Assembly (NCBI GenBank): GCA_027021705.1 | Contig: JALUTT010000073.1 | Coordinates: forward strand, 1 to 64,000 | DNA length: 64,000 bases | Reading direction: 5' to 3' | Source of the DNA: Anaerolineae bacterium | GTDB taxonomy: Bacteria > Chloroflexota > Anaerolineae > S140-20 | Program-made: the position numbers and the translations under genes | In this document: in pieces, positions 1 to 64,000 of the stretch | Layout of the letters: every line of letters starts with the position of its first letter | How positions within the stretch are numbered: position 1 is the first letter of the stretch | The notes under the pieces: generated by a model | Seen by the model: only the letters and a program-made list of their open reading frames with translations | Databases searched by the model: none | Told to the model about the DNA's origin: nothing

Positions 1-978
1 GCGGGGCTGGGAGGATTGGGGATTCCCCAGCACCGGCTCTTCCAGGCCGGTGCGATGGGCCGGGGGATTGCCCCGCCGTGAACCGGCGGGGCTGGGAGGA
101 TTGGGGATTCCCCAGCACCGGCTCTTCCAGGCCGGTGCGATGGGCCGGGGGATTGCCCCGCCGTGAACCGGCGGGGCTGGGAGGATTGGGGATTCCCCAG
201 CACCGGCTCTTCAGGCCGGTGCGATGGGCCGGGGGATTGCCCCGCCGTAGAACCGGCGGGGCTGGGAGGATTGGGGATTCCCCAGCACCGGCTCTTCCAG
301 GCCGATGCGATGGGCCGGGGGATTGCCCCGCCGTGCCCCGGCGGGGCTGGGCTCATGATGGGCCGGGGGATTGCCCCGCCGTGCCCCGGCGGGGCTGGGC
401 GCATCCCCCAGCACCGGCTCTTCCAGGCCGGTGCGATGGGCCGGGGGATTGCCCCGCCGTGCCCCGCCGTGAACCGGCGGGGCAGGGAGGATTGGGGATT
501 CCCCAGCACCGGCTCTTCCAGGCCGGTGCGATGGGCCGGGGGATGCCCCGCCGTGAACCGGCGGGGCTGGGCGCATCCCCCAGCACCGGCTCTTCCAGGC
601 CGGTGCGATGGGCCGGGGGATTGCCCCGCCGTAGAACAGGCGGGGCTGGGAGGATTGGGGATTCCCCAGCACCGGCTCTTCCAGGCCGGTGCGATGGGCC
701 GGGGGATTGCCCCGCCGTAGAACAGGCGGGGCTGGGCTCATGATGGGCCGGGGGATGCCCCGCCGTGAACCGGCGGGGCTGGGCTCATGATGGGCCGGGG
801 GGTGCCCCGCCGTGAACCGGCGGGGCTGGGCTCATCCCCCAGCACCGGCTCTTCCAGGCCGGTGCGATGCCGTCCATCCCCCAGCACCGGCTCTTCAGGC
901 CGGTGCTGGACCGCCCCGCCCCCAGCACCGGCTCTTCAGGCCGGTGCTGGACCGCCCGCGCTTCCAGACCGGTGCGAT
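1..978. repeat. Tandem array of ~85-bp GC-rich palindromic units (REP/BIME-like), degenerating towards the right and truncated by the window edge
   Basis: Unit GCGGGGCTGG... recurs at 1, 86, 171; each unit has hairpins GCACCGGC-TCTTCCAG-GCCGGTGC and GCCCCGCCG-TGAAC-CGGCGGGGC. Confidence 0.9.
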
Positions 979-989
979 CTGAAAACACC

Positions 990-1019
990 GAGGGCGCTGA
1001 TGAGTTCATCAGCGCCCTC
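990..1019 (-). terminator. Perfect 14-bp inverted repeat, probable terminator of the sugar transferase gene
   Basis: GAGGGCGCTGATGA-GT-TCATCAGCGCCCTC, followed on the minus strand by GGTGTTTT, 40 nt after the stop codon. Confidence 0.6.
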
Positions 1020-1058
1020 ACTACCTTCAGGGATTCAGCGACTCAAGGGATTCGCGCG

Positions 1059-2537
1059 TCAATAGGCCCCCCGCTTTTTCAGGACCGCCGGCACCGTCTG
1101 GAAGAGGATCTGGAGGTCGAGCCAGATGGAGTAGTTGCGGATGTAGTGCATGTCCATTCGGACCCGCTCCTCGTAGCTCACGTCGGAGCGCCCGCTGACC
1201 TGCCAGAGGCCGGTGATGCCGGGCTTGACCGTGAGCAGGTTCATCCGCCACTTGCCGTACTTGGCCGTCTCCTCGGCAGTGATCATCCGGGGGCCGACCA
1301 GGCTCATCTCGCCCCGCAGGACGTTGATCAGCTGGGGCAACTCGTCCAGGCTGGTCCGGCGGAGGAAGCGGCCCACTCGGGTGACACGGGGATCGTCCTT
1401 GAGCTTGAAGTTCCTCCGGTACTCTTCCAGCAGTTCGGGGTGCTGAGCCAGGATCTCGTCGCCGTTGACGTACATCGTGCGGAACTTGAGAGCATCGAAG
1501 GGGCGGCCTCCTACGCCGATGACCCGCCGGCGGTAGAAGATCGGGCCGGGCGAGTCTCGCTTGATGGCGATGGCGATGATCAGGAAGAGGGGCCAGAGGG
1601 CCAGCAGGGCCAGCGTCGCCAGGGTGTAGTCCAGAACGGTCTTGAGCACCACGTCCAGGCCCGTCAGCCGCACCTTGTTGACGCTCAACAGGGGGATGTT
1701 GCCGATCTCCTTCACCCGCAGGCCGGTGGTCATAATCTCGAAGAGGCCAGAAGAGAGCCGGACGTTCACATCCTCGGAGGTGCCGAAGGTCTGGAAGAGG
1801 GCCAGGAGCCTCTCGCGGGGCAGGGCTGTCGAGGCCACCACCACCTCCTGGACGCCGAAGCGGTGGACCATCGTGCGGGCGGCGGCGGTGGGGCCCAGGA
1901 CCCGCAGACCGGGCAGCACTTCGGTCCCCTCGGGATGGTGATCGTCCAGGAAGCCGGCCAGCCAGACGCCGGCCTTGGGATTGTTCATCAACTGCTCGGC
2001 GATGGCGATCCCTTCCTCGTTGGCTCCGACGATGAGCATCGCCGTCAGGAAGCGCCCCTTGGTCCGCATCCGGTAGACGACTCGGCGCAGCGTGAACCGC
2101 CCCACCGCGACGCTCCCTGTCACCAACACCCAGGAGAGAAGCAGCCAGCCCCGGGCGATCTGGAGGTCAGGGTAGAGGAAGCTGGCGACGATGACCGCCA
2201 TCATCCCCGTGGTGCAGGCGTTGAAGATGTGAGCGTACTCCCGGGTCCCCCCGAAGAGGATGTGGAAGTCGTACAGTTGAAAGGCGGCGAAGATCAGGAG
2301 CCAGAGGGGGATCAGCCAGAAGACCAGCCGGGAGTAGAAGTCCACCACCGATTGCTCGTGGACGTAGAAGAGGGGAAAACCGCTCTCAAAGCGGATCAGA
2401 TAGGCCAGGAGGAATCCCAACGCCACCGCCACCACGTCGGTGGCGAAGAGGGCGATCAGCAACAGCTTCTCTTCAGCCCAACGCGCATTGGTGACGACGG
2501 GAAGGGGATGGATGCGTGCTTCCGTGGAACCGATCAT
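1059..2537 (-). CDS. Polyprenyl-phosphate glycosylphosphotransferase (WcaJ/WbaP-like priming sugar transferase)
   Basis: N-terminal TM helices, IVGA Rossmann-like motif, [49 protein letters not shown]; start placed at ATG 2537 after GAGGTG. Confidence 0.93.
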   Translation of the reverse strand: MIGSTEARIHPLPVVTNARWAEEKLLLIALFATDVVAVALGFLLAYLIRFESGFPLFYVHEQSVVDFYSRLVFWLIPLWLLIFAAFQLYDFHILFGGTREYAHIFNACTTGMMAVIVASFLYPDLQIARGWLLLSWVLVTGSVAVGRFTLRRVVYRMRTKGRFLTAMLIVGANEEGIAIAEQLMNNPKAGVWLAGFLDDHHPEGTEVLPGLRVLGPTAAARTMVHRFGVQEVVVASTALPRERLLALFQTFGTSEDVNVRLSSGLFEIMTTGLRVKEIGNIPLLSVNKVRLTGLDVVLKTVLDYTLATLALLALWPLFLIIAIAIKRDSPGPIFYRRRVIGVGGRPFDALKFRTMYVNGDEILAQHPELLEEYRRNFKLKDDPRVTRVGRFLRRTSLDELPQLINVLRGEMSLVGPRMITAEETAKYGKWRMNLLTVKPGITGLWQVSGRSDVSYEERVRMDMHYIRNYSIWLDLQILFQTVPAVLKKRGAY

Positions 2538-2692
2538 AGACCACACCTCATCAATGGAGCTTCCTTGCTCAGCGATTTCGAGTCCTATTCTAGGGCAAAG
2601 AGGTTAAACGGGTGTATCAGGCAAGTTAAAACCTGGTAAAAAAGGGGGATGGGCTCCCAGAGCCGGGTGACCGGCGCAGCGGGGATGGAGCA

Positions 2693-2721
2693 TTGACAAC
2701 GGAGGAACGATGGGCTATACT
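2693..2721 (+). promoter_or_regulatory. sigma70-type promoter
   Basis: TTGACA-17 nt-TATACT. Confidence 0.75.
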
Positions 2722-2857
2722 GAGGGAGCGAGCAACCAGGGCGGCTTCCATACCGGCGGATCGAGAGCGTGGCGGGACCTCCTCCCCCCTGGTGTCCCGG
2801 CCCACGAGCCGGTAAATGTCCCAACCCTATCGAATATCAGGAGAAGGAGGAAGCACG

Positions 2858-3547
2858 ATGTCCATCAAAGTCACCTGGTACGGTCACGCGGCCTTTGGCG
2901 TCGAGATCAACGGCACAAAGCTGCTCATTGACCCCTTCCTGACGGGCAATCCGGCGGCCTCGGTGGGCCCCGACGACGTGGAAGCGGACTACATCTTGGT
3001 CTCCCACGGCCATGGGGACCACGTGGGCGATGCGGTGGCCATCGCCAAGCGGACCGGGGCGACGATTATCAGCAACTTCGAGATCAGCACCTGGTTCCAG
3101 GCCCAGGGCATCCCGGCTGAGAAGGTCCACCCCCAGCACATCGGCGGCGGGTTCCAGTACCCCTTCGGCTACGTGAAGCTGACCATCGCCCACCATGGCT
3201 CCGGTCTTCCCGACGGCAGCTACGGCGGGAACCCAGCCGGCTTCCTCATCACCGCTGAGGAGAAGAAGCTCTACTTCGCCTGCGACACCGGCCTCTTCTA
3301 CGACATGAAGCTGATCGGCGAGGAGGGGATTGACCTGGCGCTACTGCCCATCGGCGACAACTTCACGATGGGGCCGGAGGATGCGCTGCGGGCGGTGAAG
3401 CTGATCCAGCCCAAGGTGGTCATTCCCATCCACTATAACACCTGGGACCTGATCGCTCAAGACCCTAACTCCTGGGCCAGCCGGGTGGAGGCGGAGACGG
3501 AGACGAAGGTTGTGGTCCTCCAGCCCGGCGACTCCTACGAACTGTAG
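2858..3547 (+). CDS. UPF0173 metal-dependent hydrolase (metallo-beta-lactamase fold)
   Basis: WYGHA, IDPF, SHGHGDH, DTGLF, PIGDNFTMGP, PIHYNTW; RBS AAGGAGG before ATG 2858. Confidence 0.92.
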   Translation: MSIKVTWYGHAAFGVEINGTKLLIDPFLTGNPAASVGPDDVEADYILVSHGHGDHVGDAVAIAKRTGATIISNFEISTWFQAQGIPAEKVHPQHIGGGFQYPFGYVKLTIAHHGSGLPDGSYGGNPAGFLITAEEKKLYFACDTGLFYDMKLIGEEGIDLALLPIGDNFTMGPEDALRAVKLIQPKVVIPIHYNTWDLIAQDPNSWASRVEAETETKVVVLQPGDSYEL

Positions 3548-3554
3548 TCCGGGC

Positions 3555-3677
3555 GTAACTGTTCACCCTCCCGCAGGTCAGGCGCGTTTCCGACTCGAAA
3601 CCGTGTTTCAAATAGCCCATCGGGGCTGAAAGCGCCCTCGACCGGTGACCTGCGGGAGGGTAGGCTGAACAGGGGAC
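3555..3677 (+). mobile_element. MITE-B copy 1 (122-bp family; degenerate right end, no clear TSD)
   Basis: Near-identical to 3735-3856, 30377-30498 (reverse) and 57365-57486; begins GTAACTGTTCA. Confidence 0.8.
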
Positions 3678-3682
3678 AACAG

Positions 3683-3711
3683 GCAGCCCTGGAACCCCGT
3701 TCCAGGGCTGC
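3683..3711. other. Perfect 13-bp hairpin between the two MITE-B copies (terminator or processing stem; no U-tract)
   Basis: GCAGCCCTGGAAC-CCC-GTTCCAGGGCTGC. Confidence 0.5.
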
Positions 3712-3734
3712 TCCAGCTTGAGTCTCACCGGGCT

Positions 3735-3856
3735 GTAGCTGTTCACCCTCCCGCAGGTTAGGCGCGTTTCCGACGCGAAACCGTGGGTCAAATAGCCCAT
3801 CGGGGCTGAAAGCGCCCTCGACCGGTAACCTGCGGGAGGGTAGGCTGAATAGGTAC
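3735..3856 (+). mobile_element. MITE-B copy 2 with perfect 8-bp TSD
   Basis: Ends GTAGCTGTTCA...TGAATAGGTAC; ACCGGGCT at 3727-3734 and 3857-3864. Confidence 0.88.
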
Positions 3857-3888
3857 ACCGGGCTATCCAAAAGGGAAAGGAAGCAGGT

Positions 3889-4131
3889 ATGGCGGTACAA
3901 GTGACCCAGGCGCAGGTCGTCTTTCGACGATGGGATACATCCAGCGGTTTGACCGAGACGGTGATCTCCATTCGCTCCCTAGAAGAGTTGTTCGCCCGCT
4001 GTCTGGAGCTGGGCGAGGGGCGGCTGGTGGACCGGGTGATCATTGATGGCGTGGATGAGGAGGGCAGCCGGCGGCGGTTGACGTTGGCCTTCCACGCCGT
4101 CACGGTCTCCTCTCCACCCGCGTCCCCCTGA
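3889..4131 (+). CDS. Small hypothetical protein (80 aa)
   Basis: RBS AAGGAAG, ATG start, protein-like composition, operonic with the downstream phosphomutase. Confidence 0.7.
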   Translation: MAVQVTQAQVVFRRWDTSSGLTETVISIRSLEELFARCLELGEGRLVDRVIIDGVDEEGSRRRLTLAFHAVTVSSPPASP

Positions 4132-4158
4132 TTGCTGCGAGAGGGAGGGAAGGACACG

Positions 4159-5592
4159 ATGAGCATACGATTTGGCACCGACGGCTGGCGGGCGGTGATC
4201 TCGGACACCTTCACCTTTGCCAACCTGCGGCTGGTGGCCCAGGCCATCGCCGACTACGTGTGGGAAGAAGCGAAGACCGATCGGCCAGAGGTTGTCGTGG
4301 GGTTCGACACCCGCTTCCTCTCCGACCGCTACGCGGCCGAGGTGGCCCGCGTGCTGGCGGGGAACGGCATCGTTGCCTGGCTGACCCGGGCCGATGCGCC
4401 CACACCGGCAGTCTCCTACGCCGTCGTCCACAAGGAGGCGGTCGCCGGGGTGATGATCACGGCCAGTCACAACGCGCCACGCTATAACGGCGTCAAGCTC
4501 AAGGCGGCCTATGGCGGCTCCGTCGGCCCGGAGGAGGCGCGTCGGGTCGAAGCCCACTTGGAAGCGATGGAGGAGGCAGCCCGGGGCCCCAACATTATGG
4601 ACTACCAGGCGGCCCTGGACCAGGGGCTGATCCGCCGCTTTGACCCCGCCTGGCCCTACTACGAGCACCTGAGCCGGCTGGTGGACCTGGACGTGATCTC
4701 GGCGGGGGAGCTGCGGGTGGTCGCCGACCCGATGTACGGTTCGGGCCGGGGGTGCATCAAGGAAATCCTGGCCCGCACCCGCTGCCACGTCTACGAGATC
4801 CGGGGGGAGATGAACCCCGGCTTTGGCGGCATCCACCCAGAGCCCATCGCCCGCTACCTCCGGGCCCTGGCCTCGGCGATCCAGGCCGGCCACGGACAGA
4901 TCGGCATCGCCACCGACGGCGACGGTGACCGGGTCGGGGCGATGGACGGGCGCGGCAACTTCGTGGACCCTCATCACATCTTCGCCCTGGCCCTTCGCTA
5001 TTTGGTGGAGGAGCGAGGCTGGCGAGGGGCGGTCGTCAAGACCGTCTCCACGACGATGATGGTGGACCGGCTGGCCCGGCAGTATGACCTCCCCCTCTAC
5101 GAGACCCCCGTCGGCTTCAACCACATCGCCGACATCATGCTGGAGAACGAGGTGCTCATCGGCGGGGAGGAGTCGGGCGGGATGAGCATCAAGGGCCACA
5201 TCCCCGAGGGAGACGGCATCCTGATGGGGCTGCTGCTGTTGGAGATCGTCGCCAAGGCGGGTGTCTCCCTTCACGAGCTGGTTGCCGACTTGCAGGCCAC
5301 GGTGGGGCCGGCCCACTACGCCCGGAGGGACCTCCGGCTGCGTCATCCCGTCACCAAACGGGAGATGGTCGCCCGCCTCACCGAAGAGGCCCCCGACCGC
5401 CTGGGGGGCGTCGAGGTGACCCAGGTGGAGACGACGGACGGGGTGAAGTACCGGCTGGCCGACGAGAGCTGGCTGCTGATCCGTCCCTCGGGCACCGAGC
5501 CGGTCCTGCGGGTCTATGCGGAAGCGCCGGAACCGGGAATGGTGAAGACGCTGCTGGCCTACGGCGAGGAGGTGGCTGCGATGGAGCGCTAG
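4159..5592 (+). CDS. Phosphoglucomutase/phosphomannomutase family protein
   Basis: FGTDGWR, TASHN, DGDGDR, GEESGG, RPSGTEP motifs. Confidence 0.95.
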
Positions 5593-5614
5593 GAGGCGCC
5601 GGTGCCGTCCTGCC

Positions 5615-5643
5615 TTGACGTTCCGGCGGGAGCGTGGTACATT
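5615..5643 (+). promoter_or_regulatory. sigma70-type promoter of the glycosylation locus
   Basis: TTGACG-17 nt-TACATT with TG extension. Confidence 0.6.
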
Positions 5644-5695
5644 TCTGTTCCATCCGGTCCCGCTAGCGGCAGAGCCTTCTCTGCCGGGAGTGCTG

Positions 5696-6652
5696 ATGAA
5701 GCTGATCATTCAGATCCCGTGCTACAACGAGGAGGCCACGCTCCCCCTCACGGTACAAGACCTCCCCCGTTCCTTGCCCGGCGTAGACGAGATCGAGTTG
5801 CTGGTGATTGATGACGGCAGCACGGACCGCACCATAGAAGTGGCCCGGGAGTTGGGCGTGGACCACATCGTGCGGCTGGGCCAGCATCGGGGGCTGGCGA
5901 CCGCTTTCCTGAAGGGGCTTGAGGCGGCCCTGGTGGCCGGGGCCGACATCATCGTGAACACTGACGCGGACAACCAGTATCGGGGGGAGGACATCGCCCG
6001 GCTGGTCGAGCCCATCCTGGCCGGCCAAGCGGACGTCGTCGTCGGCGACCGGGGTGTGGCCAGCGTGCCTACTTTCTCCCCGCTGAAGCGGTACCTGCAG
6101 CAGTTGGGAAGCTGGGTGGTGCAACAGGCGGCGGGCGTCTCCATCCCCGATGCGACCAGCGGCTTCCGAGCCTTGAGCCGGGAGGCGGCCCTGCGCACCA
6201 TCGTCCTCAGCGAGTACTCCTACACGCTGGAGACCCTGATCCAGGCGGGGGCGCGGCGGATGGCGGTGAAGTACGTGCCGGTGCGGGTGAATCCCCAGAC
6301 CCGGCGCTCCCGGCTGATGCGGAACATCCCTCACTACCTGGTCAATTCAACGGCGACGATCTTGCGCACCTACACGATGTACCGACCGCTACGGGTCTTC
6401 CTCACGGTGGGCACCCTGATGAGCCTGGGGGGGATCGCCCTGGGCGTTCGCTTCCTGTACTACTTCTTCACCAGCGGCGGGCAGGGGCACGTCCAGTCCT
6501 TGATCCTGGCGGCGATCCTCATCATCGTCGGCTTCCAGGTCTGTCTGATCGGCCTGGTGGCCGACCTGATCGGGTTCAACCGCAAGATCCTGGAGGAGAC
6601 CCTCTACCGGCTGCGACGGATGGAGTTGGAGCAACAGGAGAAGCAGGGCTAG
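5696..6652 (+). CDS. Glycosyltransferase family 2 (DPM1-like, two C-terminal TM helices)
   Basis: [30 protein letters not shown]. Confidence 0.92.
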
Positions 6653-6671
6653 AGGGAGCGAGAGAGGCGGC

Positions 6672-7463
6672 GTGGACGGGGCTGCAGTTTCTTCGGAGGG
6701 CGTAGACGAGCGACGGGCACGGGCTCTGGCGGCAGCGGAGGCGTGCATCGCCCTGCTCAAGGAGCGCTTCGGAGCCCGCCGGGTTATCCTGTTTGGGTCC
6801 CTGGCGGGGGAGGGGCCTTGGCACAGCCGGTCGGACATTGATCTGGCCGTCGAGGGGCTGGCCGACGAGGAGTTCTTCGCGGCCTATGCGGCCTGCCGGG
6901 ACCTGTTGCCCCCGGACCTGGAACTGGACCTGATCCCCCTGGAGGACGCCTATCCGGAGATGCAGGCCCGCATTTTTGGGGAGGTGCCGATGCCTGATGA
7001 CCCCGTGCAGGCGTTGAGGGCGGTGGTCGAGGATGAGCTGGTCGCCCTGGATCGGGTGACCCAGAGGATGGAAGAGCTTCTGAGCGAGCGCAGCCAACCG
7101 CCGACGTGGGTCGAGCTCTACGCCATCGCCGGGATGCTGCACGAGTTCTACAACGGCGTGGAGCGCATCTTCGAGCGCATCGCGGTCAGCCTGGGGGAGA
7201 GCCTGCCCCGGGGTGCCCATGGGCACGCCGACCTGCTGGTCCAGATGGCGACGCCTGTGGAGGGCGGGCGACCTGCCGTCATTGACGACGCCCTGCGGGC
7301 CAGGCTGGAGGAGTACCTCCGCTTTCGCCATTTCTTCCGTCACGCCTACGGCTACACGCTGGAGTGGAACCGACTGCGCTGGCAGGCCGAGCATCTGAGG
7401 GAAACCTTTGCCACTTTGCGCGAGCGGCTACGGGCCTTCTTCGACCGTTTGGAGCAGGGCTGA
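6672..7463 (+). CDS. Fused minimal nucleotidyltransferase (MNT) and HEPN RNase (type VII toxin-antitoxin-like)
   Basis: N-half LFGSLA...SDIDLAV; C-half LHEFYNGVERIF and FRHFFRHAY (RX4HXY). Confidence 0.85.
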   Translation: MDGAAVSSEGVDERRARALAAAEACIALLKERFGARRVILFGSLAGEGPWHSRSDIDLAVEGLADEEFFAAYAACRDLLPPDLELDLIPLEDAYPEMQARIFGEVPMPDDPVQALRAVVEDELVALDRVTQRMEELLSERSQPPTWVELYAIAGMLHEFYNGVERIFERIAVSLGESLPRGAHGHADLLVQMATPVEGGRPAVIDDALRARLEEYLRFRHFFRHAYGYTLEWNRLRWQAEHLRETFATLRERLRAFFDRLEQG

Positions 7464-7472
7464 GGGAGGGCT

Positions 7473-8585
7473 ATGCAGTTTGTCCTTATAGGGCCGGTCC
7501 ACCCCTATCGAGGGGGTATTGCCCATTACACTACTATGCTCTATCGGGCGTTGCAGGAAGGCGGGCATGAGGTGCTCCTCATTTCGTTTAAACGGCAGTA
7601 CCCTCAATGGCTCTTCCCTGGCCGCAGTGACAAAGATCCTAGCAGGGAACCGTTGAAAGCAGAGGGGGCGCAGTATTGGATTGACTCCTTGAACCCGATC
7701 ACGTGGTTGGTGACTTTTTTGCGAATCCGCCGTTATCGTCCCGACGCGATCATTCTTCAATGGTGGACGACATTTTGGGTACCGGCGTGGTTTGTACTAG
7801 GGGTGCTTAATCGGCTCTTTTTGCGGCGACCGCTCGTTTACATCTGCCACAACGTGCTGCCCCATGAGGCGAAATGGCAAGACCCGTGGTTGGCGCGGTT
7901 GGTGCTGCGTTGGGGGACACAGTTCATCGTCCAGTCTGAAGAAGAGAGAGCACGCCTCATTTCACTAGTGCCTAGTGCCCAGGCTGCCGTTGTTCCTCAT
8001 CCTGTATACGATATGTTCGCCGATGGGCGAATTGCCAAGAAGGAAGCTCGAGAACGGCTTGGACTACCTCAGAACGTGCCGGTATTGCTGTTCTTCGGGA
8101 TTGTCAGGGAGTACAAGGGCCTACGAGACCTCCTTAAAGCAATGCCAGAGGTTAGAGCCCAGCTAGGGGATGTGAAGCTAGTCATCGCTGGCGAATTCTG
8201 GGAGAACAAGGAATCCTACCTGGGCTTGATTGAGGAGTTGGGGATCCGCAATTCGGTGGTAATCGAGGACCGCTACATCCCGAACGAGGAGATCGCGCTC
8301 TACTTCTCGGCGGCAGACGTACTGGTTGCTCCTCATCGGCGGATGACGGGGAGCGGGGTGGTACAGATGGCGAGGGGCTTTGGGGTGCCGGTGATAGGCT
8401 TGTCTTCTTCTTACGGGGAGAAGCAAGGGCCTTCCAATAGAGCGAAAATCCTCGCGGAGGCTGTGGTAAGGTGGTTCTTGGAAGGACAAGATGGCGACCT
8501 GGAAGGTCCAGTCGAGAATGCGTGGGATAGCATGACTTGGCTGGAGGTGGTGACCACTTTTGAAAGGACGTTGGGTCCTGTTTGA
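7473..8585 (+). CDS. Glycosyltransferase family 4
   Basis: GPVHPYRGGIAHY, FFGIVREYKG, YFSAADVLV. Confidence 0.88.
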   Translation: MQFVLIGPVHPYRGGIAHYTTMLYRALQEGGHEVLLISFKRQYPQWLFPGRSDKDPSREPLKAEGAQYWIDSLNPITWLVTFLRIRRYRPDAIILQWWTTFWVPAWFVLGVLNRLFLRRPLVYICHNVLPHEAKWQDPWLARLVLRWGTQFIVQSEEERARLISLVPSAQAAVVPHPVYDMFADGRIAKKEARERLGLPQNVPVLLFFGIVREYKGLRDLLKAMPEVRAQLGDVKLVIAGEFWENKESYLGLIEELGIRNSVVIEDRYIPNEEIALYFSAADVLVAPHRRMTGSGVVQMARGFGVPVIGLSSSYGEKQGPSNRAKILAEAVVRWFLEGQDGDLEGPVENAWDSMTWLEVVTTFERTLGPV

Positions 8586-8605
8586 TAGCCAACTTGGGGG
8601 GCTGT

Positions 8606-9505
8606 ATGCCGGTTAGGTATTTGTCCATCATAATCCCCAACCTGAACTCCCCCATCATCAACCGCACATTGGCCGCGTTACGGTCCCAACGCCTCCACTC
8701 GGAAAGCCTGGAGGTCATCGTTGTAGGCCGAGACGAGATGGGGCTGGTCAGAGAAGACTCGGTGGTCCGCTTTATGGACACCGGGGAACCCGTATCTCCG
8801 GCGGTTGCTCGAAACTGGGGGATTGAGCAAGCAAAGGGCGATCTCATCTGCCTGTTGGATGCCGATTGCATTCCTTCTGAAGATTGGCTCTTCTATCTGC
8901 TGGCTCCTTACGCAGATCCGACAGTCACCATTGTGGGAGGCGGTGTCACTTTTCCTCCGTCGCCTTACTGGCGGCTCGCCGATAATCTGGCGACCTTCTA
9001 TCCATATCTATCCAGCACTCCACCTGGCGAGCGAGACCTGTTGCCGACGATCAACCTGAGCTTTCGCCGGCAAGTATGGGAGGAAGTGGGACCTTTTGAT
9101 GAACGCTATCCTGTTGGCGAAGATTCCGACTGGAGCACGAGGGCTAGGCTGGCCGGCCATCGTTTGCTTTTCGAGCCGCGTGCTGTGGTTACGCACCTTC
9201 CGACTCGCACGACGTTTAAGGACCTATGGCGGCACGCGGCCACCTTTGGGCAGTACTCCATCAAAGTAGATGAGCGATATTGGTCCGTGTTGGGGCAGCC
9301 TCTCGTCTTCAAGCATTGGGGACTGACCTTGCTGATGGCACCCGTGATGGCAGCATGGGTGACCGCTCGGGTCTTCTGGAATCCCCGTTCCTGGAAATAC
9401 GTCCATACTTTGCCTGCCGTTCTCCTGGCGAAGATCGGCTGGTGTTGGGGAGCATCCAAGCGCCTACGTGGAGAGGTCATCTGGAATGATCCATCCGCTG
9501 CCTAG
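8606..9505 (+). CDS. Glycosyltransferase family 2
   Basis: SIIIP, ARNWG, LDADC, GEDSDW; start uncertain (8582 or 8606). Confidence 0.88.
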   Translation: MPVRYLSIIIPNLNSPIINRTLAALRSQRLHSESLEVIVVGRDEMGLVREDSVVRFMDTGEPVSPAVARNWGIEQAKGDLICLLDADCIPSEDWLFYLLAPYADPTVTIVGGGVTFPPSPYWRLADNLATFYPYLSSTPPGERDLLPTINLSFRRQVWEEVGPFDERYPVGEDSDWSTRARLAGHRLLFEPRAVVTHLPTRTTFKDLWRHAATFGQYSIKVDERYWSVLGQPLVFKHWGLTLLMAPVMAAWVTARVFWNPRSWKYVHTLPAVLLAKIGWCWGASKRLRGEVIWNDPSAA

Positions 9506-10424
9506 CCAAAAGGAAAGGGAGCACAGTGGATTTTTCGGTTCCTCTCCCCCGCCTGTAGCGGTGGTTGTGTTAGCGTGGAACCATTGGGACTTGACAAAAC
9601 ATTGCCTGGAATCTCTGCGCCGTGTCTCATATCCCAATTACGAGATCATTCTGGTGGACAACGGTTCTACAGACGGTACGGCCCGCTTGGCCCATCGAGA
9701 TTTCCCCGAGGTGACCGTCCTGGCCTCGGAGCGTAACCGCGGCTTTGCAGCGGGGATCAACTTAGGACTTGGGTATGCACTGGACAAAGACTACAAATAC
9801 GTGCTTGTGCTGAACAATGATACAACGATTGAAGCGAATTTGCTGCAAACATTGGTAACCGTCGCGGAAGCTGATCATTCAATCGGAATGATCACCCCAA
9901 AGATTTGCGATGCCAATGATCCCAGTCGCCTGTGGTCTATCGGCAGCCGGCGCAGACCTCTGACACTGGCTGCGGTAGATTTTGGCGTTAACTCCATTGA
10001 TCCGACACTGGCCGAAAAACCCCGCGAGGTGGATTATGTCATAGCCTGTGCCGCGCTCATCCGCGTTGAGGCCTTGAGGCAGGTTGGGCTGTTCGATGAA
10101 AAATTTTTTATGTACTATGAAGACTTGGACCTGAGCATCCGATTTCAACAAGCGGGCTACCGCCTTTACTATGTCCCTTGGACAACCGTCCTGCATTGGG
10201 GGTCTGCCAGCACCTCAGATGTTCCGGCACGGCGTTACTATCATCTAGCACGCAGTAGCGTCTATTTCTTCGCAAAGCACGGGCAGGGAAAGTACTGGTT
10301 GCTGGTGCCATACCGTTTGGGCAGTGCAGTGAAGACCGTAGGGAAGCTGTTGATACGGGGTCGGTGGGAGGCAGCACGAGCTTACATCAAGGGGCTAGGA
10401 GAGGGCCTCCGGGACCTGCGGTGA
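9486..10424 (+). CDS. Glycosyltransferase family 2 (WbbL/rhamnosyltransferase-like)
   Basis: VDNGSTD, NRGFAAGIN, LNND, FDEKFFMYYEDLD; start uncertain. Confidence 0.88.
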   Translation: MIHPLPSQKEREHSGFFGSSPPPVAVVVLAWNHWDLTKHCLESLRRVSYPNYEIILVDNGSTDGTARLAHRDFPEVTVLASERNRGFAAGINLGLGYALDKDYKYVLVLNNDTTIEANLLQTLVTVAEADHSIGMITPKICDANDPSRLWSIGSRRRPLTLAAVDFGVNSIDPTLAEKPREVDYVIACAALIRVEALRQVGLFDEKFFMYYEDLDLSIRFQQAGYRLYYVPWTTVLHWGSASTSDVPARRYYHLARSSVYFFAKHGQGKYWLLVPYRLGSAVKTVGKLLIRGRWEAARAYIKGLGEGLRDLR

Positions 10425-10668
10425 GGGGAGGTGGCAATCCGTGCTTCAGCGTTGGATACACACAAGAGCATCGGTCCGGCAGGCCGAATTGGAAAGGATA
10501 AAGACCTTCTTGAAACAAGTTCGGATCATCGCGGTGACTGTTCCACAACTGGTGAAAATCCCAAGTGGTGGGGCACAGACCTGATGTTCTCCCCCTCCAC
10601 AGCCCGTATGTGGGGCGGGCACCGCCTTCCGACCCCGTTTTCGCTACCCCAGTGGGGTGATCTAGGGA

Positions 10669-11499
10669 ATGTCACCGAACTTGGAACAGTCACTCATCGC
10701 GGACGATATAGATGGGGACATACTGAAGGACATGCAGGCCCAAGGATCACCGGCGATGATCCGTTATATTGAGAACCATGCCCTCGTGTATTGGCACACG
10801 ATGCGTTTGATCAACAGGTTCTTTCCGCCCGACCAGTCCATCAAAGTATTGGAACTGGGGGCTGCTCCTTATTTCTTCACCGCTTTGGTGCAAACATGGC
10901 GCCAGGCCACAGTAACCCCGGTGAATGTACCGGCGGGTTTATGGCCGGGAGAGCCCTTGCCCCTGGATGAGGGGGCTGTGCGGCTATCCAGGGGACCGGA
11001 TCACCCGGCTCTCGATTTGACGGTTCGGGTCTTCAACATCGAGAAGGACCCCTTCCCTTTCCCTCCTGGGTCGTTCGACTTGGTCCTCTTTATGGAGGTG
11101 CTGGAACATCTCATCTATTCCCCAACCCATGTGCTTTATGAGGCCCATCGTGTGCTGAAACCCACAGGGTATCTGCTGATCACTGTACCCAATTGCCTAA
11201 GCATTAAGCGCCTGGCATTGTCTTTCTTCAACCAAACTTTCGAGTACCCTTATTCTGGTTATGGGGTGTATGGGCGTCATCAACGCGAGTTTGCCCCCCA
11301 CGAACTACGGGCTCTGTTGACAGCCTGTAACTATGAGCCGGCGATTCTCTACACGGATAATGTCTGGCGCTACAATCCTCGTGCCTCAAAGTCCCGTTGG
11401 TTCTTTAATCGCTTGCTAGATTGGATAACCTCGCTTCCCATCCCTTTCCTCGCGGCCAAGCGAGACTACATTTTCGCGGTGAGTCGCCCTATAGGCTAA
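10669..11499 (+). CDS. Class I SAM-dependent methyltransferase (possibly shortened by a premature TAA)
   Basis: VLELGAAP, FDLVLFMEVLEHL, RVLKPTG. Confidence 0.85.
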   Translation: MSPNLEQSLIADDIDGDILKDMQAQGSPAMIRYIENHALVYWHTMRLINRFFPPDQSIKVLELGAAPYFFTALVQTWRQATVTPVNVPAGLWPGEPLPLDEGAVRLSRGPDHPALDLTVRVFNIEKDPFPFPPGSFDLVLFMEVLEHLIYSPTHVLYEAHRVLKPTGYLLITVPNCLSIKRLALSFFNQTFEYPYSGYGVYGRHQREFAPHELRALLTACNYEPAILYTDNVWRYNPRASKSRWFFNRLLDWITSLPIPFLAAKRDYIFAVSRPIG

Positions 11500-11606
11500 C
11501 CCAAGGGCGGGTTTCCCGAATTTTTGTATCGGTTTCGACATCTCTATCCAGAGTATGTGCCCGAGGAACCCGGGTCTCTGCTTTAGCGGAAGTTCTGTAG
11601 TGACTG

Positions 11607-12539
11607 ATGGAACACGTGTCCTGTGATCTATGTGGGTCTACCCGTCGAGAAGTGCTCTACGTCCTCCGGGATTTAAGCTTTGACCTTCCTGGTGAGTTCC
11701 CCGTGGTACGGTGTCAGCAGTGTGGGTTGATTTATGTATCTCCACGCCCTTCGCCAGAGGAGATCGGCCGCTACTATCCTTCCACTTATACCCCCTATAA
11801 GCGTGCCATTGAGGATGAATCAGGACGTCTCCTCCGATGGCTACGACGCCATAAATTGGTAGCCCGCCTCCGCCAGGTGCAGGAAATCACCGGGTTGCAA
11901 CGGGGGCGGCTGTTGGACGTAGGATGCGCGACGGGGCTGTTCGTCCACGAAGCCAGCAGACACGGGTGGCAAGCGGAGGGGGTTGAGATCCAGGCGGAGG
12001 CTGTCGCCTATGCACGACGCCGTTTAGGCCTGTTGGTGCATCACGGGACTTTAGAAACCCTGTCATTGCCGGGGGCTGCTTTTGATGCCATCACCTTCTG
12101 GGACGTCATTGAGCACACCTTTAGCCCTCTCACTACACTGCGAGAAGTTCATCGCTTGCTCCGCCCCGGCGGCTGGGTGATATTGCTCATCCCGAACTGG
12201 CGGAGTTGGGATGCCGCCTTGTTCGGCCCATATTGGAATGGCTTCGACGTGCCCCGTCACCTGTTCGTGTTCACGCACTCGGTCATGCAGCGCTTGTTGG
12301 AGCAGGCCGGCTTCGCCGCCATCGGCCATCGCTGCTACTTCTCAGGATTCTTCACCTTTCGGCCCAGCTTATTACGTTGGTTGCGAGGGCGACATCCCCA
12401 AGCGCGATGGCGTCCTTGGCTGGAGCGATTGCTCAACATACCAGGCATTCGCTTTCCTGTAGAGCCGTTCTTCTGGCTATCAGATCGGCTGGGGCGCGGA
12501 CCGGCCGTCACCTTTTGGGCCCAGAAACCGATCATCTGA
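11607..12539 (+). CDS. Class I SAM-dependent methyltransferase with N-terminal CxxC/CxxC zinc site
   Basis: CDLC...CQQC, LLDVGCATG, WDVIEH, LRPGG, PRHL. Confidence 0.9.
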   Translation: MEHVSCDLCGSTRREVLYVLRDLSFDLPGEFPVVRCQQCGLIYVSPRPSPEEIGRYYPSTYTPYKRAIEDESGRLLRWLRRHKLVARLRQVQEITGLQRGRLLDVGCATGLFVHEASRHGWQAEGVEIQAEAVAYARRRLGLLVHHGTLETLSLPGAAFDAITFWDVIEHTFSPLTTLREVHRLLRPGGWVILLIPNWRSWDAALFGPYWNGFDVPRHLFVFTHSVMQRLLEQAGFAAIGHRCYFSGFFTFRPSLLRWLRGRHPQARWRPWLERLLNIPGIRFPVEPFFWLSDRLGRGPAVTFWAQKPII

Positions 12540-12546
12540 CATCACT

Positions 12547-13272
12547 ATGATAGACAAACGCCTCCCTAGATGGATTCCCGACTTCGTTCGAGAGCGCGTT
12601 ACCGTCAACGTCTACCACCTGAAGCGGCTGATGGTCCGGGCTCAGCAAGAAATCCCCCCAGGCTCCTGGGTTCTAGATGCTGGAGCGGGAGAGGGACGTT
12701 TTCGGTCTTTCTTCGAGCATACCCGTTACATTGCCGTTGACCTCGCCGTAGGAGACGCTAATTGGGATTACAGCCATCTCGACATCATCGCGGACTTGAG
12801 CGCTCTACCCCTCGTAGATCAGAGCTTTGACGCCGTGCTGTGCACCCAGGTGCTTGAGCATGTGCGGGAGCCCCGGCAGGTGATTCAGGAGATCGCTCGG
12901 GTGTTAAAGCCGGGGGGACGTCTCTACCTGGCAGCTCCCCAAAGCTGGCATCAACATCAAAAGCCTTATGACTTCTTTCGCTACACATCTTTTGGCTTGA
13001 GTTACCTTTTAGAGACAAGCGGGTTGCAGGTCATCAGTTTAGTGCCTATGGGAGGATATTTTTGGTTCCTCTCCTTCCAGCTACAGATTTTGAACTATTG
13101 GTTATTCTCACAACGGCGTAAGCACCACTACGTCTGGTGGCCTCTAAAGTTGATCACCGCAGCCGTGACCCAGATTATGCTCCCCTTGCTCCTGTTCTAC
13201 TTAGACCGGCTAGACTCTGCGAAGGATGCTACCCTAGGATATGTATGCGTAGCCACAAAGCCGGTTCCATAG
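12547..13272 (+). CDS. Class I SAM-dependent methyltransferase
   Basis: VLDAGAGEG, CTQVLEHV, RVLKPGG, PYDFFRYT. Confidence 0.9.
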   Translation: MIDKRLPRWIPDFVRERVTVNVYHLKRLMVRAQQEIPPGSWVLDAGAGEGRFRSFFEHTRYIAVDLAVGDANWDYSHLDIIADLSALPLVDQSFDAVLCTQVLEHVREPRQVIQEIARVLKPGGRLYLAAPQSWHQHQKPYDFFRYTSFGLSYLLETSGLQVISLVPMGGYFWFLSFQLQILNYWLFSQRRKHHYVWWPLKLITAAVTQIMLPLLLFYLDRLDSAKDATLGYVCVATKPVP

Positions 13273-13283
13273 CTCCCCTCCAG

Positions 13284-14657
13284 ATGCCACGGCGATTGGG
13301 ACGGAATTTTCTGTTGGTCTTGTTGATCAACGTAAGCGCTCGTCTGGCGAATGTCCTCCTTTTCGTAGCCATTGCACGGCGTCTAGGGGCTGAGTCAGCG
13401 GGATCCTTCAACCTCGCCTTAACCTACACCGCTATCTTCTTCACCCTCAGCTTGTGGGGACTTGATGAGCTGCTTATCCGGGATGTTGCCCAAAACCGTC
13501 AGATGGCAAGCCGGTTCCTCCTCCATTTCGGCGTGGTCCGGTTTGCCCTCGCTTCAGGGGCATACGTTGCCCTCCTGCTGTTGCTTCGATGGGCTGTGCC
13601 TTACGCCCTACACACTCGCTGGGTCATCGCTCTCATCGGAACGACCGTGGTGGCCGATGGGATGAATACCCTAGGGCGATCGGTCTACATTGCCTACGAG
13701 GCGTTTCTGCTGCCCACACTTGTCGCCCTTCTTGAAGGCTGCGTGAGGGTCATAGGAGGCATCGTCGCACTGCAACTCACTTCTGACACGCTTATAGTGG
13801 GCCTAGCGTTCGTTGCAGGGAGTTGGATCAGCGTCGGTATTTACTACCTTGGTTTAATTCGTCTGTTGCATACACATCTCCTAGATGTCGGATGGAGTCC
13901 GCGTTTTCTAGTCCATCGGCTCCACCAAATGCTTTACTTCGCTTGGATTGGTATCGTCTATGTCCTGATGTTCCAAGCCGATACCATCCTGTTGTCCTTT
14001 CTTCGCGGAGAGCGTGCTGTGGGGTGGTATGGGGTGAGCCAAACGATTTTCACGATGGCCCTCGTGCTCACCCGGTCTTATCAGACTGCTTTGTATCCCG
14101 TTATGTCCCGGTTATACGCGGAAGAGGGGATGCAAGGAAGGCGCTTGCAAGCTTTGTATACAGCCTCCTTGCTCCTCTCCTTGCTTGTGGGCTTCCCCGT
14201 TGCCCTAATCATTATGGGCCTATCCGCCGAGATCACGACGGCGTTTTTAGGGCAACCCGTGGTACCGGCAGTCGGGGCGTTAAAGTGGACCGCCTGGGCC
14301 GTGTTGGCCCAGCTTCTCATAGTACCCAATGTTCGGATCCTGCTGGCCAGCGGGCACCAACGACTGGTTGCCTGGCTCCTGACCGCCAGCATGAGCGTAA
14401 ACCTCCTGCTCAACTTCGCCCTCATACCCCTCTGGGGGATACCGGGTGCCGGCTCAGCGCGTTTTCTCTCCCTGTTCTTTTTCTTTTTGCTAACTTCTTT
14501 GGGAATCCACCACTACGCCAGCCACCGGGTATCCCGGCAGGCTGCTGTGGCTACCTCCCGTATTGCTCTGAATGGTCAGCGTTCTTGGAGCAGTCAGTCA
14601 TCCCGATTCCTCCAAGGATTGCTATCCGTTTTACGGAATGCTAGGAGAGAGAAGTGA
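13284..14657 (+). CDS. Wzx-type oligosaccharide flippase
   Basis: Many TM segments; ARRLGAE..G, DTILLSFL..VGWYG, NLLLNFALIPLWGIPGA. Confidence 0.88.
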   Translation: MPRRLGRNFLLVLLINVSARLANVLLFVAIARRLGAESAGSFNLALTYTAIFFTLSLWGLDELLIRDVAQNRQMASRFLLHFGVVRFALASGAYVALLLLLRWAVPYALHTRWVIALIGTTVVADGMNTLGRSVYIAYEAFLLPTLVALLEGCVRVIGGIVALQLTSDTLIVGLAFVAGSWISVGIYYLGLIRLLHTHLLDVGWSPRFLVHRLHQMLYFAWIGIVYVLMFQADTILLSFLRGERAVGWYGVSQTIFTMALVLTRSYQTALYPVMSRLYAEEGMQGRRLQALYTASLLLSLLVGFPVALIIMGLSAEITTAFLGQPVVPAVGALKWTAWAVLAQLLIVPNVRILLASGHQRLVAWLLTASMSVNLLLNFALIPLWGIPGAGSARFLSLFFFFLLTSLGIHHYASHRVSRQAAVATSRIALNGQRSWSSQSSRFLQGLLSVLRNARREK

Positions 14658-16348
14658 TGACTCGTGAACACAAACCTCGGCGGGTTCTGATCATCGGCCT
14701 AGATGGAGCGACCTGGACCCTGCTTAGACCTTGGGCGATCTCCTCCGCCTTACTACCCAACATCGCTTCCCTTTTGAAAGAGGGAACGTATGGCATCCTG
14801 AATTCCGTCTATCCAGTCCTCTCCCCCCCGGCTTGGGCCTCCTTTATGACAGGCAGCAATCCGGGGCAGCATGGGGTGTACGACTTTGTGCAGAGGGAGC
14901 CCAGGAGTTACCAGCTCCGGGTCGTGCGGGCGGACCAGATAAGACGACCAACATTGTGGAAGCTGTTGAGTGATAGTGGTCGGAAGGTCGGCGTGGTCAA
15001 TGTCCCGCTGACTTACCCCCCCGAAGCCGTGAGAGGATTTGTGGTCAGCGGATTAGGGACTCCTGACTCCAGGCCCTTTGCCTATCCGCAGTCGCTCTTC
15101 GAGAGGCTGCGAAAGCAAGGGTATCGCGTGAACAAACGAGTGAGTTACCGTCCAGGACAAGAGGCTGCCTTTTGGGCAGAGGTAGAGGCGACAACCCGCC
15201 TGCAAGCCCAGACAGCCTTGCAACTTATGGAATCAGAACCGTGGGATTTCTTTATGTTTGTCTTCCGGGATACGGATGAGATCGCTCACTTCTTTTGGCG
15301 TTTCTTTGACGAGTCTCATCCTGCTCATGATCCCGTCCTGGCTCAGCAGTGGGGGGATACTGTCCTGAAGTACTACCGTATGGTGGACGATTGGGTCGGA
15401 CGAATGGTGGCGCAGGCCGGGCCGGAGACAGCGGTCTTCCTGATCTCAGATCACGGTTCTGGGCCTTTGTACAAAGACGTCTTTCTGAACACGTGGCTGG
15501 AGACCATAGGGTTCTTGGCGAGGCGTGTCCCGTCGGTTCCTTACCGCTGGATGCAGCGATGGGGGATCACCCGCAAGCAGGTCTCAGGGTTGCTCCGACG
15601 CTGGAACCTGACCTCGTGGGAGATCAGGATCAAAGACCTCCTCGGAGAGAAAATCTCCTGGTTCCCTAAACATACTGGAGCGGATCTACAGAATGCCGTG
15701 GATTGGTCTCGCACACGGGCCTACAGCTTTGGCTATCACGGCCAGATCTATCTAAACGTGCGAGGGAGAGAACCTCAAGGAATCATCCAACCCGGCAGGG
15801 AGTATGAACAGGTACGCGATGAGCTCATTGAAGCTCTCAAGGCTTGGAAAGACCCCGATGATCATCAGCCTGTGGTATCACAAGTGTTCAAGCGGGAGGA
15901 GATCTTCCAAGGGCCATACTTGGAAAAGGCTCCTGACCTGATCCTGGTTATGCGCGACTTCGCTTATATCACACGACAGGGATACGAGTTCGGTCGCAAC
16001 AGCCAGGAAATCTTTGCCCCGCCTGCTACCTTCGAATCGGGAAGCCACCGCTTGGAAGGTATAGTGATTGCTCGGGGAGCGGGCATAAGAAGGCTGGGAG
16101 AGGTTTCACCTATCTCGATTATGGACATAGCCCCTACGGTGCTCTACCTGCTAGATGTGGCCATCCCTTCTTGGATGGATGGGCAGCTACTGCGTGAGTG
16201 GATTGTTCCCAGCCTGCTCACCCAGGCCCCCCCGGAATGGCGTGATGAACAGCCTGAGGAGAGCGGTGTCCGGGGCAACATATCCTGGACGGAGGAGGAC
16301 GAAGAGAGCGTCTTGGAACGCCTGCGTGGCTTGGGTTATCTGGGGTGA
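14657..16348 (+). CDS. Alkaline-phosphatase-superfamily phosphodiesterase/phosphotransferase
   Basis: IIGLDGA, SPPAWASFMTG..PG.HGVYDF, SDHG, DIAPTVL, C-terminal ERLRGLGY. Confidence 0.88.
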   Translation: MTREHKPRRVLIIGLDGATWTLLRPWAISSALLPNIASLLKEGTYGILNSVYPVLSPPAWASFMTGSNPGQHGVYDFVQREPRSYQLRVVRADQIRRPTLWKLLSDSGRKVGVVNVPLTYPPEAVRGFVVSGLGTPDSRPFAYPQSLFERLRKQGYRVNKRVSYRPGQEAAFWAEVEATTRLQAQTALQLMESEPWDFFMFVFRDTDEIAHFFWRFFDESHPAHDPVLAQQWGDTVLKYYRMVDDWVGRMVAQAGPETAVFLISDHGSGPLYKDVFLNTWLETIGFLARRVPSVPYRWMQRWGITRKQVSGLLRRWNLTSWEIRIKDLLGEKISWFPKHTGADLQNAVDWSRTRAYSFGYHGQIYLNVRGREPQGIIQPGREYEQVRDELIEALKAWKDPDDHQPVVSQVFKREEIFQGPYLEKAPDLILVMRDFAYITRQGYEFGRNSQEIFAPPATFESGSHRLEGIVIARGAGIRRLGEVSPISIMDIAPTVLYLLDVAIPSWMDGQLLREWIVPSLLTQAPPEWRDEQPEESGVRGNISWTEEDEESVLERLRGLGYLG

Positions 16349-16477
16349 TCCGTTCTGGCTTCCAAATCACCCATAGGGAGTATTGTAGTTTGACGGGGTT
16401 TTGCGTATAATCTAGTCAAGTTATGAAGCTCATCTTGCGTCAAGCCTTTGCGTCAAGCTTTAAGGAGGTGGTTAACG

Positions 16478-17905
16478 ATGAGAAAAGCGGTTGTAGTCTT
16501 TAGTTTTGTGACGATTGTGGCACTCATCGCGACGGGTATTGCGATGGCCGATCCGCCTGGCAGCGGTTGGTGGTCTGGTGAGCAGATCCAGAATGTAGGT
16601 TCTTCTCAGGCGACTGTTCAGATCATTGCCTATGGTAGCGGCTCCACCTATTCCGGCGATAGCCGGACCTTGAATCCTGGGGCTTCCACCACGTATCTGC
16701 CCGCTGATTTCAGCGGCATGCCCGATGGGTTCCAAGGCGCGGCTGTTGTCAGCTCTGATCAGCCCATCAAGGCCATTGTGAACGTGACCAATCGTCAGGT
16801 GGGGAGCTATGGGGTGGCTGGCGGCCTGGCGGCTGCTCAGTACCAGGGCATTGACAGCTCTCAGGCAGCAACCACGGTCAGCTTCCCGTTGGTGAAGAAC
16901 GACTTCTACGGTAAAACGACGACCTTCTACATCCAAAATGCCGGCTCTAGCTCGGCGACGATCACGGCCACTTACAAGGTCGCGGCTGGTGATTATACCA
17001 AGACCTATACCAACATCAGCGCCAACGAGATGGTCGTGCTCAACCCCGCGGACGCCAATGTTCCCTCTGGTACCGGCAGCCTAGGTGCTCTGACGGTAAC
17101 CTCCGACCAGCCGATCGCCGGCGTCGTTCTGGAGCATCAGACGTCGGCATCTCCTGCCACAGTGCTCCAGGCTACGCGGGGGTTCGTGCCCGGCGACTTC
17201 GACACGAAGATATATGCCCCCATCGTCAAGCGTGGATTCTACAATCGCCATACCGGCATCCAGATCCAGAATGTGAGCTCAAGCAACGTGGACATCACGG
17301 TGACCTACTACCCCGTGGCCGGCTGCAGCGGTGGCCCCTATACAAGCACGTACAGTGGTCTCACGCCGGGTGCCTCTCATACCTTCTTCGACGATCCGAA
17401 CCTGCCCTCGGGGTGCCTGGCATCGGCGGTGATCACCGCGACCGGCAACATCGTGGGAGTGGTTAACGAGACCTTCTACCCGAGCGTTCCGGCAGGGCAG
17501 CAGCAGGCTCAGACCACGTATTCCTGCATCCCCGACAAGGTCGCGACGACCAAGGTCTCGGTGCCGCTGTACAAGAACAAGTTCTACAACAAGACCACCG
17601 GGTTGCAGATCCAGAATGTTGGAACCGCCAATGCCACAGTCCAGCTGGTCTTCACCGATCAGAACGGCACCTCCTACACCTTGAGCAATGAGACCATTGC
17701 ACCAGGGGCGGCGAAGACCTACCTCGAGCTGGACAACCTGTCTGGAACCTGGAGCACTCAGCCGGGCACCGGGTTGCTGATGGGGGTGATCGTCACGGCT
17801 GACCAGCCCATCGTGGCCATCGCCAACGAGTCCGTGTACCCCTATGACGGCAGTGTCCTGGTTCAGGACAAGAACAACTACGAAGGGTTCAACCTCACTC
17901 CGTAA
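16478..17905 (+). CDS. Secreted Ser/Thr-rich protein with four beta-sandwich-like repeats (S-layer/sheath-like)
   Basis: Signal peptide ending AMA; four repeats starting (T/S)xxxIQN and ending IxxxVxE/N; RBS TAAGGAGGT, upstream TATAAT, own terminator. Confidence 0.8.
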   Translation: MRKAVVVFSFVTIVALIATGIAMADPPGSGWWSGEQIQNVGSSQATVQIIAYGSGSTYSGDSRTLNPGASTTYLPADFSGMPDGFQGAAVVSSDQPIKAIVNVTNRQVGSYGVAGGLAAAQYQGIDSSQAATTVSFPLVKNDFYGKTTTFYIQNAGSSSATITATYKVAAGDYTKTYTNISANEMVVLNPADANVPSGTGSLGALTVTSDQPIAGVVLEHQTSASPATVLQATRGFVPGDFDTKIYAPIVKRGFYNRHTGIQIQNVSSSNVDITVTYYPVAGCSGGPYTSTYSGLTPGASHTFFDDPNLPSGCLASAVITATGNIVGVVNETFYPSVPAGQQQAQTTYSCIPDKVATTKVSVPLYKNKFYNKTTGLQIQNVGTANATVQLVFTDQNGTSYTLSNETIAPGAAKTYLELDNLSGTWSTQPGTGLLMGVIVTADQPIVAIANESVYPYDGSVLVQDKNNYEGFNLTP

Positions 17906-17932
17906 ACCGGAGAGCAGGGATCAGGAGCAAAG

Positions 17933-17964
17933 GAGGGGCTACCTGATTAGGTAGCCCCTCTTCT
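17933..17964 (+). terminator. Intrinsic terminator
   Basis: GAGGGGCTACCT-GATT-AGGTAGCCCCTC-TTCT. Confidence 0.7.
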
Positions 17965-18037
17965 CAATCCACCTGAGGGTGGTATGTGGCATTGCTTCTT
18001 ATACCAACATCTGTTTCCCCAGTAAGGAGAATTAGCC

Positions 18038-18514
18038 GTGCGGAAGTACAGCCTCGTACTCGTGCTTGTCTTGGTTGGGGTATTCTTCCTCCCCGCTTGT
18101 GGTCGGTCTGCTCCACCAGAAAGCCCTCTGGTCTTATCGCCGCTAACTTCACCCGTTGAGCCCGCTACAGCTCCCACACCAACACTCCCTTTTGGCCCCC
18201 GCTTTACCTTTGATCGTCCCCTCTTGCCGAATAGCACCGTTGTAACAGGGCAAGGCCCTGCTGGAGTGCCCATCCGGATTGTCAACGTTACCAGGGTTGG
18301 GCAAGAGTTAGGAGCAGGAGTTATCGGCCCTGACGGTCGCTTCTCCATCAAAGTGAGCCCCTTACCCCCCGGCGAGCGTATAGGGATTATGTTAGGAGAT
18401 GTCGCGGGAACACCTTTTCGGGAGGAAGATTTCCTCAGAGGTGAGGGGTACGTGGACATTCCTATGGTGGGGATCCTTTTCGACACGGCTATGGTAGAAG
18501 AGTCCACGCCGTAG
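18038..18514 (+). CDS. Lipoprotein with Pro-rich linker and small Ig-like domain
   Basis: Hydrophobic leader with LPAC lipobox; RBS AAGGAG. Confidence 0.75.
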   Translation: MRKYSLVLVLVLVGVFFLPACGRSAPPESPLVLSPLTSPVEPATAPTPTLPFGPRFTFDRPLLPNSTVVTGQGPAGVPIRIVNVTRVGQELGAGVIGPDGRFSIKVSPLPPGERIGIMLGDVAGTPFREEDFLRGEGYVDIPMVGILFDTAMVEESTP

Positions 18515-18536
18515 TCCCGGACCTTTAGGCGGCTGA

Positions 18537-19736
18537 ATGAAACTCCACACCCAAACCTGCGGATACCGTTTGCAGCGCCTCCAGGAGCAACTGGCCCGGC
18601 AGCAGGAGCGCGGAGATGTCGCCGGCCAGATCGAGACGTTGAACGCTCAGGGGGCGCTTCTGGCGATGCTGGGCCAGTATGAGCAGGCCCGACAACGCTG
18701 CCAGCAGGCGTTGAGGCTCAGCCAGGAGCAGGGAGATCGTCGGGGGGAGGCCGCTTCCCTGGGCAACCTGGGGGTGATCCTCCGTGAGCAGGGAGACCCC
18801 CGCCAGGCCCTGGCCCTCCATCAGAAGGCCCTGACGCTGGCCCGAGAAGGGGGAGATCGCCAGCAGGAAGCCGTTGCTCAGGTTCAGATCGGGCTGGACC
18901 ACCTGGCCCTGGGAGCGCTGAGCGAGGCCCGCCACTGGCTGCTGGAGGGGTATGAGGCCAGCCGGAAGCTGGGACTGGTGGAGCCGGCCATCCGCGCCTG
19001 CGAGGGGATGGGGCTGGCCTGGCTCCAGACGGGCAAGCTCCAGCCGGCGAAGGTCTGGGCAGGGCGGGCTGTGGAGATGCTGGGAGTGCCGCAGGGAGAG
19101 GTGCGCCCGACCACCTTGGTGGAGCGCCCCCGGGCCTCCTCCTTGGAGGAGGTGCACCACGCGCCCCACGCCTACTACGTCTACTACCGGGTGTTGCGGG
19201 CCGCCGGACAGACCGCCGAGGCGTCCATCTACCTGGCGATGGCCCACCGCAGCCTGATGGAGCGGGCGCAGTGGCTGCAGGACCCAGCTTGGAGGGAGAC
19301 CTTTCTGCGCCGGGTGCCCTCGCACCGGGCCGTCTTAGAAGCGTGGGAGGCTTGCGAGCAGCGGGAGCGGGGCCTGCTGCCGGGACAGCAGCGGGTGCGC
19401 CTGGCCCGGTCCGACGCCCCACTGGGGCGTCCGCTGACGGAGCGGGAGACGGTCTCCGTCATCTGGACCATAGATGCGCCGGACGACCGCCGTTTCCGCA
19501 ACAAGGCAGAACGCCGGCGCTACCGGTTGCTGCGGTTGCTTCAGGAGGCAGCCGATCAGGGGGCCGCGCCTACCGATGAGGACCTGGCCGCAGCCCTGGA
19601 TGTCTCCCGGCGGACCATCCTGCGGGACATCGCGGCACTGGAGGCTGCCGGCTTTCGCATCCCCACTCGGCGGCGCGGGCACTTTCGGTCCGCGTCCCCA
19701 TCGGCCAGGGATGCTGGGCAGCCTTCCTCCGGCTGA
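18537..19736 (+). CDS. TPR protein with C-terminal DUF1670-like helix-turn-helix
   Basis: EAASLGNLG-type TPRs; EAADQGAAPTDEDLAAALDVSRRTILRD. Confidence 0.75.
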   Translation: MKLHTQTCGYRLQRLQEQLARQQERGDVAGQIETLNAQGALLAMLGQYEQARQRCQQALRLSQEQGDRRGEAASLGNLGVILREQGDPRQALALHQKALTLAREGGDRQQEAVAQVQIGLDHLALGALSEARHWLLEGYEASRKLGLVEPAIRACEGMGLAWLQTGKLQPAKVWAGRAVEMLGVPQGEVRPTTLVERPRASSLEEVHHAPHAYYVYYRVLRAAGQTAEASIYLAMAHRSLMERAQWLQDPAWRETFLRRVPSHRAVLEAWEACEQRERGLLPGQQRVRLARSDAPLGRPLTERETVSVIWTIDAPDDRRFRNKAERRRYRLLRLLQEAADQGAAPTDEDLAAALDVSRRTILRDIAALEAAGFRIPTRRRGHFRSASPSARDAGQPSSG

Positions 19737-19746
19737 CGGGGGCGGA

Positions 19747-19995
19747 TCAGAAGCGGTCCATCGTGTAGGCGGGGATGGTGACCCGGATAGGCTTTCGGGC
19801 CACCGGTGCAAGAGGCCATAGCTCACCCAAAGCCACGGCTTCTCCGCAGTTCCCACACGTCCACCACTTATCCTGGTCGTCCTCGCGAGGGCCGTGGAAG
19901 GTGAAGAGGGTCGGAAGCCCACAGGCCGGGCAGATGCCGTGACGGCTCTGACGGTGCTGCTGCTGTGAGAACAAAGCGCGGTGTAACAGGTTCAT
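19747..19995 (-). CDS. Small zinc-ribbon protein
   Basis: CPACG...CGNCG; RBS GAGGGAG. Confidence 0.7.
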   Translation of the reverse strand: MNLLHRALFSQQQHRQSRHGICPACGLPTLFTFHGPREDDQDKWWTCGNCGEAVALGELWPLAPVARKPIRVTIPAYTMDRF

Positions 19996-20224
19996 CTCGC
20001 TCTCCCTCTACAAAAGGAAAGGGCCGTAAGGGCTGGGCCAGATAGGTTCTCCCCCCCTGGTCACCCTGTTTAACGGGGAAGGCGGCAAATCGTTACAATC
20101 CGTTTCCTGGAACGGGGGGAGGACTTTGGCATTATCGCTGGAATGTGCCCCATTCTATCACACCCCTCGGACCGATCCCATAAAGCTCACGTAAATCTGC
20201 CATTAAATCTTCGTAAGAACCGGC

Positions 20225-20379
20225 CGGTGATGACCCACAAGTGAGCGAGAGGGTGGTCCGTAGCAGGCCGTCCACGAATTTCTCACCAATGCACGAATGA
20301 GGCGGTCCTTCATTCGTGTATTCGTGCCCCATTCGTGGACGGCTGGTCTCCCTATCTCCAAAGATATGGGTAATCACCG
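20225..20379 (-). mobile_element. MITE-A copy 1 (155 bp)
   Basis: TIR CGGTGATGACCCA...TGGGTAATCACCG; AAGAACCGGC at 20215-20224 and 20381-20390. Confidence 0.9.
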
Positions 20380-20392
20380 CAAGAACCGGCCC

Positions 20393-20420
20393 TTGACAAA
20401 AGGACTGGGACGGCTATAAT
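20393..20420 (+). promoter_or_regulatory. thrS promoter
   Basis: TTGACA-16 nt-TATAAT. Confidence 0.85.
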
Positions 20421-20443
20421 ACCCTCCACAACCCCATCACGGA

Positions 20444-20710
20444 AAAGCGTTGATCGGGACGAGTAGCCGGGCTGAAGGTGTCAGGGAGAGGGGGTCGTGG
20501 ACTGGGAGCCCCCTTCACCGGACCCCGGTGAAAACCCCCCGGGAGTGGGCCTGGGAACGGAAGGGGAACCCCTTCTCAGTAACAGGCCACGGCTCAGCCC
20601 CGTTATCGGCTCAGAGGCCAGCGGGCCCGCCAGGGCGCGGCCCGCTGGTGAAGTTGGGTGGAACCGCGTGGGTGCCCCCCTCGCCCCAAGGGTGAGGGGG
20701 CGCTTTCGTT
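20444..20710 (+). ncRNA. T-box riboswitch (Thr specifier)
   Basis: AGGGAG and GACTG boxes, ACC at 20534-20536, T-box AAGTTGGGTGGAACCGCG at 20651-20668, terminator hairpin plus TTTCGTT; lies upstream of thrS. Confidence 0.9.
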
Positions 20711-20794
20711 AGGGGGATCGGACCAGGACGCATCCGGCGGTGGGTTGCTTTCCATCCGTCGTGATCAAACCCTTTTGAGAGGAGGCGTGGAACG

Positions 20795-22573
20795 ATGGCA
20801 GAGAGACAGGAGGATGATCGGCTTTACCGGATCCGCCACTCGGCGGCCCACGTGATGGCTCAGGCGGTGTTGGAGAAGTTCCCTGAGGGGAAGATCGCCA
20901 TCGGGCCGCCCATCGAGGACGGCTTCTACTACGACTTCGACCTGCCCCGGCCGCTGACGCCGGAGGACCTGGAGGAGATCGAGGCCCGGATGCGGGAGAT
21001 CATCACCGAGGGCCACGACTTCGAGTACCAGGTCATCAGCCCCGACGAGGCGCGGGAACTCTTCGCCGACCAGCCCTACAAGCTGGAGCTAATTGACGAC
21101 ATCCTCTCGCGCGGGACGGATGAGTACGGGGAGAAGACCGACGAACCCGTCCTTTCCATCTACCGGCACGGCCCCTTCGTGGACCTCTGTCGGGGACCCC
21201 ACGTGAGGAACACGCAGGAGATCAACCCCGACGCGGTCAAGCTGCTCAGCGTGGCCGGCGCCTACTGGCGGGGCGACGAGAACCGCCCTATGCTCCAGCG
21301 CATCTACGGCACGGCCTGGCAGACGGCCCAGGAGCTGGAAGAGTACCTCTGGCGGCTGGAGGAGGCGAAGAAGCGGGACCACCGGCGGTTGGGCCGAGAA
21401 CTGGACCTCTTCAGCGTCAGCGACGAGGTGGGACCGGGCCTGATCCTCTGGCACCCCAAAGGGGGGCTGGTCCGCCACCTCATCGAGTCCTTCTGCAAAG
21501 AGGAGCACCTGAAGCACGGCTACGACCTGGTCTACTCCCCCCACATCGGGCGGGCCGGCCTGTGGGAGCGCTCCGGCCACCTGGACTTCTACCGGGAGAG
21601 CATGTACGCTCCGATGGACGTGGAGGGTCAGGAGTACTTCATCAAGCCGATGAACTGCCCCTTCCACATCCAGATCTACCGGAGCCGTACCCGCAGCTAC
21701 CGGGACCTGCCCATCCGGCTGGCCGAGTGGGGGACGGTCTATCGTTACGAGCGGTCAGGGGTGCTCCACGGGCTGACGCGGGTGCGGGGCTTCACCCAGG
21801 ACGACGCCCACATCTTCTGTCGGCCCGACCAGGTGGAGGACGAGATCGGCCGGGTCCTGGACTTCACGCTGCACATCCTCCGCTCCTTCGGCCTGACCGA
21901 CTTCAGAGCCTACCTGGCCACCCGCCCGGAGAAGGCGGTGGGGGAGCCGGCCCGCTGGGAGCAGGCGACGGAGGCGCTGCGCCGGGCCATTGAGGCCCAC
22001 GGGCTGGCCTACGAGGTGGATGAGGGGGGTGGCGCCTTCTACGGCCCCAAGATTGACCTGAAGATCGCCGACGCCTTGGGCCGGGAGTGGCAGTGCACGA
22101 CCATCCAGTTCGACTTCAACCTGCCGGAACGGTGGGACCTGGCCTACGTGGGGGAGGACGGGAAGGAGCACCGTCCCTACATGGTGCATCGGGCGCTGCT
22201 GGGTTCGATGGAACGCTTCTTCGGCGTCCTCATCGAGCACTACGGCGGGGCCTTCCCCGTCTGGCTGGCGCCGGTACAGGCAGTGCTCATCCCCATCGCC
22301 GACCGACACTTGGACTACTGCTACCAAGTGGCGGAGAGGCTGCGGGAGGCCGGCCTGCGGGTGGAGGTCAACGCCTCCAAGGAGCGGATGGGGGCCAAGA
22401 TTCGGGACGCCCAGCTCCAGAAGATCCCCTACATGCTCGTCGTGGGAGATCGGGAGGTGAAGGGGGGTAACGTCGCCGTCCGGCTGCGCACCGAGGAGAA
22501 CCTGGGGGCGATCTCCGTGGATGCCTTCATCGCTATGGCCCAGGAGGCCATCGCCGAGAAGCGGTCGCTCTGA
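20795..22573 (+). CDS. thrS: Threonine--tRNA ligase (no N-terminal TGS domain)
   Basis: RHSAAHVMAQAV, DLCRGPH, RDHRRLG, KPMNCPFH, RVRGFTQDDAH, FYGPKID. Confidence 0.98.
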   Translation: MAERQEDDRLYRIRHSAAHVMAQAVLEKFPEGKIAIGPPIEDGFYYDFDLPRPLTPEDLEEIEARMREIITEGHDFEYQVISPDEARELFADQPYKLELIDDILSRGTDEYGEKTDEPVLSIYRHGPFVDLCRGPHVRNTQEINPDAVKLLSVAGAYWRGDENRPMLQRIYGTAWQTAQELEEYLWRLEEAKKRDHRRLGRELDLFSVSDEVGPGLILWHPKGGLVRHLIESFCKEEHLKHGYDLVYSPHIGRAGLWERSGHLDFYRESMYAPMDVEGQEYFIKPMNCPFHIQIYRSRTRSYRDLPIRLAEWGTVYRYERSGVLHGLTRVRGFTQDDAHIFCRPDQVEDEIGRVLDFTLHILRSFGLTDFRAYLATRPEKAVGEPARWEQATEALRRAIEAHGLAYEVDEGGGAFYGPKIDLKIADALGREWQCTTIQFDFNLPERWDLAYVGEDGKEHRPYMVHRALLGSMERFFGVLIEHYGGAFPVWLAPVQAVLIPIADRHLDYCYQVAERLREAGLRVEVNASKERMGAKIRDAQLQKIPYMLVVGDREVKGGNVAVRLRTEENLGAISVDAFIAMAQEAIAEKRSL

Positions 22574-22673
22574 ACGACCGCAGACGACCGACGGCGGACC
22601 GCAGACCCGGGCGACCGCCGGCCATCCGTAGGGTGGGTTTCTCACCCGCCTAAGGGTAGCTATGAAGGCTGCC

Positions 22674-24434
22674 CTACTCCCCGCCGCCGACCCAGCGAGG
22701 CATCTGGGCCTGTCCGTCCAGGGTCAGTTGCCACACCTGCTGCTTCGTCAGGTCCACGAGAAAGAGGTCTCCCCGGTCGGGGATGACCAACTGGCTCCCG
22801 TCGGGGCTCCAGGCCACGTCGGGCAGGTGGGGGCCGAGCAGCGGGACCTCATCGGTCGTCCCCACCTCCAGCGGGTAGACGCGCCGGCGGTTGCTCCCAT
22901 CCCGGTCCATCACGTAGACGGCATAAAGGCTGTTCTCGCTGGCATAGGGGTTGAGGGCCCGGCCAAAGGCGATGAGGCTCTCCGGCTCCCCGCCGGGGCC
23001 GGTCCGCTCGGGCGACCAGCGGGGCAGTGCCCACATCCCCGCCTCCTCGACCAGGCGGGCGGCCACCTCCCCATCGGTGCTGAGCACCCAGATGCCGAAG
23101 CGGGGGCTGTCTTCGGGGTTGACCGGCGCGCCGCCGGGGAGGCCGCCGGTGGGCGGATCGTGCAGGACGGCGACCAGGTAGCGGCCGTCCGGCGACCAGG
23201 AGGGCTCCGGCACCCAGACCCACTCCTGGTAGGTGCGGTAGGGAGGGAAGCGATAGAGGGTCTCCCGCCGCGCCCTCCGCAGGGGGATGATGCCGATCTC
23301 GTCGGCCCAGGCGTAGGCGATGGTGGTGCCGTCGGGGGACCAGGCGTAGTTCGTCCCCCACCATCCGTAAGCGCCACCGAAGATGGGGCCGAGTACCTGC
23401 CGCTTCCCCACCAGTTCCCCCGAGGCCGTCACCCGGGCGATCCAGAGGTCGTTGTTGGCCTGCCAGCCGGGGGGGCCCGGCGAGGACCGACCGGTCGTGT
23501 AGGCGATCCGATCCCCTCGAGGGGACCAGAAGGCTCCCAGCACGTTCTCCACCCCTAAGGGCTGGGGGCGTGCGTTGGAGACCGTCAGGTCCAGCAGCCA
23601 GAGGCTGTTGAAAGGGGGTTCCCTCGGGGGCTCCGCCGTCGAGCGGCCTGAGGGCAGGGCCGGCGTGGCGGCAGGGAGGGTTGCCGTCGGGGTGAGCCCT
23701 GGCGTTGCCGTGGGCACGCGGGTGAAGAGCAGCCACCGCCCGTCGGGGGATGGGGCGAAGACCCGCCGGTCCAGCCGCCCGTCGTCGGTCAGCCGGCGGC
23801 GGGCGGTGTTCGTCCCCCGCATCAGCCAGGCGTTGTAGCCTACCTCCTCGCTGCCGGAGATGTAGACCAACGTCCCGCTGATGGGCACCCGCTGGAGTTG
23901 CTCCTGAGCACCGGCCAGGACGATCTGAGGCTTGGGGGCCTCGATGATCCGTCGCTGGACTACCTGACGCTCCACCTCCACGCCATCTTCATAGACGACG
24001 CGGGTAATGATCTCCTCGATGCCGTTCTCCCCCGGGGCCAGCACGCGGCTCTCCCCCACCGGGATGCTGGCGTCCCGCAGCACTTGGGTCTCGTAGGGGA
24101 TGGGCCGCCGGGTGACCTCCTGGCGCTCCTCGACCCGGACGACGGTGACCGTCATCCCCTCCTCCAGCGGCATGTACTCCGGGGGCTGCACCCGATCCCG
24201 AGGCCCCAGCGTGATGCCCGCCTCGGCCAGTAAGTCCCGCACCGTCGTGGCCTGGGTGGTGATCTGGCGGGTCTGGCCGTCGGCGATGAGCGTGATCTGG
24301 TGGCGTCCGGCTGGTCGGGAGACGCAGCCCAGGAGGCCGCTCCCCAGCAGCAGGAGGACCAGCAGGGACCAGGGGGGAGCCGGAAACCGGCTGGGGGTAG
24401 GCTGGCGATGGGGTGAAGAGCAGAATCGTTTCAT
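22674..24434 (-). CDS. Lipoprotein with DUF348/G5 domains and TolB-like beta-propeller
   Basis: LLGC lipobox, TVRDLLAEAGITLG..DRV.P, G5-like segment, repeated WSPDG; start placed at ATG 24434. Confidence 0.85.
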   Translation of the reverse strand: MKRFCSSPHRQPTPSRFPAPPWSLLVLLLLGSGLLGCVSRPAGRHQITLIADGQTRQITTQATTVRDLLAEAGITLGPRDRVQPPEYMPLEEGMTVTVVRVEERQEVTRRPIPYETQVLRDASIPVGESRVLAPGENGIEEIITRVVYEDGVEVERQVVQRRIIEAPKPQIVLAGAQEQLQRVPISGTLVYISGSEEVGYNAWLMRGTNTARRRLTDDGRLDRRVFAPSPDGRWLLFTRVPTATPGLTPTATLPAATPALPSGRSTAEPPREPPFNSLWLLDLTVSNARPQPLGVENVLGAFWSPRGDRIAYTTGRSSPGPPGWQANNDLWIARVTASGELVGKRQVLGPIFGGAYGWWGTNYAWSPDGTTIAYAWADEIGIIPLRRARRETLYRFPPYRTYQEWVWVPEPSWSPDGRYLVAVLHDPPTGGLPGGAPVNPEDSPRFGIWVLSTDGEVAARLVEEAGMWALPRWSPERTGPGGEPESLIAFGRALNPYASENSLYAVYVMDRDGSNRRRVYPLEVGTTDEVPLLGPHLPDVAWSPDGSQLVIPDRGDLFLVDLTKQQVWQLTLDGQAQMPRWVGGGE

Positions 24435-24533
24435 CTCCGGTACATCCGTGAGCGTCCGCGTAGCCGCACCAATCGAATCCCTCCGCCCCTTGAGTTTACC
24501 ACAAAGGGGAAAGTTCTCCAAGGTAACTCAAAC

Positions 24534-24688
24534 CGGTGATTGCCCATATCTTTGGAGATAGGGAGACCAGCCGTCCACGAATGGGGCACGAATACACGAA
24601 TTAAGGACCGCCTCATTCGTGCATTTGTGAGAAATTCGTGGACGGCCTGCTACGGACCACTCTCTCGCTCACTTGTGGGTAATCACCG
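24534..24688 (+). mobile_element. MITE-A copy 2 (155 bp)
   Basis: TIR CGGTGATTGCCCA...TGGGTAATCACCG; TAACTCAAA at 24524-24532 and 24690-24698. Confidence 0.9.
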
Positions 24689-24701
24689 CTAACTCAAAGG
24701 G

Positions 24702-24730
24702 TTGCCGGGAACGGCGCGTTGTGTTACACT
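24702..24730 (+). promoter_or_regulatory. yggS promoter
   Basis: TTGCCG-17 nt-TACACT with TG extension. Confidence 0.65.
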
Positions 24731-24755
24731 GAAGCCCCAGGTGAGGAGGGAGACT

Positions 24756-25493
24756 ATGGTAGACATACAGGCAAACATCGCTGAGGTGTTGGAGCGGATC
24801 GGAGCGGCGGCGGCCCGGGTGGGGCGGGACGGGCGTGAGATCACCCTCGTCGCCGTCACCAAGACCCACCCGCCGGAGGCGATCGTCGCGGCCTACGAGG
24901 CCGGGCTGCGCCACTTTGGCGAGAATCGGCCTGAGGAGGGACGGGACAAGATCCCCCAGGTGTTGGCTCGCCTCTCGGGACCGGCCCCGACCTGGCATAT
25001 GGTGGGCCACATCCAAAGCCGCAAGGCCCGTGACGTGGTTGCCTTCTTCGACGTGGTCCACTCGGTGGACCGGCTCAAGATCGCCCGTCGGCTGAGCCGC
25101 TTCGCCCAGCAGAGCGGGCGTACCATCCCCATCCTGTTGGAGTGCAACATCAGCGGTGAGGTCACCAAGTATGGCTTCGCCGTGGATCGTTGGGAAGAGG
25201 ATCCCCTCCAGCGGACCCAGTTCCTGGATGACGTGACCCAGGTCCTGGCGCTACCGGCGCTGCGCGTCGAAGGGCTGATGACAATGGCCCCCATCGTCCC
25301 GGACCCTGAGATGGTCCGACCCCTCTTCCGGCGGCTACGGGCCCTGCGCGACTTCCTGGCCGACCAGTTCCCCGACGCCTCCTGGCACCACCTCTCTATG
25401 GGGATGACGGACGACTTTGAGGTGGCAGTAGAGGAAGGGGCGACGATGGTCCGCATCGGTCGGGCGATCTTCGGCCCCCGCTATCCCCTGTAA
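24756..25493 (+). CDS. yggS: PLP homeostasis protein (YggS family)
   Basis: [47 protein letters not shown]. Confidence 0.95.
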
Positions 25494-25561
25494 CACCCTC
25501 CTGACGCTCGCCGATCCTGCAACTTTCTCGCCCCTTGTGCGTAGAGAAAGGCAGATGGGGG

Positions 25562-25608
25562 GCAGATTGCGAATTGCAGATTGCGAATTGCAAATTGCAG
25601 ATTGCAAG
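25562..25608. repeat. Heptamer tandem repeat (GCRRATT, ~6 units)
   Basis: GCAGATT GCGAATT GCAGATT GCGAATT GCAAATT GCAGATT. Confidence 0.85.
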
Positions 25609-25636
25609 TGGCAGAGCGTAAGGAGGGTGGAACGCT

Positions 25637-26101
25637 ATGGACAAACGATTGGTGCGCAGCCGGAAGGATCGGATGATTGCCGGCGTCTGCGGGGGGCTGG
25701 GGGACTACCTGGAGATTGACCCCCTCTGGATACGCCTCTTCTTCGTCCTGCTCCTCTTCGCCACCGGCTCCGGCCTGCTCCTCTACCTCATCCTCTGGAT
25801 CCTCATCCCTGAAGAGGGGAAGGTCTACACAAGCCCCAAGGAGGTGATCGAGGAAGGAGTGCAGGAGGTGGCGGAGACGGCCCGCCAGGCCGGGGAGGCG
25901 ATAGGGACCCAACTGCGTCTGGCGGGTGCCAAGGAGGAGCCCTCGGACCGCAACGTCCTGCTGGTGGGGATGGTGCTCATCGTCCTGGGCATCATCTTCC
26001 TGATGGAGAACCTGGGATTCCACTGGTTGAGCTTCCGCATCTGGTGGCCGGTCATCCTGATCGCGGGCGGGCTGGCCCTGCTGCTGCGACGAATGGGGTA
26101 G
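25637..26101 (+). CDS. PspC-domain membrane protein
   Basis: LVRSRKDRMIAGVCGGLGDY..IDP..IR; C-terminal WPVILI TM hairpin. Confidence 0.9.
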   Translation: MDKRLVRSRKDRMIAGVCGGLGDYLEIDPLWIRLFFVLLLFATGSGLLLYLILWILIPEEGKVYTSPKEVIEEGVQEVAETARQAGEAIGTQLRLAGAKEEPSDRNVLLVGMVLIVLGIIFLMENLGFHWLSFRIWWPVILIAGGLALLLRRMG

Positions 26102-26107
26102 AAGACG

Positions 26108-27022
26108 ATGACATTGCGAAGACGTTCGGGACTGGTCGGGCCGCTGATCCTCATCGCTGTTGGGGTGATCCTCCTCCTCAACAACCTGGGGGTGATCTCC
26201 TGGGAGATATGGGACCTGCTCTGGCGGCTGTGGCCGCTGATCCTCATCGGCATCGGACTGGAGATCCTGCTGGGCCGGCGGGCCTCTTGGGGAGCCCTTC
26301 TGGCCGTCGTCCTGGTCTTCCTCATCGCGGCCGGCGTCTTCTTTGTCCGCTGGCTGACCACGGGGGCCGATTGGCTGACGGGCGAGAGCACCCTCCGCGA
26401 GCAGAACGTCGTCTGGGAGATGGACGGGGCCGAGCGGGCCGAGATCCGGCTGGAGGCGGGTGTGGGACGGCTGGACGTGGACGCCCTGGAGGACTCGCCC
26501 GACCTGCTCCACGCCCAGATCGAGGTCCCAGACCGGGCCGGGCTGGAGGAGGAGTTCAGCATCCGAGACGGGCTGGCCCGGGGAACCCTTCGGGTCCGCC
26601 ATACCTTCCGCTTCTTCGGCTTCGGCTTCCGGGGCGGGGACTGGAAAGTGTACCTGAGCCCCCGCATCCCCCTGCAACTGCGCCTGGACGCGGGAGTCGG
26701 GGAGTCCTACCTGGACCTCTCGGAGCTTCAGGTGGAGCGGCTGGACCTCAACATGGGGGTCGGCGACGTGACGGTGGTGATGCCCGCCGAAGGGCAGGTC
26801 AGGGCCACGGTGGACGGCGGCGTCGGAGACCTGCGGATCATCATCCCCCGAGGAATGGCCGCCCGCATCCGGGTGAATCGGGGGGTGGGCAACCTGTCGG
26901 TGGACGACCGCTTCTCCCGCGACGGCGACGTGTACATCAGCGAGGGGTACGGAACTTCGGACAACTGGGTGGACCTGGACCTGGACATCGGCATCGGTGA
27001 TGTGACGGTCGAGGGATCGTGA
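26108..27022 (+). CDS. LiaF/LiaG-like envelope stress protein (TM region plus beta-solenoid)
   Basis: LWPLILIGIG; repeated GVG(D/E/N) motifs. Confidence 0.8.
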   Translation: MTLRRRSGLVGPLILIAVGVILLLNNLGVISWEIWDLLWRLWPLILIGIGLEILLGRRASWGALLAVVLVFLIAAGVFFVRWLTTGADWLTGESTLREQNVVWEMDGAERAEIRLEAGVGRLDVDALEDSPDLLHAQIEVPDRAGLEEEFSIRDGLARGTLRVRHTFRFFGFGFRGGDWKVYLSPRIPLQLRLDAGVGESYLDLSELQVERLDLNMGVGDVTVVMPAEGQVRATVDGGVGDLRIIIPRGMAARIRVNRGVGNLSVDDRFSRDGDVYISEGYGTSDNWVDLDLDIGIGDVTVEGS

Positions 27023-27570
27023 GGATGATGATGCGCGAACCGCTCTACTACGACTGCTTTCCCTCGCCGCTGGGGGAGATCCTGGCGGCGGTGAGCCCCG
27101 AGGGGGTCTACGCCCTCACCTGGAAGCAGGACGAAGAGCGCTTCGTGCGCCGGCTGGAGGAGGAGTGGGGCGGGCCGGTCCTGCGAGACCCGGAACGGCT
27201 GCGCCCCCTCTTCCGCCAATTGGAGGACTACTTCGCCGGCCGCGCCTTCGCCTTCGACGTGCCCCTGGACCTGCGGCGGCTCACCCCCTTCCAGCGGGAA
27301 GTCCTGGAGGCGGCCTGCCGGATCCCTCCCGGTCAGACCGCCTCCTACGGGGAGCTGGCCCGCTGGGTGGGGCGTCCTCGGGCCGCCCGCGCGGTGGGCC
27401 AGGCGATGGCCCGCAACCCGATCCCCCTCGTCATCCCCTGCCACCGGGTGATCGCTTCCGATGGCTCCCTGGGGGGCTACGGCGGCGAGGAGGGGCTGGT
27501 CGTCAAGGCCTGGCTCCTCCGGTGGGAACGGGGGGAGCGGCTCCCCCCGCCCCGCCCCCTCCCCCGCTAG
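27019..27570 (+). CDS. ogt: Methylated-DNA--protein-cysteine methyltransferase
   Basis: TPFQREV, SYGELA, ARAVGQA, IPCHRV. Confidence 0.93.
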   Translation: MRMMMREPLYYDCFPSPLGEILAAVSPEGVYALTWKQDEERFVRRLEEEWGGPVLRDPERLRPLFRQLEDYFAGRAFAFDVPLDLRRLTPFQREVLEAACRIPPGQTASYGELARWVGRPRAARAVGQAMARNPIPLVIPCHRVIASDGSLGGYGGEEGLVVKAWLLRWERGERLPPPRPLPR

Positions 27571-27571
27571 C

Positions 27572-28954
27572 TCACTCCTCCAGACCCTCTCCCACCAGAA
27601 GCTGCATATAGGCCGCTGCGGTGTACTGCTCCAGGTTCCACGTGGCCTCGATCACCTGCTCCTGGCGTTCCGGCGACAGGACGCCCTCGGCGTTGGCCCG
27701 GAACTTGGCGATCAGCTCTTCATCGGTCATCGGGTTGCCCGGTCGTCCCTTGGCCACGTCGGTCTGGTGGGTGTAGCGCCGCCCGTCGGTGGTGGTGACG
27801 GTGACGATGGCCCGCTTGACGCGGGGGAAGAGGGCGTCAATCTTAGGATCGGCGACGACCTTGATCTTGGGCAGCAAAGCCCAAATGCGCGGATCCTGGA
27901 GCTTCTCCTCGGTGAAGGAGGAGGGAAGCACGGCCCGATCGGCGATGGCGACGGCGATGCAGTAGGGAAGGGAGTGGTCGGCCGTCTCCTTCGTCGTCGG
28001 TTGGTACTTGCTGGGGTCGGAGAGGATGTCGGCCCCCCGGGTCGTCGTCTGCACCAGCACCTCGGCCACCTCCTCGGCGGCGATGTCGTGGGTCTGGACG
28101 ATGTGGAGGGTGGCGGTGATGGGCTCGTGGGTGAGGGCTTCGGTGGGGAAGGCCTTGTAGCCGCACTGGGTGATGAGGAACTCCCGGCCCAGCCCCCGGG
28201 TGAGGACGTCGGTATCCCAGCGGACGTTGTGGATGACCTCGATCAGCCCCTCTTTGCCCTCGATCACCTCGACGGGGCCGGTGTAGCCCTGGCGGGCCAG
28301 GAGGGCGGCCCGCACGCCGGCCTCGACCGCCATCGGGTCGGCGGTGTTCTTCATGTTGGTCAGGTGGCCGGCGACGACGCCACCCAGGGTGAAGTGGCTG
28401 CTGCCGCTGATGCCGACGGCGGCGACCATCTGGTCCACGGTCAGGTCGAGCATCCGGCCGGCGACCAGCGGGCTGACGAACTGGGTGAGGGAGGCGTGGT
28501 GCCAGCCGACCTCGCGGATGCCGGGATGGGCGGCCAGGCACCAGCGCATCTCCAGTTCATAGGCGATGATGATGGCGACGAGGAGGTCCCGCCCCGTCTT
28601 GCCCGTCTTCTCCCCCGCCGCCAGGCCGGCGGGGATGATGTCTGAGGGGTGGCTGGGGTCCTGCTCCCAGTAGATGTCGTTGTAGTCCAGGGCACGGACG
28701 AGCAGGCTGTTCATCAGGGCGGCGTTGGCGGCGTTGGTGCGGTGGCCGGTTCCGATGACCGTGGCCTCGGGCGTTCCGCCCAGCTCCACGATGTAGCGGT
28801 GGGCCGCCCGCATATCCTCGTTGGGGAGGGCGGCCAGGGCGCAGCCCACGCTGTCCAGCAGGAAGCGCTTCGCCTCGCGGATCGCCTCGGGGGGAATCTG
28901 GTCGTAGGTGAGCTGGTGCGCAAAGAGCGCCATCCGATGGCTGATGCTGGTCAC
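27572..28954 (-). CDS. MmgE/PrpD family protein (2-methylcitrate dehydratase-like)
   Basis: LLDSVGCA, VRALDYNDIY, HPSD, ETADHSLPY. Confidence 0.9.
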   Translation of the reverse strand: MTSISHRMALFAHQLTYDQIPPEAIREAKRFLLDSVGCALAALPNEDMRAAHRYIVELGGTPEATVIGTGHRTNAANAALMNSLLVRALDYNDIYWEQDPSHPSDIIPAGLAAGEKTGKTGRDLLVAIIIAYELEMRWCLAAHPGIREVGWHHASLTQFVSPLVAGRMLDLTVDQMVAAVGISGSSHFTLGGVVAGHLTNMKNTADPMAVEAGVRAALLARQGYTGPVEVIEGKEGLIEVIHNVRWDTDVLTRGLGREFLITQCGYKAFPTEALTHEPITATLHIVQTHDIAAEEVAEVLVQTTTRGADILSDPSKYQPTTKETADHSLPYCIAVAIADRAVLPSSFTEEKLQDPRIWALLPKIKVVADPKIDALFPRVKRAIVTVTTTDGRRYTHQTDVAKGRPGNPMTDEELIAKFRANAEGVLSPERQEQVIEATWNLEQYTAAAYMQLLVGEGLEE

Positions 28955-29058
28955 GGTTCCCTCCTCTGGTTTATGAGTTGGTGTTTTTCCTTGCTATCCC
29001 TCACGTTCTGTGGCTCGGCAAGACGGGAGCCTTTCCCTGGAGTTCGTGGTCAGGGCCT

Positions 29059-29541
29059 GGAGGACTCTCCAAGCCCGACTCCCCGCCCCCGAGAAGGTCG
29101 GCCTTGCAAAGGCCTCCTACCCGGTGGGGGGCTTCTACGCGCCTGCCTCTGTAGGAGGGCCTTCCAAGCCCGACTCCCCGCCCCCGAGGTCGGCCTTGCA
29201 AAGGCCTCCTACACGGTGGGGGGCTTCGTACCTGCCTCTGTAGAGGGCTTTCCAAGCCCGATTCCCCGCCCCCGAGAAGGTCGGCCTTGCAAAGGCCTCC
29301 TACACGGTGGGGGGCTTCTACGCGCCTGCCTCTGTAGGAGGGCCTTCCAAGCCCGACTCCCCGCCCCCGAGGTCGGCCTTGCAAAGGCCTCCTACACGGT
29401 GGGGGGCTTCTACGTACCTGCCTCTGTAGGAGGGCCTTCCAAGCCCGACTCCCCGCCCCCGAGGTCGGCCTTGCAAGGGCCTCCTACCCGGTGGGGGGCT
29501 TCTACGTACCTGCCTCTGTAGGAGGGCTCTCCAAGCCCGAC
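29059..29541. repeat. Tandem REPIN array: five inverted GTAG-type REP pairs plus a half unit, ~90-bp period
   Basis: GTAGGAGGGCCTTCCAAGCCCGAC...GTCGGCCTTGCAAAGGCCTCCTAC repeated with near-identical linkers. Confidence 0.9.
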
Positions 29542-29984
29542 TGCCCCAGGTCCGGCCCGGCAGCCTCTAGCCGCTCCAGGAAGTCACGGACCGTGAGGAT
29601 CGGAACGCCCCGATACACCCCCAGGTCCAGCAGGTGGCGGTCACCACTGACGATCAGATCAGCCTGCGCATCCAAGGCACAGGCCAGCACCGCCTCGTCA
29701 TCCGGATCCTCGGGAATGGCCCCAGCGACCTCGGCGCGCCCCGGAACCAGGAGGGCGTCTTGCTCCAGGAGAGCCGTAAGCTGCTCGACATCGGCATCGG
29801 TGAGGGCATACTTGCGCCGGATGCGGGGGTAGTTTAGCACAGCCCGGATTTCAGCGATGAGGGCGGGAGAGGTGATCAAGAGGTACTCGCGTCTGCGCCA
29901 GGCATCAAGGACTTGAGCAGCGAGCCCCTTTCGGACCAACAGGCTGCTGACGAAGACGTTGGTGTCAAGAACCACCCGCAACAT
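29502..29984 (-). CDS. PIN-domain toxin (VapC-like)
   Basis: VVLDTNVFVS, EDPDD, IVSGDRHLL. Confidence 0.92.
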   Translation of the reverse strand: MLRVVLDTNVFVSSLLVRKGLAAQVLDAWRRREYLLITSPALIAEIRAVLNYPRIRRKYALTDADVEQLTALLEQDALLVPGRAEVAGAIPEDPDDEAVLACALDAQADLIVSGDRHLLDLGVYRGVPILTVRDFLERLEAAGPDLGQSGLESPPTEAGT

Positions 29985-30252
29985 CGGCCTTTCTCACGGC
30001 AGCGATAGCTTCCGCGACATCCTGTTCCACCTCCTCCGGCGGCAGGTCGGGCAGCCGGCTGCGAACGCGGTCCAGCACTTGGAAACGTATCTCCCGTTCG
30101 GCGACAAGCCGCTGGTACATCTCTAGGGGGATGACGGCTACCATTGGACGGCCCGACCGTTCGACGATGACCACCTGACCCCCGTAGTGCACGCGACCGA
30201 TCAGGTGGGCGAAGTTGTTGCGGGCCTCTCGAGCGCCCATGCGCACAACCAT
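29965..30252 (-). CDS. Phd/YefM family antitoxin
   Basis: AREARNNF, VIVERSGRPMVAVIP; overlaps the toxin start. Confidence 0.9.
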   Translation of the reverse strand: MVVRMGAREARNNFAHLIGRVHYGGQVVIVERSGRPMVAVIPLEMYQRLVAEREIRFQVLDRVRSRLPDLPPEEVEQDVAEAIAAVRKADVAGGS

Positions 30253-30376
30253 CCAGCACCTCCTTTACCGAGCCCCCTTGCAGGTTCGGCAGTGGGGGAA
30301 GCTCTGAACTTCACCTGTAGGTGGAGGGTGAGCCCAACGGTCCAGAAGCCTGTGGGTGGGCCGGAAGCGACACCCG

Positions 30377-30498
30377 GTATCTATTCAGCCTACCCTCCCT
30401 CAGGTCACCGGTCGAGGGCGCTTTCAGCCCCGATGGGCTAATTGAAACACGGCCTCGCGTCGGAAACGCGCCTAACCTGCGGGAGGGTGAACAGTTGC
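30377..30498 (-). mobile_element. MITE-B copy 3 with perfect 8-bp TSD
   Basis: Reverse complement of 3735-3856; GACACCCG at 30369-30376 and 30499-30506. Confidence 0.88.
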
Positions 30499-30519
30499 GA
30501 CACCCGTAAGACAACGCTG

Positions 30520-30565
30520 AGTATAGCACAGAGATGACACAGTGTCAAGGATGTACACTGTGTAC
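30520..30565 (-). promoter_or_regulatory. Toxin-antitoxin promoter with two palindromic operators
   Basis: Minus-strand TTGACA-17 nt-TATACT; palindromes TGACAC-A-GTGTCA (30535-30547) and GTACAC-T-GTGTAC (30553-30565). Confidence 0.75.
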
Positions 30566-30670
30566 CTCCTTAAGAGCGCTTTTCCTCCCCTCTTCCAGCG
30601 GCCTCACCGCTCGGCAAGGGTAGGAGAACCCCCGGCGGGATCGGTTGGGGAACGGAACCGTTGCCAAAGA

Positions 30671-30700
30671 TTGACAACTCAGGGGGTTTTGTGGTACACT
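30671..30700 (+). promoter_or_regulatory. moaA promoter
   Basis: TTGACA-18 nt-TACACT with TG extension. Confidence 0.6.
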
Positions 30701-30804
30701 TGTAGCCACCGTTATGCTTGTAGAGCATAAAGCCTTCGTTCTGCTGTGCGCTCTACCCGCTGTCTCCCTCGTTCCTACCCACACACCGACCAGGAGGGTG
30801 AGCC

Positions 30805-31785
30805 GTGGCCTGGGATAAGCATGGGCGCTGGATCCGCTACCTGCGCATCTCCCTGACCGATCGCTGCAATCTGCGTTGTGTCTACTGTATGCCCGAGGAT
30901 ATGGTCTTCCGCCCCCGGGCAGAACTCCTTCAGGATGACGAAATCCTCCTCATCGTCCGGGCAGCCACCGAGATCGGCTTCAACAAGTTCCGCCTCACCG
31001 GCGGGGAACCGACGATCCGCCACAACGTGGTGAACCTGGTACGGGCCATCGCGGCGATCCCCGGCGTCGAGGAGCTGACGATGACGACCAACGGGGTGCT
31101 GCTGCGCCGGCTGGCCCATCCTCTGGCCGAGGCGGGGCTGCAGCGGGTGAACGTCAGCCTGGACACGCTGGACGCCGGCAAGTTCCAGCGCATCACCCGC
31201 TGGGGCCGGCTGGAGGACGTGCTGGACGGCATCAAGGCCGCCGAGGAGGCCGGCCTGACCCCCATCAAGCTCAACGCCGTCGTCGTGCGGGGCTACAACG
31301 AGGACGACGTGGTCGAGATGGCCCGCCTCTCCTACGAGTGGCCCTGGCAGATCCGCTTCATCGAGATGATGCCCTTCGGCGACGTGGCCACCTTTGCCCG
31401 CAACGCCGTCGTCACCACCCAGGAGATGATCGCCCAGATCGAGGCGGCCCTGGGACCGCTACGGCTGGTCAACGGGGGCAAGCTCGACGGAGAGGCCCGC
31501 CTCTACCAACTGGAGGGGGCTCGCGGCGTCCTGGGCTTCATCAGCACCGTCAGCCAGCCCTTCTGCGCCAGTTGCTCCCGCGCCCGCCTCACCGCCGACG
31601 GCAAGCTCCGCCTCTGCCTGCTGCGGGACAAGGAGGTAGACCTGCTGACCCCCATCCGGTCGGGCATCTCTTTGGAAGAGCTCAAGGCGCTGATGACCGC
31701 CGCCATCTGGGAGAAGCCCTGGGGGCACCGGCTGGAAGAGGACGTGATCCCGGTCGCCCGGGTGATGTCCCAGATCGGCGGCTGA
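30805..31785 (+). CDS. moaA: GTP 3',8-cyclase MoaA
   Basis: YLRISLTDRCNLRCVYCMP, LTGGEP, FCASCSRARLT, C-terminal MSQIGG. Confidence 0.97.
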   Translation: MAWDKHGRWIRYLRISLTDRCNLRCVYCMPEDMVFRPRAELLQDDEILLIVRAATEIGFNKFRLTGGEPTIRHNVVNLVRAIAAIPGVEELTMTTNGVLLRRLAHPLAEAGLQRVNVSLDTLDAGKFQRITRWGRLEDVLDGIKAAEEAGLTPIKLNAVVVRGYNEDDVVEMARLSYEWPWQIRFIEMMPFGDVATFARNAVVTTQEMIAQIEAALGPLRLVNGGKLDGEARLYQLEGARGVLGFISTVSQPFCASCSRARLTADGKLRLCLLRDKEVDLLTPIRSGISLEELKALMTAAIWEKPWGHRLEEDVIPVARVMSQIGG

Positions 31786-31806
31786 GGCCCCTGAGGACGT
31801 GGGAGC

Positions 31807-33435
31807 GTGAGGCAGGCAGGACGCAGGCTCTGGGTGGCGGGGCTGGGGGCGCTGGTGGTGCTGGTGTGGGCCAACCTGCCCTACCTGGTCGGCTACGCCC
31901 GCTCCACCCCCGACCTCGCCTTCGGCGGCTTCTTCATCTTCGAGCAGGACGGCTTCTCCTACCTGGCCAAGATGCGCCAGGGGGCGACCGACGGCTGGGA
32001 GTACCGCCTGGCCTACACCTCGGAGGCGTTCGCCCAACAGGGGGAGGTGATCTTCACCCTCTACTTCGCCCTGGGAAAGCTGGAGCGTCTGTTGAGGGTG
32101 CCGGCCATCGCCCTCTACCACGCGGCCCGGCTGGGGGCCGGCCTCCTGCTCCTGGTCCTGCTCTACCGCTTCGTCGCCCATCCCCGTCTCCGGGATGCCG
32201 AAGGCCCCTCGGCGGATGAGACGGCGTGGGCCTACGGGCTAATCCTCGTCTCCGGCGGCCTGGGCTGGCTCCTCACGCTGCTGAACCCCCGCTACGTCTC
32301 CTTGGAGCTGGTCGCGCCCGACGCCTACATCTTCTCGATGCTCTACGGCCCGCCCCACGTCCCTCTGGCGATGGCCCTCCTGCTGGCCTTCTGGCTGGTG
32401 CTGCTGACCGGCGTCGAAGGGGAGCTCACCTGGAGGCGGCTCCTGACCCTCAACCTGCTGGCCCTGGGCGCGGTCCTGGCCCGGCCCGCCTACGCCCTGG
32501 TCCTCTACCCGCTGCTGGGTCTCTGGTGGCTGGGGGGATGGCTCCTCCCGGCGCAGGCCCCGGCGGGCGGCCTCGTCTCCGGGAAGGTCCGGGGGGAGGC
32601 CCGGCGACCCGACCTGCGCCCGCTCCTGGCCGCCGTCGCGCCGCTGCCCTACCTGGTCTACTTCTACCGGGCCTTTCAGACCAACCGGGCCTACCGGCTC
32701 TGGGCCGCTCAGAACCCCTTCGTCACGCCGGGGGTGGGGGACCTGCTGGTCGGGTTCGGGCTCCTGCTCTTCCCGGCTTTGCTGACGCTGGCCCGCGAGC
32801 GGGGGCGCTGGCACCGTCCCCGCCGGCGGCTCTTCTTCACCTGGGCGGTGGCCGGGCTGCTCCTGGCCTACGCGCCGGTGCCCGTCAGCCGGCGGCTCCT
32901 GGCCGGATGGCAGGTCCCGCTGGCCCTGCTGGCCGTCCGCACCTTCACCCGCTGGCTCCGGCAGCGCCGGATGCGCCCGCTGCCCTACCTGTTGACCGGG
33001 CTGCTCCTCCCCTCGACCCTCCTGGTCATCCTGGGGGGAACGGCCTTGGTGCTCCAGCGGCCGGCGGAGCTCTTCCAGAGCGCCGACGAGCGGGCGATGC
33101 TGGCCTGGCTGGCCGACCACGGGAGCGAGCAGGACGTGGTCCTGAGCGCTTGGCGAACGGGGAACCGCCTCCCGGCCTGGACGCCGGTTCGGGTCTACGT
33201 GGGGCACCCCATCGAGACCCTGGCCTTCGACGAGAAGGAGGAGGCCGTGCGCCGCTTCTTCGACCCGACGACGCCGGACCGGTGGCGGCAGAGCTTTCTG
33301 CGCCGCTGGCGGATCACCTACGTCGTCCACGGCCCCTTCGAGCGGGCGCTGGGGGGGTGGTCACCGGAGGATGCGCCCTACCTGGAGCCGGTCTTCGGTC
33401 AGGGGGAGTACATCGTCTACCGGGTGCGGGAGTAG
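31807..33435 (+). CDS. Multi-pass membrane protein, GT-C-like
   Basis: Many TM segments, D..SYLAKMRQG in the first loop, soluble C-terminal domain with ITYVV.G..E. Confidence 0.7.
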   Translation: MRQAGRRLWVAGLGALVVLVWANLPYLVGYARSTPDLAFGGFFIFEQDGFSYLAKMRQGATDGWEYRLAYTSEAFAQQGEVIFTLYFALGKLERLLRVPAIALYHAARLGAGLLLLVLLYRFVAHPRLRDAEGPSADETAWAYGLILVSGGLGWLLTLLNPRYVSLELVAPDAYIFSMLYGPPHVPLAMALLLAFWLVLLTGVEGELTWRRLLTLNLLALGAVLARPAYALVLYPLLGLWWLGGWLLPAQAPAGGLVSGKVRGEARRPDLRPLLAAVAPLPYLVYFYRAFQTNRAYRLWAAQNPFVTPGVGDLLVGFGLLLFPALLTLARERGRWHRPRRRLFFTWAVAGLLLAYAPVPVSRRLLAGWQVPLALLAVRTFTRWLRQRRMRPLPYLLTGLLLPSTLLVILGGTALVLQRPAELFQSADERAMLAWLADHGSEQDVVLSAWRTGNRLPAWTPVRVYVGHPIETLAFDEKEEAVRRFFDPTTPDRWRQSFLRRWRITYVVHGPFERALGGWSPEDAPYLEPVFGQGEYIVYRVRE

Positions 33436-33591
33436 GGGGGTGCTCTCGTCAACGAATGTTCAACGAATAAACGAATGGGGCGGTTTGTAGGTCGCTTTGG
33501 CGTCCTCCTAGCCGGTTGGTTGGCAGACTGCCGCTTGGGGGGCTGCTCTCGCCAACGAATGTTCAACAAAGCAGAGAAAGGAGCGTATGCG

Positions 33592-35115
33592 ATGGACAAG
33601 CTGGAGGTCCGCGTGCAGCAAGGCGCGATTCAAGAAGTGGACGCCGACCTCATCGTCGTCAACCTCTTCGAGGGGGTGGAGACGCCCGGCGGGGCGACGG
33701 GCGCGGTGGACCGGGCGCTGGAGGGAGCGATCCGGGAGCGGATCGCGGCGGGCGACCTGAAGGGCAAGCTGAACGAAACGGCCCTCTTCTACCCCCGAGG
33801 GGCCATCCCCGCCCGCCGGGTGCTCGTCGTCGGCCTGGGCAAGCCGGACGCCTTCAACCTGGAGAAGGTGCTCCAGGTCTCGGCGACGGCGGCGCGGACG
33901 GCGCGGGAGCTGGGGGTGAAGCACCTGGCGACCATCGTCCACGGAGGCGGCGCGGCCGGCCTGGACCTGGAGGCGGCGGCCCAGGCCGTCGTGGAAGGGA
34001 CGCTCTTGGGCCTCTACCGCTTCCTCGACCACAAGTCGGAGCCGCCGGAGGAGGCGGACCCGGAACGGCTGACACTGGTGGAGTTCAGCGCCGAGAAGCT
34101 GCCCGCCGTCCAGGCCGGCGCCCGGACCGGCGAGACGGTGGCGCGGGCCGTCGCCCTGACCCGCGACCTGGTCAACCAGCCGGCCAACGTCGCCACCCCC
34201 GACTACCTGGCGACCAAGGCGGCCGAGCTGGCCCAGGCCCTGGGGATGGGGCTGACGGTGCTGGACGAGGCGGCGATGGCCCAACTGGGGATGGGCGCGT
34301 TGCTGGCCGTCACCCGGGCCTCGGACCTGCCGGCCCGCTTCATCATCCTGGAACACCGCCCCGAAGGGGTGGACGCCCCGCCGGTGGTGCTGGTGGGCAA
34401 GGGGATCACCTTCGACACGGGCGGGGTGAACCTGAAGACGGCCGAGGGGATGCAGGCGATGAAGGGGGATATGGCCGGCGCGGCGGCGGTGATGGGTACG
34501 ATGGCCGCCGTGGCCTCGCTGAACCTGCCCCGGCCCGTCGTGGGGCTGATGCCGGCTTGCGAGAACAAGCCGGGAGGGCGGGCCTACCGCCCCGGCGACG
34601 TGTTGAAGGCGATGAACGGCAAGACCATCGAGGTGATCAACACCGATGCCGAGGGGCGGCTGATCCTGGCCGATGCCCTGGCCTACGCGGCCCGCTACCA
34701 CCCGGCGGCCGTGGTGGACCTGGCGACGCTGACGGGGGCCTGCGTCATCGCCCTGGGGGCGGGGATGGCGGCCGGCCTCTTCGCCAGTGACGACGACCTG
34801 GCCCGGCGGATCGAGGAGGCAGCCCAGGCCACCGGCGAGCGGGTCTGGCGGCTGCCCCTTTGGGAGGACTACCTGGAGAAGATGCGCTCCGACGTGGCCG
34901 ACCTGAAGAACAGCGCCGGGCGCTTCGGCGGGGTGGGCACGTCGGCCATCTTCCTCAAGCAGTTCGTCGGCGACCTCCCCTGGGCGCACTTGGACATCGC
35001 GCCGGTGGCCGGCATCACCCGGGAGACGAACACCCTGCCCCCCTACCTGACCAAAGGGGGGACGGGCTACGGTGTCCGGCTGATGACGGCCCTGCTGCGC
35101 CGGTGGGCGGCGTAG
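33592..35115 (+). CDS. pepA: Leucyl aminopeptidase (M17)
   Basis: LVGKGITFDTGG, MKGDMAG, NTDAEGRLILAD, DLATLTGA, WAHLDIA. Confidence 0.96.
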   Translation: MDKLEVRVQQGAIQEVDADLIVVNLFEGVETPGGATGAVDRALEGAIRERIAAGDLKGKLNETALFYPRGAIPARRVLVVGLGKPDAFNLEKVLQVSATAARTARELGVKHLATIVHGGGAAGLDLEAAAQAVVEGTLLGLYRFLDHKSEPPEEADPERLTLVEFSAEKLPAVQAGARTGETVARAVALTRDLVNQPANVATPDYLATKAAELAQALGMGLTVLDEAAMAQLGMGALLAVTRASDLPARFIILEHRPEGVDAPPVVLVGKGITFDTGGVNLKTAEGMQAMKGDMAGAAAVMGTMAAVASLNLPRPVVGLMPACENKPGGRAYRPGDVLKAMNGKTIEVINTDAEGRLILADALAYAARYHPAAVVDLATLTGACVIALGAGMAAGLFASDDDLARRIEEAAQATGERVWRLPLWEDYLEKMRSDVADLKNSAGRFGGVGTSAIFLKQFVGDLPWAHLDIAPVAGITRETNTLPPYLTKGGTGYGVRLMTALLRRWAA

Positions 35116-35216
35116 CGATTGCCCTTGCCCCGAACGCCAAAGCGTGGTATAAATGGGCTGTCGTGGAGCGTCGCTGAGTTGTCCGCCCTTGAGGTCCGAT
35201 CCGAGGAGGTGATGAG

Positions 35217-36074
35217 ATGACCCGCCCGGTTCCCCCGGCCCCCACCGGGGTGATGGCCCCCGGCCTGTACCCGGCCGACGTGGACGAAATCCAGGCGATG
35301 CTCGCCGAGCTGGAGGCCCTCACGGCCCAACTGCCGGAAGAGGACGGCCGCCTGATGGAGACGCGACGTCATCACTGCCAGATGGACCTGCTCATCCACT
35401 CCCTGCACCACGCTTGGCGGGATCGGCAGGACTTCTGGGTGGGGGGCAATCAGTTCGTCTACTACAGCGAAGAACAGGCGCGGGCGGTGATCCGGGAGGT
35501 GAAGGCCGAGCGGGGGGAAGCTCCCCCGCCCCCCAAAGGGTTCCGAGCCTACCGAGGACCCGACTTCTTCGTCGTGCGGGGAGTGGACGGCAGCTACTCC
35601 CGTCAGAAGTGGGTGGTCTGGCAGGAGGGAGGCCGATACCCCGACCTGATCGTCGAACTGCTCTCCCCCTCCACCCGGTCCAAGGACCTGGGGGAGAAGA
35701 AGCGGCTGTACGAACAGGTCTTCCGCACCTCGGAGTACTTCGTCTGGGACCCCTTCGATCCCGGCCAGTTCCAGGGATGGCGGCTGCACGATGGGCACTA
35801 CGAGCCCATCGAGCCTAACGGACGGGGGTGGCGGTGGAGCGCCGTCCTGGAGATGTGGCTGGGGCCGTGGGAGGGGGTGTACGACCGGGAGCGGGCGGTC
35901 TGGCTGCGGTTCTACGATGCCGAGGGGAACCTGGTCCTCACCGGAGAGGAGGCCGCCGAGCAGCGGGCGGAGGCTGCCGAGCAGCGGGCGGAGGCGGAGC
36001 GCCGGCGGGCCGAGGCCGCCGAGGCCGAACTGGAGAGGGCTGCCGGCCAGGATGACCTGGGCGAGCCAGGATAG
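35217..36074 (+). CDS. Uma2 (DUF820) family endonuclease with C-terminal coiled coil
   Basis: GPDFFVV, PDLIVELLSPST..D..EKK.LY, EYF.WDP; AEQRAE repeats. Confidence 0.9.
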   Translation: MTRPVPPAPTGVMAPGLYPADVDEIQAMLAELEALTAQLPEEDGRLMETRRHHCQMDLLIHSLHHAWRDRQDFWVGGNQFVYYSEEQARAVIREVKAERGEAPPPPKGFRAYRGPDFFVVRGVDGSYSRQKWVVWQEGGRYPDLIVELLSPSTRSKDLGEKKRLYEQVFRTSEYFVWDPFDPGQFQGWRLHDGHYEPIEPNGRGWRWSAVLEMWLGPWEGVYDRERAVWLRFYDAEGNLVLTGEEAAEQRAEAAEQRAEAERRRAEAAEAELERAAGQDDLGEPG

Positions 36075-36212
36075 GGGGCGAGGCGTTTCCCCCCATCCTT
36101 GTCGAGGACCAAAACGAGATGAGTCACTGCCGCAGACCTCCGGAGTCTGTTAGACCTCGGAGGTCTTGACCCAGAGGTTATTTGCACAACAACTTAGGGA
36201 GGAAATCGGAAT

Positions 36213-36614
36213 ATGAGCAGTTGGATTGACAAGCTGATGGGCAAACAGGAACCTGAAGAGTCGGCAAGCGAGTCGGCGGGTCGAGAGGGAGCCGCTCCCA
36301 TCCACGTGACCGATGACGAGTTCGAGGAAAAGGTGCTGCGCTCCCCGGTGCCCGTCATCGTGGACTTCTGGGCTCCCTGGTGCATGCCCTGCCGGATGAT
36401 CGCGCCGGCCCTGGAGCAGTTGGCCGCCGAGTACGCGGGCCGGATGATCGTGGCCAAGGTGAACACCGACGAGAACCCCCGTTGGGCCATCCAGTTCGGC
36501 GTCCAGGGTATCCCCACCCTGCTCTTCGTCAAGGACGGCCAGGTGGTGGACCGGATCGTCGGCGCAGTGCCCCTCGGCCACATCAAGCAGCGGCTGGAGG
36601 CGATGCTGAACTGA
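36213..36614 (+). CDS. trxA: Thioredoxin
   Basis: VDFWAPWCMPCR, GIPTLL. Confidence 0.93.
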   Translation: MSSWIDKLMGKQEPEESASESAGREGAAPIHVTDDEFEEKVLRSPVPVIVDFWAPWCMPCRMIAPALEQLAAEYAGRMIVAKVNTDENPRWAIQFGVQGIPTLLFVKDGQVVDRIVGAVPLGHIKQRLEAMLN

Positions 36615-36637
36615 GCCCTGAGCCTTGAGGGACGCAG

Positions 36638-36665
36638 AGGCCGCCCCGAAGGGCGGCTTTTTGTT
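36638..36665 (+). terminator. Intrinsic terminator
   Basis: GCCGCCC-CGAA-GGGCGGC-TTTTTGTT. Confidence 0.85.
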
Positions 36666-36724
36666 CTCTGCCGGGTGGTCAAGTAGTCGGGTAGTCCTCA
36701 GTCCTCAGTCCTGAGTCCACCCGT

Positions 36725-38080
36725 TCAATCCGCTCCCGAATCCGCCGACAGCCCCTCGTCCGCCGGATCGGCTTGCAAAGGGGTAGGGATCGCCTTCAGC
36801 CGGGCGAAGAGGCGATCCAGGTGGCGCAGGGCGGCCCGCACGTCCAGCAACGCCTCGATCTCCCGGCGGGTGAGGTGGCGGGCGACCACCGGATCGGCAG
36901 CCAGCAGGTCGGCGAAGCGGTCCTTGCCCTCCCAGGCGGCCATCGCCGCTGCCTGGACGCGCTCGTAGGCCGTCGTCCGGTCCAGCCCCCGCTCCACCAG
37001 GGCCAGGAGCACCCGCTGGGAGTGGACCAACCCCTCGGTGCGGGCCAGGTTGCGGGCCATCCGCTTCGGGTGGACGACCAGCCCCTCGATGAGGCCAGCC
37101 AGCCGGTCCAGCATGTAGTCCAGGGTGATGGTCGCGTCCGGCAGGATCACCCGCTCCACCGAGGAGTGGGTCAGGTCCCGCTGGTCCCACAGGGCCACGT
37201 TCTCCAGCCCCGCCACCAGCCAGCCCCGGAAGAGGCGGGCCAGCCCCGTCAGCCGCTCGCTGAGAATGGGGTTGCGCTTGTGAGGCATCGCCGAGGAGCC
37301 CTTCTGGCCGGCCCGGAAGGGCTCCTCCACCTCCCCCTGGTCGGTGCGGGACCAGAGACGGACCTGGGTGGCCATCTTCTCCACCGAGGCGGCGGTGATG
37401 GCGCAGGCCCACAGGAGCTCGGCGTGGCGGTCCCGCTGAATGATCTGGCTGCTGAGGGGAGCCGGCCGTAGCCCCAGCTTGCGGCAGACGTAGGTCTCGA
37501 CGAAGGGGTCCACACTGGCGTAGGTGCCCACCGGCCCCGACAGCTTCCCCACGGCGACGGTCTGGCGGGCCCGGTGGAGCCGCTGGCGGTTGCGGTCCAT
37601 CTCGAAGGCCCAGAGGGCCAGCGTCAGCCCCAGCGTCACCGGCTCGGCGTGGATGCCGTGGGTCCGTCCCACCATCACCGTCTCCCGCTCGGCCAGGGCC
37701 CGCGCCTTGAGGGCGGCCAGGCAGCGGTCGGCGTCGGCGATGAGCAGGTCCAGGGCCTGGACCATCTGGAGGGCCAGGGCGGTGTCCTTGACGTCGGAGG
37801 AGGTCAGGCCCAGGTGGAGGTAGCGGCCGGCCTCGCCCACGTGGGCCTGGACCTCTTCGAGGAAGGCGATGAGGTCGTGGCGGGTCACCGCCTCCCGCCG
37901 AGCGATCCCCTCCAGGGTGAAGTCGGCCCGGGCCTTGATCTGGGCCAGGGCCTCGGCCGGCACCAGCCCCAGTTCGGCCATCGCCTCGGCGGCCAGCACC
38001 TCGATCCGCAGCCAGAGCCGGTACTGGTTCTCCAGGGACCAGATGGCTCCCATCTGGGGGCGGGTGTAGCGGGCAAGGAT
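36725..38080 (-). CDS. purB: Adenylosuccinate lyase (apparent ATC start)
   Basis: TRHD, HLGLTSSD, GRTHGIHAEP, GSSAMPHKRNP; SD AAGGAGGT 5 nt before ATC at 38080. Confidence 0.95.
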   Translation of the reverse strand: MLARYTRPQMGAIWSLENQYRLWLRIEVLAAEAMAELGLVPAEALAQIKARADFTLEGIARREAVTRHDLIAFLEEVQAHVGEAGRYLHLGLTSSDVKDTALALQMVQALDLLIADADRCLAALKARALAERETVMVGRTHGIHAEPVTLGLTLALWAFEMDRNRQRLHRARQTVAVGKLSGPVGTYASVDPFVETYVCRKLGLRPAPLSSQIIQRDRHAELLWACAITAASVEKMATQVRLWSRTDQGEVEEPFRAGQKGSSAMPHKRNPILSERLTGLARLFRGWLVAGLENVALWDQRDLTHSSVERVILPDATITLDYMLDRLAGLIEGLVVHPKRMARNLARTEGLVHSQRVLLALVERGLDRTTAYERVQAAAMAAWEGKDRFADLLAADPVVARHLTRREIEALLDVRAALRHLDRLFARLKAIPTPLQADPADEGLSADSGAD

Positions 38081-38283
38081 GGTGCACCTCCTTCGGGTTG
38101 TTGGGGTCATGCAGGCCGGTGACGAGGGCATTGTAACACGATCCGGGGCACAGCACAAATTACGCTTTCCGATCGCTCCCACGGCCTGAAAACGCGCCCC
38201 CGCGCAACCCATGACGCGGGGGCTGTAGTTCTCGGTGCCTTCGCACCGCTCCAGGAACTTTTCCTGCTGTCCTCTCTCTGGGA

Positions 38284-39069
38284 CTACGGTGTCCATCGTT
38301 CAGAGGAGGTTTGATCGTTCATCACTCCCATAGTCGCACAGCTGCCACCGCAGTCAAGCACTGCTCCCGTCCAATTCGTATGTTCGTAGTGATAGTAGTG
38401 ATTGCACCCCGCGTAGGAGCGGGCCGAGGAGACCTCGTCATTCCACCCTGGGGGCATTCCCGGGGACCCGTAAGTCGAACCATCGCTACAGCCGGCGGTG
38501 TGGGGCGTTTCCCACACCAGGGATTGTCCCCTGAAGTTTGAGTCCCAGTAGTCAATCCCAATAACGATGTTGCTCTGAGCTGGTGCGAGCATTTCAGGGG
38601 TCACCTCGTCGGGGCCGATGTCGGGGGGCAACCGTACCGCCCCTCGAGTCGCTGCTGAAATGGCCTCGGAGAATGTGGCGAAGCACCCCACCGGCCGCAC
38701 TTGTGAAGCGGACTCACCCGGTCTGATGGGATCGATCTCGAGCACACAGTGCCGATCTGCCGGGCTTTCCTCAAGATCAGCGTCAAGGCCGGGCAGAGGC
38801 TGTGGCGTGGGAAGGGCATTAGCAGGGGAAGGTTGGAACGTACCAGGATCGAGGCCAATTGATCGGATTGCCTGCTCGAAGCTGCCAAAGCAGATGGGTT
38901 CAGACACCTCGGACGCCTCCTGGCCAGGCTGAATGGGAGCAATCTGCACGACACAGGAGGGCTGTTCTTCGGGCAGGCTTGCGTTGGCCGGCACTCCGTT
39001 CAAGCCGATCCCCAGAACCCCTCCGGCCAAGAGCAAAGCTGCTAAGGCGAACCAGACCATCTTCCACAT
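38284..39069 (-). CDS. Secreted protein with two Cys-bracketed repeats and a C-terminal beta/gamma-crystallin-like domain
   Basis: Signal peptide; CVVQIAPIQPG...CF and CVLEIDPIRPG...CF; WNDEVSSA...YEHTNWTG...MNDQTSS. Confidence 0.75.
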   Translation of the reverse strand: MWKMVWFALAALLLAGGVLGIGLNGVPANASLPEEQPSCVVQIAPIQPGQEASEVSEPICFGSFEQAIRSIGLDPGTFQPSPANALPTPQPLPGLDADLEESPADRHCVLEIDPIRPGESASQVRPVGCFATFSEAISAATRGAVRLPPDIGPDEVTPEMLAPAQSNIVIGIDYWDSNFRGQSLVWETPHTAGCSDGSTYGSPGMPPGWNDEVSSARSYAGCNHYYHYEHTNWTGAVLDCGGSCATMGVMNDQTSSERWTP

Positions 39070-39131
39070 CTTACACCTCCTGAAGCCAAGGTTATCGGGC
39101 TGCCCAACTATCCCTAGTGTACCATAGTCGG

Positions 39132-39148
39132 TGTTAAATCCTTGTTAA
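39132..39148 (-). promoter_or_regulatory. OmpR/PhoB-type tandem direct-repeat site
   Basis: TGTTAA-N5-TGTTAA (11-bp period) in the -35 region above a minus-strand TGG-TACACT. Confidence 0.6.
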
Positions 39149-39279
39149 GTCGTGGGGGATCCGCTTGTGGATTAGCATCTCGCCGGCCTTCAGTCGGGTT
39201 GAACTACCCGGCAGAGGCTTGAGATGCTTGGAGCGATCGGTCGTTCACCTTGGCCTGAACTGCGGAATGAGGGGGGGAA

Positions 39280-40488
39280 CTACAGGGGCAAATACACGCT
39301 GAAGGTGCTGCCTACTCCGGGGGTGCTTTCGACCTGGATACGGCCACCGTGCAATTGGACAATGTGCGCCGTGATGGACAAGCCCAGCCCGGCACCACCT
39401 CGGTGCCGGGCGCGTGATTGGTCAACCCGGTAGAAGCGGTCAAAGATGCGAGACTGCTCTTCCGGGGGGATCCCGATGCCGGTGTCTCTGACGCTTATGA
39501 CCGCCCAATCTGCCTCACGGGAAACCGTAATCGTCACGGAACCATCCGGACGGTTGTATCGAATCCCGTTCTCGACCAAATTGCTGATTGCTCGAACCAG
39601 CAGCGGAACATCCGCCGACAGCACTACGTCGTCAGCGACCTCGAGGGCCAGGGACACCCGGTGGTCCCGGGCCAGAGGTTCGAGCTCGTGCACTACCTCG
39701 GTTAGGAGGACCTCCAGGTTGATGGCCTCCGTTTGAATTTCCTGCTCCCCTTTTGCTAGGAGCAGGAGAGCGTCCACCAATGCCTCTAGCCTGTCCAATG
39801 CCCGTTCGAATGCGATGACCATCTCCCGATAGTCGGCCAACGTCGCATTGGGATCTTGCCGGATCACTTCCAGGTTTGTGCGAAGGACGGCCAAGGGGGT
39901 GCGTAACTCGTGAGATGCATCGGCCACAAATCGGCTCTGTTGCTCGAAGGCCCGCTCCAGGCGCTCCAACATGTCGTCGAAGGCATCGGCCAGTGCCTTG
40001 ACCTCATCTTGAGGCCCATCTATGGACAATCGGCGGTGCAGAGAGTCTACCTGGATCTCTTGGACCAAGCTGGTAAGGCGGCGCACCGGTTGTAGTGCCC
40101 GTTGGGCGATCCAGTAAGCCCCCCAAGCTCCTAGCAGTGTGAAAATTCCCACGCTAATCAATGAGATGATGCGCACTTCGTGGATAGCGATCTCTTGAAC
40201 CTGTCCTAGAACTAAGGGGGGTGCCGCGCCGGGGGAGGAGGCCCCTGGCTGGGATGATAATGGGGTTGGTGAAGCCATCAAGGGCAATGGTTCAGAGGAA
40301 GGGTATTGGGTCGGCAGGAGGACCTCTCTAATGGCCTGCGGCACCCTGATGCTCGCTAGGCCGCTGAGGAGCACGATTAGGCCAAAACCGAGGGCCAGGA
40401 ACAGGCCGGCCGTCCAGAGCGTCAATCGCCAACGCAGGGTGAGGGATCGGGTGAAGCGGAGATGCCAGGCCCGCAGGAATCGCTTCAT
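39280..40488 (-). CDS. Sensor histidine kinase (2 TM, HAMP, HisKA, HATPase)
   Basis: ADASHELRTPL, NLVENGIRY, DTGIGI, FDRFYRVD, GAGLGL. Confidence 0.95.
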   Translation of the reverse strand: MKRFLRAWHLRFTRSLTLRWRLTLWTAGLFLALGFGLIVLLSGLASIRVPQAIREVLLPTQYPSSEPLPLMASPTPLSSQPGASSPGAAPPLVLGQVQEIAIHEVRIISLISVGIFTLLGAWGAYWIAQRALQPVRRLTSLVQEIQVDSLHRRLSIDGPQDEVKALADAFDDMLERLERAFEQQSRFVADASHELRTPLAVLRTNLEVIRQDPNATLADYREMVIAFERALDRLEALVDALLLLAKGEQEIQTEAINLEVLLTEVVHELEPLARDHRVSLALEVADDVVLSADVPLLVRAISNLVENGIRYNRPDGSVTITVSREADWAVISVRDTGIGIPPEEQSRIFDRFYRVDQSRARHRGGAGLGLSITAHIVQLHGGRIQVESTPGVGSTFSVYLPL

Positions 40489-41174
40489 CCGCCTTCTTCC
40501 TCCGGCGGGAGCAGTCGGTACCCCTGGCCTGCGACGGTCTCGATGTACCGAGGGTGTTCCGCCCTGTCATCCAGCTTGCGACGCAAGGAGTGGATGTGGA
40601 CCCGAACGCTGCCGGTGAACAGGTCAACATCCTCTCCCCAGACGTGCTCGATCAGTTCCTCCTGGCTGATGACCTCGCCAGGGTGACGCATAAGGTAGTG
40701 CAAGATCCCGAATTCCTTGCGGGTGAGCTTCAGCCGCCGCGTCCCCTGCCAGGCCGTTCGACTGGCCGGATCGAGTTTCAGATCACCGACGCACAAAATC
40801 GGCTCCCGCACTCTGAGATCACGCCTCAACAGTGCCCGGATGCGTGCCGCCAGTTCCTCGAAGTGGAAAGGCTTGACCAGGTAATCGTCGGCACCCAGAT
40901 CGAGTCCGGTGACTTTGTCTTCGAGCCGGCTACGGGCCGTCAGCATCAGGATGAGCAGTTTGGGTTTGCTGGCCCGCAGACGCCTGCACACTTCCAAGCC
41001 GTCCATTCCTGGCAAGTTGAGGTCCAGGATCACCAAGTCGTAGTCGTTGATCTCGCCCATCGCCCAGCCTTGCTCACCGTCTACAGCGATGTCCACCACG
41101 TAGCCCTGCTGGGACAGTCCACGAGCCAGGGCGTTGGCCAAGTCGAGTTCGTCTTCTACGAGCAGAATTCTCAT
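40485..41174 (-). CDS. OmpR-family response regulator
   Basis: ILLVEDE, LDLNLPGMDG, GADDYLVKPF, winged helix LTRKEF...IETVAGQGY. Confidence 0.96.
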   Translation of the reverse strand: MRILLVEDELDLANALARGLSQQGYVVDIAVDGEQGWAMGEINDYDLVILDLNLPGMDGLEVCRRLRASKPKLLILMLTARSRLEDKVTGLDLGADDYLVKPFHFEELAARIRALLRRDLRVREPILCVGDLKLDPASRTAWQGTRRLKLTRKEFGILHYLMRHPGEVISQEELIEHVWGEDVDLFTGSVRVHIHSLRRKLDDRAEHPRYIETVAGQGYRLLPPEEEGG

Positions 41175-41803
41175 TCCACCCTTTCAAGGGCTGAGGGGAA
41201 GACCTGAGCCACGGGAACCCGGAAGCCGGTCACGACTTGGGAGCGGACGATCTCCCCCAGACCGTACCGGCCGGCCAGCCGGTAGGCCTCTCCCTCCAAC
41301 ACGTAGACCTCAATGGTCCGAGCATCGGGGTCCACGATCCAGTACTCGGCCACCCTACCTTCCTGGTAAGCCCGCATCTTCTCCCGGCGGTCATAGAGCC
41401 AATTGCCGGGGGGAAGGATCTCGATGATCAGGTCAGGTGCGCCCTCCACATACTGCTCCCCGAGGATCTTCAGCCGCTCAGCCCGGATGAAGAGGATGTC
41501 CGGCTGGAAGGGAACCGGCTGGGAGGGCAGACGGACGCCCGTCGGCGCGAAGAGCACCTCTCCCTTCAGAGGGGGCGGATCGTCCCGCAGGAAGGCGGTG
41601 AGCGCCTCTACGAGGCGGGCAGCGATGCGTTGGTGCAGGGTGCTGGGCGGCGGGGCCATATAGAGCACTCCGTCAATCACCTCATAGCGATAGCCGTCGT
41701 CAGGAAGCCGCAACCAGTCCTCATAGGTCCATTGACCTTGAGGCGGGGGCCAGGCCCGTTCGGAAATCCTTGCCTCCTCCTGAGCCGTTGAAGCCTTTCC
41801 CAT
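41171..41803 (-). CDS. Uma2 (DUF820) family endonuclease
   Basis: YEVIDG, QPDILF, GAPDLIIEIL, EYWIVDP. Confidence 0.92.
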   Translation of the reverse strand: MGKASTAQEEARISERAWPPPQGQWTYEDWLRLPDDGYRYEVIDGVLYMAPPPSTLHQRIAARLVEALTAFLRDDPPPLKGEVLFAPTGVRLPSQPVPFQPDILFIRAERLKILGEQYVEGAPDLIIEILPPGNWLYDRREKMRAYQEGRVAEYWIVDPDARTIEVYVLEGEAYRLAGRYGLGEIVRSQVVTGFRVPVAQVFPSALERVE

Positions 41804-41866
41804 AGCACTCGCCTCTCGTCAGGCACGGGGACGAGTACAGAGGTCCAGCGGTAAGTCCCTGCCTCA

Positions 41867-41895
41867 ATTGTACTTGCCCCTTTCAAGGGCGTCAA
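41867..41895 (-). promoter_or_regulatory. sigma70-type promoter of the Uma2/response regulator/kinase unit
   Basis: Minus-strand TTGACG-17 nt-TACAAT. Confidence 0.75.
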
Positions 41896-41907
41896 GGCCC
41901 CGTCGCC

Positions 41908-42062
41908 CTGTGATTACCCATATCTTTGGAGATAGGGAGACGAGCCGTCCACGAATGGGACACGAATACACGAATTAAGGACCGCCTCATTCGTGCATTG
42001 GTGAGAAATTCGTGGACGGCCTGCTACGGACCACTCTCTCGCTCACTTGTGGGTAATCACCG
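41908..42062 (+). mobile_element. MITE-A copy 3 (155 bp)
   Basis: TIR CTGTGATTACCCA...TGGGTAATCACCG; perfect 10-bp TSD CCCCGTCGCC at 41898-41907 and 42063-42072. Confidence 0.92.
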
Positions 42063-42084
42063 CCCCGTCGCCCTGTCCTACTGC

Positions 42085-43374
42085 CTACCGGACAATGGTC
42101 TGCTCCCGGCCCGGGCCGACGCCGATGAGCCGGACGGGGACGCCGGTGAGGGCTTCGACCCGCTCGACGTAGCGGCGGGCGGCAGGGGGCAACGCCTCCC
42201 AACGCCGGGCCGTCGTCAGGTCCTCCGACCAGCCGGGTAGCTCCTCGTAGATGGGGCGACAGCGAGCCAGCACGTCGGCCTCGGTGGGGAAATGCTCCAG
42301 CCGCTCGCCCCGGTAGTCGTAGGCCACGGCGATCTTGACCGTCTCGAAGCCGCTCAAGATGTCCAGCTTGGTCAGCGCCAGGCCGGTCAGTCCGTTGACC
42401 CGGGCCGCGTAGCGCAGGATCACCGCGTCCAGCCACCCGCAGCGGCGGGGCCGGCCCGTCGTCGTGCCGTACTCGTCCCAGGGATTCGCCCCCGTCCCCC
42501 GCAGCCGGTCCCCCAACTCGTCCGTCAGTTCGGTGGGGAAGGGGCCGGCCCCCACCCGGGTGGTGTAGGCTTTGGCGACGCCGATCACCTCTTCGACGTA
42601 GCGGGGGCCGAAGCCCAGGCTGGTCAGCGCCCCGCCGACGGTGGCCGAGGAGCTGGTGACATAAGGATAGGTGCCGTGATCCAGGTCCAGGAGCGTGCCC
42701 TGAGCCCCCTCGCACAGGAGGCGTTGCCCGCCGGCCAGCCGCTCGTTGATGAGCAGGGAGACGTCGGCCAGGTAGGGGGCCAGACGGCGGGCGTAGTCGT
42801 GGAACTGGGCGGCGATGGCTTCGGCATCCAGGGCCGGCTGGCCGTAGACGCCGGTGAGGATGGCGTTCTTGGCCTTCACCGCCTCGTAGACGCGGTCGGC
42901 AAACCGCTCCGGGTCCTGCATCATCCCGGCCCGGAGGCCGGCCCGGGCCGCCTTGTCGGCGTAGGCCGGTCCGATCCCCCGCCGGGTGGTGCCGAGGGCC
43001 TTCTTGCCCCGCTGCAACTCCATCGCGCCGTCCAGGGCGATGTGGTAGGGCAGGATGAGGTGAGCGCCGACGCTGAGCTTCAGCCGGCTGGGGCTGGCGT
43101 CCACGCCGCGCTCGGTCAGCCCGTCAATCTCGGCGATCAGGCGGGCCGGGTTCACGACCATCCCCGCCCCCAGGACGCAAAGGGTGTCAGGGTAGAGGAT
43201 GCCGGAGGGGATCAAGTGGAGGGCGAAGCGCTCCCCGCCGACGGTGACGGTGTGGCCGGCGTTGTCGCCGCCGGCGTAGCGGGCCACAATGTCCGCCTGG
43301 GCGGCCAGCCAGTCCACCACCCGTCCCTTCCCCTCATCTCCCCACTGAGTTCCCACCACAATCGTCGCGGTCAT
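42085..43374 (-). CDS. purA: Adenylosuccinate synthetase
   Basis: QWGDEGKG, NAGHT, EGAQG, GTYPYVTSS, EYGTTTGRPRRCGWLD. Confidence 0.98.
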   Translation of the reverse strand: MTATIVVGTQWGDEGKGRVVDWLAAQADIVARYAGGDNAGHTVTVGGERFALHLIPSGILYPDTLCVLGAGMVVNPARLIAEIDGLTERGVDASPSRLKLSVGAHLILPYHIALDGAMELQRGKKALGTTRRGIGPAYADKAARAGLRAGMMQDPERFADRVYEAVKAKNAILTGVYGQPALDAEAIAAQFHDYARRLAPYLADVSLLINERLAGGQRLLCEGAQGTLLDLDHGTYPYVTSSSATVGGALTSLGFGPRYVEEVIGVAKAYTTRVGAGPFPTELTDELGDRLRGTGANPWDEYGTTTGRPRRCGWLDAVILRYAARVNGLTGLALTKLDILSGFETVKIAVAYDYRGERLEHFPTEADVLARCRPIYEELPGWSEDLTTARRWEALPPAARRYVERVEALTGVPVRLIGVGPGREQTIVR

Positions 43375-43393
43375 TCTCCTCCCTCCTTCCTCC

Positions 43394-43460
43394 TCACGTA
43401 TCACGCATCACGCATCACGCATCACGCATCACGCCTCACGCCTCACGCACCACGCACCAC
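43394..43460. repeat. Heptamer tandem repeat (TCACGCA-type, ~9 units)
   Basis: TCACGTA, TCACGCA x4, TCACGCC x2, TCACGCA, CCACGCA. Confidence 0.9.
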
Positions 43461-43500
43461 CCCAGCACCGCATAGCAGACTGCGGACTCTGGACCGAGCT

Positions 43501-44682
43501 TCACGCCAACATCTCCACCGCCAGCGCTGCGTAGACCGACGCCGCCTTGAAGAGGTCTTCCAGCCGGAGCTGTTCGTCGGCGGTGTGAGCGTAGCGCTCC
43601 TCTCCCGGCCCAAACCCAACGGTGGGGATGCCGGCCACGCCCATCGTGTAGGCTCCGTCGGTGGAGAAGGCCCATTGGCCGATGGTGGGACGGTAGCCCA
43701 GCGTGTTGCGGATTGTCCGCGCTAACGTTTTGATCAGCGGGTGGCCCTCCTCCAGCGCCCAGGCCGGATAGTAGGCCCGCTGCCGGGCTTCGTAGCCGGT
43801 GTAGCTGGTGGCCCGGTACTCGGTGACCTCGACCTCGGCCCGCACCCCCTCCCGCAGGATGATCCCCTGGACCTCGGAGAGGGCCTTGGCCTCCGTCTCG
43901 CCCAGGGTCAGCCGGCGGTCAATGATGAAGCTGGCCCGGTCCGGGATGGCGTTGCGGCTGCTGGCGCTGCTCTCTACGTGGGTCACCGCCAGCGTCCCCC
44001 GGCCCAGGAAGGGGTCGTAGCCCAGCTTATCCGCCAGCAACTCCAGGCCGAAGATGAGACGGGCGGCAGCGTAGATGGCGTTCTCCCCCAGGTCGGGGTT
44101 CGAGGCGTGGCAGGAGCGCCCGTGGGTCGTCACCTGCATCTCCAGCCGGCCCCGGTGGCCCCGGCTGATCTGCAGGTTGGTGGCCTCGCCCAGCACCACC
44201 CAGTCGGGCCGCAGCCCTTCCTCCTCGATCAGGACCTGCATCGCCAGCCCCTCGCAGGGCTCCTCCTGGACCACGCAGGCGACGACCAGGTCGCCCTTCA
44301 GCCGGACGCGGGCCTCGGCCAGCATCTTCACGCCGTAGATCATCGCCGCGATCGCGCCCTTCATGTCGGCCACGCCTCGCCCGTAGATGATCCCGTCTTC
44401 GACCTCGCCGCCGTAGGGGTCCCGTTGCCAGGCCTCGGGGTCCGAGATGCCCACCGTGTCCATATGGCCGTTGTAGAGCAAGATGGGGCCGCGGCCGCTG
44501 CCGTAGCGCCCGATGACGTTGCCGATCCGGTCGGTGAAGACCTCTCGAAAGCCGACCCGCCGCATCGCCGCCGCAATGCGGATGGCGACGGCCTCCTCCT
44601 GGGTGGACGGGCTGGGCGTGCGGATCAGGTCCTGCAGGAACTCGACCAACTCCTCGCGATCTGAGCGCGATAGGGTGAACAT
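43501..44682 (-). CDS. M20 family metallo-hydrolase (YgeY-like)
   Basis: GHMDTV, YGRGVADMKG, VQEE, WAFSTDG, GFGPGEE..AH. Confidence 0.9.
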   Translation of the reverse strand: MFTLSRSDREELVEFLQDLIRTPSPSTQEEAVAIRIAAAMRRVGFREVFTDRIGNVIGRYGSGRGPILLYNGHMDTVGISDPEAWQRDPYGGEVEDGIIYGRGVADMKGAIAAMIYGVKMLAEARVRLKGDLVVACVVQEEPCEGLAMQVLIEEEGLRPDWVVLGEATNLQISRGHRGRLEMQVTTHGRSCHASNPDLGENAIYAAARLIFGLELLADKLGYDPFLGRGTLAVTHVESSASSRNAIPDRASFIIDRRLTLGETEAKALSEVQGIILREGVRAEVEVTEYRATSYTGYEARQRAYYPAWALEEGHPLIKTLARTIRNTLGYRPTIGQWAFSTDGAYTMGVAGIPTVGFGPGEERYAHTADEQLRLEDLFKAASVYAALAVEMLA

Positions 44683-44702
44683 AGCGTGGCCTCCGATGTA
44701 CG

Positions 44703-46133
44703 CTAGTAGGCTCCGTCCCCGGTCAGGATCTTGGGAATGGTGCGCAGCAGGATCTTGAAATCCAGGACCGGGGACCAGTGTTCGATGTAGTAGATGTCCA
44801 GCAAGCACATCTCGTCGAAGGTCAGCTCGCTGCGGCCACTGACCTGCCAGAGGCCGGTGATGCCGGGACGGACCTCCAGACGGCGTTTGTGCCATTCCTG
44901 ATACTGGCGGACCTCTTCGGGCAGCGGGGGGCGCGGTCCGACCAGGCTCATCTCCCCCCGCAGGACGTTGAAGAGCTGGGGGAGTTCGTCCAGGCTGGTG
45001 CGCCGCAGCCACCGCCCCACCCGCGTCCGCCGGGGATCGTCTCGGATCTTGAAGAGGGGGCCATCGGCCTCGTTCAGGGCGGCCAACCGTCGGCGCTCCG
45101 CTTCGGCACCGATGTGCATTGAGCGGAACTTGTAGATGACGAAGTGCCGACCGTTTTTGCCCACCCGCACCTGGCGGAAGAGGGCCGGCCCCGGGGAGTC
45201 CAGGCGGATCAACAGGGCGATGAGCCCCATCAGGGGGGAGAGCACCAGGAGGGCCAGGGCAGCCAGGGCGATGTCCATCGCCCGCTTGAAGCGCTCCTGC
45301 CAACGACCGATGAGCGGCTCTCGCACCCCGATGAGGGGGATCCCGCCCAGGTCGTCCACGTCCACCTGGCTGAGGCTCATCTGGAAGAGGTCGGGGACGA
45401 TGCGGGCCCGCACCTGCTTCCGCTCGCACTCCCGGACGATGTTCATGATCTTGCGGTGATACATCCAGGGCAGGGTGATGATCACCACGTCCACCTTTTC
45501 GCCTTCGATCACCCGCGCCAGGTTCTCCAGGTCGCCCAACCCCCGGAAGCGGCCGATGTTCTTCCGGCCCCGCTCGGGGTTGTCGTCCACGAAGCCCACG
45601 ACCTGGTAGCCCAGCTCCGGGCGGGCGACCAGGGTGCGCATCACGGCCCGGCCCACCTCGCCGGCCCCGACGATGACCACCCGCTCGGTGCCGATCCCCC
45701 GTTTGCGCAGCCGGGCCTCGATCTCCCCCCGAACGAAGCGGCTGGCCCCCAGCAGAAGGATGATGAGGGCGCCGGCCTCCAGGAACATCAGCCCGGAGTA
45801 GTAGAGGGGGCGGGTGGCGAAGACGACGGCGAAGAGGATGATGATCGCCTTGGCCGTGCTGTTGACAATGGCGTACATCTGGTCGAACCAGGAGACGCCT
45901 CGGGGGCCGTTGTAGACCCCATCCAGCTTGAAGGTGATCAGCAGCAGGAGCGTCAGGCCGGCGGCGAAAGGGATGTAGACGGAGAAGGGCGCGTCGTAGC
46001 TGACCTCGCGGAAGAGGCGCAGCCGGTAGCGCATCCAGTAGGCCAGGACGAAGGCCCCGTTGATCAGGATGACGTCCGTGATCACCGTGAGCCAGAGGAT
46101 CCGGCGACGAAACCGCTGGGCCATCTTACCCAT
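44703..46133 (-). CDS. Second polyprenyl-phosphate glycosylphosphotransferase (WcaJ-like)
   Basis: [42 protein letters not shown]. Confidence 0.93.
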
Positions 46134-47286
46134 CCTGCAACGCTCGCCGATAGGCCACGACGGTCTGGGAGGCCGTCTGGGCCCAGGTGAAGCGGGCGGC
46201 CTGCGCCTGACCCCGCTCTCGCAGGTGGAGGCGCAGGGCCTCGTCCTTCAGCAGCCGCGCCATCGCCCCCGCCAGCCCCTCCACGTCATCGGGGGGCACG
46301 AGGAGGCCGGCCTCGCCCACCACCTCCGGCAGGGCGCTGCTGCGGGCAGCGATCACCGGGGTGCCACAGGCCATCGCCTCCAGCAGGGGCATGCCGAACC
46401 CCTCGTAGAGGGAAGGGTAGACGAAGAAAGTGGCGGCGCTGTACCAGAGGGGCAACTCCTCGTCGGGCACGAAGCCGGGAAAGCGCACCCGGTCGGAGAG
46501 CCCCAGGGCCCGCGCCTGGGCGAAGAGGGGGTCGTAGTACCAACCCTTCCCACCGGCGATGACCAGCGTGACCTCCTCCTCTGGGTGCTGCTCTCGGAGC
46601 CGGGCGAAGGCCCGGAGCAGGGTGGGCAGGTTCTTGCGGGGCTCCAGCGTGCCCACGAAGAGGATGAAGCGGTCGGGAAGCCCTCTGGCCTGGCGGAAGG
46701 CGGCCACCTGGGCCGGCGGGTAGGGGTGGAAGCGGGTGTGGTCCACGCCGTGGACCACGACATCCACCCGTTCTTCAGGAAAGCCGAGCAGGCGCACCAC
46801 CTCCGTTCGGGTGTAGTGGGATACGGCGATGATCCGGCGGGCGCGACGGGCCGAGAGCCGAGTCATCCAGGTCAGGTAGAGCCGGTTGGCCGGGCGGAAT
46901 CGCTCCGGGAAGCGCAAGAAGCTCAGGTCGTGCACCGTCACCACCGTGGGACAGGGACTCCAGAGGGGCGCGACGAAGGCCAGGGCGTGCAACAGATCCA
47001 CCCTGGCCTGGCGTAGCGCCCACGGTTGCGCCACCTGCTCCCATAGGATGCGGACCAGAGGGCGCTCGGTGGGCCAGCGGGTCGCGCGAACGGTCAGGGT
47101 GGCCTGCCGACCTGGTCCGCCAGACGGGACAGGCCGCCCGCGACCGGTGAAGACGGTGTAACGGAAGGTCGGGTCGGCCTGGGGAAGGTGATGCAGCAGA
47201 TGGTAGATGTAACCGTGAATCCCTGCGCTGCGGTAGCCGGCCTGGCCGGACAGCAGTTGAGCATTGAGACCCACGTGGCCGCGCAT
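46126..47286 (-). CDS. Glycosyltransferase family 4
   Basis: TVHDL, VGTLEPRKN, YPSLYEGFGMPLLEAMACG. Confidence 0.93.
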   Translation of the reverse strand: MRGHVGLNAQLLSGQAGYRSAGIHGYIYHLLHHLPQADPTFRYTVFTGRGRPVPSGGPGRQATLTVRATRWPTERPLVRILWEQVAQPWALRQARVDLLHALAFVAPLWSPCPTVVTVHDLSFLRFPERFRPANRLYLTWMTRLSARRARRIIAVSHYTRTEVVRLLGFPEERVDVVVHGVDHTRFHPYPPAQVAAFRQARGLPDRFILFVGTLEPRKNLPTLLRAFARLREQHPEEEVTLVIAGGKGWYYDPLFAQARALGLSDRVRFPGFVPDEELPLWYSAATFFVYPSLYEGFGMPLLEAMACGTPVIAARSSALPEVVGEAGLLVPPDDVEGLAGAMARLLKDEALRLHLRERGQAQAARFTWAQTASQTVVAYRRALQDG

Positions 47287-47352
47287 ACCCGGCATTATAC
47301 CACCTTTTGCCCGATTCTGCGAGATGAGCAGGCCCTGTCGGACAACACGAAG

Positions 47353-47382
47353 CGAGGCCGGGGGCAGACTCCCCCGGCCTCG
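47353..47382 (-). terminator. Hairpin downstream of the beta-helix gene
   Basis: CGAGGCCGGGGG-CAGACT-CCCCCGGCCTCG. Confidence 0.6.
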
Positions 47383-47421
47383 TCTTCCCGCTTCCTCGCC
47401 CAGGTTGGCGAAGCAGCGTCC

Positions 47422-49488
47422 TCAGGGCTCGACGGGCGATACCGGTAGGTCGGACGTGGACGATTCGGCTTCTGGAGCGTTCGTCGAGTTCATCGTCGGA
47501 CAGCCCTCGTCCACGATGTCCTGGCCGTTGTTGCGGAACCGGTTGCCCACCTCTTGGAAGTTGGTGGCGCAGTAGAGGTAGATGCCAACGTCGTTGTTCT
47601 TGATGAGGTTCCGCTTGGCCAGGGTGTTGTCGGAGGTGTCCACCACGATGCCGTAGCCGTTGCCCAGCACCTTGTTGAAGGCCAGTCGGGCGTTGTTCGA
47701 CTCCCAGAGGTAGATGCCGTAGTCGTTCCCCTTCACCGTGCTGCGCTCGAAGTTGAGATTGTGGGACTGGTAGGCGATGGCCCCGTACTCGCTGGCTTCG
47801 AGCCTCATCCCTCGGACGGAGACATCGTCGGCGAAGACAAGGTAAAGGGCGACCTGGCTATCGGTTCCACGGCTGCTCATCACCCGAGCCCCCGGCGCGT
47901 CGAGGAGCAAGTAGCCGCTGGCTGCCCAGTAGGGGCCGGTGTAGGCGATGCCGGTGACGAAGTTACCGTTGTAGATGGAACCGGTCGCGCCAAAGCCGAT
48001 CTGGATGCCGTTCTGGGCGATCTTGTCCGTCGGCCCCCAACCGTAGACCCGGTTCTTCTTGATGTAGGCGATGGTGGTGCCGGTGCCGTAGTAGGAGTTG
48101 GCGGTGATGCCGTTCTTCTGGAAGTCTCTGACCGTGTTGCGCTCGATCCAGACCTTGCTGGTGCCGCCGTCCCGGCTCAACACGTAGATGCCTCCACCGC
48201 TCTGGCAGCCCTCGTAGCCGGGTGGGTGCTTGATGCCCTTGATCTTGTTCCACTGGATTTTGCCGCTGGCGTTGAAGTAGTAGATGCCGTGGAAGCGCTC
48301 ATCTCCACCCACACAGCCGGGGTAGCCACGCCCATCGCCGTCAATGGTGAAGTTGCGCACGATGACGCGGTCGGCGTTCTTGACCCAGACGATGGGGCCT
48401 TTCTGGTCAGGCACGGCCAGGATGGTCGCCTTGTAGCGGGGGCGTCCTTCCAGCGTCAGGTTCTTGCCGTCAACGACCACCTGTTCCTCATAGGTTCCCT
48501 CGTGGACGATCACCTTGCCCCCGTCGGCCACGGCATTCACCCCGTCTTGGATGGTGGCGAAGGCGTTGTAGCCGAAGATCCAGCCGGGGAGGACCTCTTC
48601 CTTGGGCGGCGTGCCGGCCCAGTCATCGTCCACCTTGACCACGGGAGGCGCCGGCAGGGCCATGCAGCCCGTGATGGTGATGTCGGAGAGGACGACATCG
48701 CCATAGGTGTCGTCGGGAGCCCAGAGCCCGGCGAAGAGCTGCATCCAGGCCATATCGCCCTTGAAGCTCAGGCCGGCGGGGTAGATGTCGGGCTCGTCGT
48801 CCTTCCAGCCGGCGGTGTAGAAGCCGGTGGGGATCCCGTTGACGGTGGCGAACATCGTGCCCAGATTGGCGTTGACGGCGTGATAGGAGATCTCGATGTG
48901 GTAGATGCCACCGGTGTTGTAGGTCCCGCCGTCCACCATCCCCCACATCACCGCCTGCCACGGGTCAACGCCGTCGCGGTCGAACCAGATGCCGTAGTTG
49001 TCGTAGGTACCAAAGGGGGCGACGACGGTATCGGGGTCGGTGGCATCGTAGTCGCGCTCGTCCCGTCCGCCGGAAGCGGCGAGGTTGTGCTTGTCGTCCA
49101 GGTCCTGGCTCTCAGGATCGGTGTCCAGGTCCCCGACGAGGGAGACCATCCAGCCGCCCTTGCCCCCCTGATAGGTGTCCCAGGGGCCTGGATTGAAGTT
49201 GCTGGCTCCCAGTTCGCGGAGCCCTACCTCAGTGTATGAGGTCTGCCAGGGTCCGGGCTGGGTGATCCCCGTCATGTCAATGGTGTAGGAGAGGGTGAGA
49301 TCGCATTGGGTCAGGTCCCAGACCTCGCTCCAGTTGGTTGCCGTGTAGGCGGGGCTTAGGGTCAGGGTACCGTAATGGACGGTCGTGGGGGAGGGACCAC
49401 TCGCTGTGATCGGTGCCGCGAAGACTGACGTGGTTGCCAGTACCGCAATCAGTACGAGGATCCGTAGGGTTCGACTTCGCGTTGTCAT
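47422..49488 (-). CDS. Secreted protein with N-terminal beta-rich domain and right-handed parallel beta-helix (NosD/pectin-lyase-like)
   Basis: Signal peptide; FATIQDGVNA...GTYEEQV; repeated N..GIY turns. Confidence 0.85.
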   Translation of the reverse strand: MTTRSRTLRILVLIAVLATTSVFAAPITASGPSPTTVHYGTLTLSPAYTATNWSEVWDLTQCDLTLSYTIDMTGITQPGPWQTSYTEVGLRELGASNFNPGPWDTYQGGKGGWMVSLVGDLDTDPESQDLDDKHNLAASGGRDERDYDATDPDTVVAPFGTYDNYGIWFDRDGVDPWQAVMWGMVDGGTYNTGGIYHIEISYHAVNANLGTMFATVNGIPTGFYTAGWKDDEPDIYPAGLSFKGDMAWMQLFAGLWAPDDTYGDVVLSDITITGCMALPAPPVVKVDDDWAGTPPKEEVLPGWIFGYNAFATIQDGVNAVADGGKVIVHEGTYEEQVVVDGKNLTLEGRPRYKATILAVPDQKGPIVWVKNADRVIVRNFTIDGDGRGYPGCVGGDERFHGIYYFNASGKIQWNKIKGIKHPPGYEGCQSGGGIYVLSRDGGTSKVWIERNTVRDFQKNGITANSYYGTGTTIAYIKKNRVYGWGPTDKIAQNGIQIGFGATGSIYNGNFVTGIAYTGPYWAASGYLLLDAPGARVMSSRGTDSQVALYLVFADDVSVRGMRLEASEYGAIAYQSHNLNFERSTVKGNDYGIYLWESNNARLAFNKVLGNGYGIVVDTSDNTLAKRNLIKNNDVGIYLYCATNFQEVGNRFRNNGQDIVDEGCPTMNSTNAPEAESSTSDLPVSPVEP

Positions 49489-50017
49489 TGGTGTACCTCC
49501 TGAGTCGGATAAGCGGGGGAGGCCCGCCCAGTACGCCCTCGGTTGTTCCCGATTCTCATCCTATGGTCATCACCCCAAGTGATCCTCCCGGCCGGTACGT
49601 GGGGCTTTTGTCAATGTGCCCAGAGTCAAACCTCTCCGGTCGTTCGATCACCTCCTTTCCGACAAAAAATAAGCCCCACCATCCACGCCGTGCGTGGCCT
49701 TGGTGTGGCTCGATCTTCCCCGGCCGACCATGACCTGCCTCCCGTCAGGGTAGGGGAGCGGTGAGGGCAGCGATGCCGGAAACCGTGATCTTATGGAAGG
49801 CGATTTGCGCGATGATTTGGAAGAGAGTTGTCCTCGGAGGATAGTGTGGCGCAGAAGTGTTGGAAAACGGTAAGGAGAGTGTTGGAAATTGGTTAGAATC
49901 CCCATTGGTTACGGAGGGCCTGTGGCCGTGGCAGAAACGCTACCGGCCCCGGAATCCTCGATGCCGGGGCCGGCCCCAGACAGCACTCAACCAATCCACC
50001 AATGATGCCGCACCGCC

Positions 50018-53000
50018 TTACGGCCACCAGCGGCCTACATCTTGGATGGCCTGGAAGGTCCCGACAATGGCCTCTGGTCCGCCCAGGGCGTAGATAAGGG
50101 GGGCGAGGGCGCTCAGGTCGGAGAGGAGGTCCCGGCGGGTGCGCCGGGCGAGTGTGTGGAGCGTCTCCCGCCAGAGATCGTGGACGGCGTTTCGGTTCCG
50201 CTTTGCCCAGTTGGCCAAAGGGGAGGCCAGTGCCGAGAGCATCTTTCCCCGGGCACGGGTGTTCTCAACGTCCCGGGCGATCCTCAAAGTCTCCTTCAGG
50301 TCTTCTCTCGGGAGCATCTGCGGCAGGGAGGAGGCCAACTCTTCCAGTGCTTCGGCCTGTCTCTCAGCGTCCTTCTCCTCTCGCAGCGCGTCCAGAGCGT
50401 TCCGCAGAGCGTGTTCCTGCTCCGGCTCCGGCAGGTGGGGGATCAGACGGGCCAGAACCTGAACCCGCCGGGTCGGCCGGACGATCTCCTCCGTGGCCAT
50501 CATAGCCTCTAGGAGTGCCTGCCTCCGTAGCGCTTCCGGCGGATGGAACAAGGCCAGTTCCCGAAGTTCCTCGGCTCGCGTGGCCGCATCGGAGATCCCT
50601 CGGATCGTGGAGAGGGCCTCCAGCCAGCGGCCTTGTCCTGCCATAAGGCGTGCAATGGCCCTCAACACGCGATCGAACTGCCTCCTGGACCCATTGCCCC
50701 GAAGCGTTGGGGCAGCCCTCGCGACTTCCCATAGCATGGTCTCCCACGGGGAAAAGGCCGGTTCCTCTCCCATTTCCCAGAGTATTTGCTGCCGTAGGGC
50801 CGCAGGAAGGTAGGAGAGGTGAAGCAGTTCCCACACCACAGAGGCTTGGATCCAAGGGTCCTCAATCCCTCGTGCCGCTTCCCACGCTTCCCATAGGGCC
50901 TCTTCCCGTTGCGGAGGGGGCAGGTGGGCGGCCAACACCCGCAGAGTCTGGGCTCGCAGACTCTTGTCCTCGATCTCCCCCGCCGCCGACAGAGCTTTCT
51001 GCTGGACACCTTCTCGCAGCGTCGCCTCCGGGAAGTTGTGAGAGAGCAATCTTAGCAGGGCGTCAGCTTGCTGCCATGGGTCCTCGATCTGCGAGGCCGT
51101 TTCCACAGCTTCCTGCAGGGCCTCCTGTTGTCGTGGCTTCGACTCCTGCTGTTGTGACTCCGACTCCTGTTGTCGTGGCTCTGAGAGGTGGAGAGCCAGT
51201 TGCGCCAGCAGGTTGACCCGTAGGTAGGGGTCCTGGACGTTCCGGGTGGCTTGCCAGGCGTTCTGAAGGGCCTTTTCGCGATCCTGGGCTGAGAGATGGG
51301 GGGCAATGTCGGCCAGAGTCTGTGCCCGCCGGTACTCGTTGGTGATTTCGCGGGCTGCGGCCAGGGCCTCCTGGAGGGCCGCCCCCCGCTCCCCCCCCGC
51401 CAAGTGACGGGCCAGCTCGATCAACGTCCTGGCTTGTGCACCCCTATCCCCGATGCCCTGGACGGTTGCCAGAGCCTCTTGGAGAGCCCGCTTGCGGGGG
51501 GATGGCGGCAAGCGAGGAGCCAGTTCCAGGAGCACCTCCACCCGTGTCCGGGGGTCTCGGACCTCCCGGGCCGCCGTCAACGCCTCCCGGAGGACTTGTT
51601 GCCGTGCCGATTTCGACAAGTAGTAGGAGGTAGCCAGGTGCAAGAGCGTGCGGGCCCGAACCGGCGCGTCCCGAATCTGCCGCGCTGCGACCAGCGCTTC
51701 CGTGATGTAACCCTGTCTCGCCAGGCGCCGGACTTGGGTCTGGGGTAGCTCGACAGGCATCGTCCTTCTCCGAAGCACCGAGGCGGCTTTCTGGATCGCT
51801 TGCAAAGCTTGCTCTTCCCACTTCGGTGGGAGGTGATGGCTCAGCGCCAGGAGGGTCTCTATCCGAAGATGGGCATCTTGAATGCGCTGCGCTGCTGCCA
51901 AGGCCTCTAGACTCCGGCCCTGCTGCGCCAGACCCAATGCCCGGTCCCTGAACTCCTCATCCTGCGGGTTGCCCTCGCGGAGATCCCGGGCGGCTGCCAG
52001 CGCTTCCTCCAGGACAGGGGCGTACTGGGATGCCGGCAGATACTCGATCAGGCTGAGCAGGGCTCCGGCGCGGATCCGAGCATCCCGGATCGTTCGCGCC
52101 ACGTCCAACGCCTCGCGCAGCAGCGTCTCCGGGAGGTAGGGGGCCAGGGAGGCCAGGGCCTGAGCCCGTTGCTCCTCCCGCTCGATTCCCCGGGCGGCTG
52201 TCAGCGCTTCCCGGACGGCCCGTTCTCGCTGCTCGTCCGATACGTAAGAGCAGGAAGCAAGAGCCAGAAAAGCCTCGACCTGCTCTTTGGCATCGCGGGT
52301 ATTCCGAGCTACGGCCCAGGCTCGTGCTAATAAGCGCTGCTTCCACGTTTCGTTCGGCAGGTGGGGAACCAGATCCAACAGGGCTGCTACCTGATCTGGG
52401 CCTTTTCGGATACTCCTCACAGCCCTGCTCGCTTCGTGCCAGTCTCCCTGCTCGGCCCAGTGTCGGGCCAGCATCTTCAACACGTTATCCTCTAAGCTCT
52501 CTGTCTCCTGTACGGCCGCCTGTGCAACTTGTACCGCCTTGGCTCGCAACGCTTCCGACAGGTGAGGAAACAGGTCTGCAAGCGTCCGGATCCGTATCTC
52601 CACTCTCTCGATGTTGCTGGCTATGCTCAGGGCCTCTTCCTGCAGTGCTTCCGGCGAATGGGGAGCCAGGGTTCTGAGGATTGCGGCCTTCCATTCCTCC
52701 TCCTCAATCGCCCTCACCGTGGATAGGGCCTCCTGCCAGAGGGATTCCCGTTCCGACTCGGTTAGAGCGGGACAGGTTGCGATCTCCCGAAGTGCCTGGA
52801 TCCGATCCTCGGGCCATAGAATCCCTTGGGTGGCTTTCCGGGCTTTCTTCACGGCTTCTCCCTGTTGCCTATCTGGCAGGTGGGGAATCAGCTTTACGAG
52901 CGCTGACACGCGCTCTCGTTCGTCGGCAATCCGCGATGTTGCTTCCAACACCTCCTGCAGAGTTTGCTCCCGCTCCGGTTCGGGCATATAAGGAGCTAGG

Positions 53001-55687
53001 CCGGCGAGGGCCTTGATCCGGTCATCCCTGTCCTCAATCTGCCTGGCTATGGTCCATGCCCCTTGGAGTAAGGTCTCGTCCCTCTCGAGAGAAGGAGCCA
53101 GCCCGGCGAGGGCTTCTGCCCGGACCTCGGTCCATTCGATCTGCTGAACGACCGCTAGTGCCTTTGAGAAGAGGTCTTGGGACAGATGGGGGGCCAGCTT
53201 CACCAGTGCCTCCGCCCGTTGCCCCGCGTCCGGCGCCTGCCGGGCGTAGGCCAGCCCTTGGGCCGGAGGCCACTCCTTTTTCTCCACCAGTGCCGCCAGC
53301 AGTTGTGGGGGGATGTTCTTGGCCAGGCTGTTGAGGGAGGCAGTGATGAGGGCGTAGCGGCATTGGAGGGCGATGTCCTCACCCCTCTCCCCGGCCCCCT
53401 CCCCTCTCCCACCCGGTGAGAGAGGGGAGGGGGTGGCGGCGGCCGCTGTCGGGGGTTCTTCCACCAGCCCCCAGGCTCGCGCCACGTCGGTCAGGAAGCC
53501 GTCGGTGTCTCCCACGGCCTCCTTAGTCGCGTACCAGGCGTTCTCGTGCCGGCGGCGCTGGTGGGTCCGCTTCTGGCCCGGAAGTTGGCCAGGCCGCTCC
53601 TTCGGCCCAGGGCAGGTGTAGGGCACCTCCTCTTCATGCACCCATTCCACCCGCAACAGGCGATGCAGGTCCTCCCCCCGGCCCGCCCCTTCCAAGTGGG
53701 CCGCCAGGTGGCGCAGGCCGTAGCCGCCGTCCAGGTCCCGCCTCCCCGGCTCCCGCAGCCCCGGCAGCCCCGCCTCTAGCCCGCTCCAGGCCGCCAGGTA
53801 CCGGTCGGCGATGCGGGCGTGGGCCTGCTGCGTGGCCGCCGCCAGCTCCTCCGTCAGGCTCCGCTCCACCTCCGTCAGCCGCTCTAGGTCGGCCCGCCCG
53901 TCCAGGAACTCCCGCAGGCTGGCGTGGTAGAGGCGGTAGCGGCGGTCCCCTGCGGTGCCCTCCACGGCCAGGAAGGGCCGCCAGGCCTCCCGCAGTAACC
54001 GCTCCAGATCAGGCCGCACCTCCACCCCGGCCAGGGTGCAGAGCCGAGGGAAGGGGAGGGCCTCTTGGGCGGCGGCCAGGGTGCTCAGCAGAGGGAGGTA
54101 GTCGGTGTACCATCGGGGATCATCCCGCCACCGACTCCAGTACTGGGCGTAGTACTGCCACACGCCCTCCGGCAGGGTCGCCAGGTCCAGGGGGGAGCGC
54201 TCCCCGCGCTCGATCTCGCCCACCACGTAGTGCAGGTAGATCCACACCCCCCGGCATTTCTCCAGCAGCGCGGCCACGAACTGCTCCCGCGCATACCCCT
54301 GCTCGGCCAGGGCCCGGGCCACCCCCGACCAGGTGGCGGCCGCCTCCAGGTAGGCCCGCATATCGGCCCGGTTCTTCTCGCTCTGGGCTTCCAGGCGAAA
54401 GACCCGGCGCGGCCCCTCCACCCGCAGCGTCACCGCCACCGGCCGCTGGGAGATGATGAGGTAGACGCCTTGGGGGAGCACGCGCGGCAAGCCCAGGACG
54501 TTCTGGCCCGGCGGGGTTCCGGCCTCGTCCAGGCCGTCCACCACCAGGACGATTTGCTCTCCGGGCCGCACCTCGTCCCGCTTGCGGGCCGCCTCGAAGA
54601 GCAGGTTCAGGAGGAAGTGGGGGCGGGCTGCCGAGCCGGGCAGCACCCCCTCGGCCTGATGGGGGTCGAGCAGCCAGGCCCGCACCAATTGGGCGGCCAG
54701 GTTGCGTAGGCCGGTGGCGTCGTCACCGGGGGCCAGTTCCACGAAGTGGTGGATGTACCCCTGGGTCTTCACCAGGTGGGCCAGGAAGGTGGTCTTGCCC
54801 AACCCGGCGGCGGCTTCCAGGACGAACAGACCCCGGTCGTTATCCCGCAGGAAGGCGTCCACCTCGGCGGTCAGCCACTCCCGGCCCACGAAGCGGTCCA
54901 GCTTCACCCGCTCGAAGACGGACCAAGGGGGGATGTAGGCGTCCCGCAGCCGCTCGTAATCACCGACGAAGACCCGGTTGTGGTCGCCGGTGATGAGGAT
55001 GCTATGGATGGCCTGGCCGCCGATGGAGATGCTGCACTCACCGGAGGGTTCCTCGGGCTTCTCCGGCGGGTGCAGTTCCAGAGGCTCCGGGCACAGGGCC
55101 TGCACCGTCTCGGCGGGGATGGCGTAGGCGTAGCGTACTCTGGGAGCATCCTCTTCCTCAGGACGCCTCATATCGCGGTAACGGGTGATCATCCCGACCA
55201 CGCGCCCGGTGACGATGTCCAGCACCGGCGCGCCGCTGAGGCCCCTGTCCACTTCAGGTCCCTGGACCTGGAGTAGGCGGATGGGCCAGCCTTGCACCGG
55301 CACCAGCCCACCGATCTTCGCCTGGGGCCAGCGGGCGAGCGCAGGGCCGTCCGCCGGGTAGCCCAGGGCCTGGTAGGGATGGCCGTTGCTCCCGTGGGCC
55401 GGGCCCAAGGTGGCGGGGTGTGTTCCTTCGGGCAACACCCCAACCACCCGCAGGAAGGCCACATCCTTCTCCGGTTGCCAGCCCTTGGGGAGGACCTCGG
55501 CCTCCGCCGGTTCACCTCCAACGTGGAAGGCAAGCCGCACCCGCTTGCCCGGGCAGGCTCCGGCGGCCTCGACCACGTGCACGCAGGTCACCACCAGGTC
55601 CGGGCGCACGAGAAAGCCGGTGCCTATCGTCCGGCCCCTGGCGTTTTCGACGCGGACAACGCAAGCCTCCAGATCCGTTGCTTCCAC
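50018..55687 (-). CDS. Trypsin-like protease + STAND/NACHT-like NTPase + long helical-repeat protein (bacterial NLR-like)
   Basis: GTGF, TCVHVV, DVAFL, GLSGAPV; Walker A AAAGLGKT, Walker B VLVVDGLDE, YHAS; many EALAAAR.I...RA.AL..LAP.LP repeats. Confidence 0.88.
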   Translation of the reverse strand: MEATDLEACVVRVENARGRTIGTGFLVRPDLVVTCVHVVEAAGACPGKRVRLAFHVGGEPAEAEVLPKGWQPEKDVAFLRVVGVLPEGTHPATLGPAHGSNGHPYQALGYPADGPALARWPQAKIGGLVPVQGWPIRLLQVQGPEVDRGLSGAPVLDIVTGRVVGMITRYRDMRRPEEEDAPRVRYAYAIPAETVQALCPEPLELHPPEKPEEPSGECSISIGGQAIHSILITGDHNRVFVGDYERLRDAYIPPWSVFERVKLDRFVGREWLTAEVDAFLRDNDRGLFVLEAAAGLGKTTFLAHLVKTQGYIHHFVELAPGDDATGLRNLAAQLVRAWLLDPHQAEGVLPGSAARPHFLLNLLFEAARKRDEVRPGEQIVLVVDGLDEAGTPPGQNVLGLPRVLPQGVYLIISQRPVAVTLRVEGPRRVFRLEAQSEKNRADMRAYLEAAATWSGVARALAEQGYAREQFVAALLEKCRGVWIYLHYVVGEIERGERSPLDLATLPEGVWQYYAQYWSRWRDDPRWYTDYLPLLSTLAAAQEALPFPRLCTLAGVEVRPDLERLLREAWRPFLAVEGTAGDRRYRLYHASLREFLDGRADLERLTEVERSLTEELAAATQQAHARIADRYLAAWSGLEAGLPGLREPGRRDLDGGYGLRHLAAHLEGAGRGEDLHRLLRVEWVHEEEVPYTCPGPKERPGQLPGQKRTHQRRRHENAWYATKEAVGDTDGFLTDVARAWGLVEEPPTAAAATPSPLSPGGRGEGAGERGEDIALQCRYALITASLNSLAKNIPPQLLAALVEKKEWPPAQGLAYARQAPDAGQRAEALVKLAPHLSQDLFSKALAVVQQIEWTEVRAEALAGLAPSLERDETLLQGAWTIARQIEDRDDRIKALAGLAPYMPEPEREQTLQEVLEATSRIADERERVSALVKLIPHLPDRQQGEAVKKARKATQGILWPEDRIQALREIATCPALTESERESLWQEALSTVRAIEEEEWKAAILRTLAPHSPEALQEEALSIASNIERVEIRIRTLADLFPHLSEALRAKAVQVAQAAVQETESLEDNVLKMLARHWAEQGDWHEASRAVRSIRKGPDQVAALLDLVPHLPNETWKQRLLARAWAVARNTRDAKEQVEAFLALASCSYVSDEQRERAVREALTAARGIEREEQRAQALASLAPYLPETLLREALDVARTIRDARIRAGALLSLIEYLPASQYAPVLEEALAAARDLREGNPQDEEFRDRALGLAQQGRSLEALAAAQRIQDAHLRIETLLALSHHLPPKWEEQALQAIQKAASVLRRRTMPVELPQTQVRRLARQGYITEALVAARQIRDAPVRARTLLHLATSYYLSKSARQQVLREALTAAREVRDPRTRVEVLLELAPRLPPSPRKRALQEALATVQGIGDRGAQARTLIELARHLAGGERGAALQEALAAAREITNEYRRAQTLADIAPHLSAQDREKALQNAWQATRNVQDPYLRVNLLAQLALHLSEPRQQESESQQQESKPRQQEALQEAVETASQIEDPWQQADALLRLLSHNFPEATLREGVQQKALSAAGEIEDKSLRAQTLRVLAAHLPPPQREEALWEAWEAARGIEDPWIQASVVWELLHLSYLPAALRQQILWEMGEEPAFSPWETMLWEVARAAPTLRGNGSRRQFDRVLRAIARLMAGQGRWLEALSTIRGISDAATRAEELRELALFHPPEALRRQALLEAMMATEEIVRPTRRVQVLARLIPHLPEPEQEHALRNALDALREEKDAERQAEALEELASSLPQMLPREDLKETLRIARDVENTRARGKMLSALASPLANWAKRNRNAVHDLWRETLHTLARRTRRDLLSDLSALAPLIYALGGPEAIVGTFQAIQDVGRWWP

Positions 55688-55913
55688 CGCTCAACCCTAT
55701 CCCTTGTTTTGTCCGTGCTGTCTCAAAAGCATTGATGAGCTTATGCCGCATTTGCGCAATGATCGGCTCCTCATCTGCTCCAGATCATCGGAGAACACCG
55801 CGCCTTTTGGGGGAGGGAGGAGGATGTGGGCAACTAAGCTGACGGACAAGGGGCTCTTTCCAGGAATGCCTTCCCGCGCATCCTGGATGGCGCCATCACT
55901 CCTGTCATCGGCC

Positions 55914-55942
55914 ATTGTATGACAACTGGTCAGAAAAGTCAA
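55914..55942 (-). promoter_or_regulatory. Promoter of the protease-STAND gene
   Basis: Minus-strand TTGACT-17 nt-TACAAT. Confidence 0.7.
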
Positions 55943-56028
55943 GGAATTTACGCAACAACACAGTACAAATCCCCCAAGATACGCGATGCGCAATACGTGT
56001 CACACAATGCGACGCGACACGATTTCCC

Positions 56029-56183
56029 CGGTGATTACCCATATCTTTGGAGATAGGGAAACGAGCCGTCCACGAATGGGGCACGAATACACGAATCAAG
56101 GACCGCCTCATTCGTGCATTTGTGAGAAATTCGTGGACGGCCTGCTACGGACCACTCTCTCGCTCCCTTGTGGGTAATCACCG
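56029..56183 (+). mobile_element. MITE-A copy 4 (155 bp)
   Basis: Perfect 13-bp TIR CGGTGATTACCCA; perfect 9-bp TSD CGATTTCCC at 56020-56028 and 56184-56192. Confidence 0.93.
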
Positions 56184-56194
56184 CGATTTCCCTC

Positions 56195-56223
56195 TTGACA
56201 CAGAACAAATGTTCTGGTATCAT
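56195..56223 (+). promoter_or_regulatory. Promoter with a LexA/SOS box in the -35/-10 spacer
   Basis: TTGACA-17 nt-TATCAT; CAGAACA-AA-TGTTCTG (GAAC-N4-GTTC) at 56201-56216. Confidence 0.82.
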
Positions 56224-56285
56224 GTAGCCAGCCCCTTCCACCGCGTGACAGGCAACCCGCCATACGCATCGCCCGAGGTGTTCCG

Positions 56286-57311
56286 ATGGCCCGCAAGACC
56301 AACCGTCAGCTCCTAGAGCTCCAGGCCGATCGCATCGAGATGGTCCTGGCCCGGCACAGGGCTCCCGCTCGCGTCGCCGGCGGTGTCGTCACCCCCCGCT
56401 GGGTCCGCTTCCACCTGCTCCCCGCCCTGGGGACCTCCCTGGCCCGCATCAAGCGCCTCTCCGAGGAGCTGGCTCTCGCCCTGGGTGCCCCCGCCTGCCG
56501 CATCAGTCGCCGGGGAGAGCAGTTGGCCCTGGAGGTTCCCCGTCCCGACCCCCAGCCGGTGCGGCTGCTCCCTTTGCTCCGCTCCCTGGCCCCCCTCCCC
56601 TTTGGCACGGCCCTGCTGGGGCTGGCCGAGGATGGCGCTCCCCTGCTGCTCCGCTTCCCCTCCCCCGACGTGACCCACGTCCTGGTGGCCGGCACCACGG
56701 GGTCGGGCAAGACGGCCCTCCTGCGGACCATCATCCTCTCCCTGGCCCTGAGCCACCGGCCCCGCGAGTGGGGCTTCGTCTTGGTAGATCCGAAGGGCCG
56801 GGCCTTCGAGGGGCTGGCGGGGCTGCCCCACCTGGTGAGGCCCATCATTCGGGAGGTGGACGACGCCCAGAGCGTGCTGGAGGAGGTGGTCGAGCTGATG
56901 GAGCGGCGAGATCGGGAAGGGGTGGCGGAGCCCCGGCTGCTGGTCGTGGTGGACGAACTGGCGGACCTGCTGCTGGTGGGGAGACGGGGAGGGAGGGGAC
57001 AGCCATCGGTGTTGCCCCTCCTGGTGCGGCTGGCCCAGCGAGGACGGGAGGCCGGGGTACACCTGCTGGTGGCGACCCAGAAACCGTCGGCGGCGGTGGT
57101 GGGGACGCTGTTGCGGGCCAACTTCCCGGTGCGGCTGGTAGGACGGGTGGCAAGCTCGGAGGATGCGCGGGTGGCGGCGGGGCGCGGGGGCACCGGGGCG
57201 GAGCGGTTGCTGGGACGGGGGGACTTCCTGGCGGTGGCAGGCGGGCAGGTGGTGCGCTTCCAGGCAGCCTACGTAGGGCAGGACGAGATTCGCCGGTTCG
57301 GAGGTGCGTGA
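56286..57311 (+). CDS. FtsK/SpoIIIE-domain ATPase, motor only (no TM anchor or gamma domain)
   Basis: HVLVAGTTGSGKT, LVDPKG, VVVDELADL, RLAQRGREAGVHLLVATQKP, AERLLGRGD. Confidence 0.9.
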   Translation: MARKTNRQLLELQADRIEMVLARHRAPARVAGGVVTPRWVRFHLLPALGTSLARIKRLSEELALALGAPACRISRRGEQLALEVPRPDPQPVRLLPLLRSLAPLPFGTALLGLAEDGAPLLLRFPSPDVTHVLVAGTTGSGKTALLRTIILSLALSHRPREWGFVLVDPKGRAFEGLAGLPHLVRPIIREVDDAQSVLEEVVELMERRDREGVAEPRLLVVVDELADLLLVGRRGGRGQPSVLPLLVRLAQRGREAGVHLLVATQKPSAAVVGTLLRANFPVRLVGRVASSEDARVAAGRGGTGAERLLGRGDFLAVAGGQVVRFQAAYVGQDEIRRFGGA

Positions 57312-57364
57312 TGAGCATCCTGGGCACGCCACGCAATGCGCCTGGCGCGACTGGAATAGGAGGC

Positions 57365-57486
57365 GTAACTGTTCACCCTCCCGCAGGCTGGGCGCGTTTC
57401 CGACGCGAAACCGTGCTTCAAATAGCCCATCGGGGCTGCAAGCGCCCTCGACCGGTGACCTGCGGGAGGGTAGGCTGAATAGATAC
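57365..57486 (+). mobile_element. MITE-B copy 4, inserted into a ribosome-binding site
   Basis: GTAACTGTTCA...TGAATAGATAC; TAGGAGGC at 57357-57364 and GAGGAGGC at 57487-57494. Confidence 0.87.
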
Positions 57487-57500
57487 GAGGAGGCGGTGCG

Positions 57501-57881
57501 ATGAAGGTGAGCCACTGGCTGGCATTGATGGGCCTGGCCTTCGCCCTGGCCCTGGGGGTAGTGGCGGGGATGCGGATGGAGCAGGAGGCACTGACGGTGA
57601 TGATGGGGGTGGGGTGCGGGGTGGGGGCGGGGATCCCCACAGGATTGCTGGTGTGGATGGTCGCGCGAGGGCGGGAACGGCGGGGGGAGCGGGCTACCTT
57701 TCCGGCGGCTCCGGCGTCGCCGCCGGTGGTGGTGATCGCGCCGCCGGGGGGACAGCCACGGCAGTCCCGGACAAACTGGTCCGATGGCTATCCGGCGGCC
57801 TACCCGGAGACGCCGTCCTCAGCCCCTCGCCAATTCCTGGTCATCGGTGAGGACGAGGAGGTGGAGCCATGGGTGCGTTGA
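57501..57881 (+). CDS. Two-TM protein with Pro-rich tail
   Basis: RBS GAGGAGG; two hydrophobic segments, PPVVVI, RQFLVIGE. Confidence 0.75.
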   Translation: MKVSHWLALMGLAFALALGVVAGMRMEQEALTVMMGVGCGVGAGIPTGLLVWMVARGRERRGERATFPAAPASPPVVVIAPPGGQPRQSRTNWSDGYPAAYPETPSSAPRQFLVIGEDEEVEPWVR

Positions 57882-58123
57882 TCCGTGTCGGATGGATGTG
57901 GGTGGACAACCGCCGGGATCAGAACTTGCAGGAGAAGGTGCTGGCTGGCGCCCAGCGCTACCGGAGCAAGTTCGGACGGTCTCCCAATATTTGTTATGTC
58001 AATGCCTCGCTCCTCAACCAACCGGAGGTTGAGTGTCAGGGCGTGCGGATCATTGGAGCTTCCAACATCCCTCGCCATCACTTCTGGATGGGCGTAGTGG
58101 AAGAAGAGTCTGTGGCTCATTGA
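57869..58123 (+). CDS. Small hypothetical protein
   Basis: RBS GGAGGTGGAG; overlaps the preceding stop; protein-like sequence. Confidence 0.7.
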   Translation: MGALIRVGWMWVDNRRDQNLQEKVLAGAQRYRSKFGRSPNICYVNASLLNQPEVECQGVRIIGASNIPRHHFWMGVVEEESVAH

Positions 58124-58155
58124 TGCTGCTGGGAACCCAGGGAGGAGGGTGAGAC

Positions 58156-58770
58156 GTGCCCAAAACCGACTTTAAGAGGGAGATGAAGCACCTTTACAGG
58201 GCCTCGGCAAGGCGGGTCTCCGTTGTCGAGGTGCCCCCCTTGAACTTCCTAATGATAGATGGCCGTGGTGATCCCAACACCTCGCCCGAATATGCCGAGG
58301 CCATCGAAGCCCTATACGCCGTCGCCTATGCGCTCAAGTTCAGGGTCAAGCGGGGCCGAGGCGTTGATTACGTCGTGATGCCCCTGGAGGGGCTCTGGTG
58401 GACCGATGATCCGGCCCACTTCGATATGGACAACCGAGAGATGTGGAACTGGACGGCGATGATTATGCAGCCGGAGTACGTGACCGAGGAGATGTATGAG
58501 GAGGTGGTGGCGGAAGTGAGGAAGAAGAAGGCCCTCGGAGCCTTGGACAGGATGCGGCTGGAGACCTACCACGAGGGGTTGTCCGTGCAGGTCCTGCACG
58601 TAGGCCCCTACGCGGCTGAGGGTCCGACCATCGCCCGGCTGCACGCCTACATCCGAGAGCAGGGCTATCGGCCCAGCGGGAAGCACCACGAAATCTACCT
58701 GAGCGATCCCCGGAGGACGGCACCGGAGAGGCTGAAGACGATCCTCCGGCAGCCCGTCCAGGTGGGGTGA
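58156..58770 (+). CDS. GyrI-like small-molecule-binding domain protein
   Basis: DG.GDPN, PLEGLWW, HVGPY..E..TI, HHEIYLSDPRR, KTILRQP. Confidence 0.88.
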   Translation: MPKTDFKREMKHLYRASARRVSVVEVPPLNFLMIDGRGDPNTSPEYAEAIEALYAVAYALKFRVKRGRGVDYVVMPLEGLWWTDDPAHFDMDNREMWNWTAMIMQPEYVTEEMYEEVVAEVRKKKALGALDRMRLETYHEGLSVQVLHVGPYAAEGPTIARLHAYIREQGYRPSGKHHEIYLSDPRRTAPERLKTILRQPVQVG

Positions 58771-58800
58771 GGGAGTCCACCTGCTTTCGCGATCGGGTCC

Positions 58801-59463
58801 TCACCCTAGCAGGTTCAGGACGAGGACGGAGAGGGCCGGCACTGTCAGGTTGTCCACCCCCCAGGGGGACAGGGCTTCGGTGATGGTGGCGACCAGGGCG
58901 GTCACCGCCGCTGCCCCTAGCGCCGCGCCCGCGGAGAGGGTCGAGGCGGGAAGCCCCCAGAGGGGCAGGAAGGTGGCTACCAAGCTGGCCAGGAACATCG
59001 TCAGGGAGCCCTCCAGCGTGCGCCGGCGGCCCAGGACGGTGTAGACCCGCTGCCCCCTCCGCTGACCGACGACGGCGGCCAGGGCATCTCCCCAGGTCAT
59101 CGGCATCAGCGAGGCCACCAGCAGGTGGGGCTGCTCCCACAGCAGCCAGATCACCGCAGCAAAGGAGAGGGGGAAGTAGATCGTCCCCAGTTGCCCCCGC
59201 TCCCCCGTCTCCATCGCCTTGAAGGTTTGCTGACGGTAGGAGATGGCGTTGATGACGACGAAGGAGAGGGGCGGGATGATGGCCCAGGCCCGGTCGGCGA
59301 AGAGCCAGACGGTGCCGTAGGCCCACATCCCCACACCGATGTGGATGAACTTGCGGGTGAAGTCGGTGGAGTAACCCCGGGCGCGCCGCAGTAACTCACC
59401 CAGGCCGATGATCCCGAAGACGTAGACGTAGGAGAGGATCAGCGCCAGCAGGTTTTGGTTCAT
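58801..59463 (-). CDS. Dolichol/phytol kinase-like membrane protein (CTP-transferase family)
   Basis: TRKFIHIG, WGDALAAVVG, TLEGSL, DNLTVP. Confidence 0.88.
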   Translation of the reverse strand: MNQNLLALILSYVYVFGIIGLGELLRRARGYSTDFTRKFIHIGVGMWAYGTVWLFADRAWAIIPPLSFVVINAISYRQQTFKAMETGERGQLGTIYFPLSFAAVIWLLWEQPHLLVASLMPMTWGDALAAVVGQRRGQRVYTVLGRRRTLEGSLTMFLASLVATFLPLWGLPASTLSAGAALGAAAVTALVATITEALSPWGVDNLTVPALSVLVLNLLG

Positions 59464-59474
59464 TGGGCCTCCCC

Positions 59475-60425
59475 TTAGATGACCAGCTGGTCATAAAGTT
59501 TCTCTAGGCTCAGTTCCGGGTAGACCGTCTCGCGGCACTGGAGGGTGAGGGCGGCGGCCGAGACACCCAGGCGGACGGCCTCGCCCACGGGGAACCCCTC
59601 CATCAGCCCGAAGATGACAGCCGCGGTCAACGCATCCCCGGCTCCTGTGAAATCCACGACCTCGATGTCCAGGGCAGGGATGTGGCCGCTCTCGTCGGAG
59701 GTGGCATAGCAGAGCCCCCGTTCCGCCATCGTGATGATGGCTAGGTCCACGCCCATAGCGACCAGCCGTTGGGCGGCAGCGATGGCGTCGTCCCGGCCCT
59801 GGATGGGACGGTCCTGGAGCAGGGCTTCGGCTTCGGTGACGTTGGGGGTGAGGATGAAGAGTCGGTCCAAGTAAGGGTGCAGGCGGGGGGCCAGCCCCAC
59901 GGCCGTTGGGTCGGCGCAGACGGGCCGTTGGTACTGCTCCGCCAGGCGGAAGAGGGTCTTCAGCGCGGCGGGTGTCAGGTTGGCATCCACCACCACCAGG
60001 CTGGCGTCCCGGAAGAGACGGCGGTGGTCGTACAGGTAGCGGGGGGTCAGTTGCTGGAGGATGGCCATATCGTCAATGGAGAGGACGGGCAGCCCCCGCT
60101 CGTCCAGGACGGCCAGGTAAGCCCCGGTGCGGGCATCGGGGGCGATGAGGACGTGGGAGGTGTCCACACCGCTCTGAGCAGCCTGGTTGATCAGTCGGCG
60201 GCCGGCCTCGTCATCGCCCACTGCTGAGAGGAGCACCGTGGAGACGCCCAGCCGGGCCAGGTTCTCGGCGATGTTGCGCCCCACCCCACCGACGCTGGTG
60301 CGGATGCGCCCCTGGTTGGAGGTACCGGACTGGAGGGGGCCGGCGGCGTAGCCCTTGATGTCCAGAGCGGCCGCGCCGACCACCAGGACGTGTCCATCCC
60401 GATCCAGCATCTCTGCGCTCTGCAT
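59475..60425 (-). CDS. PfkB-family carbohydrate kinase (pseudouridine-kinase-like)
   Basis: GGVGRNIAENLARLG, VGDD, DAN, VDFTGAGD; start uncertain (60425 or 60410). Confidence 0.9.
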   Translation of the reverse strand: MQSAEMLDRDGHVLVVGAAALDIKGYAAGPLQSGTSNQGRIRTSVGGVGRNIAENLARLGVSTVLLSAVGDDEAGRRLINQAAQSGVDTSHVLIAPDARTGAYLAVLDERGLPVLSIDDMAILQQLTPRYLYDHRRLFRDASLVVVDANLTPAALKTLFRLAEQYQRPVCADPTAVGLAPRLHPYLDRLFILTPNVTEAEALLQDRPIQGRDDAIAAAQRLVAMGVDLAIITMAERGLCYATSDESGHIPALDIEVVDFTGAGDALTAAVIFGLMEGFPVGEAVRLGVSAAALTLQCRETVYPELSLEKLYDQLVI

Positions 60426-60622
60426 CCTCTTCTCCTTGCGGATGAGCCAATGATCCTTGGCTTGGTTGGCGGTGCCATTGAGCCGGCACAATATCAAGGA
60501 CTTCGGCGATCTAGTTCCGTTTAGAACGGAAAAGCCCCAGGTGCTTTCGTGCTAGCATACTTCTTGAGAAGGTGTTGAGAACAGGGTAAGACAGCATCTG
60601 TTGTCGGATCGGGAGGTAAAAG

Positions 60623-60943
60623 GTGAACGTTCCCGTTATTGAGAAAGAAGAGGTTAGGAACCTACTTCTAGCCATTGAAGGGGCTGCCCGGCGTCTAAGC
60701 GAGATCGCCCCTACCTCACCAGAAGTTGCGTTCTATCTGGAGGGGTTCCGCGCCGCATTGATGCTGGTCGCTGTAGGTTTGGGGATTCCCCTGGACTTTC
60801 CCCAGCCTGCTCCTATGTCAGAGCGTCTCTGGCAGGAGGTGGTCACCGTCCTTACTCCACCGGATGGGGGGAAGACAGTCCGGTTTAAGGAGGGCACATC
60901 TCCTTCTCGAGCCGAGGAGCTCCATAGCAAGGGCGGGGAATGA
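60623..60943 (+). CDS. Hypothetical protein
   Basis: RBS GGAGGT before GTG; fills the intergenic gap. Confidence 0.65.
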   Translation: MNVPVIEKEEVRNLLLAIEGAARRLSEIAPTSPEVAFYLEGFRAALMLVAVGLGIPLDFPQPAPMSERLWQEVVTVLTPPDGGKTVRFKEGTSPSRAEELHSKGGE

Positions 60944-60988
60944 TGCAGCTCTGTGCGCTGGGTGCAATTTGTCAAGCCGTCTGTCGGG

Positions 60989-62080
60989 TCAGCCTTGTCC
61001 CTCTAAGGCAAGATGGATGTGCTTTAAAGTCTCCACAGGGAGGTAAATCTTCGTGGCCGGGTCCTTGGCAATCGCCTCCAGGATCTCCAGAGCCCGGATG
61101 CGCACGATATTGTCCATAGCCTCTTCTCCGGCTCGCCCTTGCGCCTGCAGCAATCGGGCTATGGCGAGAGTGTTCTCCTGCCATGCCCTAGCCTGCCATT
61201 GAGCAGCCCAGGCTTCAACGTAGCGCCGCACCGCTGCATCCGGTATCTCCAGCGTTCCGAAAGAGACAAAGAGCACTTCCACTCCTAGTGGGCGGACAGT
61301 CCTGTAGACCTGTGCTCTCAGTTCCTTCATAAAACGTGGGCGCGGGGGGGTTCCCTGGCGAGATGGATCGTAAAGCTCGTCAAGGGTGTGTTGGGCGATC
61401 AATTCTCGTACAGTTCCCTGGACAATCTTGATCACTCGTTCATGCCAAGGGGAGGGGCCAGCGTCGGTCACGCTCTTGCTGTAGACTGCCTGCAAGACAG
61501 CCCGCCTAGAAAAGGGGTAAAGTCCTTCGTCCGTTGGGTTCCTGCCCCCCCGGGCGATGCGGAATCCCACGGCACAATCTACTTTCACTGGGATGCCGTC
61601 CCGTGTCGTCGCTTTTACCTTGTCGGTGCGAACCTGCTGCCGCAGGTCCACCGCCTCGATGATCTGCTCCCCAGGAGCCAGGAAGTGAGAGCCCGGCCCT
61701 CGGACGTTGGGCTTCCCCCCCTTCTCCGTGACCACGGCGGTGTCGGCGGCGACTTTCATTATGCCTGGTCCTCCCATCTTGAGCATCGGCTTGTCCTTGG
61801 CCGGCTGGGGAAGCTTTCCCTCCTTTATGGATAAGGTGGCGAACTGGATGTTGTAAAGGAAGGAGAGCAGGGCTCGAAACGCATAGGTCCGCTTGGGCAG
61901 ATCAAAGGCGTGGTAGATGAACTGGGAGCACCAGAAGACCGTGCCCAGCCAGACGACCGGCACCAGGATACCTCCTATCAATCCGTCCGTCTTCGCCCCA
62001 AGCAACGTTAGGCCCACCAGCGTTGAAACAAGGAAGAGATACCCAGGTCCTTCCAGGAGAGTGCGTATGATCTTGAACAT
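60989..62080 (-). CDS. SPFH/band-7 domain membrane protein
   Basis: Two N-terminal TMs; VDLRQQ...TRDGIPV.V...V.FRI, GVEVL.V, coiled-coil tail. Confidence 0.8.
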   Translation of the reverse strand: MFKIIRTLLEGPGYLFLVSTLVGLTLLGAKTDGLIGGILVPVVWLGTVFWCSQFIYHAFDLPKRTYAFRALLSFLYNIQFATLSIKEGKLPQPAKDKPMLKMGGPGIMKVAADTAVVTEKGGKPNVRGPGSHFLAPGEQIIEAVDLRQQVRTDKVKATTRDGIPVKVDCAVGFRIARGGRNPTDEGLYPFSRRAVLQAVYSKSVTDAGPSPWHERVIKIVQGTVRELIAQHTLDELYDPSRQGTPPRPRFMKELRAQVYRTVRPLGVEVLFVSFGTLEIPDAAVRRYVEAWAAQWQARAWQENTLAIARLLQAQGRAGEEAMDNIVRIRALEILEAIAKDPATKIYLPVETLKHIHLALEGQG

Positions 62081-62157
62081 TACCTCACCCCCTCTCGTGC
62101 GTCCCGAATAGGCCCTCTGGTTGAAAGAAGCTGGCTATATATTACCACTGAATGCGT

Positions 62158-62191
62158 CAAAAGAAAAGCCGCCCCTCCCGGAAGGGGCGGC
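62158..62191 (-). terminator. Intrinsic terminator
   Basis: Minus strand GCCGCCCCT-TCCGGG-AGGGGCGGC-TTTTCTTTT. Confidence 0.75.
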
Positions 62192-62288
62192 CCATCTGGC
62201 GGCGACGTGAAGGGATCGTTGTCCTGTTGGCAATCCCGACTGACCATCCCCGCTCTGGTGACCTCCGTGGTTTGCCCTTCTGGCTTGT

Positions 62289-62492
62289 CTAGAGGACCAG
62301 CACGAGGGTCAGGGCGACGACCAGAACGGTCAGTGCCAGGATACCCAGAACCCCTGGTTCTCCACCCGCTTCGGCCATCCTCTCATCGGCATCGGCGACG
62401 AAGGCGTCAAAGCACGCTGACGGGATGAATCGAGGCAGGGTGACTGACAGGATCGTTAGAATCCCCGCGAGAATCCACACGGACCCAGCCAT
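62289..62492 (-). CDS. Small two-TM protein (67 aa)
   Basis: SD AAGGAGGT before ATG; two hydrophobic segments; downstream terminator. Confidence 0.65.
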   Translation of the reverse strand: MAGSVWILAGILTILSVTLPRFIPSACFDAFVADADERMAEAGGEPGVLGILALTVLVVALTLVLVL

Positions 62493-62807
62493 TCTTGACC
62501 TCCTTAGCCTACACGACCTACACGCGATTCTACCTGTTCAGTCAACCTATGGAAGCCTCATCTCCTCTAGGGATGATTCTAACTCAATCGCTGTCCACAA
62601 GATATGAGCCGAATCATCCCAATCTCTTGATCTCCTTCACTATTTTAACAGAAGCTTTGAAGACAGTCCTGGCATTTCGTAGGCATCTGTCTGCCAGAAG
62701 CCTGGCATCCCTGGCATCCCAGGTCATCGGACCGACGCCGGATAGGACCGGGGCTGGGCAGAGAGGTGCTTTCTGGGTATAATGGTCGGGTCAATGGGGG
62801 AGAGGAG

Positions 62808-63680
62808 ATGGAGTCCTGGCTGACCTATCATCGGATCTTCTTCGATTGTGATAGTACGCTGACGGCGATCGAAGGCATTGATGAACTGGCCCGGATGCAG
62901 GGCAAAGAGGCCGAGATCGCAGCCCTCACCCAGCAGGCGATGGAGGGGAAGATCGCCCTGGAGACGGTCTACGCCCGCCGGCTGCGGCTCCTCCGCCCCA
63001 CCCGAGGCCAGCTCCGGGAGGTGGCTGCCCTCTACAAGCGCCATCTGGTGGCCGATGCAGAAGCCACTGTCGCAGCGCTCCGGTTCCTGGGATTGCAGCC
63101 CTGCATCGTCAGTGGTGGGTTGATCGAGGCGGTGGTTGCCCTGGGCCGACACCTGGGCATCCCATCGGCCTGTGTCCGGGCGGTGGAGATCGAGTACGAC
63201 CAATTGGCCGGCCGCTGGTGGGCCCCCTACCTCCATCCGGGTGGGGTGAACCTCGATGAACGGTATCTGGACCACCGAGAGGGCCCGCTGACGAAGACGG
63301 AGGGCAAGTCAGAGGTGGTTCGCCGGATGGCTCGACCTTGGGAACGGACGATGTTGATAGGCGATGGAGTGTCGGACCTGGCCGCCCGCTCCGCCGTGGA
63401 CCTCTTCGTGGGATTCGGCGGGGTTGTCCGACGAGAACGGGTTGCTGCCGAAGCGGCAATCTACATCACCGCTCCCAGCCTGGCCCCTGTGCTGCCCCTG
63501 GCTGCCGGCCCTCGGGGCTACCTCCGCTGTCGGAATACGCCACACCAGGAGGTCTTCGAGCGGGGGCTGGCGATCATCCGGGACGGAGGGGTGATCTTCA
63601 ACGAGACCCGGTACCGCCGTCGGTTCGCGAGGGCCTACGCGGACGTGCTGGGGGAGAGAACACTGCGGGAGCGGCCGTGA
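62808..63680 (+). CDS. HAD-IB family hydrolase (phosphoserine-phosphatase-like)
   Basis: FFDCDSTL..EGIDELA, IVSGG, MLIGDGVSD, GFGG. Confidence 0.88.
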   Translation: MESWLTYHRIFFDCDSTLTAIEGIDELARMQGKEAEIAALTQQAMEGKIALETVYARRLRLLRPTRGQLREVAALYKRHLVADAEATVAALRFLGLQPCIVSGGLIEAVVALGRHLGIPSACVRAVEIEYDQLAGRWWAPYLHPGGVNLDERYLDHREGPLTKTEGKSEVVRRMARPWERTMLIGDGVSDLAARSAVDLFVGFGGVVRRERVAAEAAIYITAPSLAPVLPLAAGPRGYLRCRNTPHQEVFERGLAIIRDGGVIFNETRYRRRFARAYADVLGERTLRERP

Positions 63681-63710
63681 GCCGCCCAAGGAATTCGGCA
63701 GGAGGATGCG

Positions 63711-64000
63711 ATGGCGGATGGGGTGTTGCGGGTGCGTCCGGGCCGACCGCTGGTAGGGCAACTCACCCCACCGGGGGACAAGTCCATCTCCCACCGGGCG
63801 GTGATGCTGGCCTCTCTGGCCTCCGGCGAGAGTCGGATCCGAGGATGGCTGGACGCCGGCGACACCCGGGCGACGCTGGAGGCGCTGGAAGCGATGGGCG
63901 TTCCCATCGCCGTGATCCGGCGTGCGGCCGGCGCGGCCGACCTGACGGTGCAGGGGGTGGGGTTGCGGGGATTGCACCCCCCTGCACGGCCCCTTCACTG
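63711..64000 (+). CDS. aroA: 3-phosphoshikimate 1-carboxyvinyltransferase, 5' part (runs off the window)
   Basis: Manual translation MADGVLRVRPGRPLVGQLTPPGDKSISHRAVMLASLA; RBS GGAGGA. Confidence 0.92.
   Translation, partial: MADGVLRVRPGRPLVGQLTPPGDKSISHRAVMLASLASGESRIRGWLDAGDTRATLEALEAMGVPIAVIRRAAGAADLTVQGVGLRGLHPPARPLH

What the first reader, a model, noticed from the sequence alone, without database searches (positions are those of the whole stretch)
3555..57486. A 122-bp MITE carrying a solitary CRISPR-repeat-like 38-mer
Seen: copies at 3555-3677, 3735-3856, 30377-30498 and 57365-57486 have imperfect TIRs (GTAACTGTTCA / TGAATAGATAC), 8-bp TSDs in three copies, and an inner stem CCCTCCCGCAGG...CCTGCGGGAGGG. 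The loop contains GTCGAGGGCGCTTTCAGCCCCGATGGGCTAATTGAAAC (30411-30448; reverse-complement variant at 3605-3642), with a GTC start, an AGCCC/GGGCT hairpin and a terminal ATTGAAAC. Known: a short hairpin followed by ATTGAAAC is typical of Cas6-processed type I/III repeats, and solitary repeat units can act as RNA anti-CRISPRs. Inference: the MITE may have captured a host repeat and now spreads potential Cas6 sites, decoys or array seeds. The GAAAC end is decayed in copies 2 and 4, so the likeness could be vestigial or chance.
Basis: partly seen in the sequence, partly recalled or inferred. Interest (0 to 1): 0.72.

Follow-up and report, generated by a model that had tools for sequence, protein, structure and literature searches.

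The report
Ordinary jumping-DNA repeat, not CRISPR-derived
The four repeats are copies of a small non-coding mobile element that litters this uncultured Chloroflexota genome, and its likeness to a CRISPR repeat rests on two private mutations in one copy, so it is ordinary selfish DNA.

Summary
The window has four copies of a 122-bp element with imperfect terminal inverted repeats, a 12-bp GC-rich inner stem and 8-bp target-site duplications. The genome holds 179 near-full copies, and 86 of 179 have flanks matching at 6 or more of 8 positions (control 1 of 179).

The CRISPR reading does not hold.
The family consensus ends ATT(T/G)GAAGC.
- None of the six CRISPR repeat families of this genome matches the element better than random 122-mers of the genome do (48% score as well).
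- No copy meets the published solitary-repeat criteria.
- No array with the core was found in 185,579 species genomes.

The element is a MITE derived from single-ORF IS66-family (ISBst12-group) insertion sequences. Such ISs in class relatives end in GTAACTGCTCAG(G/C)C and make 8-bp duplications, as published for ISDge4. Related MITEs with the same ends and stem but different loops (57-153 bp in total) occur in 19 of 301 class genomes.

No cognate transposase is in this assembly. One copy elsewhere in the genome splits a cas1 gene. I rate it a new member of a known kind, of low interest.

The parts
3555..3677 (+). MITE copy 1. Its right end has diverged (GAACAGGGGAC) and it has no recognisable TSD.
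   Evidence: flanks match 4/8
3735..3856 (+). MITE copy 2, with perfect 8-bp TSD ACCGGGCT at 3727-3734 and 3857-3864
30377..30498 (-). MITE copy 3 in inverted orientation, with perfect 8-bp TSD GACACCCG at 30369-30376 and 30499-30506
57365..57486 (+). MITE copy 4, with TSD TAGGAGGC / GAGGAGGC (7 of 8) at 57357-57364 and 57487-57494. The right TSD copy doubles as the GGAGG ribosome-binding stretch of the ORF starting at 57501.
30411..30448 (+). It is the only one of 179 copies that ends ATTGAAAC.
   Evidence: The Rfam hit to CRISPR-DR2 scores 15.9 bits against a gathering score of 37, E 3.4.
3605..3642 (-). The same 38-mer region in copy 1, which reads ...GGGCTATTTGAAAC

Best explanation
The 122-bp repeat is a non-autonomous transposon (MITE) derived from single-ORF IS66-family insertion sequences of the ISBst12 group.

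Inferred mechanism: an ISBst12-type DDE transposase, supplied in trans, recognises the terminal GTAACTG(T/C)TCA... inverted repeats. It inserts the element with an 8-bp target duplication at sites with no strong consensus. Selection then leaves copies mostly between genes.

The 12-bp GC-rich stem next to the TIRs is the conserved hallmark of a MITE superfamily spread through the class (Anaerolineae by the label of earlier scan notes, not tested here). It also occurs in at least one other family of the phylum. The sequence between the stem arms is variable filler.

The CRISPR-repeat look of the 38-mer is a coincidence. A short GC hairpin sits next to a TTGAA-containing stretch, and two private substitutions in copy 3 turned that stretch into ATTGAAAC.

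Shown here: copies, TSDs, shared ends with the ISs, and absence of repeat similarity. Inferred: trans-mobilisation and its present activity.
For: Copy number and duplications:
- 179 near-full copies, mean 93.7% identical to the consensus.
- 8-bp TSD: 47 of 179 perfect and 86 of 179 at 6 or more of 8, against 1 of 179 in the control. No other TSD length gives a signal.

Parent IS family:
- In class relatives, elements of about 1.4-1.6 kb carrying one IS66-family transposase end in GTAACTGCTCAG(G/C)C on both sides. They have perfect 8-bp TSDs: L108 GATTCCCG, L111 ACGGAAAC, L133 TAACTGCC.
- The L108 ORF matches DDE_Tnp_IS66 at 1.9e-50, plus zf-IS66.
- PMC12898284 (passages read) reports ISDge4 of the ISBst12 group with TIRs GTGACTACTCAGCA / GTAACTGCTCAGCA and an 8-bp direct repeat.

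Superfamily:
- The terminal 20-mer occurs in 19 of 301 class genomes, with 0 hits for the reversed control. One of them, G072, has 139 copies.
- It occurs in 3 of 401 phylum genomes, G000 included.
- Those elements share TIR and stem but have unrelated loops and total lengths of 57-153 bp.

Against a CRISPR origin:
- ATTGAAAC is in 1 of 179 copies.
- Host repeats match no better than chance.
- 0 of 3223 blastn-short HSPs reach 90% identity and 90% coverage. The best bit score is 24.3, against the SRUFinder cut-off of 41.1 (criteria from PMC10651486 methods passages).
- No array-spaced core and no 22-mer core in the genome-contig collection. None in viral contigs.
- The 38-mer is no better conserved than the rest of the loop (4.9% against 3.4% non-consensus), while the stem arms are (1.4-2.0%).
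Against: - No cognate transposase is in this assembly. The best tblastn hit is 21% identity, E 0.019, to a classical IS66 fragment on a 1.4-kb contig. No long element with both MITE ends was found.
- G072, with 139 copies, also lacks one at E 1e-20.
- Genomes with the MITE 20-mer (19) and with the transposase (31) overlap in only 3 of 301, and about 2 are expected by chance. These are draft MAGs, in which multicopy ISs are often unassembled, so this is weak either way.
- None of the 30 sampled IS loci carries the CCCTCCCGCAGG stem next to its TIR. The direct progenitor has therefore not been seen.
- No empty site or presence/absence polymorphism was observed.
- The single-test likeness of the 38-mer to repeat R6 (p about 0.002) equals that between some genuine host repeat families. 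An ancient capture that has since decayed beyond recognition cannot be excluded.
Confidence: 0.88

Rival explanations
1. The MITE captured a CRISPR repeat and now disperses a solitary repeat unit. Once transcribed, that unit would be bound or cut by a host Cas6 and act as decoy, RNA anti-CRISPR or array seed.
For: - The genome has five Cas6-type genes (PF10040) and at least six repeat families, four of them 37-nt repeats with (A/G)TTGA(A/G)A(C/T)-type ends.
- The consensus 38-mer starts GTC and has a 5-bp hairpin.
- Single-test global alignment to repeat R6 gives 22-23 of 38, p 0.002 (consensus) or 0.0006 (copy 3).
- 6-10 of 179 copies have TTGAAAC or GAAAC.
Against: - ATTGAAAC is private to 1 of 179 copies.
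- In the fair test over windows, strands and repeats, the element scores 6 and 48% of random 122-mers score as high.
- It fails the SRUFinder criteria: 0 HSPs at 90%/90%, best 24.3 bits against 41.1.
- No promoter-like site lies in the element.
- It is not on viral contigs, and no array with this core was found anywhere searched.
- The 38-mer shows no extra conservation.
- On the 38-mer strand the minimum-energy fold prefers the competing GGGC/GCCC hairpin.
Confidence: 0.04
2. The element is a MITE by origin, but its long hairpin has been co-opted by the host as an RNA or DNA structural signal, such as an mRNA stabiliser, attenuator or protein-binding site. That would explain why the stem is kept.
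For: - It is a very stable fold as RNA: -50 to -60 kcal/mol, z -3.1 to -4.7.
- The stem arms diverge 2-3 times less than the loop.
- By a crude measure, copies lie mostly outside long open frames: 26% against 55% for random sites.
- Copy 4 abuts a ribosome-binding site.
Against: - Stem conservation is equally explained by transposase or transposition constraints on the master copies.
- Only 1 compensatory change is seen in 2144 stem cells.
- The inner folds are not conserved across the superfamily.
- There is no U-tract and no terminator-like site.
- Insertion sites show no consensus, and one copy simply breaks cas1.
Confidence: 0.07
3. The element is a REP/REPIN-type palindromic repeat moved by a RAYT (Y1) transposase rather than by a DDE transposase.
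For: It is a hairpin-forming, intergenic, high-copy repeat. An earlier scan note reports REP-like repeats elsewhere in this genome (unchecked).
Against: It has clear 8-bp TSDs and TIRs that match the ends of IS66-family elements. Y1-transposase elements make no TSD.
Confidence: 0.01

Closest known systems
ISBst12-group insertion sequences of the IS66 family (for example ISDge4 of Deinococcus geothermalis, PMC12898284)
   Same: The terminal repeats begin GTAACTGCTCAGC-like, with 13 of 14 identical to the published ISDge4 TIR. The target duplication is 8 bp. Relatives in the same class carry full elements with these ends.
   Different: It has no transposase and is only 122 bp long. It carries a 12-bp GC-rich inverted repeat (CCCTCCCGCAGG) directly inside the TIRs, which none of the 30 sampled IS loci has. 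It reaches about 180 copies per genome.
Classical bacterial MITEs (Correia/NEMIS, RUP, ERIC, Nezha; names recalled, review PMC10969869 consulted by term search only)
   Same: It is small, non-coding and bounded by TIRs. It is flanked by TSDs, forms a hairpin, is mostly intergenic, and is present at high copy number with subfamilies.
   Different: Its parent family is different: IS66/ISBst12. No paper in the searched library holds both 'ISBst12' and 'MITEs'. The superfamily keeps ends and stem but swaps the loop, from 57 to 153 bp total length.
Solitary repeat units / RNA anti-CRISPRs (Racrs; Camara-Wilpert et al. 2023, PMC10651486)
   Same: It is a solitary, non-arrayed sequence with a short hairpin. 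In one copy it has a repeat-like 3' end, in a host that has Cas6 genes.
   Different: SRUs are defined by at least 90% identity and coverage to a known repeat. They lie on phages or plasmids, often behind a promoter. Here identity to host repeats is about 58-65%, the element is a chromosomal MITE without a promoter-like site, and the handle is absent from the family consensus.

Membership tests
Bacterial MITE | Short non-coding element with terminal inverted repeats | tested here: met
   122 bp. The TIRs match 9 of 11, and 23 of 28 when the stem is included and a 5-nt indel allowed.
Bacterial MITE | Target-site duplication of fixed length | tested here: met
   8 bp. 47 of 179 are perfect and 86 of 179 match at 6 or more of 8, against 1 of 179 in the control.
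Bacterial MITE | Many dispersed copies | tested here: met
   179 near-full copies plus 31 partial HSPs in 5.19 Mb
Bacterial MITE | Autonomous partner with the same ends in the same genome | tested here: not met
   None in this 95%-complete draft. Partners are found only in other genomes of the class.
IS66 family, ISBst12 group (as non-autonomous derivative) | Ends beginning GTAA and matching ISBst12-group TIRs | tested here: met
   GTAACTGTTCA / GTATCTATTCAGCC here, against GTAACTGCTCAG(G/C)C in L107-L135 and GTAACTGCTCAGCA in ISDge4
IS66 family, ISBst12 group (as non-autonomous derivative) | 8-bp direct repeats on insertion | tested here: met
   for the MITE; for the ISs; for ISDge4
IS66 family, ISBst12 group (as non-autonomous derivative) | Mobilised by a single-ORF IS66-type DDE transposase | not testable with these tools
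   The transposase family of the look-alike ISs was confirmed by Pfam. Mobilisation itself needs an experiment.
CRISPR repeat / solitary repeat unit (Racr) | At least 90% identity over at least 90% of a known CRISPR repeat (SRUFinder) | tested here: not met
   Tested against the six host repeat families only. 0 of 3223 HSPs qualify, and the best bit score is 24.3. No general repeat library was available. The Rfam CRISPR-DR models lack power here, because the true host array also gave no hit.
CRISPR repeat / solitary repeat unit (Racr) | Carried by a phage or plasmid, typically behind a promoter | tested here: not met
   The copies are chromosomal and intergenic. No promoter-like site was found, and there are 0 hits in IMG/VR contigs.
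Cas6-processed type I/III repeat | Conserved 8-nt 3' handle (ATTGAAAC-type) after a hairpin | tested here: not met
   The hairpin is present in the consensus, but the handle is in 1 of 179 copies. The consensus reads ATT(T/G)GAAGC.
Cas6-processed type I/III repeat | Occurs as an array somewhere (source of the capture) | tested here: not met
   No array-spaced core in the genome-contig collection, no core at all outside this genome, and no array among the 78 metagenome loci. These were exact-match searches, so diverged arrays would be missed.
REP/REPIN (RAYT-mobilised) | No target-site duplication; associated Y1 transposase | tested here: not met
   Clear 8-bp TSDs

The most novel reading that the evidence does not exclude
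A minority of copies (copy 3 with ATTGAAAC, and 6-10 of 179 with TTGAAAC or GAAAC) have drifted by chance into a hairpin-plus-handle shape. One of the five Cas6 paralogues might then cleave or bind them when they are co-transcribed. The MITE would thus accidentally seed Cas6 substrates across the transcriptome.

More broadly, the superfamily may be a minimal TIR-plus-stem hairpin chassis whose loop is repeatedly replaced.
Probability: 0.05. Interest if true: 0.55.

Novelty: new member of a known kind. Interest (0 to 1): 0.2.

Why it matters
It removes a tempting but unfounded link between a MITE and CRISPR. That guards against annotating such hairpin repeats as orphan repeats or RNA anti-CRISPRs.

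On the positive side, it assigns an abundant repeat of uncultured Chloroflexota to the little-studied ISBst12 group of IS66 elements. It defines the conserved ends and stem of that MITE superfamily. It also shows one copy knocking out a cas1 gene. These points are useful for annotating MAGs and for anyone studying IS66-family transposition, but they are not surprising.

Tried and rejected
- **Rfam.** Copies 1-2 gave no CRISPR family at E up to 10. Copy 3 gave CRISPR-DR2 at 15.9 bits against a gathering score of 37. The genuine host array R6 also gave nothing at E up to 1, so this test has no power and I do not lean on it.
- **Autonomous partner in G000.** I paired terminal matches 135-6000 bp apart, looked at stray terminal matches, searched Pfam IS66 and ran tblastn with the L108 transposase. 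None was found.
- **Inverted loop.** The idea that the G000 loop is an inverted version of the loops of relatives was rejected. Forward and reverse scores are both at noise level, except forward to G072_L087 (32 against a null of 18 +/- 3.1) and, weakly, to G157_L089.
- **Conserved inner fold across the superfamily.** Not seen.
- **Sequencing runs.** No RNA holder is listed. Logan contigs of X1-X4 break at the MITEs and none bridges them, so neither an empty site nor expression could be assessed.
- **Co-occurrence of MITE and transposase across 301 genomes.** The overlap is 3, about what chance gives.
- **Earlier-findings look-up by sequence.** It returned nothing.
- **Not used.** Structure prediction, complex prediction and the large protein searches, since the element is non-coding.
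Full report
**1. The observation**

They align over 122 bp with 89% mean column identity.
- The inner stem pair CCCTCCCGCAGG / CCTGCGGGAGGG is exact in three copies, against none in 100 shuffles. It has one mismatch in copy 3.
- The flanks show 8-bp duplications for copy 2 (ACCGGGCT, 8/8), copy 3 (GACACCCG, 8/8) and copy 4 (7/8), but not for copy 1.

The window is contig C73 of a 5.19-Mb, 66% G+C draft genome of 183 contigs. It is 94.9% complete with 4.5% contamination.
- blastn of copy 1 finds 210 HSPs, of which 179 are near-full copies.
- Their consensus is 122 bp, and copies are on average 93.7% identical to it.
- Comparing the k bases on either side gives a signal only at k = 8. There, 47 of 179 are perfect and mean identity is 59%, against about 25-33% at other k.
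- 86 of 179 match at 6 or more of 8, against 1 of 179 for an offset control.
- The duplicated octamers have no strong consensus.

So this is a real, transposed, high-copy MITE.

**2. The CRISPR-like 38-mer**

- The forward-strand word GTTTCAAT occurs in 1 of 179 copies.
- The consensus is GCTTC(A/C)AAT, with 105 A and 71 C. On the 38-mer strand this reads ATT(T/G)GAAGC.
- T at the position that makes GAAAC occurs in 10 of 179 copies.

Copies 2 and 4 are therefore not decayed. Copy 4 carries the ancestral form, and copy 3 acquired the motif by two substitutions. The GTC start and the AGCCC/GGGCT hairpin are in the consensus. On the 38-mer strand, however, the minimum-energy fold uses the competing GGGC/GCCC pairing.

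**3. Comparison with real repeats**

A k-mer spacing scan found arrays of at least six repeat families in the genome, labelled R1-R6. Four are 37-nt repeats ending (A/G)TTGA(A/G)A(C/T), and five Cas6-type genes are present.
- Local alignment of each repeat to the MITE consensus gives scores reached by 10-91% of random 122-mers of the genome.
- Global alignment of the pre-chosen 38-mer gives 22-23 of 38 identities to R6, with p 0.002 for the consensus and 0.0006 for copy 3. This is about the level seen between some genuine host repeat families.
- That test ignores the free choice of window, strand and repeat. When each repeat is fitted anywhere in the 122 bp on either strand, the element scores 6 (copy 3 scores 7). 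Among 1500 random 122-mers, 48% reach 6 and 28% reach 7.
- With SRUFinder-like settings, 0 of 3223 HSPs reach 90% identity and 90% coverage. The best bit score is 24.3, against the published cut-off of 41.1 (criteria read in the methods passages of PMC10651486).
- Exact-pattern scans found no array-spaced core and no 22-nt core in one genome for each of 185,579 species, and none in IMG/VR.
- The same scan found 78 loci in JGI metagenomes.
- The Rfam results are uninformative, because the true R6 array also gave no hit.
- The 38-mer is not better conserved than the rest of the loop (4.9% against 3.4% non-consensus sites), whereas the stem arms are (1.4-2.0%).

**4. What the element is**

The ends (GTAA...) and the 8-bp duplication pointed to the IS66 family, a lead I recalled and then tested.
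- This genome has only a fragment of a classical IS66 element, on a 1.4-kb contig. It has no relative of the transposase described next.
- In other genomes of the class, a single-ORF IS66-family transposase sits in elements of about 1.4-1.6 kb. Its Pfam matches are DDE_Tnp_IS66 at 1.9e-50, zf-IS66 and DUF6444.
- Both ends of those elements read GTAACTGCTCAG(G/C)C. They have perfect 8-bp duplications: L108 at 1199-2786 with GATTCCCG, L111 with ACGGAAAC and L133 with TAACTGCC.
- The MITE's ends are GTAACTGTTCACC and, reverse-complemented, GTATCTATTCAGCC. In relatives' MITEs they read GTAACTGCTCACC / GTAACTGCTCAGCC.
- A paper on Deinococcus geothermalis (PMC12898284, passages read) reports ISDge4. 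It belongs to the ISBst12 group, has a single 449-aa transposase, TIRs GTGACTACTCAGCA / GTAACTGCTCAGCA and an 8-bp direct repeat.

The MITE is therefore best read as a non-autonomous derivative of ISBst12-group elements.

**5. The superfamily**

The 20-mer spanning the right stem arm and TIR has the following distribution:

| Sample | Genomes with a match | Notes |
|---|---|---|
| Class | 19 of 301 | At most 1 mismatch; reversed control 0; G072 has 139 copies |
| Phylum | 3 of 401, G000 included | G302, from another family, has 53 copies |
| Family relatives | 0 of 3 | Searched with the whole element |

The elements fetched from 17 of these genomes keep TIR and stem.
- The sequence between the stem arms ranges from a tetraloop-sized remnant (57-62 bp elements) through the common 120-122 bp form to 141 and 153 bp.
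- It is mostly unalignable between genomes.
- The G000 loop is significantly similar only to one G072 element, in the forward orientation. That match covers the ...CCATCGG...TTCAA... part, and the G072 sequence there reads CTTGAACC.
- No inner fold is shared.

G000 itself has loop-deleted derivatives. The conserved, presumably functional, part is thus the TIR plus stem, and the loop, 38-mer included, is variable filler.

**6. Context and effects**

- The four window copies lie between long ORFs.
- Genome-wide, reconstructed pre-insertion sites are spanned by a long high-GC3 open frame in 26% of 172 cases, against 55% of 1500 random sites. This is a crude proxy.
- No promoter-like or terminator-like site lies in the element.
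- As RNA it would form a -50 to -60 kcal/mol hairpin.
- On contig C104 a copy splits cas1 of the cas6-cas1-cas2-array locus that carries repeat R6. The N-terminal 57 codons and the C-terminal 267 codons match Pfam Cas1 positions 1-53 and 63-282, in different frames. This fits undirected insertion and is the opposite of a CRISPR-friendly role.
- Contigs from another study's runs reach from the flanks into copy 1 and copy 2, so both insertions are shared with a slightly diverged strain. No bridging contig or empty site was seen.

**7. Weak points**

- The cognate transposase is missing from this assembly and from G072.
- The stem is absent from all 30 sampled IS loci.
- Co-occurrence of MITE and transposase across genomes is at chance (3 of 301).
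- All CRISPR-database tests were limited to host repeats, Rfam and exact-pattern scans. An ancient capture that has since decayed cannot be formally excluded.

**8. Verdict**

This is a genuine MITE and a new member of a known kind: an ISBst12/IS66-derived MITE superfamily of Chloroflexota. No paper in the searched library holds both 'ISBst12' and 'MITEs', and the MITE review PMC10969869 mentions neither IS66 nor CRISPR by term search. The CRISPR-repeat reading is not supported.

The taxon label (uncultured Anaerolineae, Chloroflexota) comes from earlier scan notes and was not tested here.

Noticed in passing
G000 contig C104 = L168:1278-3791 (MITE copy at about 2416-2533): A copy of this MITE splits the cas1 gene of a cas6-cas1-cas2 locus next to the R6 array (226-763). 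The N-part at 2535-2705 and the C-part at 1622-2422 are in different frames. A truncated MITE left half also lies upstream of cas6, at about 3719.
   Followed up: yes
G000 contigs C54 (~12008), C86 (~1729), C104 (~199), C106 (~149), C121 (~1349): A near-identical stretch of about 230 bp, ending ...CGACGACTTGACAAATTTAGAAGATG(CT), abuts a truncated terminal repeat in five CRISPR arrays of three different repeat families. The cut is always 10-12 nt from the ATTGAAAC-type end. It could be a shared trailer, a recombination product or a repeat-targeting insertion. In C86 it carries an extra insert of about 170 bp.
   Followed up: partly
window 1-821 and 29079-29513: These are tandem arrays: a unit of about 87 bp containing GGGGATTCCCC...GATGGGCCGGGGGA in about 10 copies at the window start, and a second 5-copy array at 29.1-29.5 kb. 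Related arrays lie on C117:1-425, C88 and C49. They are not CRISPR-like, since they have no spacers.
   Followed up: no
window 3682-3712: A perfect 13-bp hairpin (GCAGCCCTGGAAC CCC GTTCCAGGGCTGC) lies in the 57-bp spacer between MITE copies 1 and 2. No T-tract follows it.
   Followed up: no
G000 C12:15582, C120:70471-70543, C81:9114-9172, C71:41514-41571: These are loop-deleted derivatives of the MITE. They keep TIRs and stem and lack the 38-mer region.
   Followed up: partly
L139, L141-L146 (G072): G072 carries 141-bp and 153-bp MITE variants with the same ends and stem but entirely different loops. It also has 120-122-bp and 62-bp forms, so several loop types coexist in one genome.
   Followed up: partly
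L154 (G126:C33): This element has exactly the G000-type end variants (GTAACTGTTCA ... GAATAGATAC) but a loop of the G072/G092 type. The ends and the loop therefore have different histories.
   Followed up: no

Follow-up and report, generated by a model that had tools for sequence, protein, structure and literature searches.

Fixed-distance insertion of a 155-bp MITE upstream of putative promoters in an Anaerolineae genome and its probable link to a Tn5/IS4-fold transposase

Introduction

The 64,000-nt stretch of Anaerolineae DNA analysed here (the window) carries four 155-bp copies of a MITE, with 96-97% mutual identity and termini CGGTGAT...ATCACCG (CTGTGAT at the left end of copy 3), each beside a promoter-like hexamer pair, raising the question of whether this element is directed to promoters and, if so, by which enzyme and by which cue. 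A sequence-only reading of the window had proposed that the transposase is positioned by promoter-bound RNA polymerase or by promoter DNA geometry, in analogy to yeast Ty3. For TnGBS, ISLre2 and ISKra4, earlier work has reported insertion at a constant spacing on the upstream side of sigma-A promoters, together with the Ty3 analogy and the model of RNA polymerase contact, so that the novelty implied on these points was overstated (Guerillot et al., 2014, PMC3942029). According to the same paper, the distance to the -35 is 15-17 bp for TnGBS/ISLre2; the ISKra4 group, including Chloroflexi elements, is found in either orientation upstream of sigma-A promoters, with near-perfect inverted repeats, a terminal C and 8-9-bp repeats; and p-MULT transposases have, between their N1 and N2 domains, a signature motif tied to promoter targeting (PMC3942029). 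The narrower remark, that no IS4-like element has been described as behaving in this way, holds within the scope of our literature search, which turned up no such description. TnGBS and ISLre2 were reportedly treated by Brochet 2009 and Guerillot 2013, as cited by Guerillot et al. 2014.

Results

All four copies in the window are genuine. Every one is flanked by a separate 9-bp duplication, with a -35/-10 pair lying 11-13 nt beyond one of its ends, and the hexamers and distances read earlier were precisely recovered (Table 1). The leader of thrS measured from the copy 1 promoter is ~370 nt, and an Rfam scan of the window, this leader included, returned 0 families at gathering score.

Table 1. 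MITE copies, target duplications, promoter-like pairs and adjacent genes in the window, and in-register copies elsewhere in the assembly.
Feature	Position	Strand	Description
MITE copy 1	20225..20379	-	Inverted versus copy 2; 96.8% identity to copy 2
Copy 1 target duplication	20215-20223 (left), 20381-20389 (right)		AAGAACCGG; direct sequence reading
Copy 1 promoter-like pair	20393..20420	+	TTGACA (20393-20398), 16 nt, TATAAT (20415-20420); 13 nt off MITE end
Threonyl-tRNA synthetase (ThrRS, thrS) gene	20795..22573	+	Downstream of copy 1 promoter; tRNA-synt_2b, HGTP_anticodon, tRNA_SAD
MITE copy 2	24534..24688	+	Reference copy
Copy 2 target duplication	24524-24532 (left), 24690-24698 (right)		TAACTCAAA; direct sequence reading
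Copy 2 promoter-like pair	24702..24730	+	TTGCCG (24702-24707), 17 nt, TACACT (24725-24730); 13 nt off MITE end
YggS-like PLP-binding protein gene	24756..25493	+	Downstream of copy 2; Ala_racemase_N
MITE copy 3	41908..42062	+	Left end CTGTGAT
Copy 3 target duplication	41899-41907 (left), 42064-42072 (right)		CCCGTCGCC; direct sequence reading
Copy 3 promoter-like pair	41867..41895	-	TTGACG (41890-41895), 17 nt, TACAAT (41867-41872); 12 nt off left MITE end
Uma2-family endonuclease gene	41171..41803	-	Driven by copy 3 putative promoter; Uma2 E 5e-35
MITE copy 4	56029..56183	+	
Copy 4 target duplication	56020-56028 (left), 56184-56192 (right)		CGATTTCCC; direct sequence reading
Copy 4 promoter-like pair	56195..56223	+	TTGACA (56195-56200), 17 nt, TATCAT (56218-56223), TGg extended -10; 11 nt off MITE end
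FtsK/SpoIIIE-like ATPase gene	56286..57311	+	Downstream of copy 4
In-register copies beside promoters that lack a TTG -35	C48:125133, C8:35759, C77:52106, C56:107294, C81:3530		Other contigs of the assembly

Throughout the assembly (5.19 Mb, 183 contigs, 94.9% complete) there are 90 near-full-length copies, plus fragments, of this 155-bp, non-coding element with terminal inverted repeats and a target duplication, all features of a MITE. Its core reads as an extended, imperfectly palindromic stretch (GCCGTCCACGAAT...ATTCGTGGACGGC). Promoter-like pairs, defined as -35/-10 hexamers scoring >=8/12, were sought within 70 nt of a MITE end and were present at 81 of the 90 copies. For 67 copies the pair lies at 11-13 nt (15 at 11 nt, 41 at 12 nt and 11 at 13 nt), against 0.81% of 20,000 random intergenic positions under the same scan (binomial P ~1e-119), intergenic being defined by a mask from a crude GC3-based gene caller made for this analysis; no scored promoter occurs at 11-13 nt in the other 23. 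The histogram thus has a clear peak where the four window copies had suggested one. Furthermore, these copies differ by only +/-1 nt in their distance to the -35, and TTG or TTGAC at positions 12-16 is the strongest signal of the flank profile. No distance peak was seen for an unrelated MITE family that shares the intergenic space of this genome: of its 148 copies, just 18 have pairs scoring >=8, spread over 0-31 nt and one of them at 12 nt. Among other ends of the same type as those of the 155-bp element, 57 of 230 have a pair scoring >=8, 39 of these 57 at 11-13 nt. Fixed-distance targeting is therefore a genome-wide property of this family. Spacers of 16 or 18 nt are rare among these promoters, a thin sample for relating spacer length to distance with either the -35 or the -10 as anchor.

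The insertions are independent, as claimed from the window: in 67 of 88 copies the 9-mers abutting the two ends share >=7/9 positions, which holds for 20 of 1760 pairings after shuffling, and exact duplications are most often 9 bp long. Host DNA also supplies the -35, which follows the duplication after 2 nt in 17 and 3 nt in 24 of 41 scorable cases, and the promoter side may be taken by one end of the element or the other (43 vs 29 copies), in line with the earlier reading on both counts. Eight of 88 copies adjoin another element with a same-type end across a 9-11-nt spacer, and in seven of these eight abutting 155-bp copies the opposite end faces a promoter at 11-12 nt. Called coding DNA occupies both flanks in only 2 of 90 copies.

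Motifs and gene orientation were the basis for assigning promoters. A good -10 accompanies 41 of 46 MITE-adjacent TTGAC sites versus 248 of 1802 other intergenic TTGAC sites (13.8%; odds ratio 51), which puts a MITE copy at ~14% (41 of 41+248) of the TTGAC promoters whose -10 is good. The gene on the promoter side points away from the element in 51 of 71 copies and toward it in 3, as against 28 away and 29 toward on the non-promoter side. Judged by these motifs, full putative promoters, not bare TTGAC, are the targets. Moreover, five copies lie in register before TGnTATAAT-type (extended -10) promoters without a TTG -35, for a background of 0.56% per side, and in 26 of 27 copies of an unrelated 2-kb IS (IS66/MULE-like) of the same genome the right end falls 9-12 nt away from the same promoter position.

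Of 400 other genomes from the class, 30 contain the end motif, and its reversed form, used as a control, had 0 matches; the same 15-19-nt ends bracket insertion sequences of ~1.4 kb. These contain 439-475-aa transposase genes in six genomes (G279, G189, G040, G126, G226 and G365); in G305 the gene is frameshifted. In at least seven other genomes the ends around IS4-like genes are identical to those of the MITE at up to 18/19 nt. Ends of the autonomous ISs are mostly TGGTGAT, those of this assembly CGGTGAT. The 11-13-nt spacing is repeated in the ~1.4-kb ISs and in MITEs of two further genomes (G153 and G208), the former having 46 end matches as well as an IS4-like gene fragment at the edge of a contig, and at the same locus a near-match that differs from the end motif by one inserted base. 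In the assembly under study (94.9% complete, 183 contigs, repeats being often unassembled), 0 copies of the IS4-like transposase gene were found, and no pair of ends 0.3-4 kb apart was sized to hold an IS; hence the autonomous relative that the sequence-only reading had anticipated was located in other genomes of the class but not in this one. Matches to GGTGATGACCCC on contigs C13 and C58 fall within RHS-type genes and were put down to chance, and a candidate IS on contig C8 of G142 was discarded as a lone end amid repeat-rich non-coding DNA.

The element is absent from the same-family genomes G001-G003. Regarding empty sites, no copy-skipping joint occurred among the joints listed for four public runs, Logan contigs break inside the MITE at both sites, and the nearest ThrRS relatives among metagenome contigs are <=70% identical, too distant for intergenic comparison.

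NCBIfam IS4 models matched the end-linked transposases at E 6e-17 to 1e-6, under their cut-offs (best transpos_IS4_1/2/3 score of 61.8 bits vs 152), and because of these sub-threshold scores we refer to them as a distant relative or a separate family and not as an IS4 member. The library searched contains ISKra4 and IS256 models, and no ISKra4, ISLre2 or IS256 model was among the matches at E<=1. Pfam DDE_Tnp_1 was recognized in 12 of 21 family members (best E 2e-11) and Tnp_DNA_bind in one. As a profile search against PDB sequences gave nothing significant, a fold search was needed, in which the AlphaFold model (pLDDT 83.8) matched the Tn5 transposase (Foldseek E ~1e-17, TM 0.60-0.67; 3ecp, 1muh). 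The top five hits were Tn5 chains with ~480 aligned columns, the IS256-type ISCth4 transposase ranking 36 (E 0.027). A Tn5-like N-terminal DNA-binding region, a DDE_Tnp_1-type catalytic domain and a Tn5-like fold with beta insertion are predicted, and the model indicates that the fold is Tn5/IS4, not Mutator-like, so the description of the element as IS4-like holds at this level.

The IS4 signature reads Y-(2)-R-(3)-E-(6)-K around the catalytic E; conserved in the family alignment are Y353, W356, I362, E363 and Y366-R367-F368, e.g. YTEWRYRPQIEHTYRFDQ, with a spacing unlike that motif and no conserved K. In metagenomes the family comprises 2268 proteins at E<=1e-10, and the best 120 of the 2268 are called 'hypothetical protein' wherever the source gives a name. 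An IS1-family origin, considered from the GGTGAT ends and 9-bp duplication, was rejected, with no DDE_Tnp_IS1 match in the genome and a Tn5-like linked transposase. A complex prediction for the G189 transposase and its sigma-A region 4 scored 0.00, counting neither for nor against binding.

Discussion

As a whole, these data are best explained, with a probability of roughly 80%, by an IS4-fold family whose transposase targets a position upstream of the -35, RNA polymerase being the likely cue. The 155-bp element would probably be a non-autonomous derivative of an unannotated IS family with ends [C/T]GGTGATTACCCAYA and a 9-bp duplication, and its copies in this genome have very probably been mobilised by the IS4-like enzyme. 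The transposase would make staggered cuts at housekeeping sigma-A-type promoters so as to leave 2-3 bp between the duplicated 9 bp and the -35 downstream of them, at about positions -38 to -47 as numbered from the location of the -35. Core promoter and gene would be left intact, and such a site would therefore be a safe harbour, while repeat insertions at one spot would build tandem arrays. The positional cue would most likely be a promoter bearing RNA polymerase holoenzyme, and less likely the TTGACA sequence itself, with sigma region 4, the alpha C-terminal domain or the DNA bend that these impose as candidate contacts. We lean slightly towards guidance by RNA polymerase, a view strengthened by the five copies at promoters without a -35.

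Alternatively, the transposase might read promoter DNA directly, as a composite -35/-10 motif or an intrinsic shape, the preference for full promoters arising from its own DNA recognition without RNA polymerase. The dominant TTG signal, the +/-1-nt variation and the predicted N-terminal DNA-binding region, together with the single Tnp_DNA_bind match, speak for this possibility; however, we regard it as unlikely, given the in-register copies lacking a TTG -35, the presence of a second, unrelated IS at the same promoter position and the scarcity of adjacent TTGAC without a good -10 (5 of 46, vs 86% of other intergenic TTGAC, where insertion should be neutral). In addition, the predicted structure shows the Tn5 layout with no extra domain that might reach across 35 bp. 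Some direct read-out may nonetheless contribute, considering the strong TTG enrichment at the site.

An improbable reading, though one compatible with targeted insertion, is that copies are kept for serving promoters as insulators, hairpin terminators against read-through or upstream activating DNA, for which the palindromic core and the ~14% occupancy could be cited. Yet copies are found in both orientations, and other cores with the same ends, as well as whole 1.4-kb ISs, behave likewise, so position depends on the ends and the enzyme rather than on the cargo.

Even more doubtful is that an ISKra4-family (Mutator-like, p-MULT 4) transposase moves the MITE here, which would make it a miniature of the promoter-targeting group already described. 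Contig C168 does encode one ISKra4-family transposase (247 bits, above cut-off), the IS4-like gene was not found in the assembly, and the traits published for the group all fit the MITE (PMC3942029). Nevertheless, that gene is single-copy, no GGTGATTACCC-type end is present in the DNA downstream of it, and its protein has no similarity to the end-linked transposase, which in turn is not alignable to p-MULTs; the same ends bracket IS4-like genes in the other genomes, and G153, rich in end matches, has an IS4-like fragment beside a near-match end.

Finally, random insertion followed by purifying selection that spares harmless sites just upstream of promoters predicts the rarity of copies flanked by coding DNA on both sides, but the earlier suggestion of selection against other positions has a negligible chance as sole cause and is excluded in that role by the unrelated 148-copy MITE and by tandem arrays. 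Random intergenic sites give 0.81%, and selection cannot produce the +/-1-nt precision or arrays that re-use one duplication.

The probable targeting of a position upstream of the -35 by an IS4-fold enzyme has several known counterparts. Like the MITE family, TnGBS/ISLre2 (p-MULT 3) combine DDE transposition, a fixed distance upstream of a sigma-A -35, an 8-9-bp duplication and a safe-harbour logic; they differ in having a Mutator-like transposase instead of a Tn5/IS4 fold, in being oriented (right repeat adjoining the promoter) at 15-17 bp instead of inserting in both orientations at 11-13 nt, and in their hosts, Firmicutes as opposed to Anaerolineae-type Chloroflexota. The ISKra4 group shares promoter proximity, both orientations, near-perfect inverted repeats, the terminal C (in this assembly) and 8-9-bp repeats, whereas the end-linked transposase matches no ISKra4 model and the one ISKra4-type gene of the genome is without these ends. 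With Tn5/IS50 and IS10 (IS4 family) the MITE family has in common the overall transposase fold, the DDE_Tnp_1 signal and short inverted ends, but all its NCBIfam IS4 scores are sub-cut-off and most members are without a Pfam match. Tn5 and IS10 likewise make a 9-bp target duplication, and their target choice follows a loose sequence or bend preference, not promoters. Yeast Ty3, which integrates at Pol III start sites, is a functional analogue only, in that the transcription initiation complex places integration within a few bases; it uses a eukaryotic retrotransposon integrase for which TFIIIB/TFIIIC contact is demonstrated (as cited in PMC3942029), whereas in the MITE family polymerase contact is inferred. 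In bacteria, promoter targeting at a fixed distance was previously known only for Mutator-like transposases, and here it occurs in an unrelated, unannotated Tn5/IS4-type family.

Conclusion

A Tn5/IS4-fold case with >100 natural sites in one genome, replicated elsewhere, points to convergent evolution of the safe-harbour strategy and offers a second, structurally well-understood scaffold on which to study promoter sensing by transposases. The long-standing hypothesis of RNA polymerase contact becomes sharper with the copies whose promoters lack a -35 and with an unrelated IS that targets the same position. It is conceivable, at a little less than even odds, that RNA polymerase holoenzyme on promoters is the target platform for at least two unrelated transposase lineages in one genome, the Tn5/IS4-fold family and the IS66/MULE-like 2-kb IS; if so, there would be at least three independent origins, counting the published Mutator-like elements, and the Tn5-like enzyme would be a natural promoter-directed 'tagmentase' that cuts at a fixed position beside sigma region 4. 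A promoter-directed Tn5 relative could be a useful tool, and in this uncultured Chloroflexota lineage the elements themselves flag putative promoters, occupying ~14% of the strong TTGAC ones.

Results

Elements with ends of the 155-bp MITE insert at a fixed distance beside full promoters. By blastn, the MITE matched 266 pieces of the 5.19-Mb assembly (183 contigs, 66% G+C), 90 of which span element positions ≤5 to ≥151, and a scan of the 70 nt outside each end for the closest match to TTGACA-16/17/18-TATAAT gave a score of at least 8/12 in 81 of these 90 copies. The -35 box lay 11 nt (15 copies), 12 nt (41 copies) or 13 nt (11 copies) from the element end, i.e., at 11-13 nt in 67/90 copies; the remaining 14 scoring copies were scattered between 4 and 35 nt. 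Among 20,000 random positions in DNA left uncalled by a crude GC3-based gene caller, 10.5% scored ≥8, 0.81% did so at 11-13 nt, and the distance histogram was flat (67/90 vs. 0.81%, binomial P ~1e-119). Either end can face the promoter, the "right" one in 43 copies and the "left" one in 29.

A sequence-only reading had described promoter-adjacent insertion from the four window copies, an observation that is hereby confirmed and greatly extended. The positions, hexamer pairs and distances that it gave were exact (Table), the copies being 155 bp each and 96-97% identical, with termini CGGTGAT...ATCACCG and a 9-bp duplication of their own; its length of 9-10 bp arose because an additional C frequently separates the duplication from the MITE end. 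Rfam, T-box included, gave no match at gathering score to the leader that separates the predicted thrS promoter from the coding start. Beyond the window, the right flank of the older fifth copy terminates in further end-like sequence (GGGTTATCACCG), and C117:99609 has almost the same flank.

Features of the window (C73:1-64000), of other contigs and of related elements in other genomes (G numbers)
Feature	Location	Duplication	Promoter-like pair; distance (nt)	Remarks
MITE	20225-20379	AAGAACCGG	TTGACA-16-TATAAT; 13	Inverted; threonyl-tRNA synthetase downstream
MITE	24534-24688	TAACTCAAA	TTGCCG-17-TACACT; 13	YggS-like protein downstream
MITE	41908-42062	CCCGTCGCC	TTGACG-17-TACAAT; 12	Uma2 endonuclease downstream (minus strand)
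MITE	56029-56183	CGATTTCCC	TTGACA-17-TATCAT; 11	FtsK-like ATPase downstream
Older MITE	C73:67589-67723			Just beyond window; 84.5% identity, 20-nt deletion
~122-bp MITE-like family	3552-3672			
~122-bp MITE-like family	3732-3852			
~122-bp MITE-like family	30368-30504			
~122-bp MITE-like family	57362-57495			
Predicted thrS leader	20421-20794			~370 nt
Tandem array	1-940			Contig start; ~85-bp repeats (GCGGGGCTGGGAGGATTGGGGATTCCCC...)
Tandem repeat	29060-29594			92/183 nt, four copies, 64-98% alike
2.0-kb IS, complete	C160:788-2800			
2.0-kb IS, right end	C73:~101873			Outside window
ISKra4-family gene	C168:5-1069			1.1-kb contig; runs into end of C41
Element	G305		TTGACA-17-TATATA; 11	From right end
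Element	G279		TTGACT-17-TATAAT; 12	From left end
Element	G040		Promoter-like pair; 11	From each of both ends
Element	G189		Promoter-like pair; 11	2/3 copies with intact gene
Deleted copy	G129		Promoter-like pair; 14	
~141-bp MITEs	G153		11-13 in 8 of 10	18 distinct ends, 10 scoring ≥8
MITEs	G208		Same spacing	3/5 ends

The insertions are site-specific and, as had been proposed, independent: in 88 copies with 60-nt flanks, the abutting 9-mers matched at ≥7/9 positions in 67 copies, against 20 of 1760 shuffled pairings. An exact target duplication (mode 9 bp) was present in 44 copies, and where it was accompanied by a promoter the gap from it to the -35 was 2 nt in 17 cases and 3 nt in 24. Eight of the 88 copies adjoin another element with the same end type across a 9-11-nt spacer, the 155-bp copy being promoter-proximal in seven of these eight pairs, the pattern expected if insertion recurred at a point that the promoter defines. 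Moreover, a further 230 ends of this type, made up of truncated copies, many chance matches and a ~163-nt family whose core differs, included 57 with a pair scoring ≥8, of which 39 lay at 11-13 nt; targeting tracks the ends, not the cargo. Three genomes from other families (G016, G018 and G019), all devoid of MITE ends, contain sequences matching the palindromic MITE core (positions 37-113, with CCACGAAT-type arms) at 78-94%; the core may thus be a hairpin module that spreads on its own.

Selection against other positions, raised as a caveat in the sequence-only reading, does not produce the peak, because a second, unrelated MITE family (~122 bp, 6-bp duplication, ~150-200 genome copies) shows no promoter association; of its 148 usable copies, 18 scored ≥8, spread over 0-31 nt, with one at 12 nt. 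On the promoter side of the 155-bp MITE the called gene pointed away in 51/71 copies and toward the element in 3, and on the other side it pointed away in 28 and toward in 29. At 41/46 TTGAC sites 11-13 nt from a MITE a good -10 followed at 16-18 nt, compared with 248/1802 (13.8%) other intergenic and 1.6% of 5640 coding TTGAC sites. Insertion beside a non-promoter intergenic TTGAC ought to be neutral, yet nearly none was found there. Among the 88 copies, 55 combined an in-register TTG with a strong -10, 18 had TTG only, 7 had neither, and 8 had a strong in-register -10 but no TTG in the 11-13-nt interval, of which three carried TTG at 14-15 nt. The other five of these eight were devoid of any TTG -35 (hexamers TGGTCT, TACCCC, TCGCCT, TGGTCC and TGGACG), all with a TGn-extended -10, whereas the chance rate of a strong in-register -10 is 0.56% per side, which argues that what fixes the position is the whole functional promoter, not the TTGACA word.

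A 2.0-kb IS that interrupts many contigs, with ends GCGAGCGTATCGAG... and ...CTCGTGACGGTCGC, is a second, oriented and unclassified promoter-targeting element. Of its 27 right ends genome-wide, 26 lay 9-12 nt upstream of a promoter's -35 position and the 27th was a tandem junction; the -10 was a perfect TATAAT in 24/27, mostly TGn-extended, and the -35 was weak. An in-register promoter was found at none of the 24 left ends. In at least four places (C33, C40, C150 and C175) the left end lies 8-10 nt from a MITE end; therefore, two unrelated elements share an insertion point. Full-length relatives encode proteins of ~780-890 aa, one of which (834 aa) matched Pfam DDE_Tnp_IS66 above cut-off (E 2e-9), matched MULE, IS6, ISL3 and IS256 models weakly, and did not match ISKra4.

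The 15-nt end motif was present in 30 of a sample of 400 further genomes of the class, and its reversed control in 0/401 genomes searched. In other genomes it flanks ~1.38-1.45-kb elements, which encode a single protein of 439-475 aa (G279, G189, G040, G126, G226 and G365; truncated to 400 aa in G040) or a frameshifted gene copy (G305). The right end of the MITE is identical to the G189 element at 18/19 nt, and the left end to the G279 and G226 elements at 16/17 nt. The G279 protein had no Pfam match, and DDE_Tnp_1 was matched by 12/21 aligned family members; NCBIfam IS4 models gave significant yet sub-threshold matches (E 6e-17 to 1e-6), IS1380, IS1634 and IS701 models weaker ones, and the ISKra4 and IS256 models of the same library none. 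For the AlphaFold model (mean pLDDT 83.8, pTM 0.83) the best five Foldseek matches were Tn5 transposase (E ~1e-17, TM 0.60-0.67, ~480 aligned columns), with the IS256-family ISCth4 transposase at rank 36 (E 0.027). This transposase family is large and unannotated, with 1470 clusters at E≤1e-3 in a representative library and 2268 proteins at E≤1e-10 in another collection; among the best 120 of the 2268, every source-given name was "hypothetical protein", and two were labelled Anaerolineae bacterium. An IS1 origin of the MITE, which the GGTGAT termini and the duplication length of 9 bp had suggested, was rejected, no IS1 transposase occurring in the genome.

Discussion

The same spacing recurs in G305, G279, G040, G189, G153 and G208, and targeting is therefore a property that the end-linked ISs share in several families of this class; no in-register promoter was found at the G126 (5 and 7 nt), G226, G365, G271 and G390 elements. 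In the assembly of the present organism, which is 94.9% complete, the IS4-like gene was not found by a single-protein search or a 21-row profile search. Repeats are commonly lost from assemblies. Mobilization of the MITE by an ISKra4-family transposase is very improbable: such a gene is present (247 bits, above cut-off), whereas the IS4-like gene was not found, but the ISKra4-family gene is single-copy and cut by contig ends, the DNA past its stop codon has no GGTGATTACCC-type end, and the protein that it encodes shows no relationship to the IS4-like transposase. Matches to the end motif on two short contigs (C13 and C58), which carry RHS-repeat-type C-terminal cassettes and small downstream ORFs resembling polymorphic toxins, were chance matches.

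In the established architecture of promoters, the DNA immediately upstream of the -35 is the meeting place of sigma region 4 and the alpha C-terminal domain. A Tn5-like dimer would capture target DNA there, at roughly -38 to -47 (numbering inferred from the -35), and could do so in either orientation because the two MITE ends are nearly identical. We consider promoter-bound holoenzyme, or the bend that it induces, to be the guide, with a probability slightly above one half (about 0.55). Direct read-out of DNA by the transposase is rather doubtful, given the -10 requirement, the five promoters that lack a -35, the second IS at the same point, and a predicted transposase model that shows no extra domain; the same observations favor guidance by holoenzyme or its bend.

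The sequence-only reading, which likened this placement to Ty3 targeting, was right in substance but not the first. According to Guerillot et al. (2014; PMC3942029), TnGBS and ISLre2 elements enter sigma-A promoter regions in a single orientation, 15-17 bp upstream of the -35, and thirteen ISKra4-group ISs with near-perfect repeats do likewise in either orientation; the repeats have a terminal C, duplications are 8-9 bp, and contact with the RNA-polymerase initiation complex is proposed by analogy with Ty3. Both the phenomenon and the mechanistic idea are therefore already in print. The geometry differs as well: only 2-3 bp separate the MITE duplication from the -35, against 6-8 bp for TnGBS, assuming a 9-bp duplication there. 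Searches of open-licence PubMed Central and bioRxiv papers, followed through listings, abstracts and passages of PMC9208149, yielded no report of promoter targeting by an IS4/Tn5-type element or MITE. In brief, promoter-targeted transposition is a known process, and the present example of it involves a transposase family of Tn5/IS4 fold together with the MITEs of that family.
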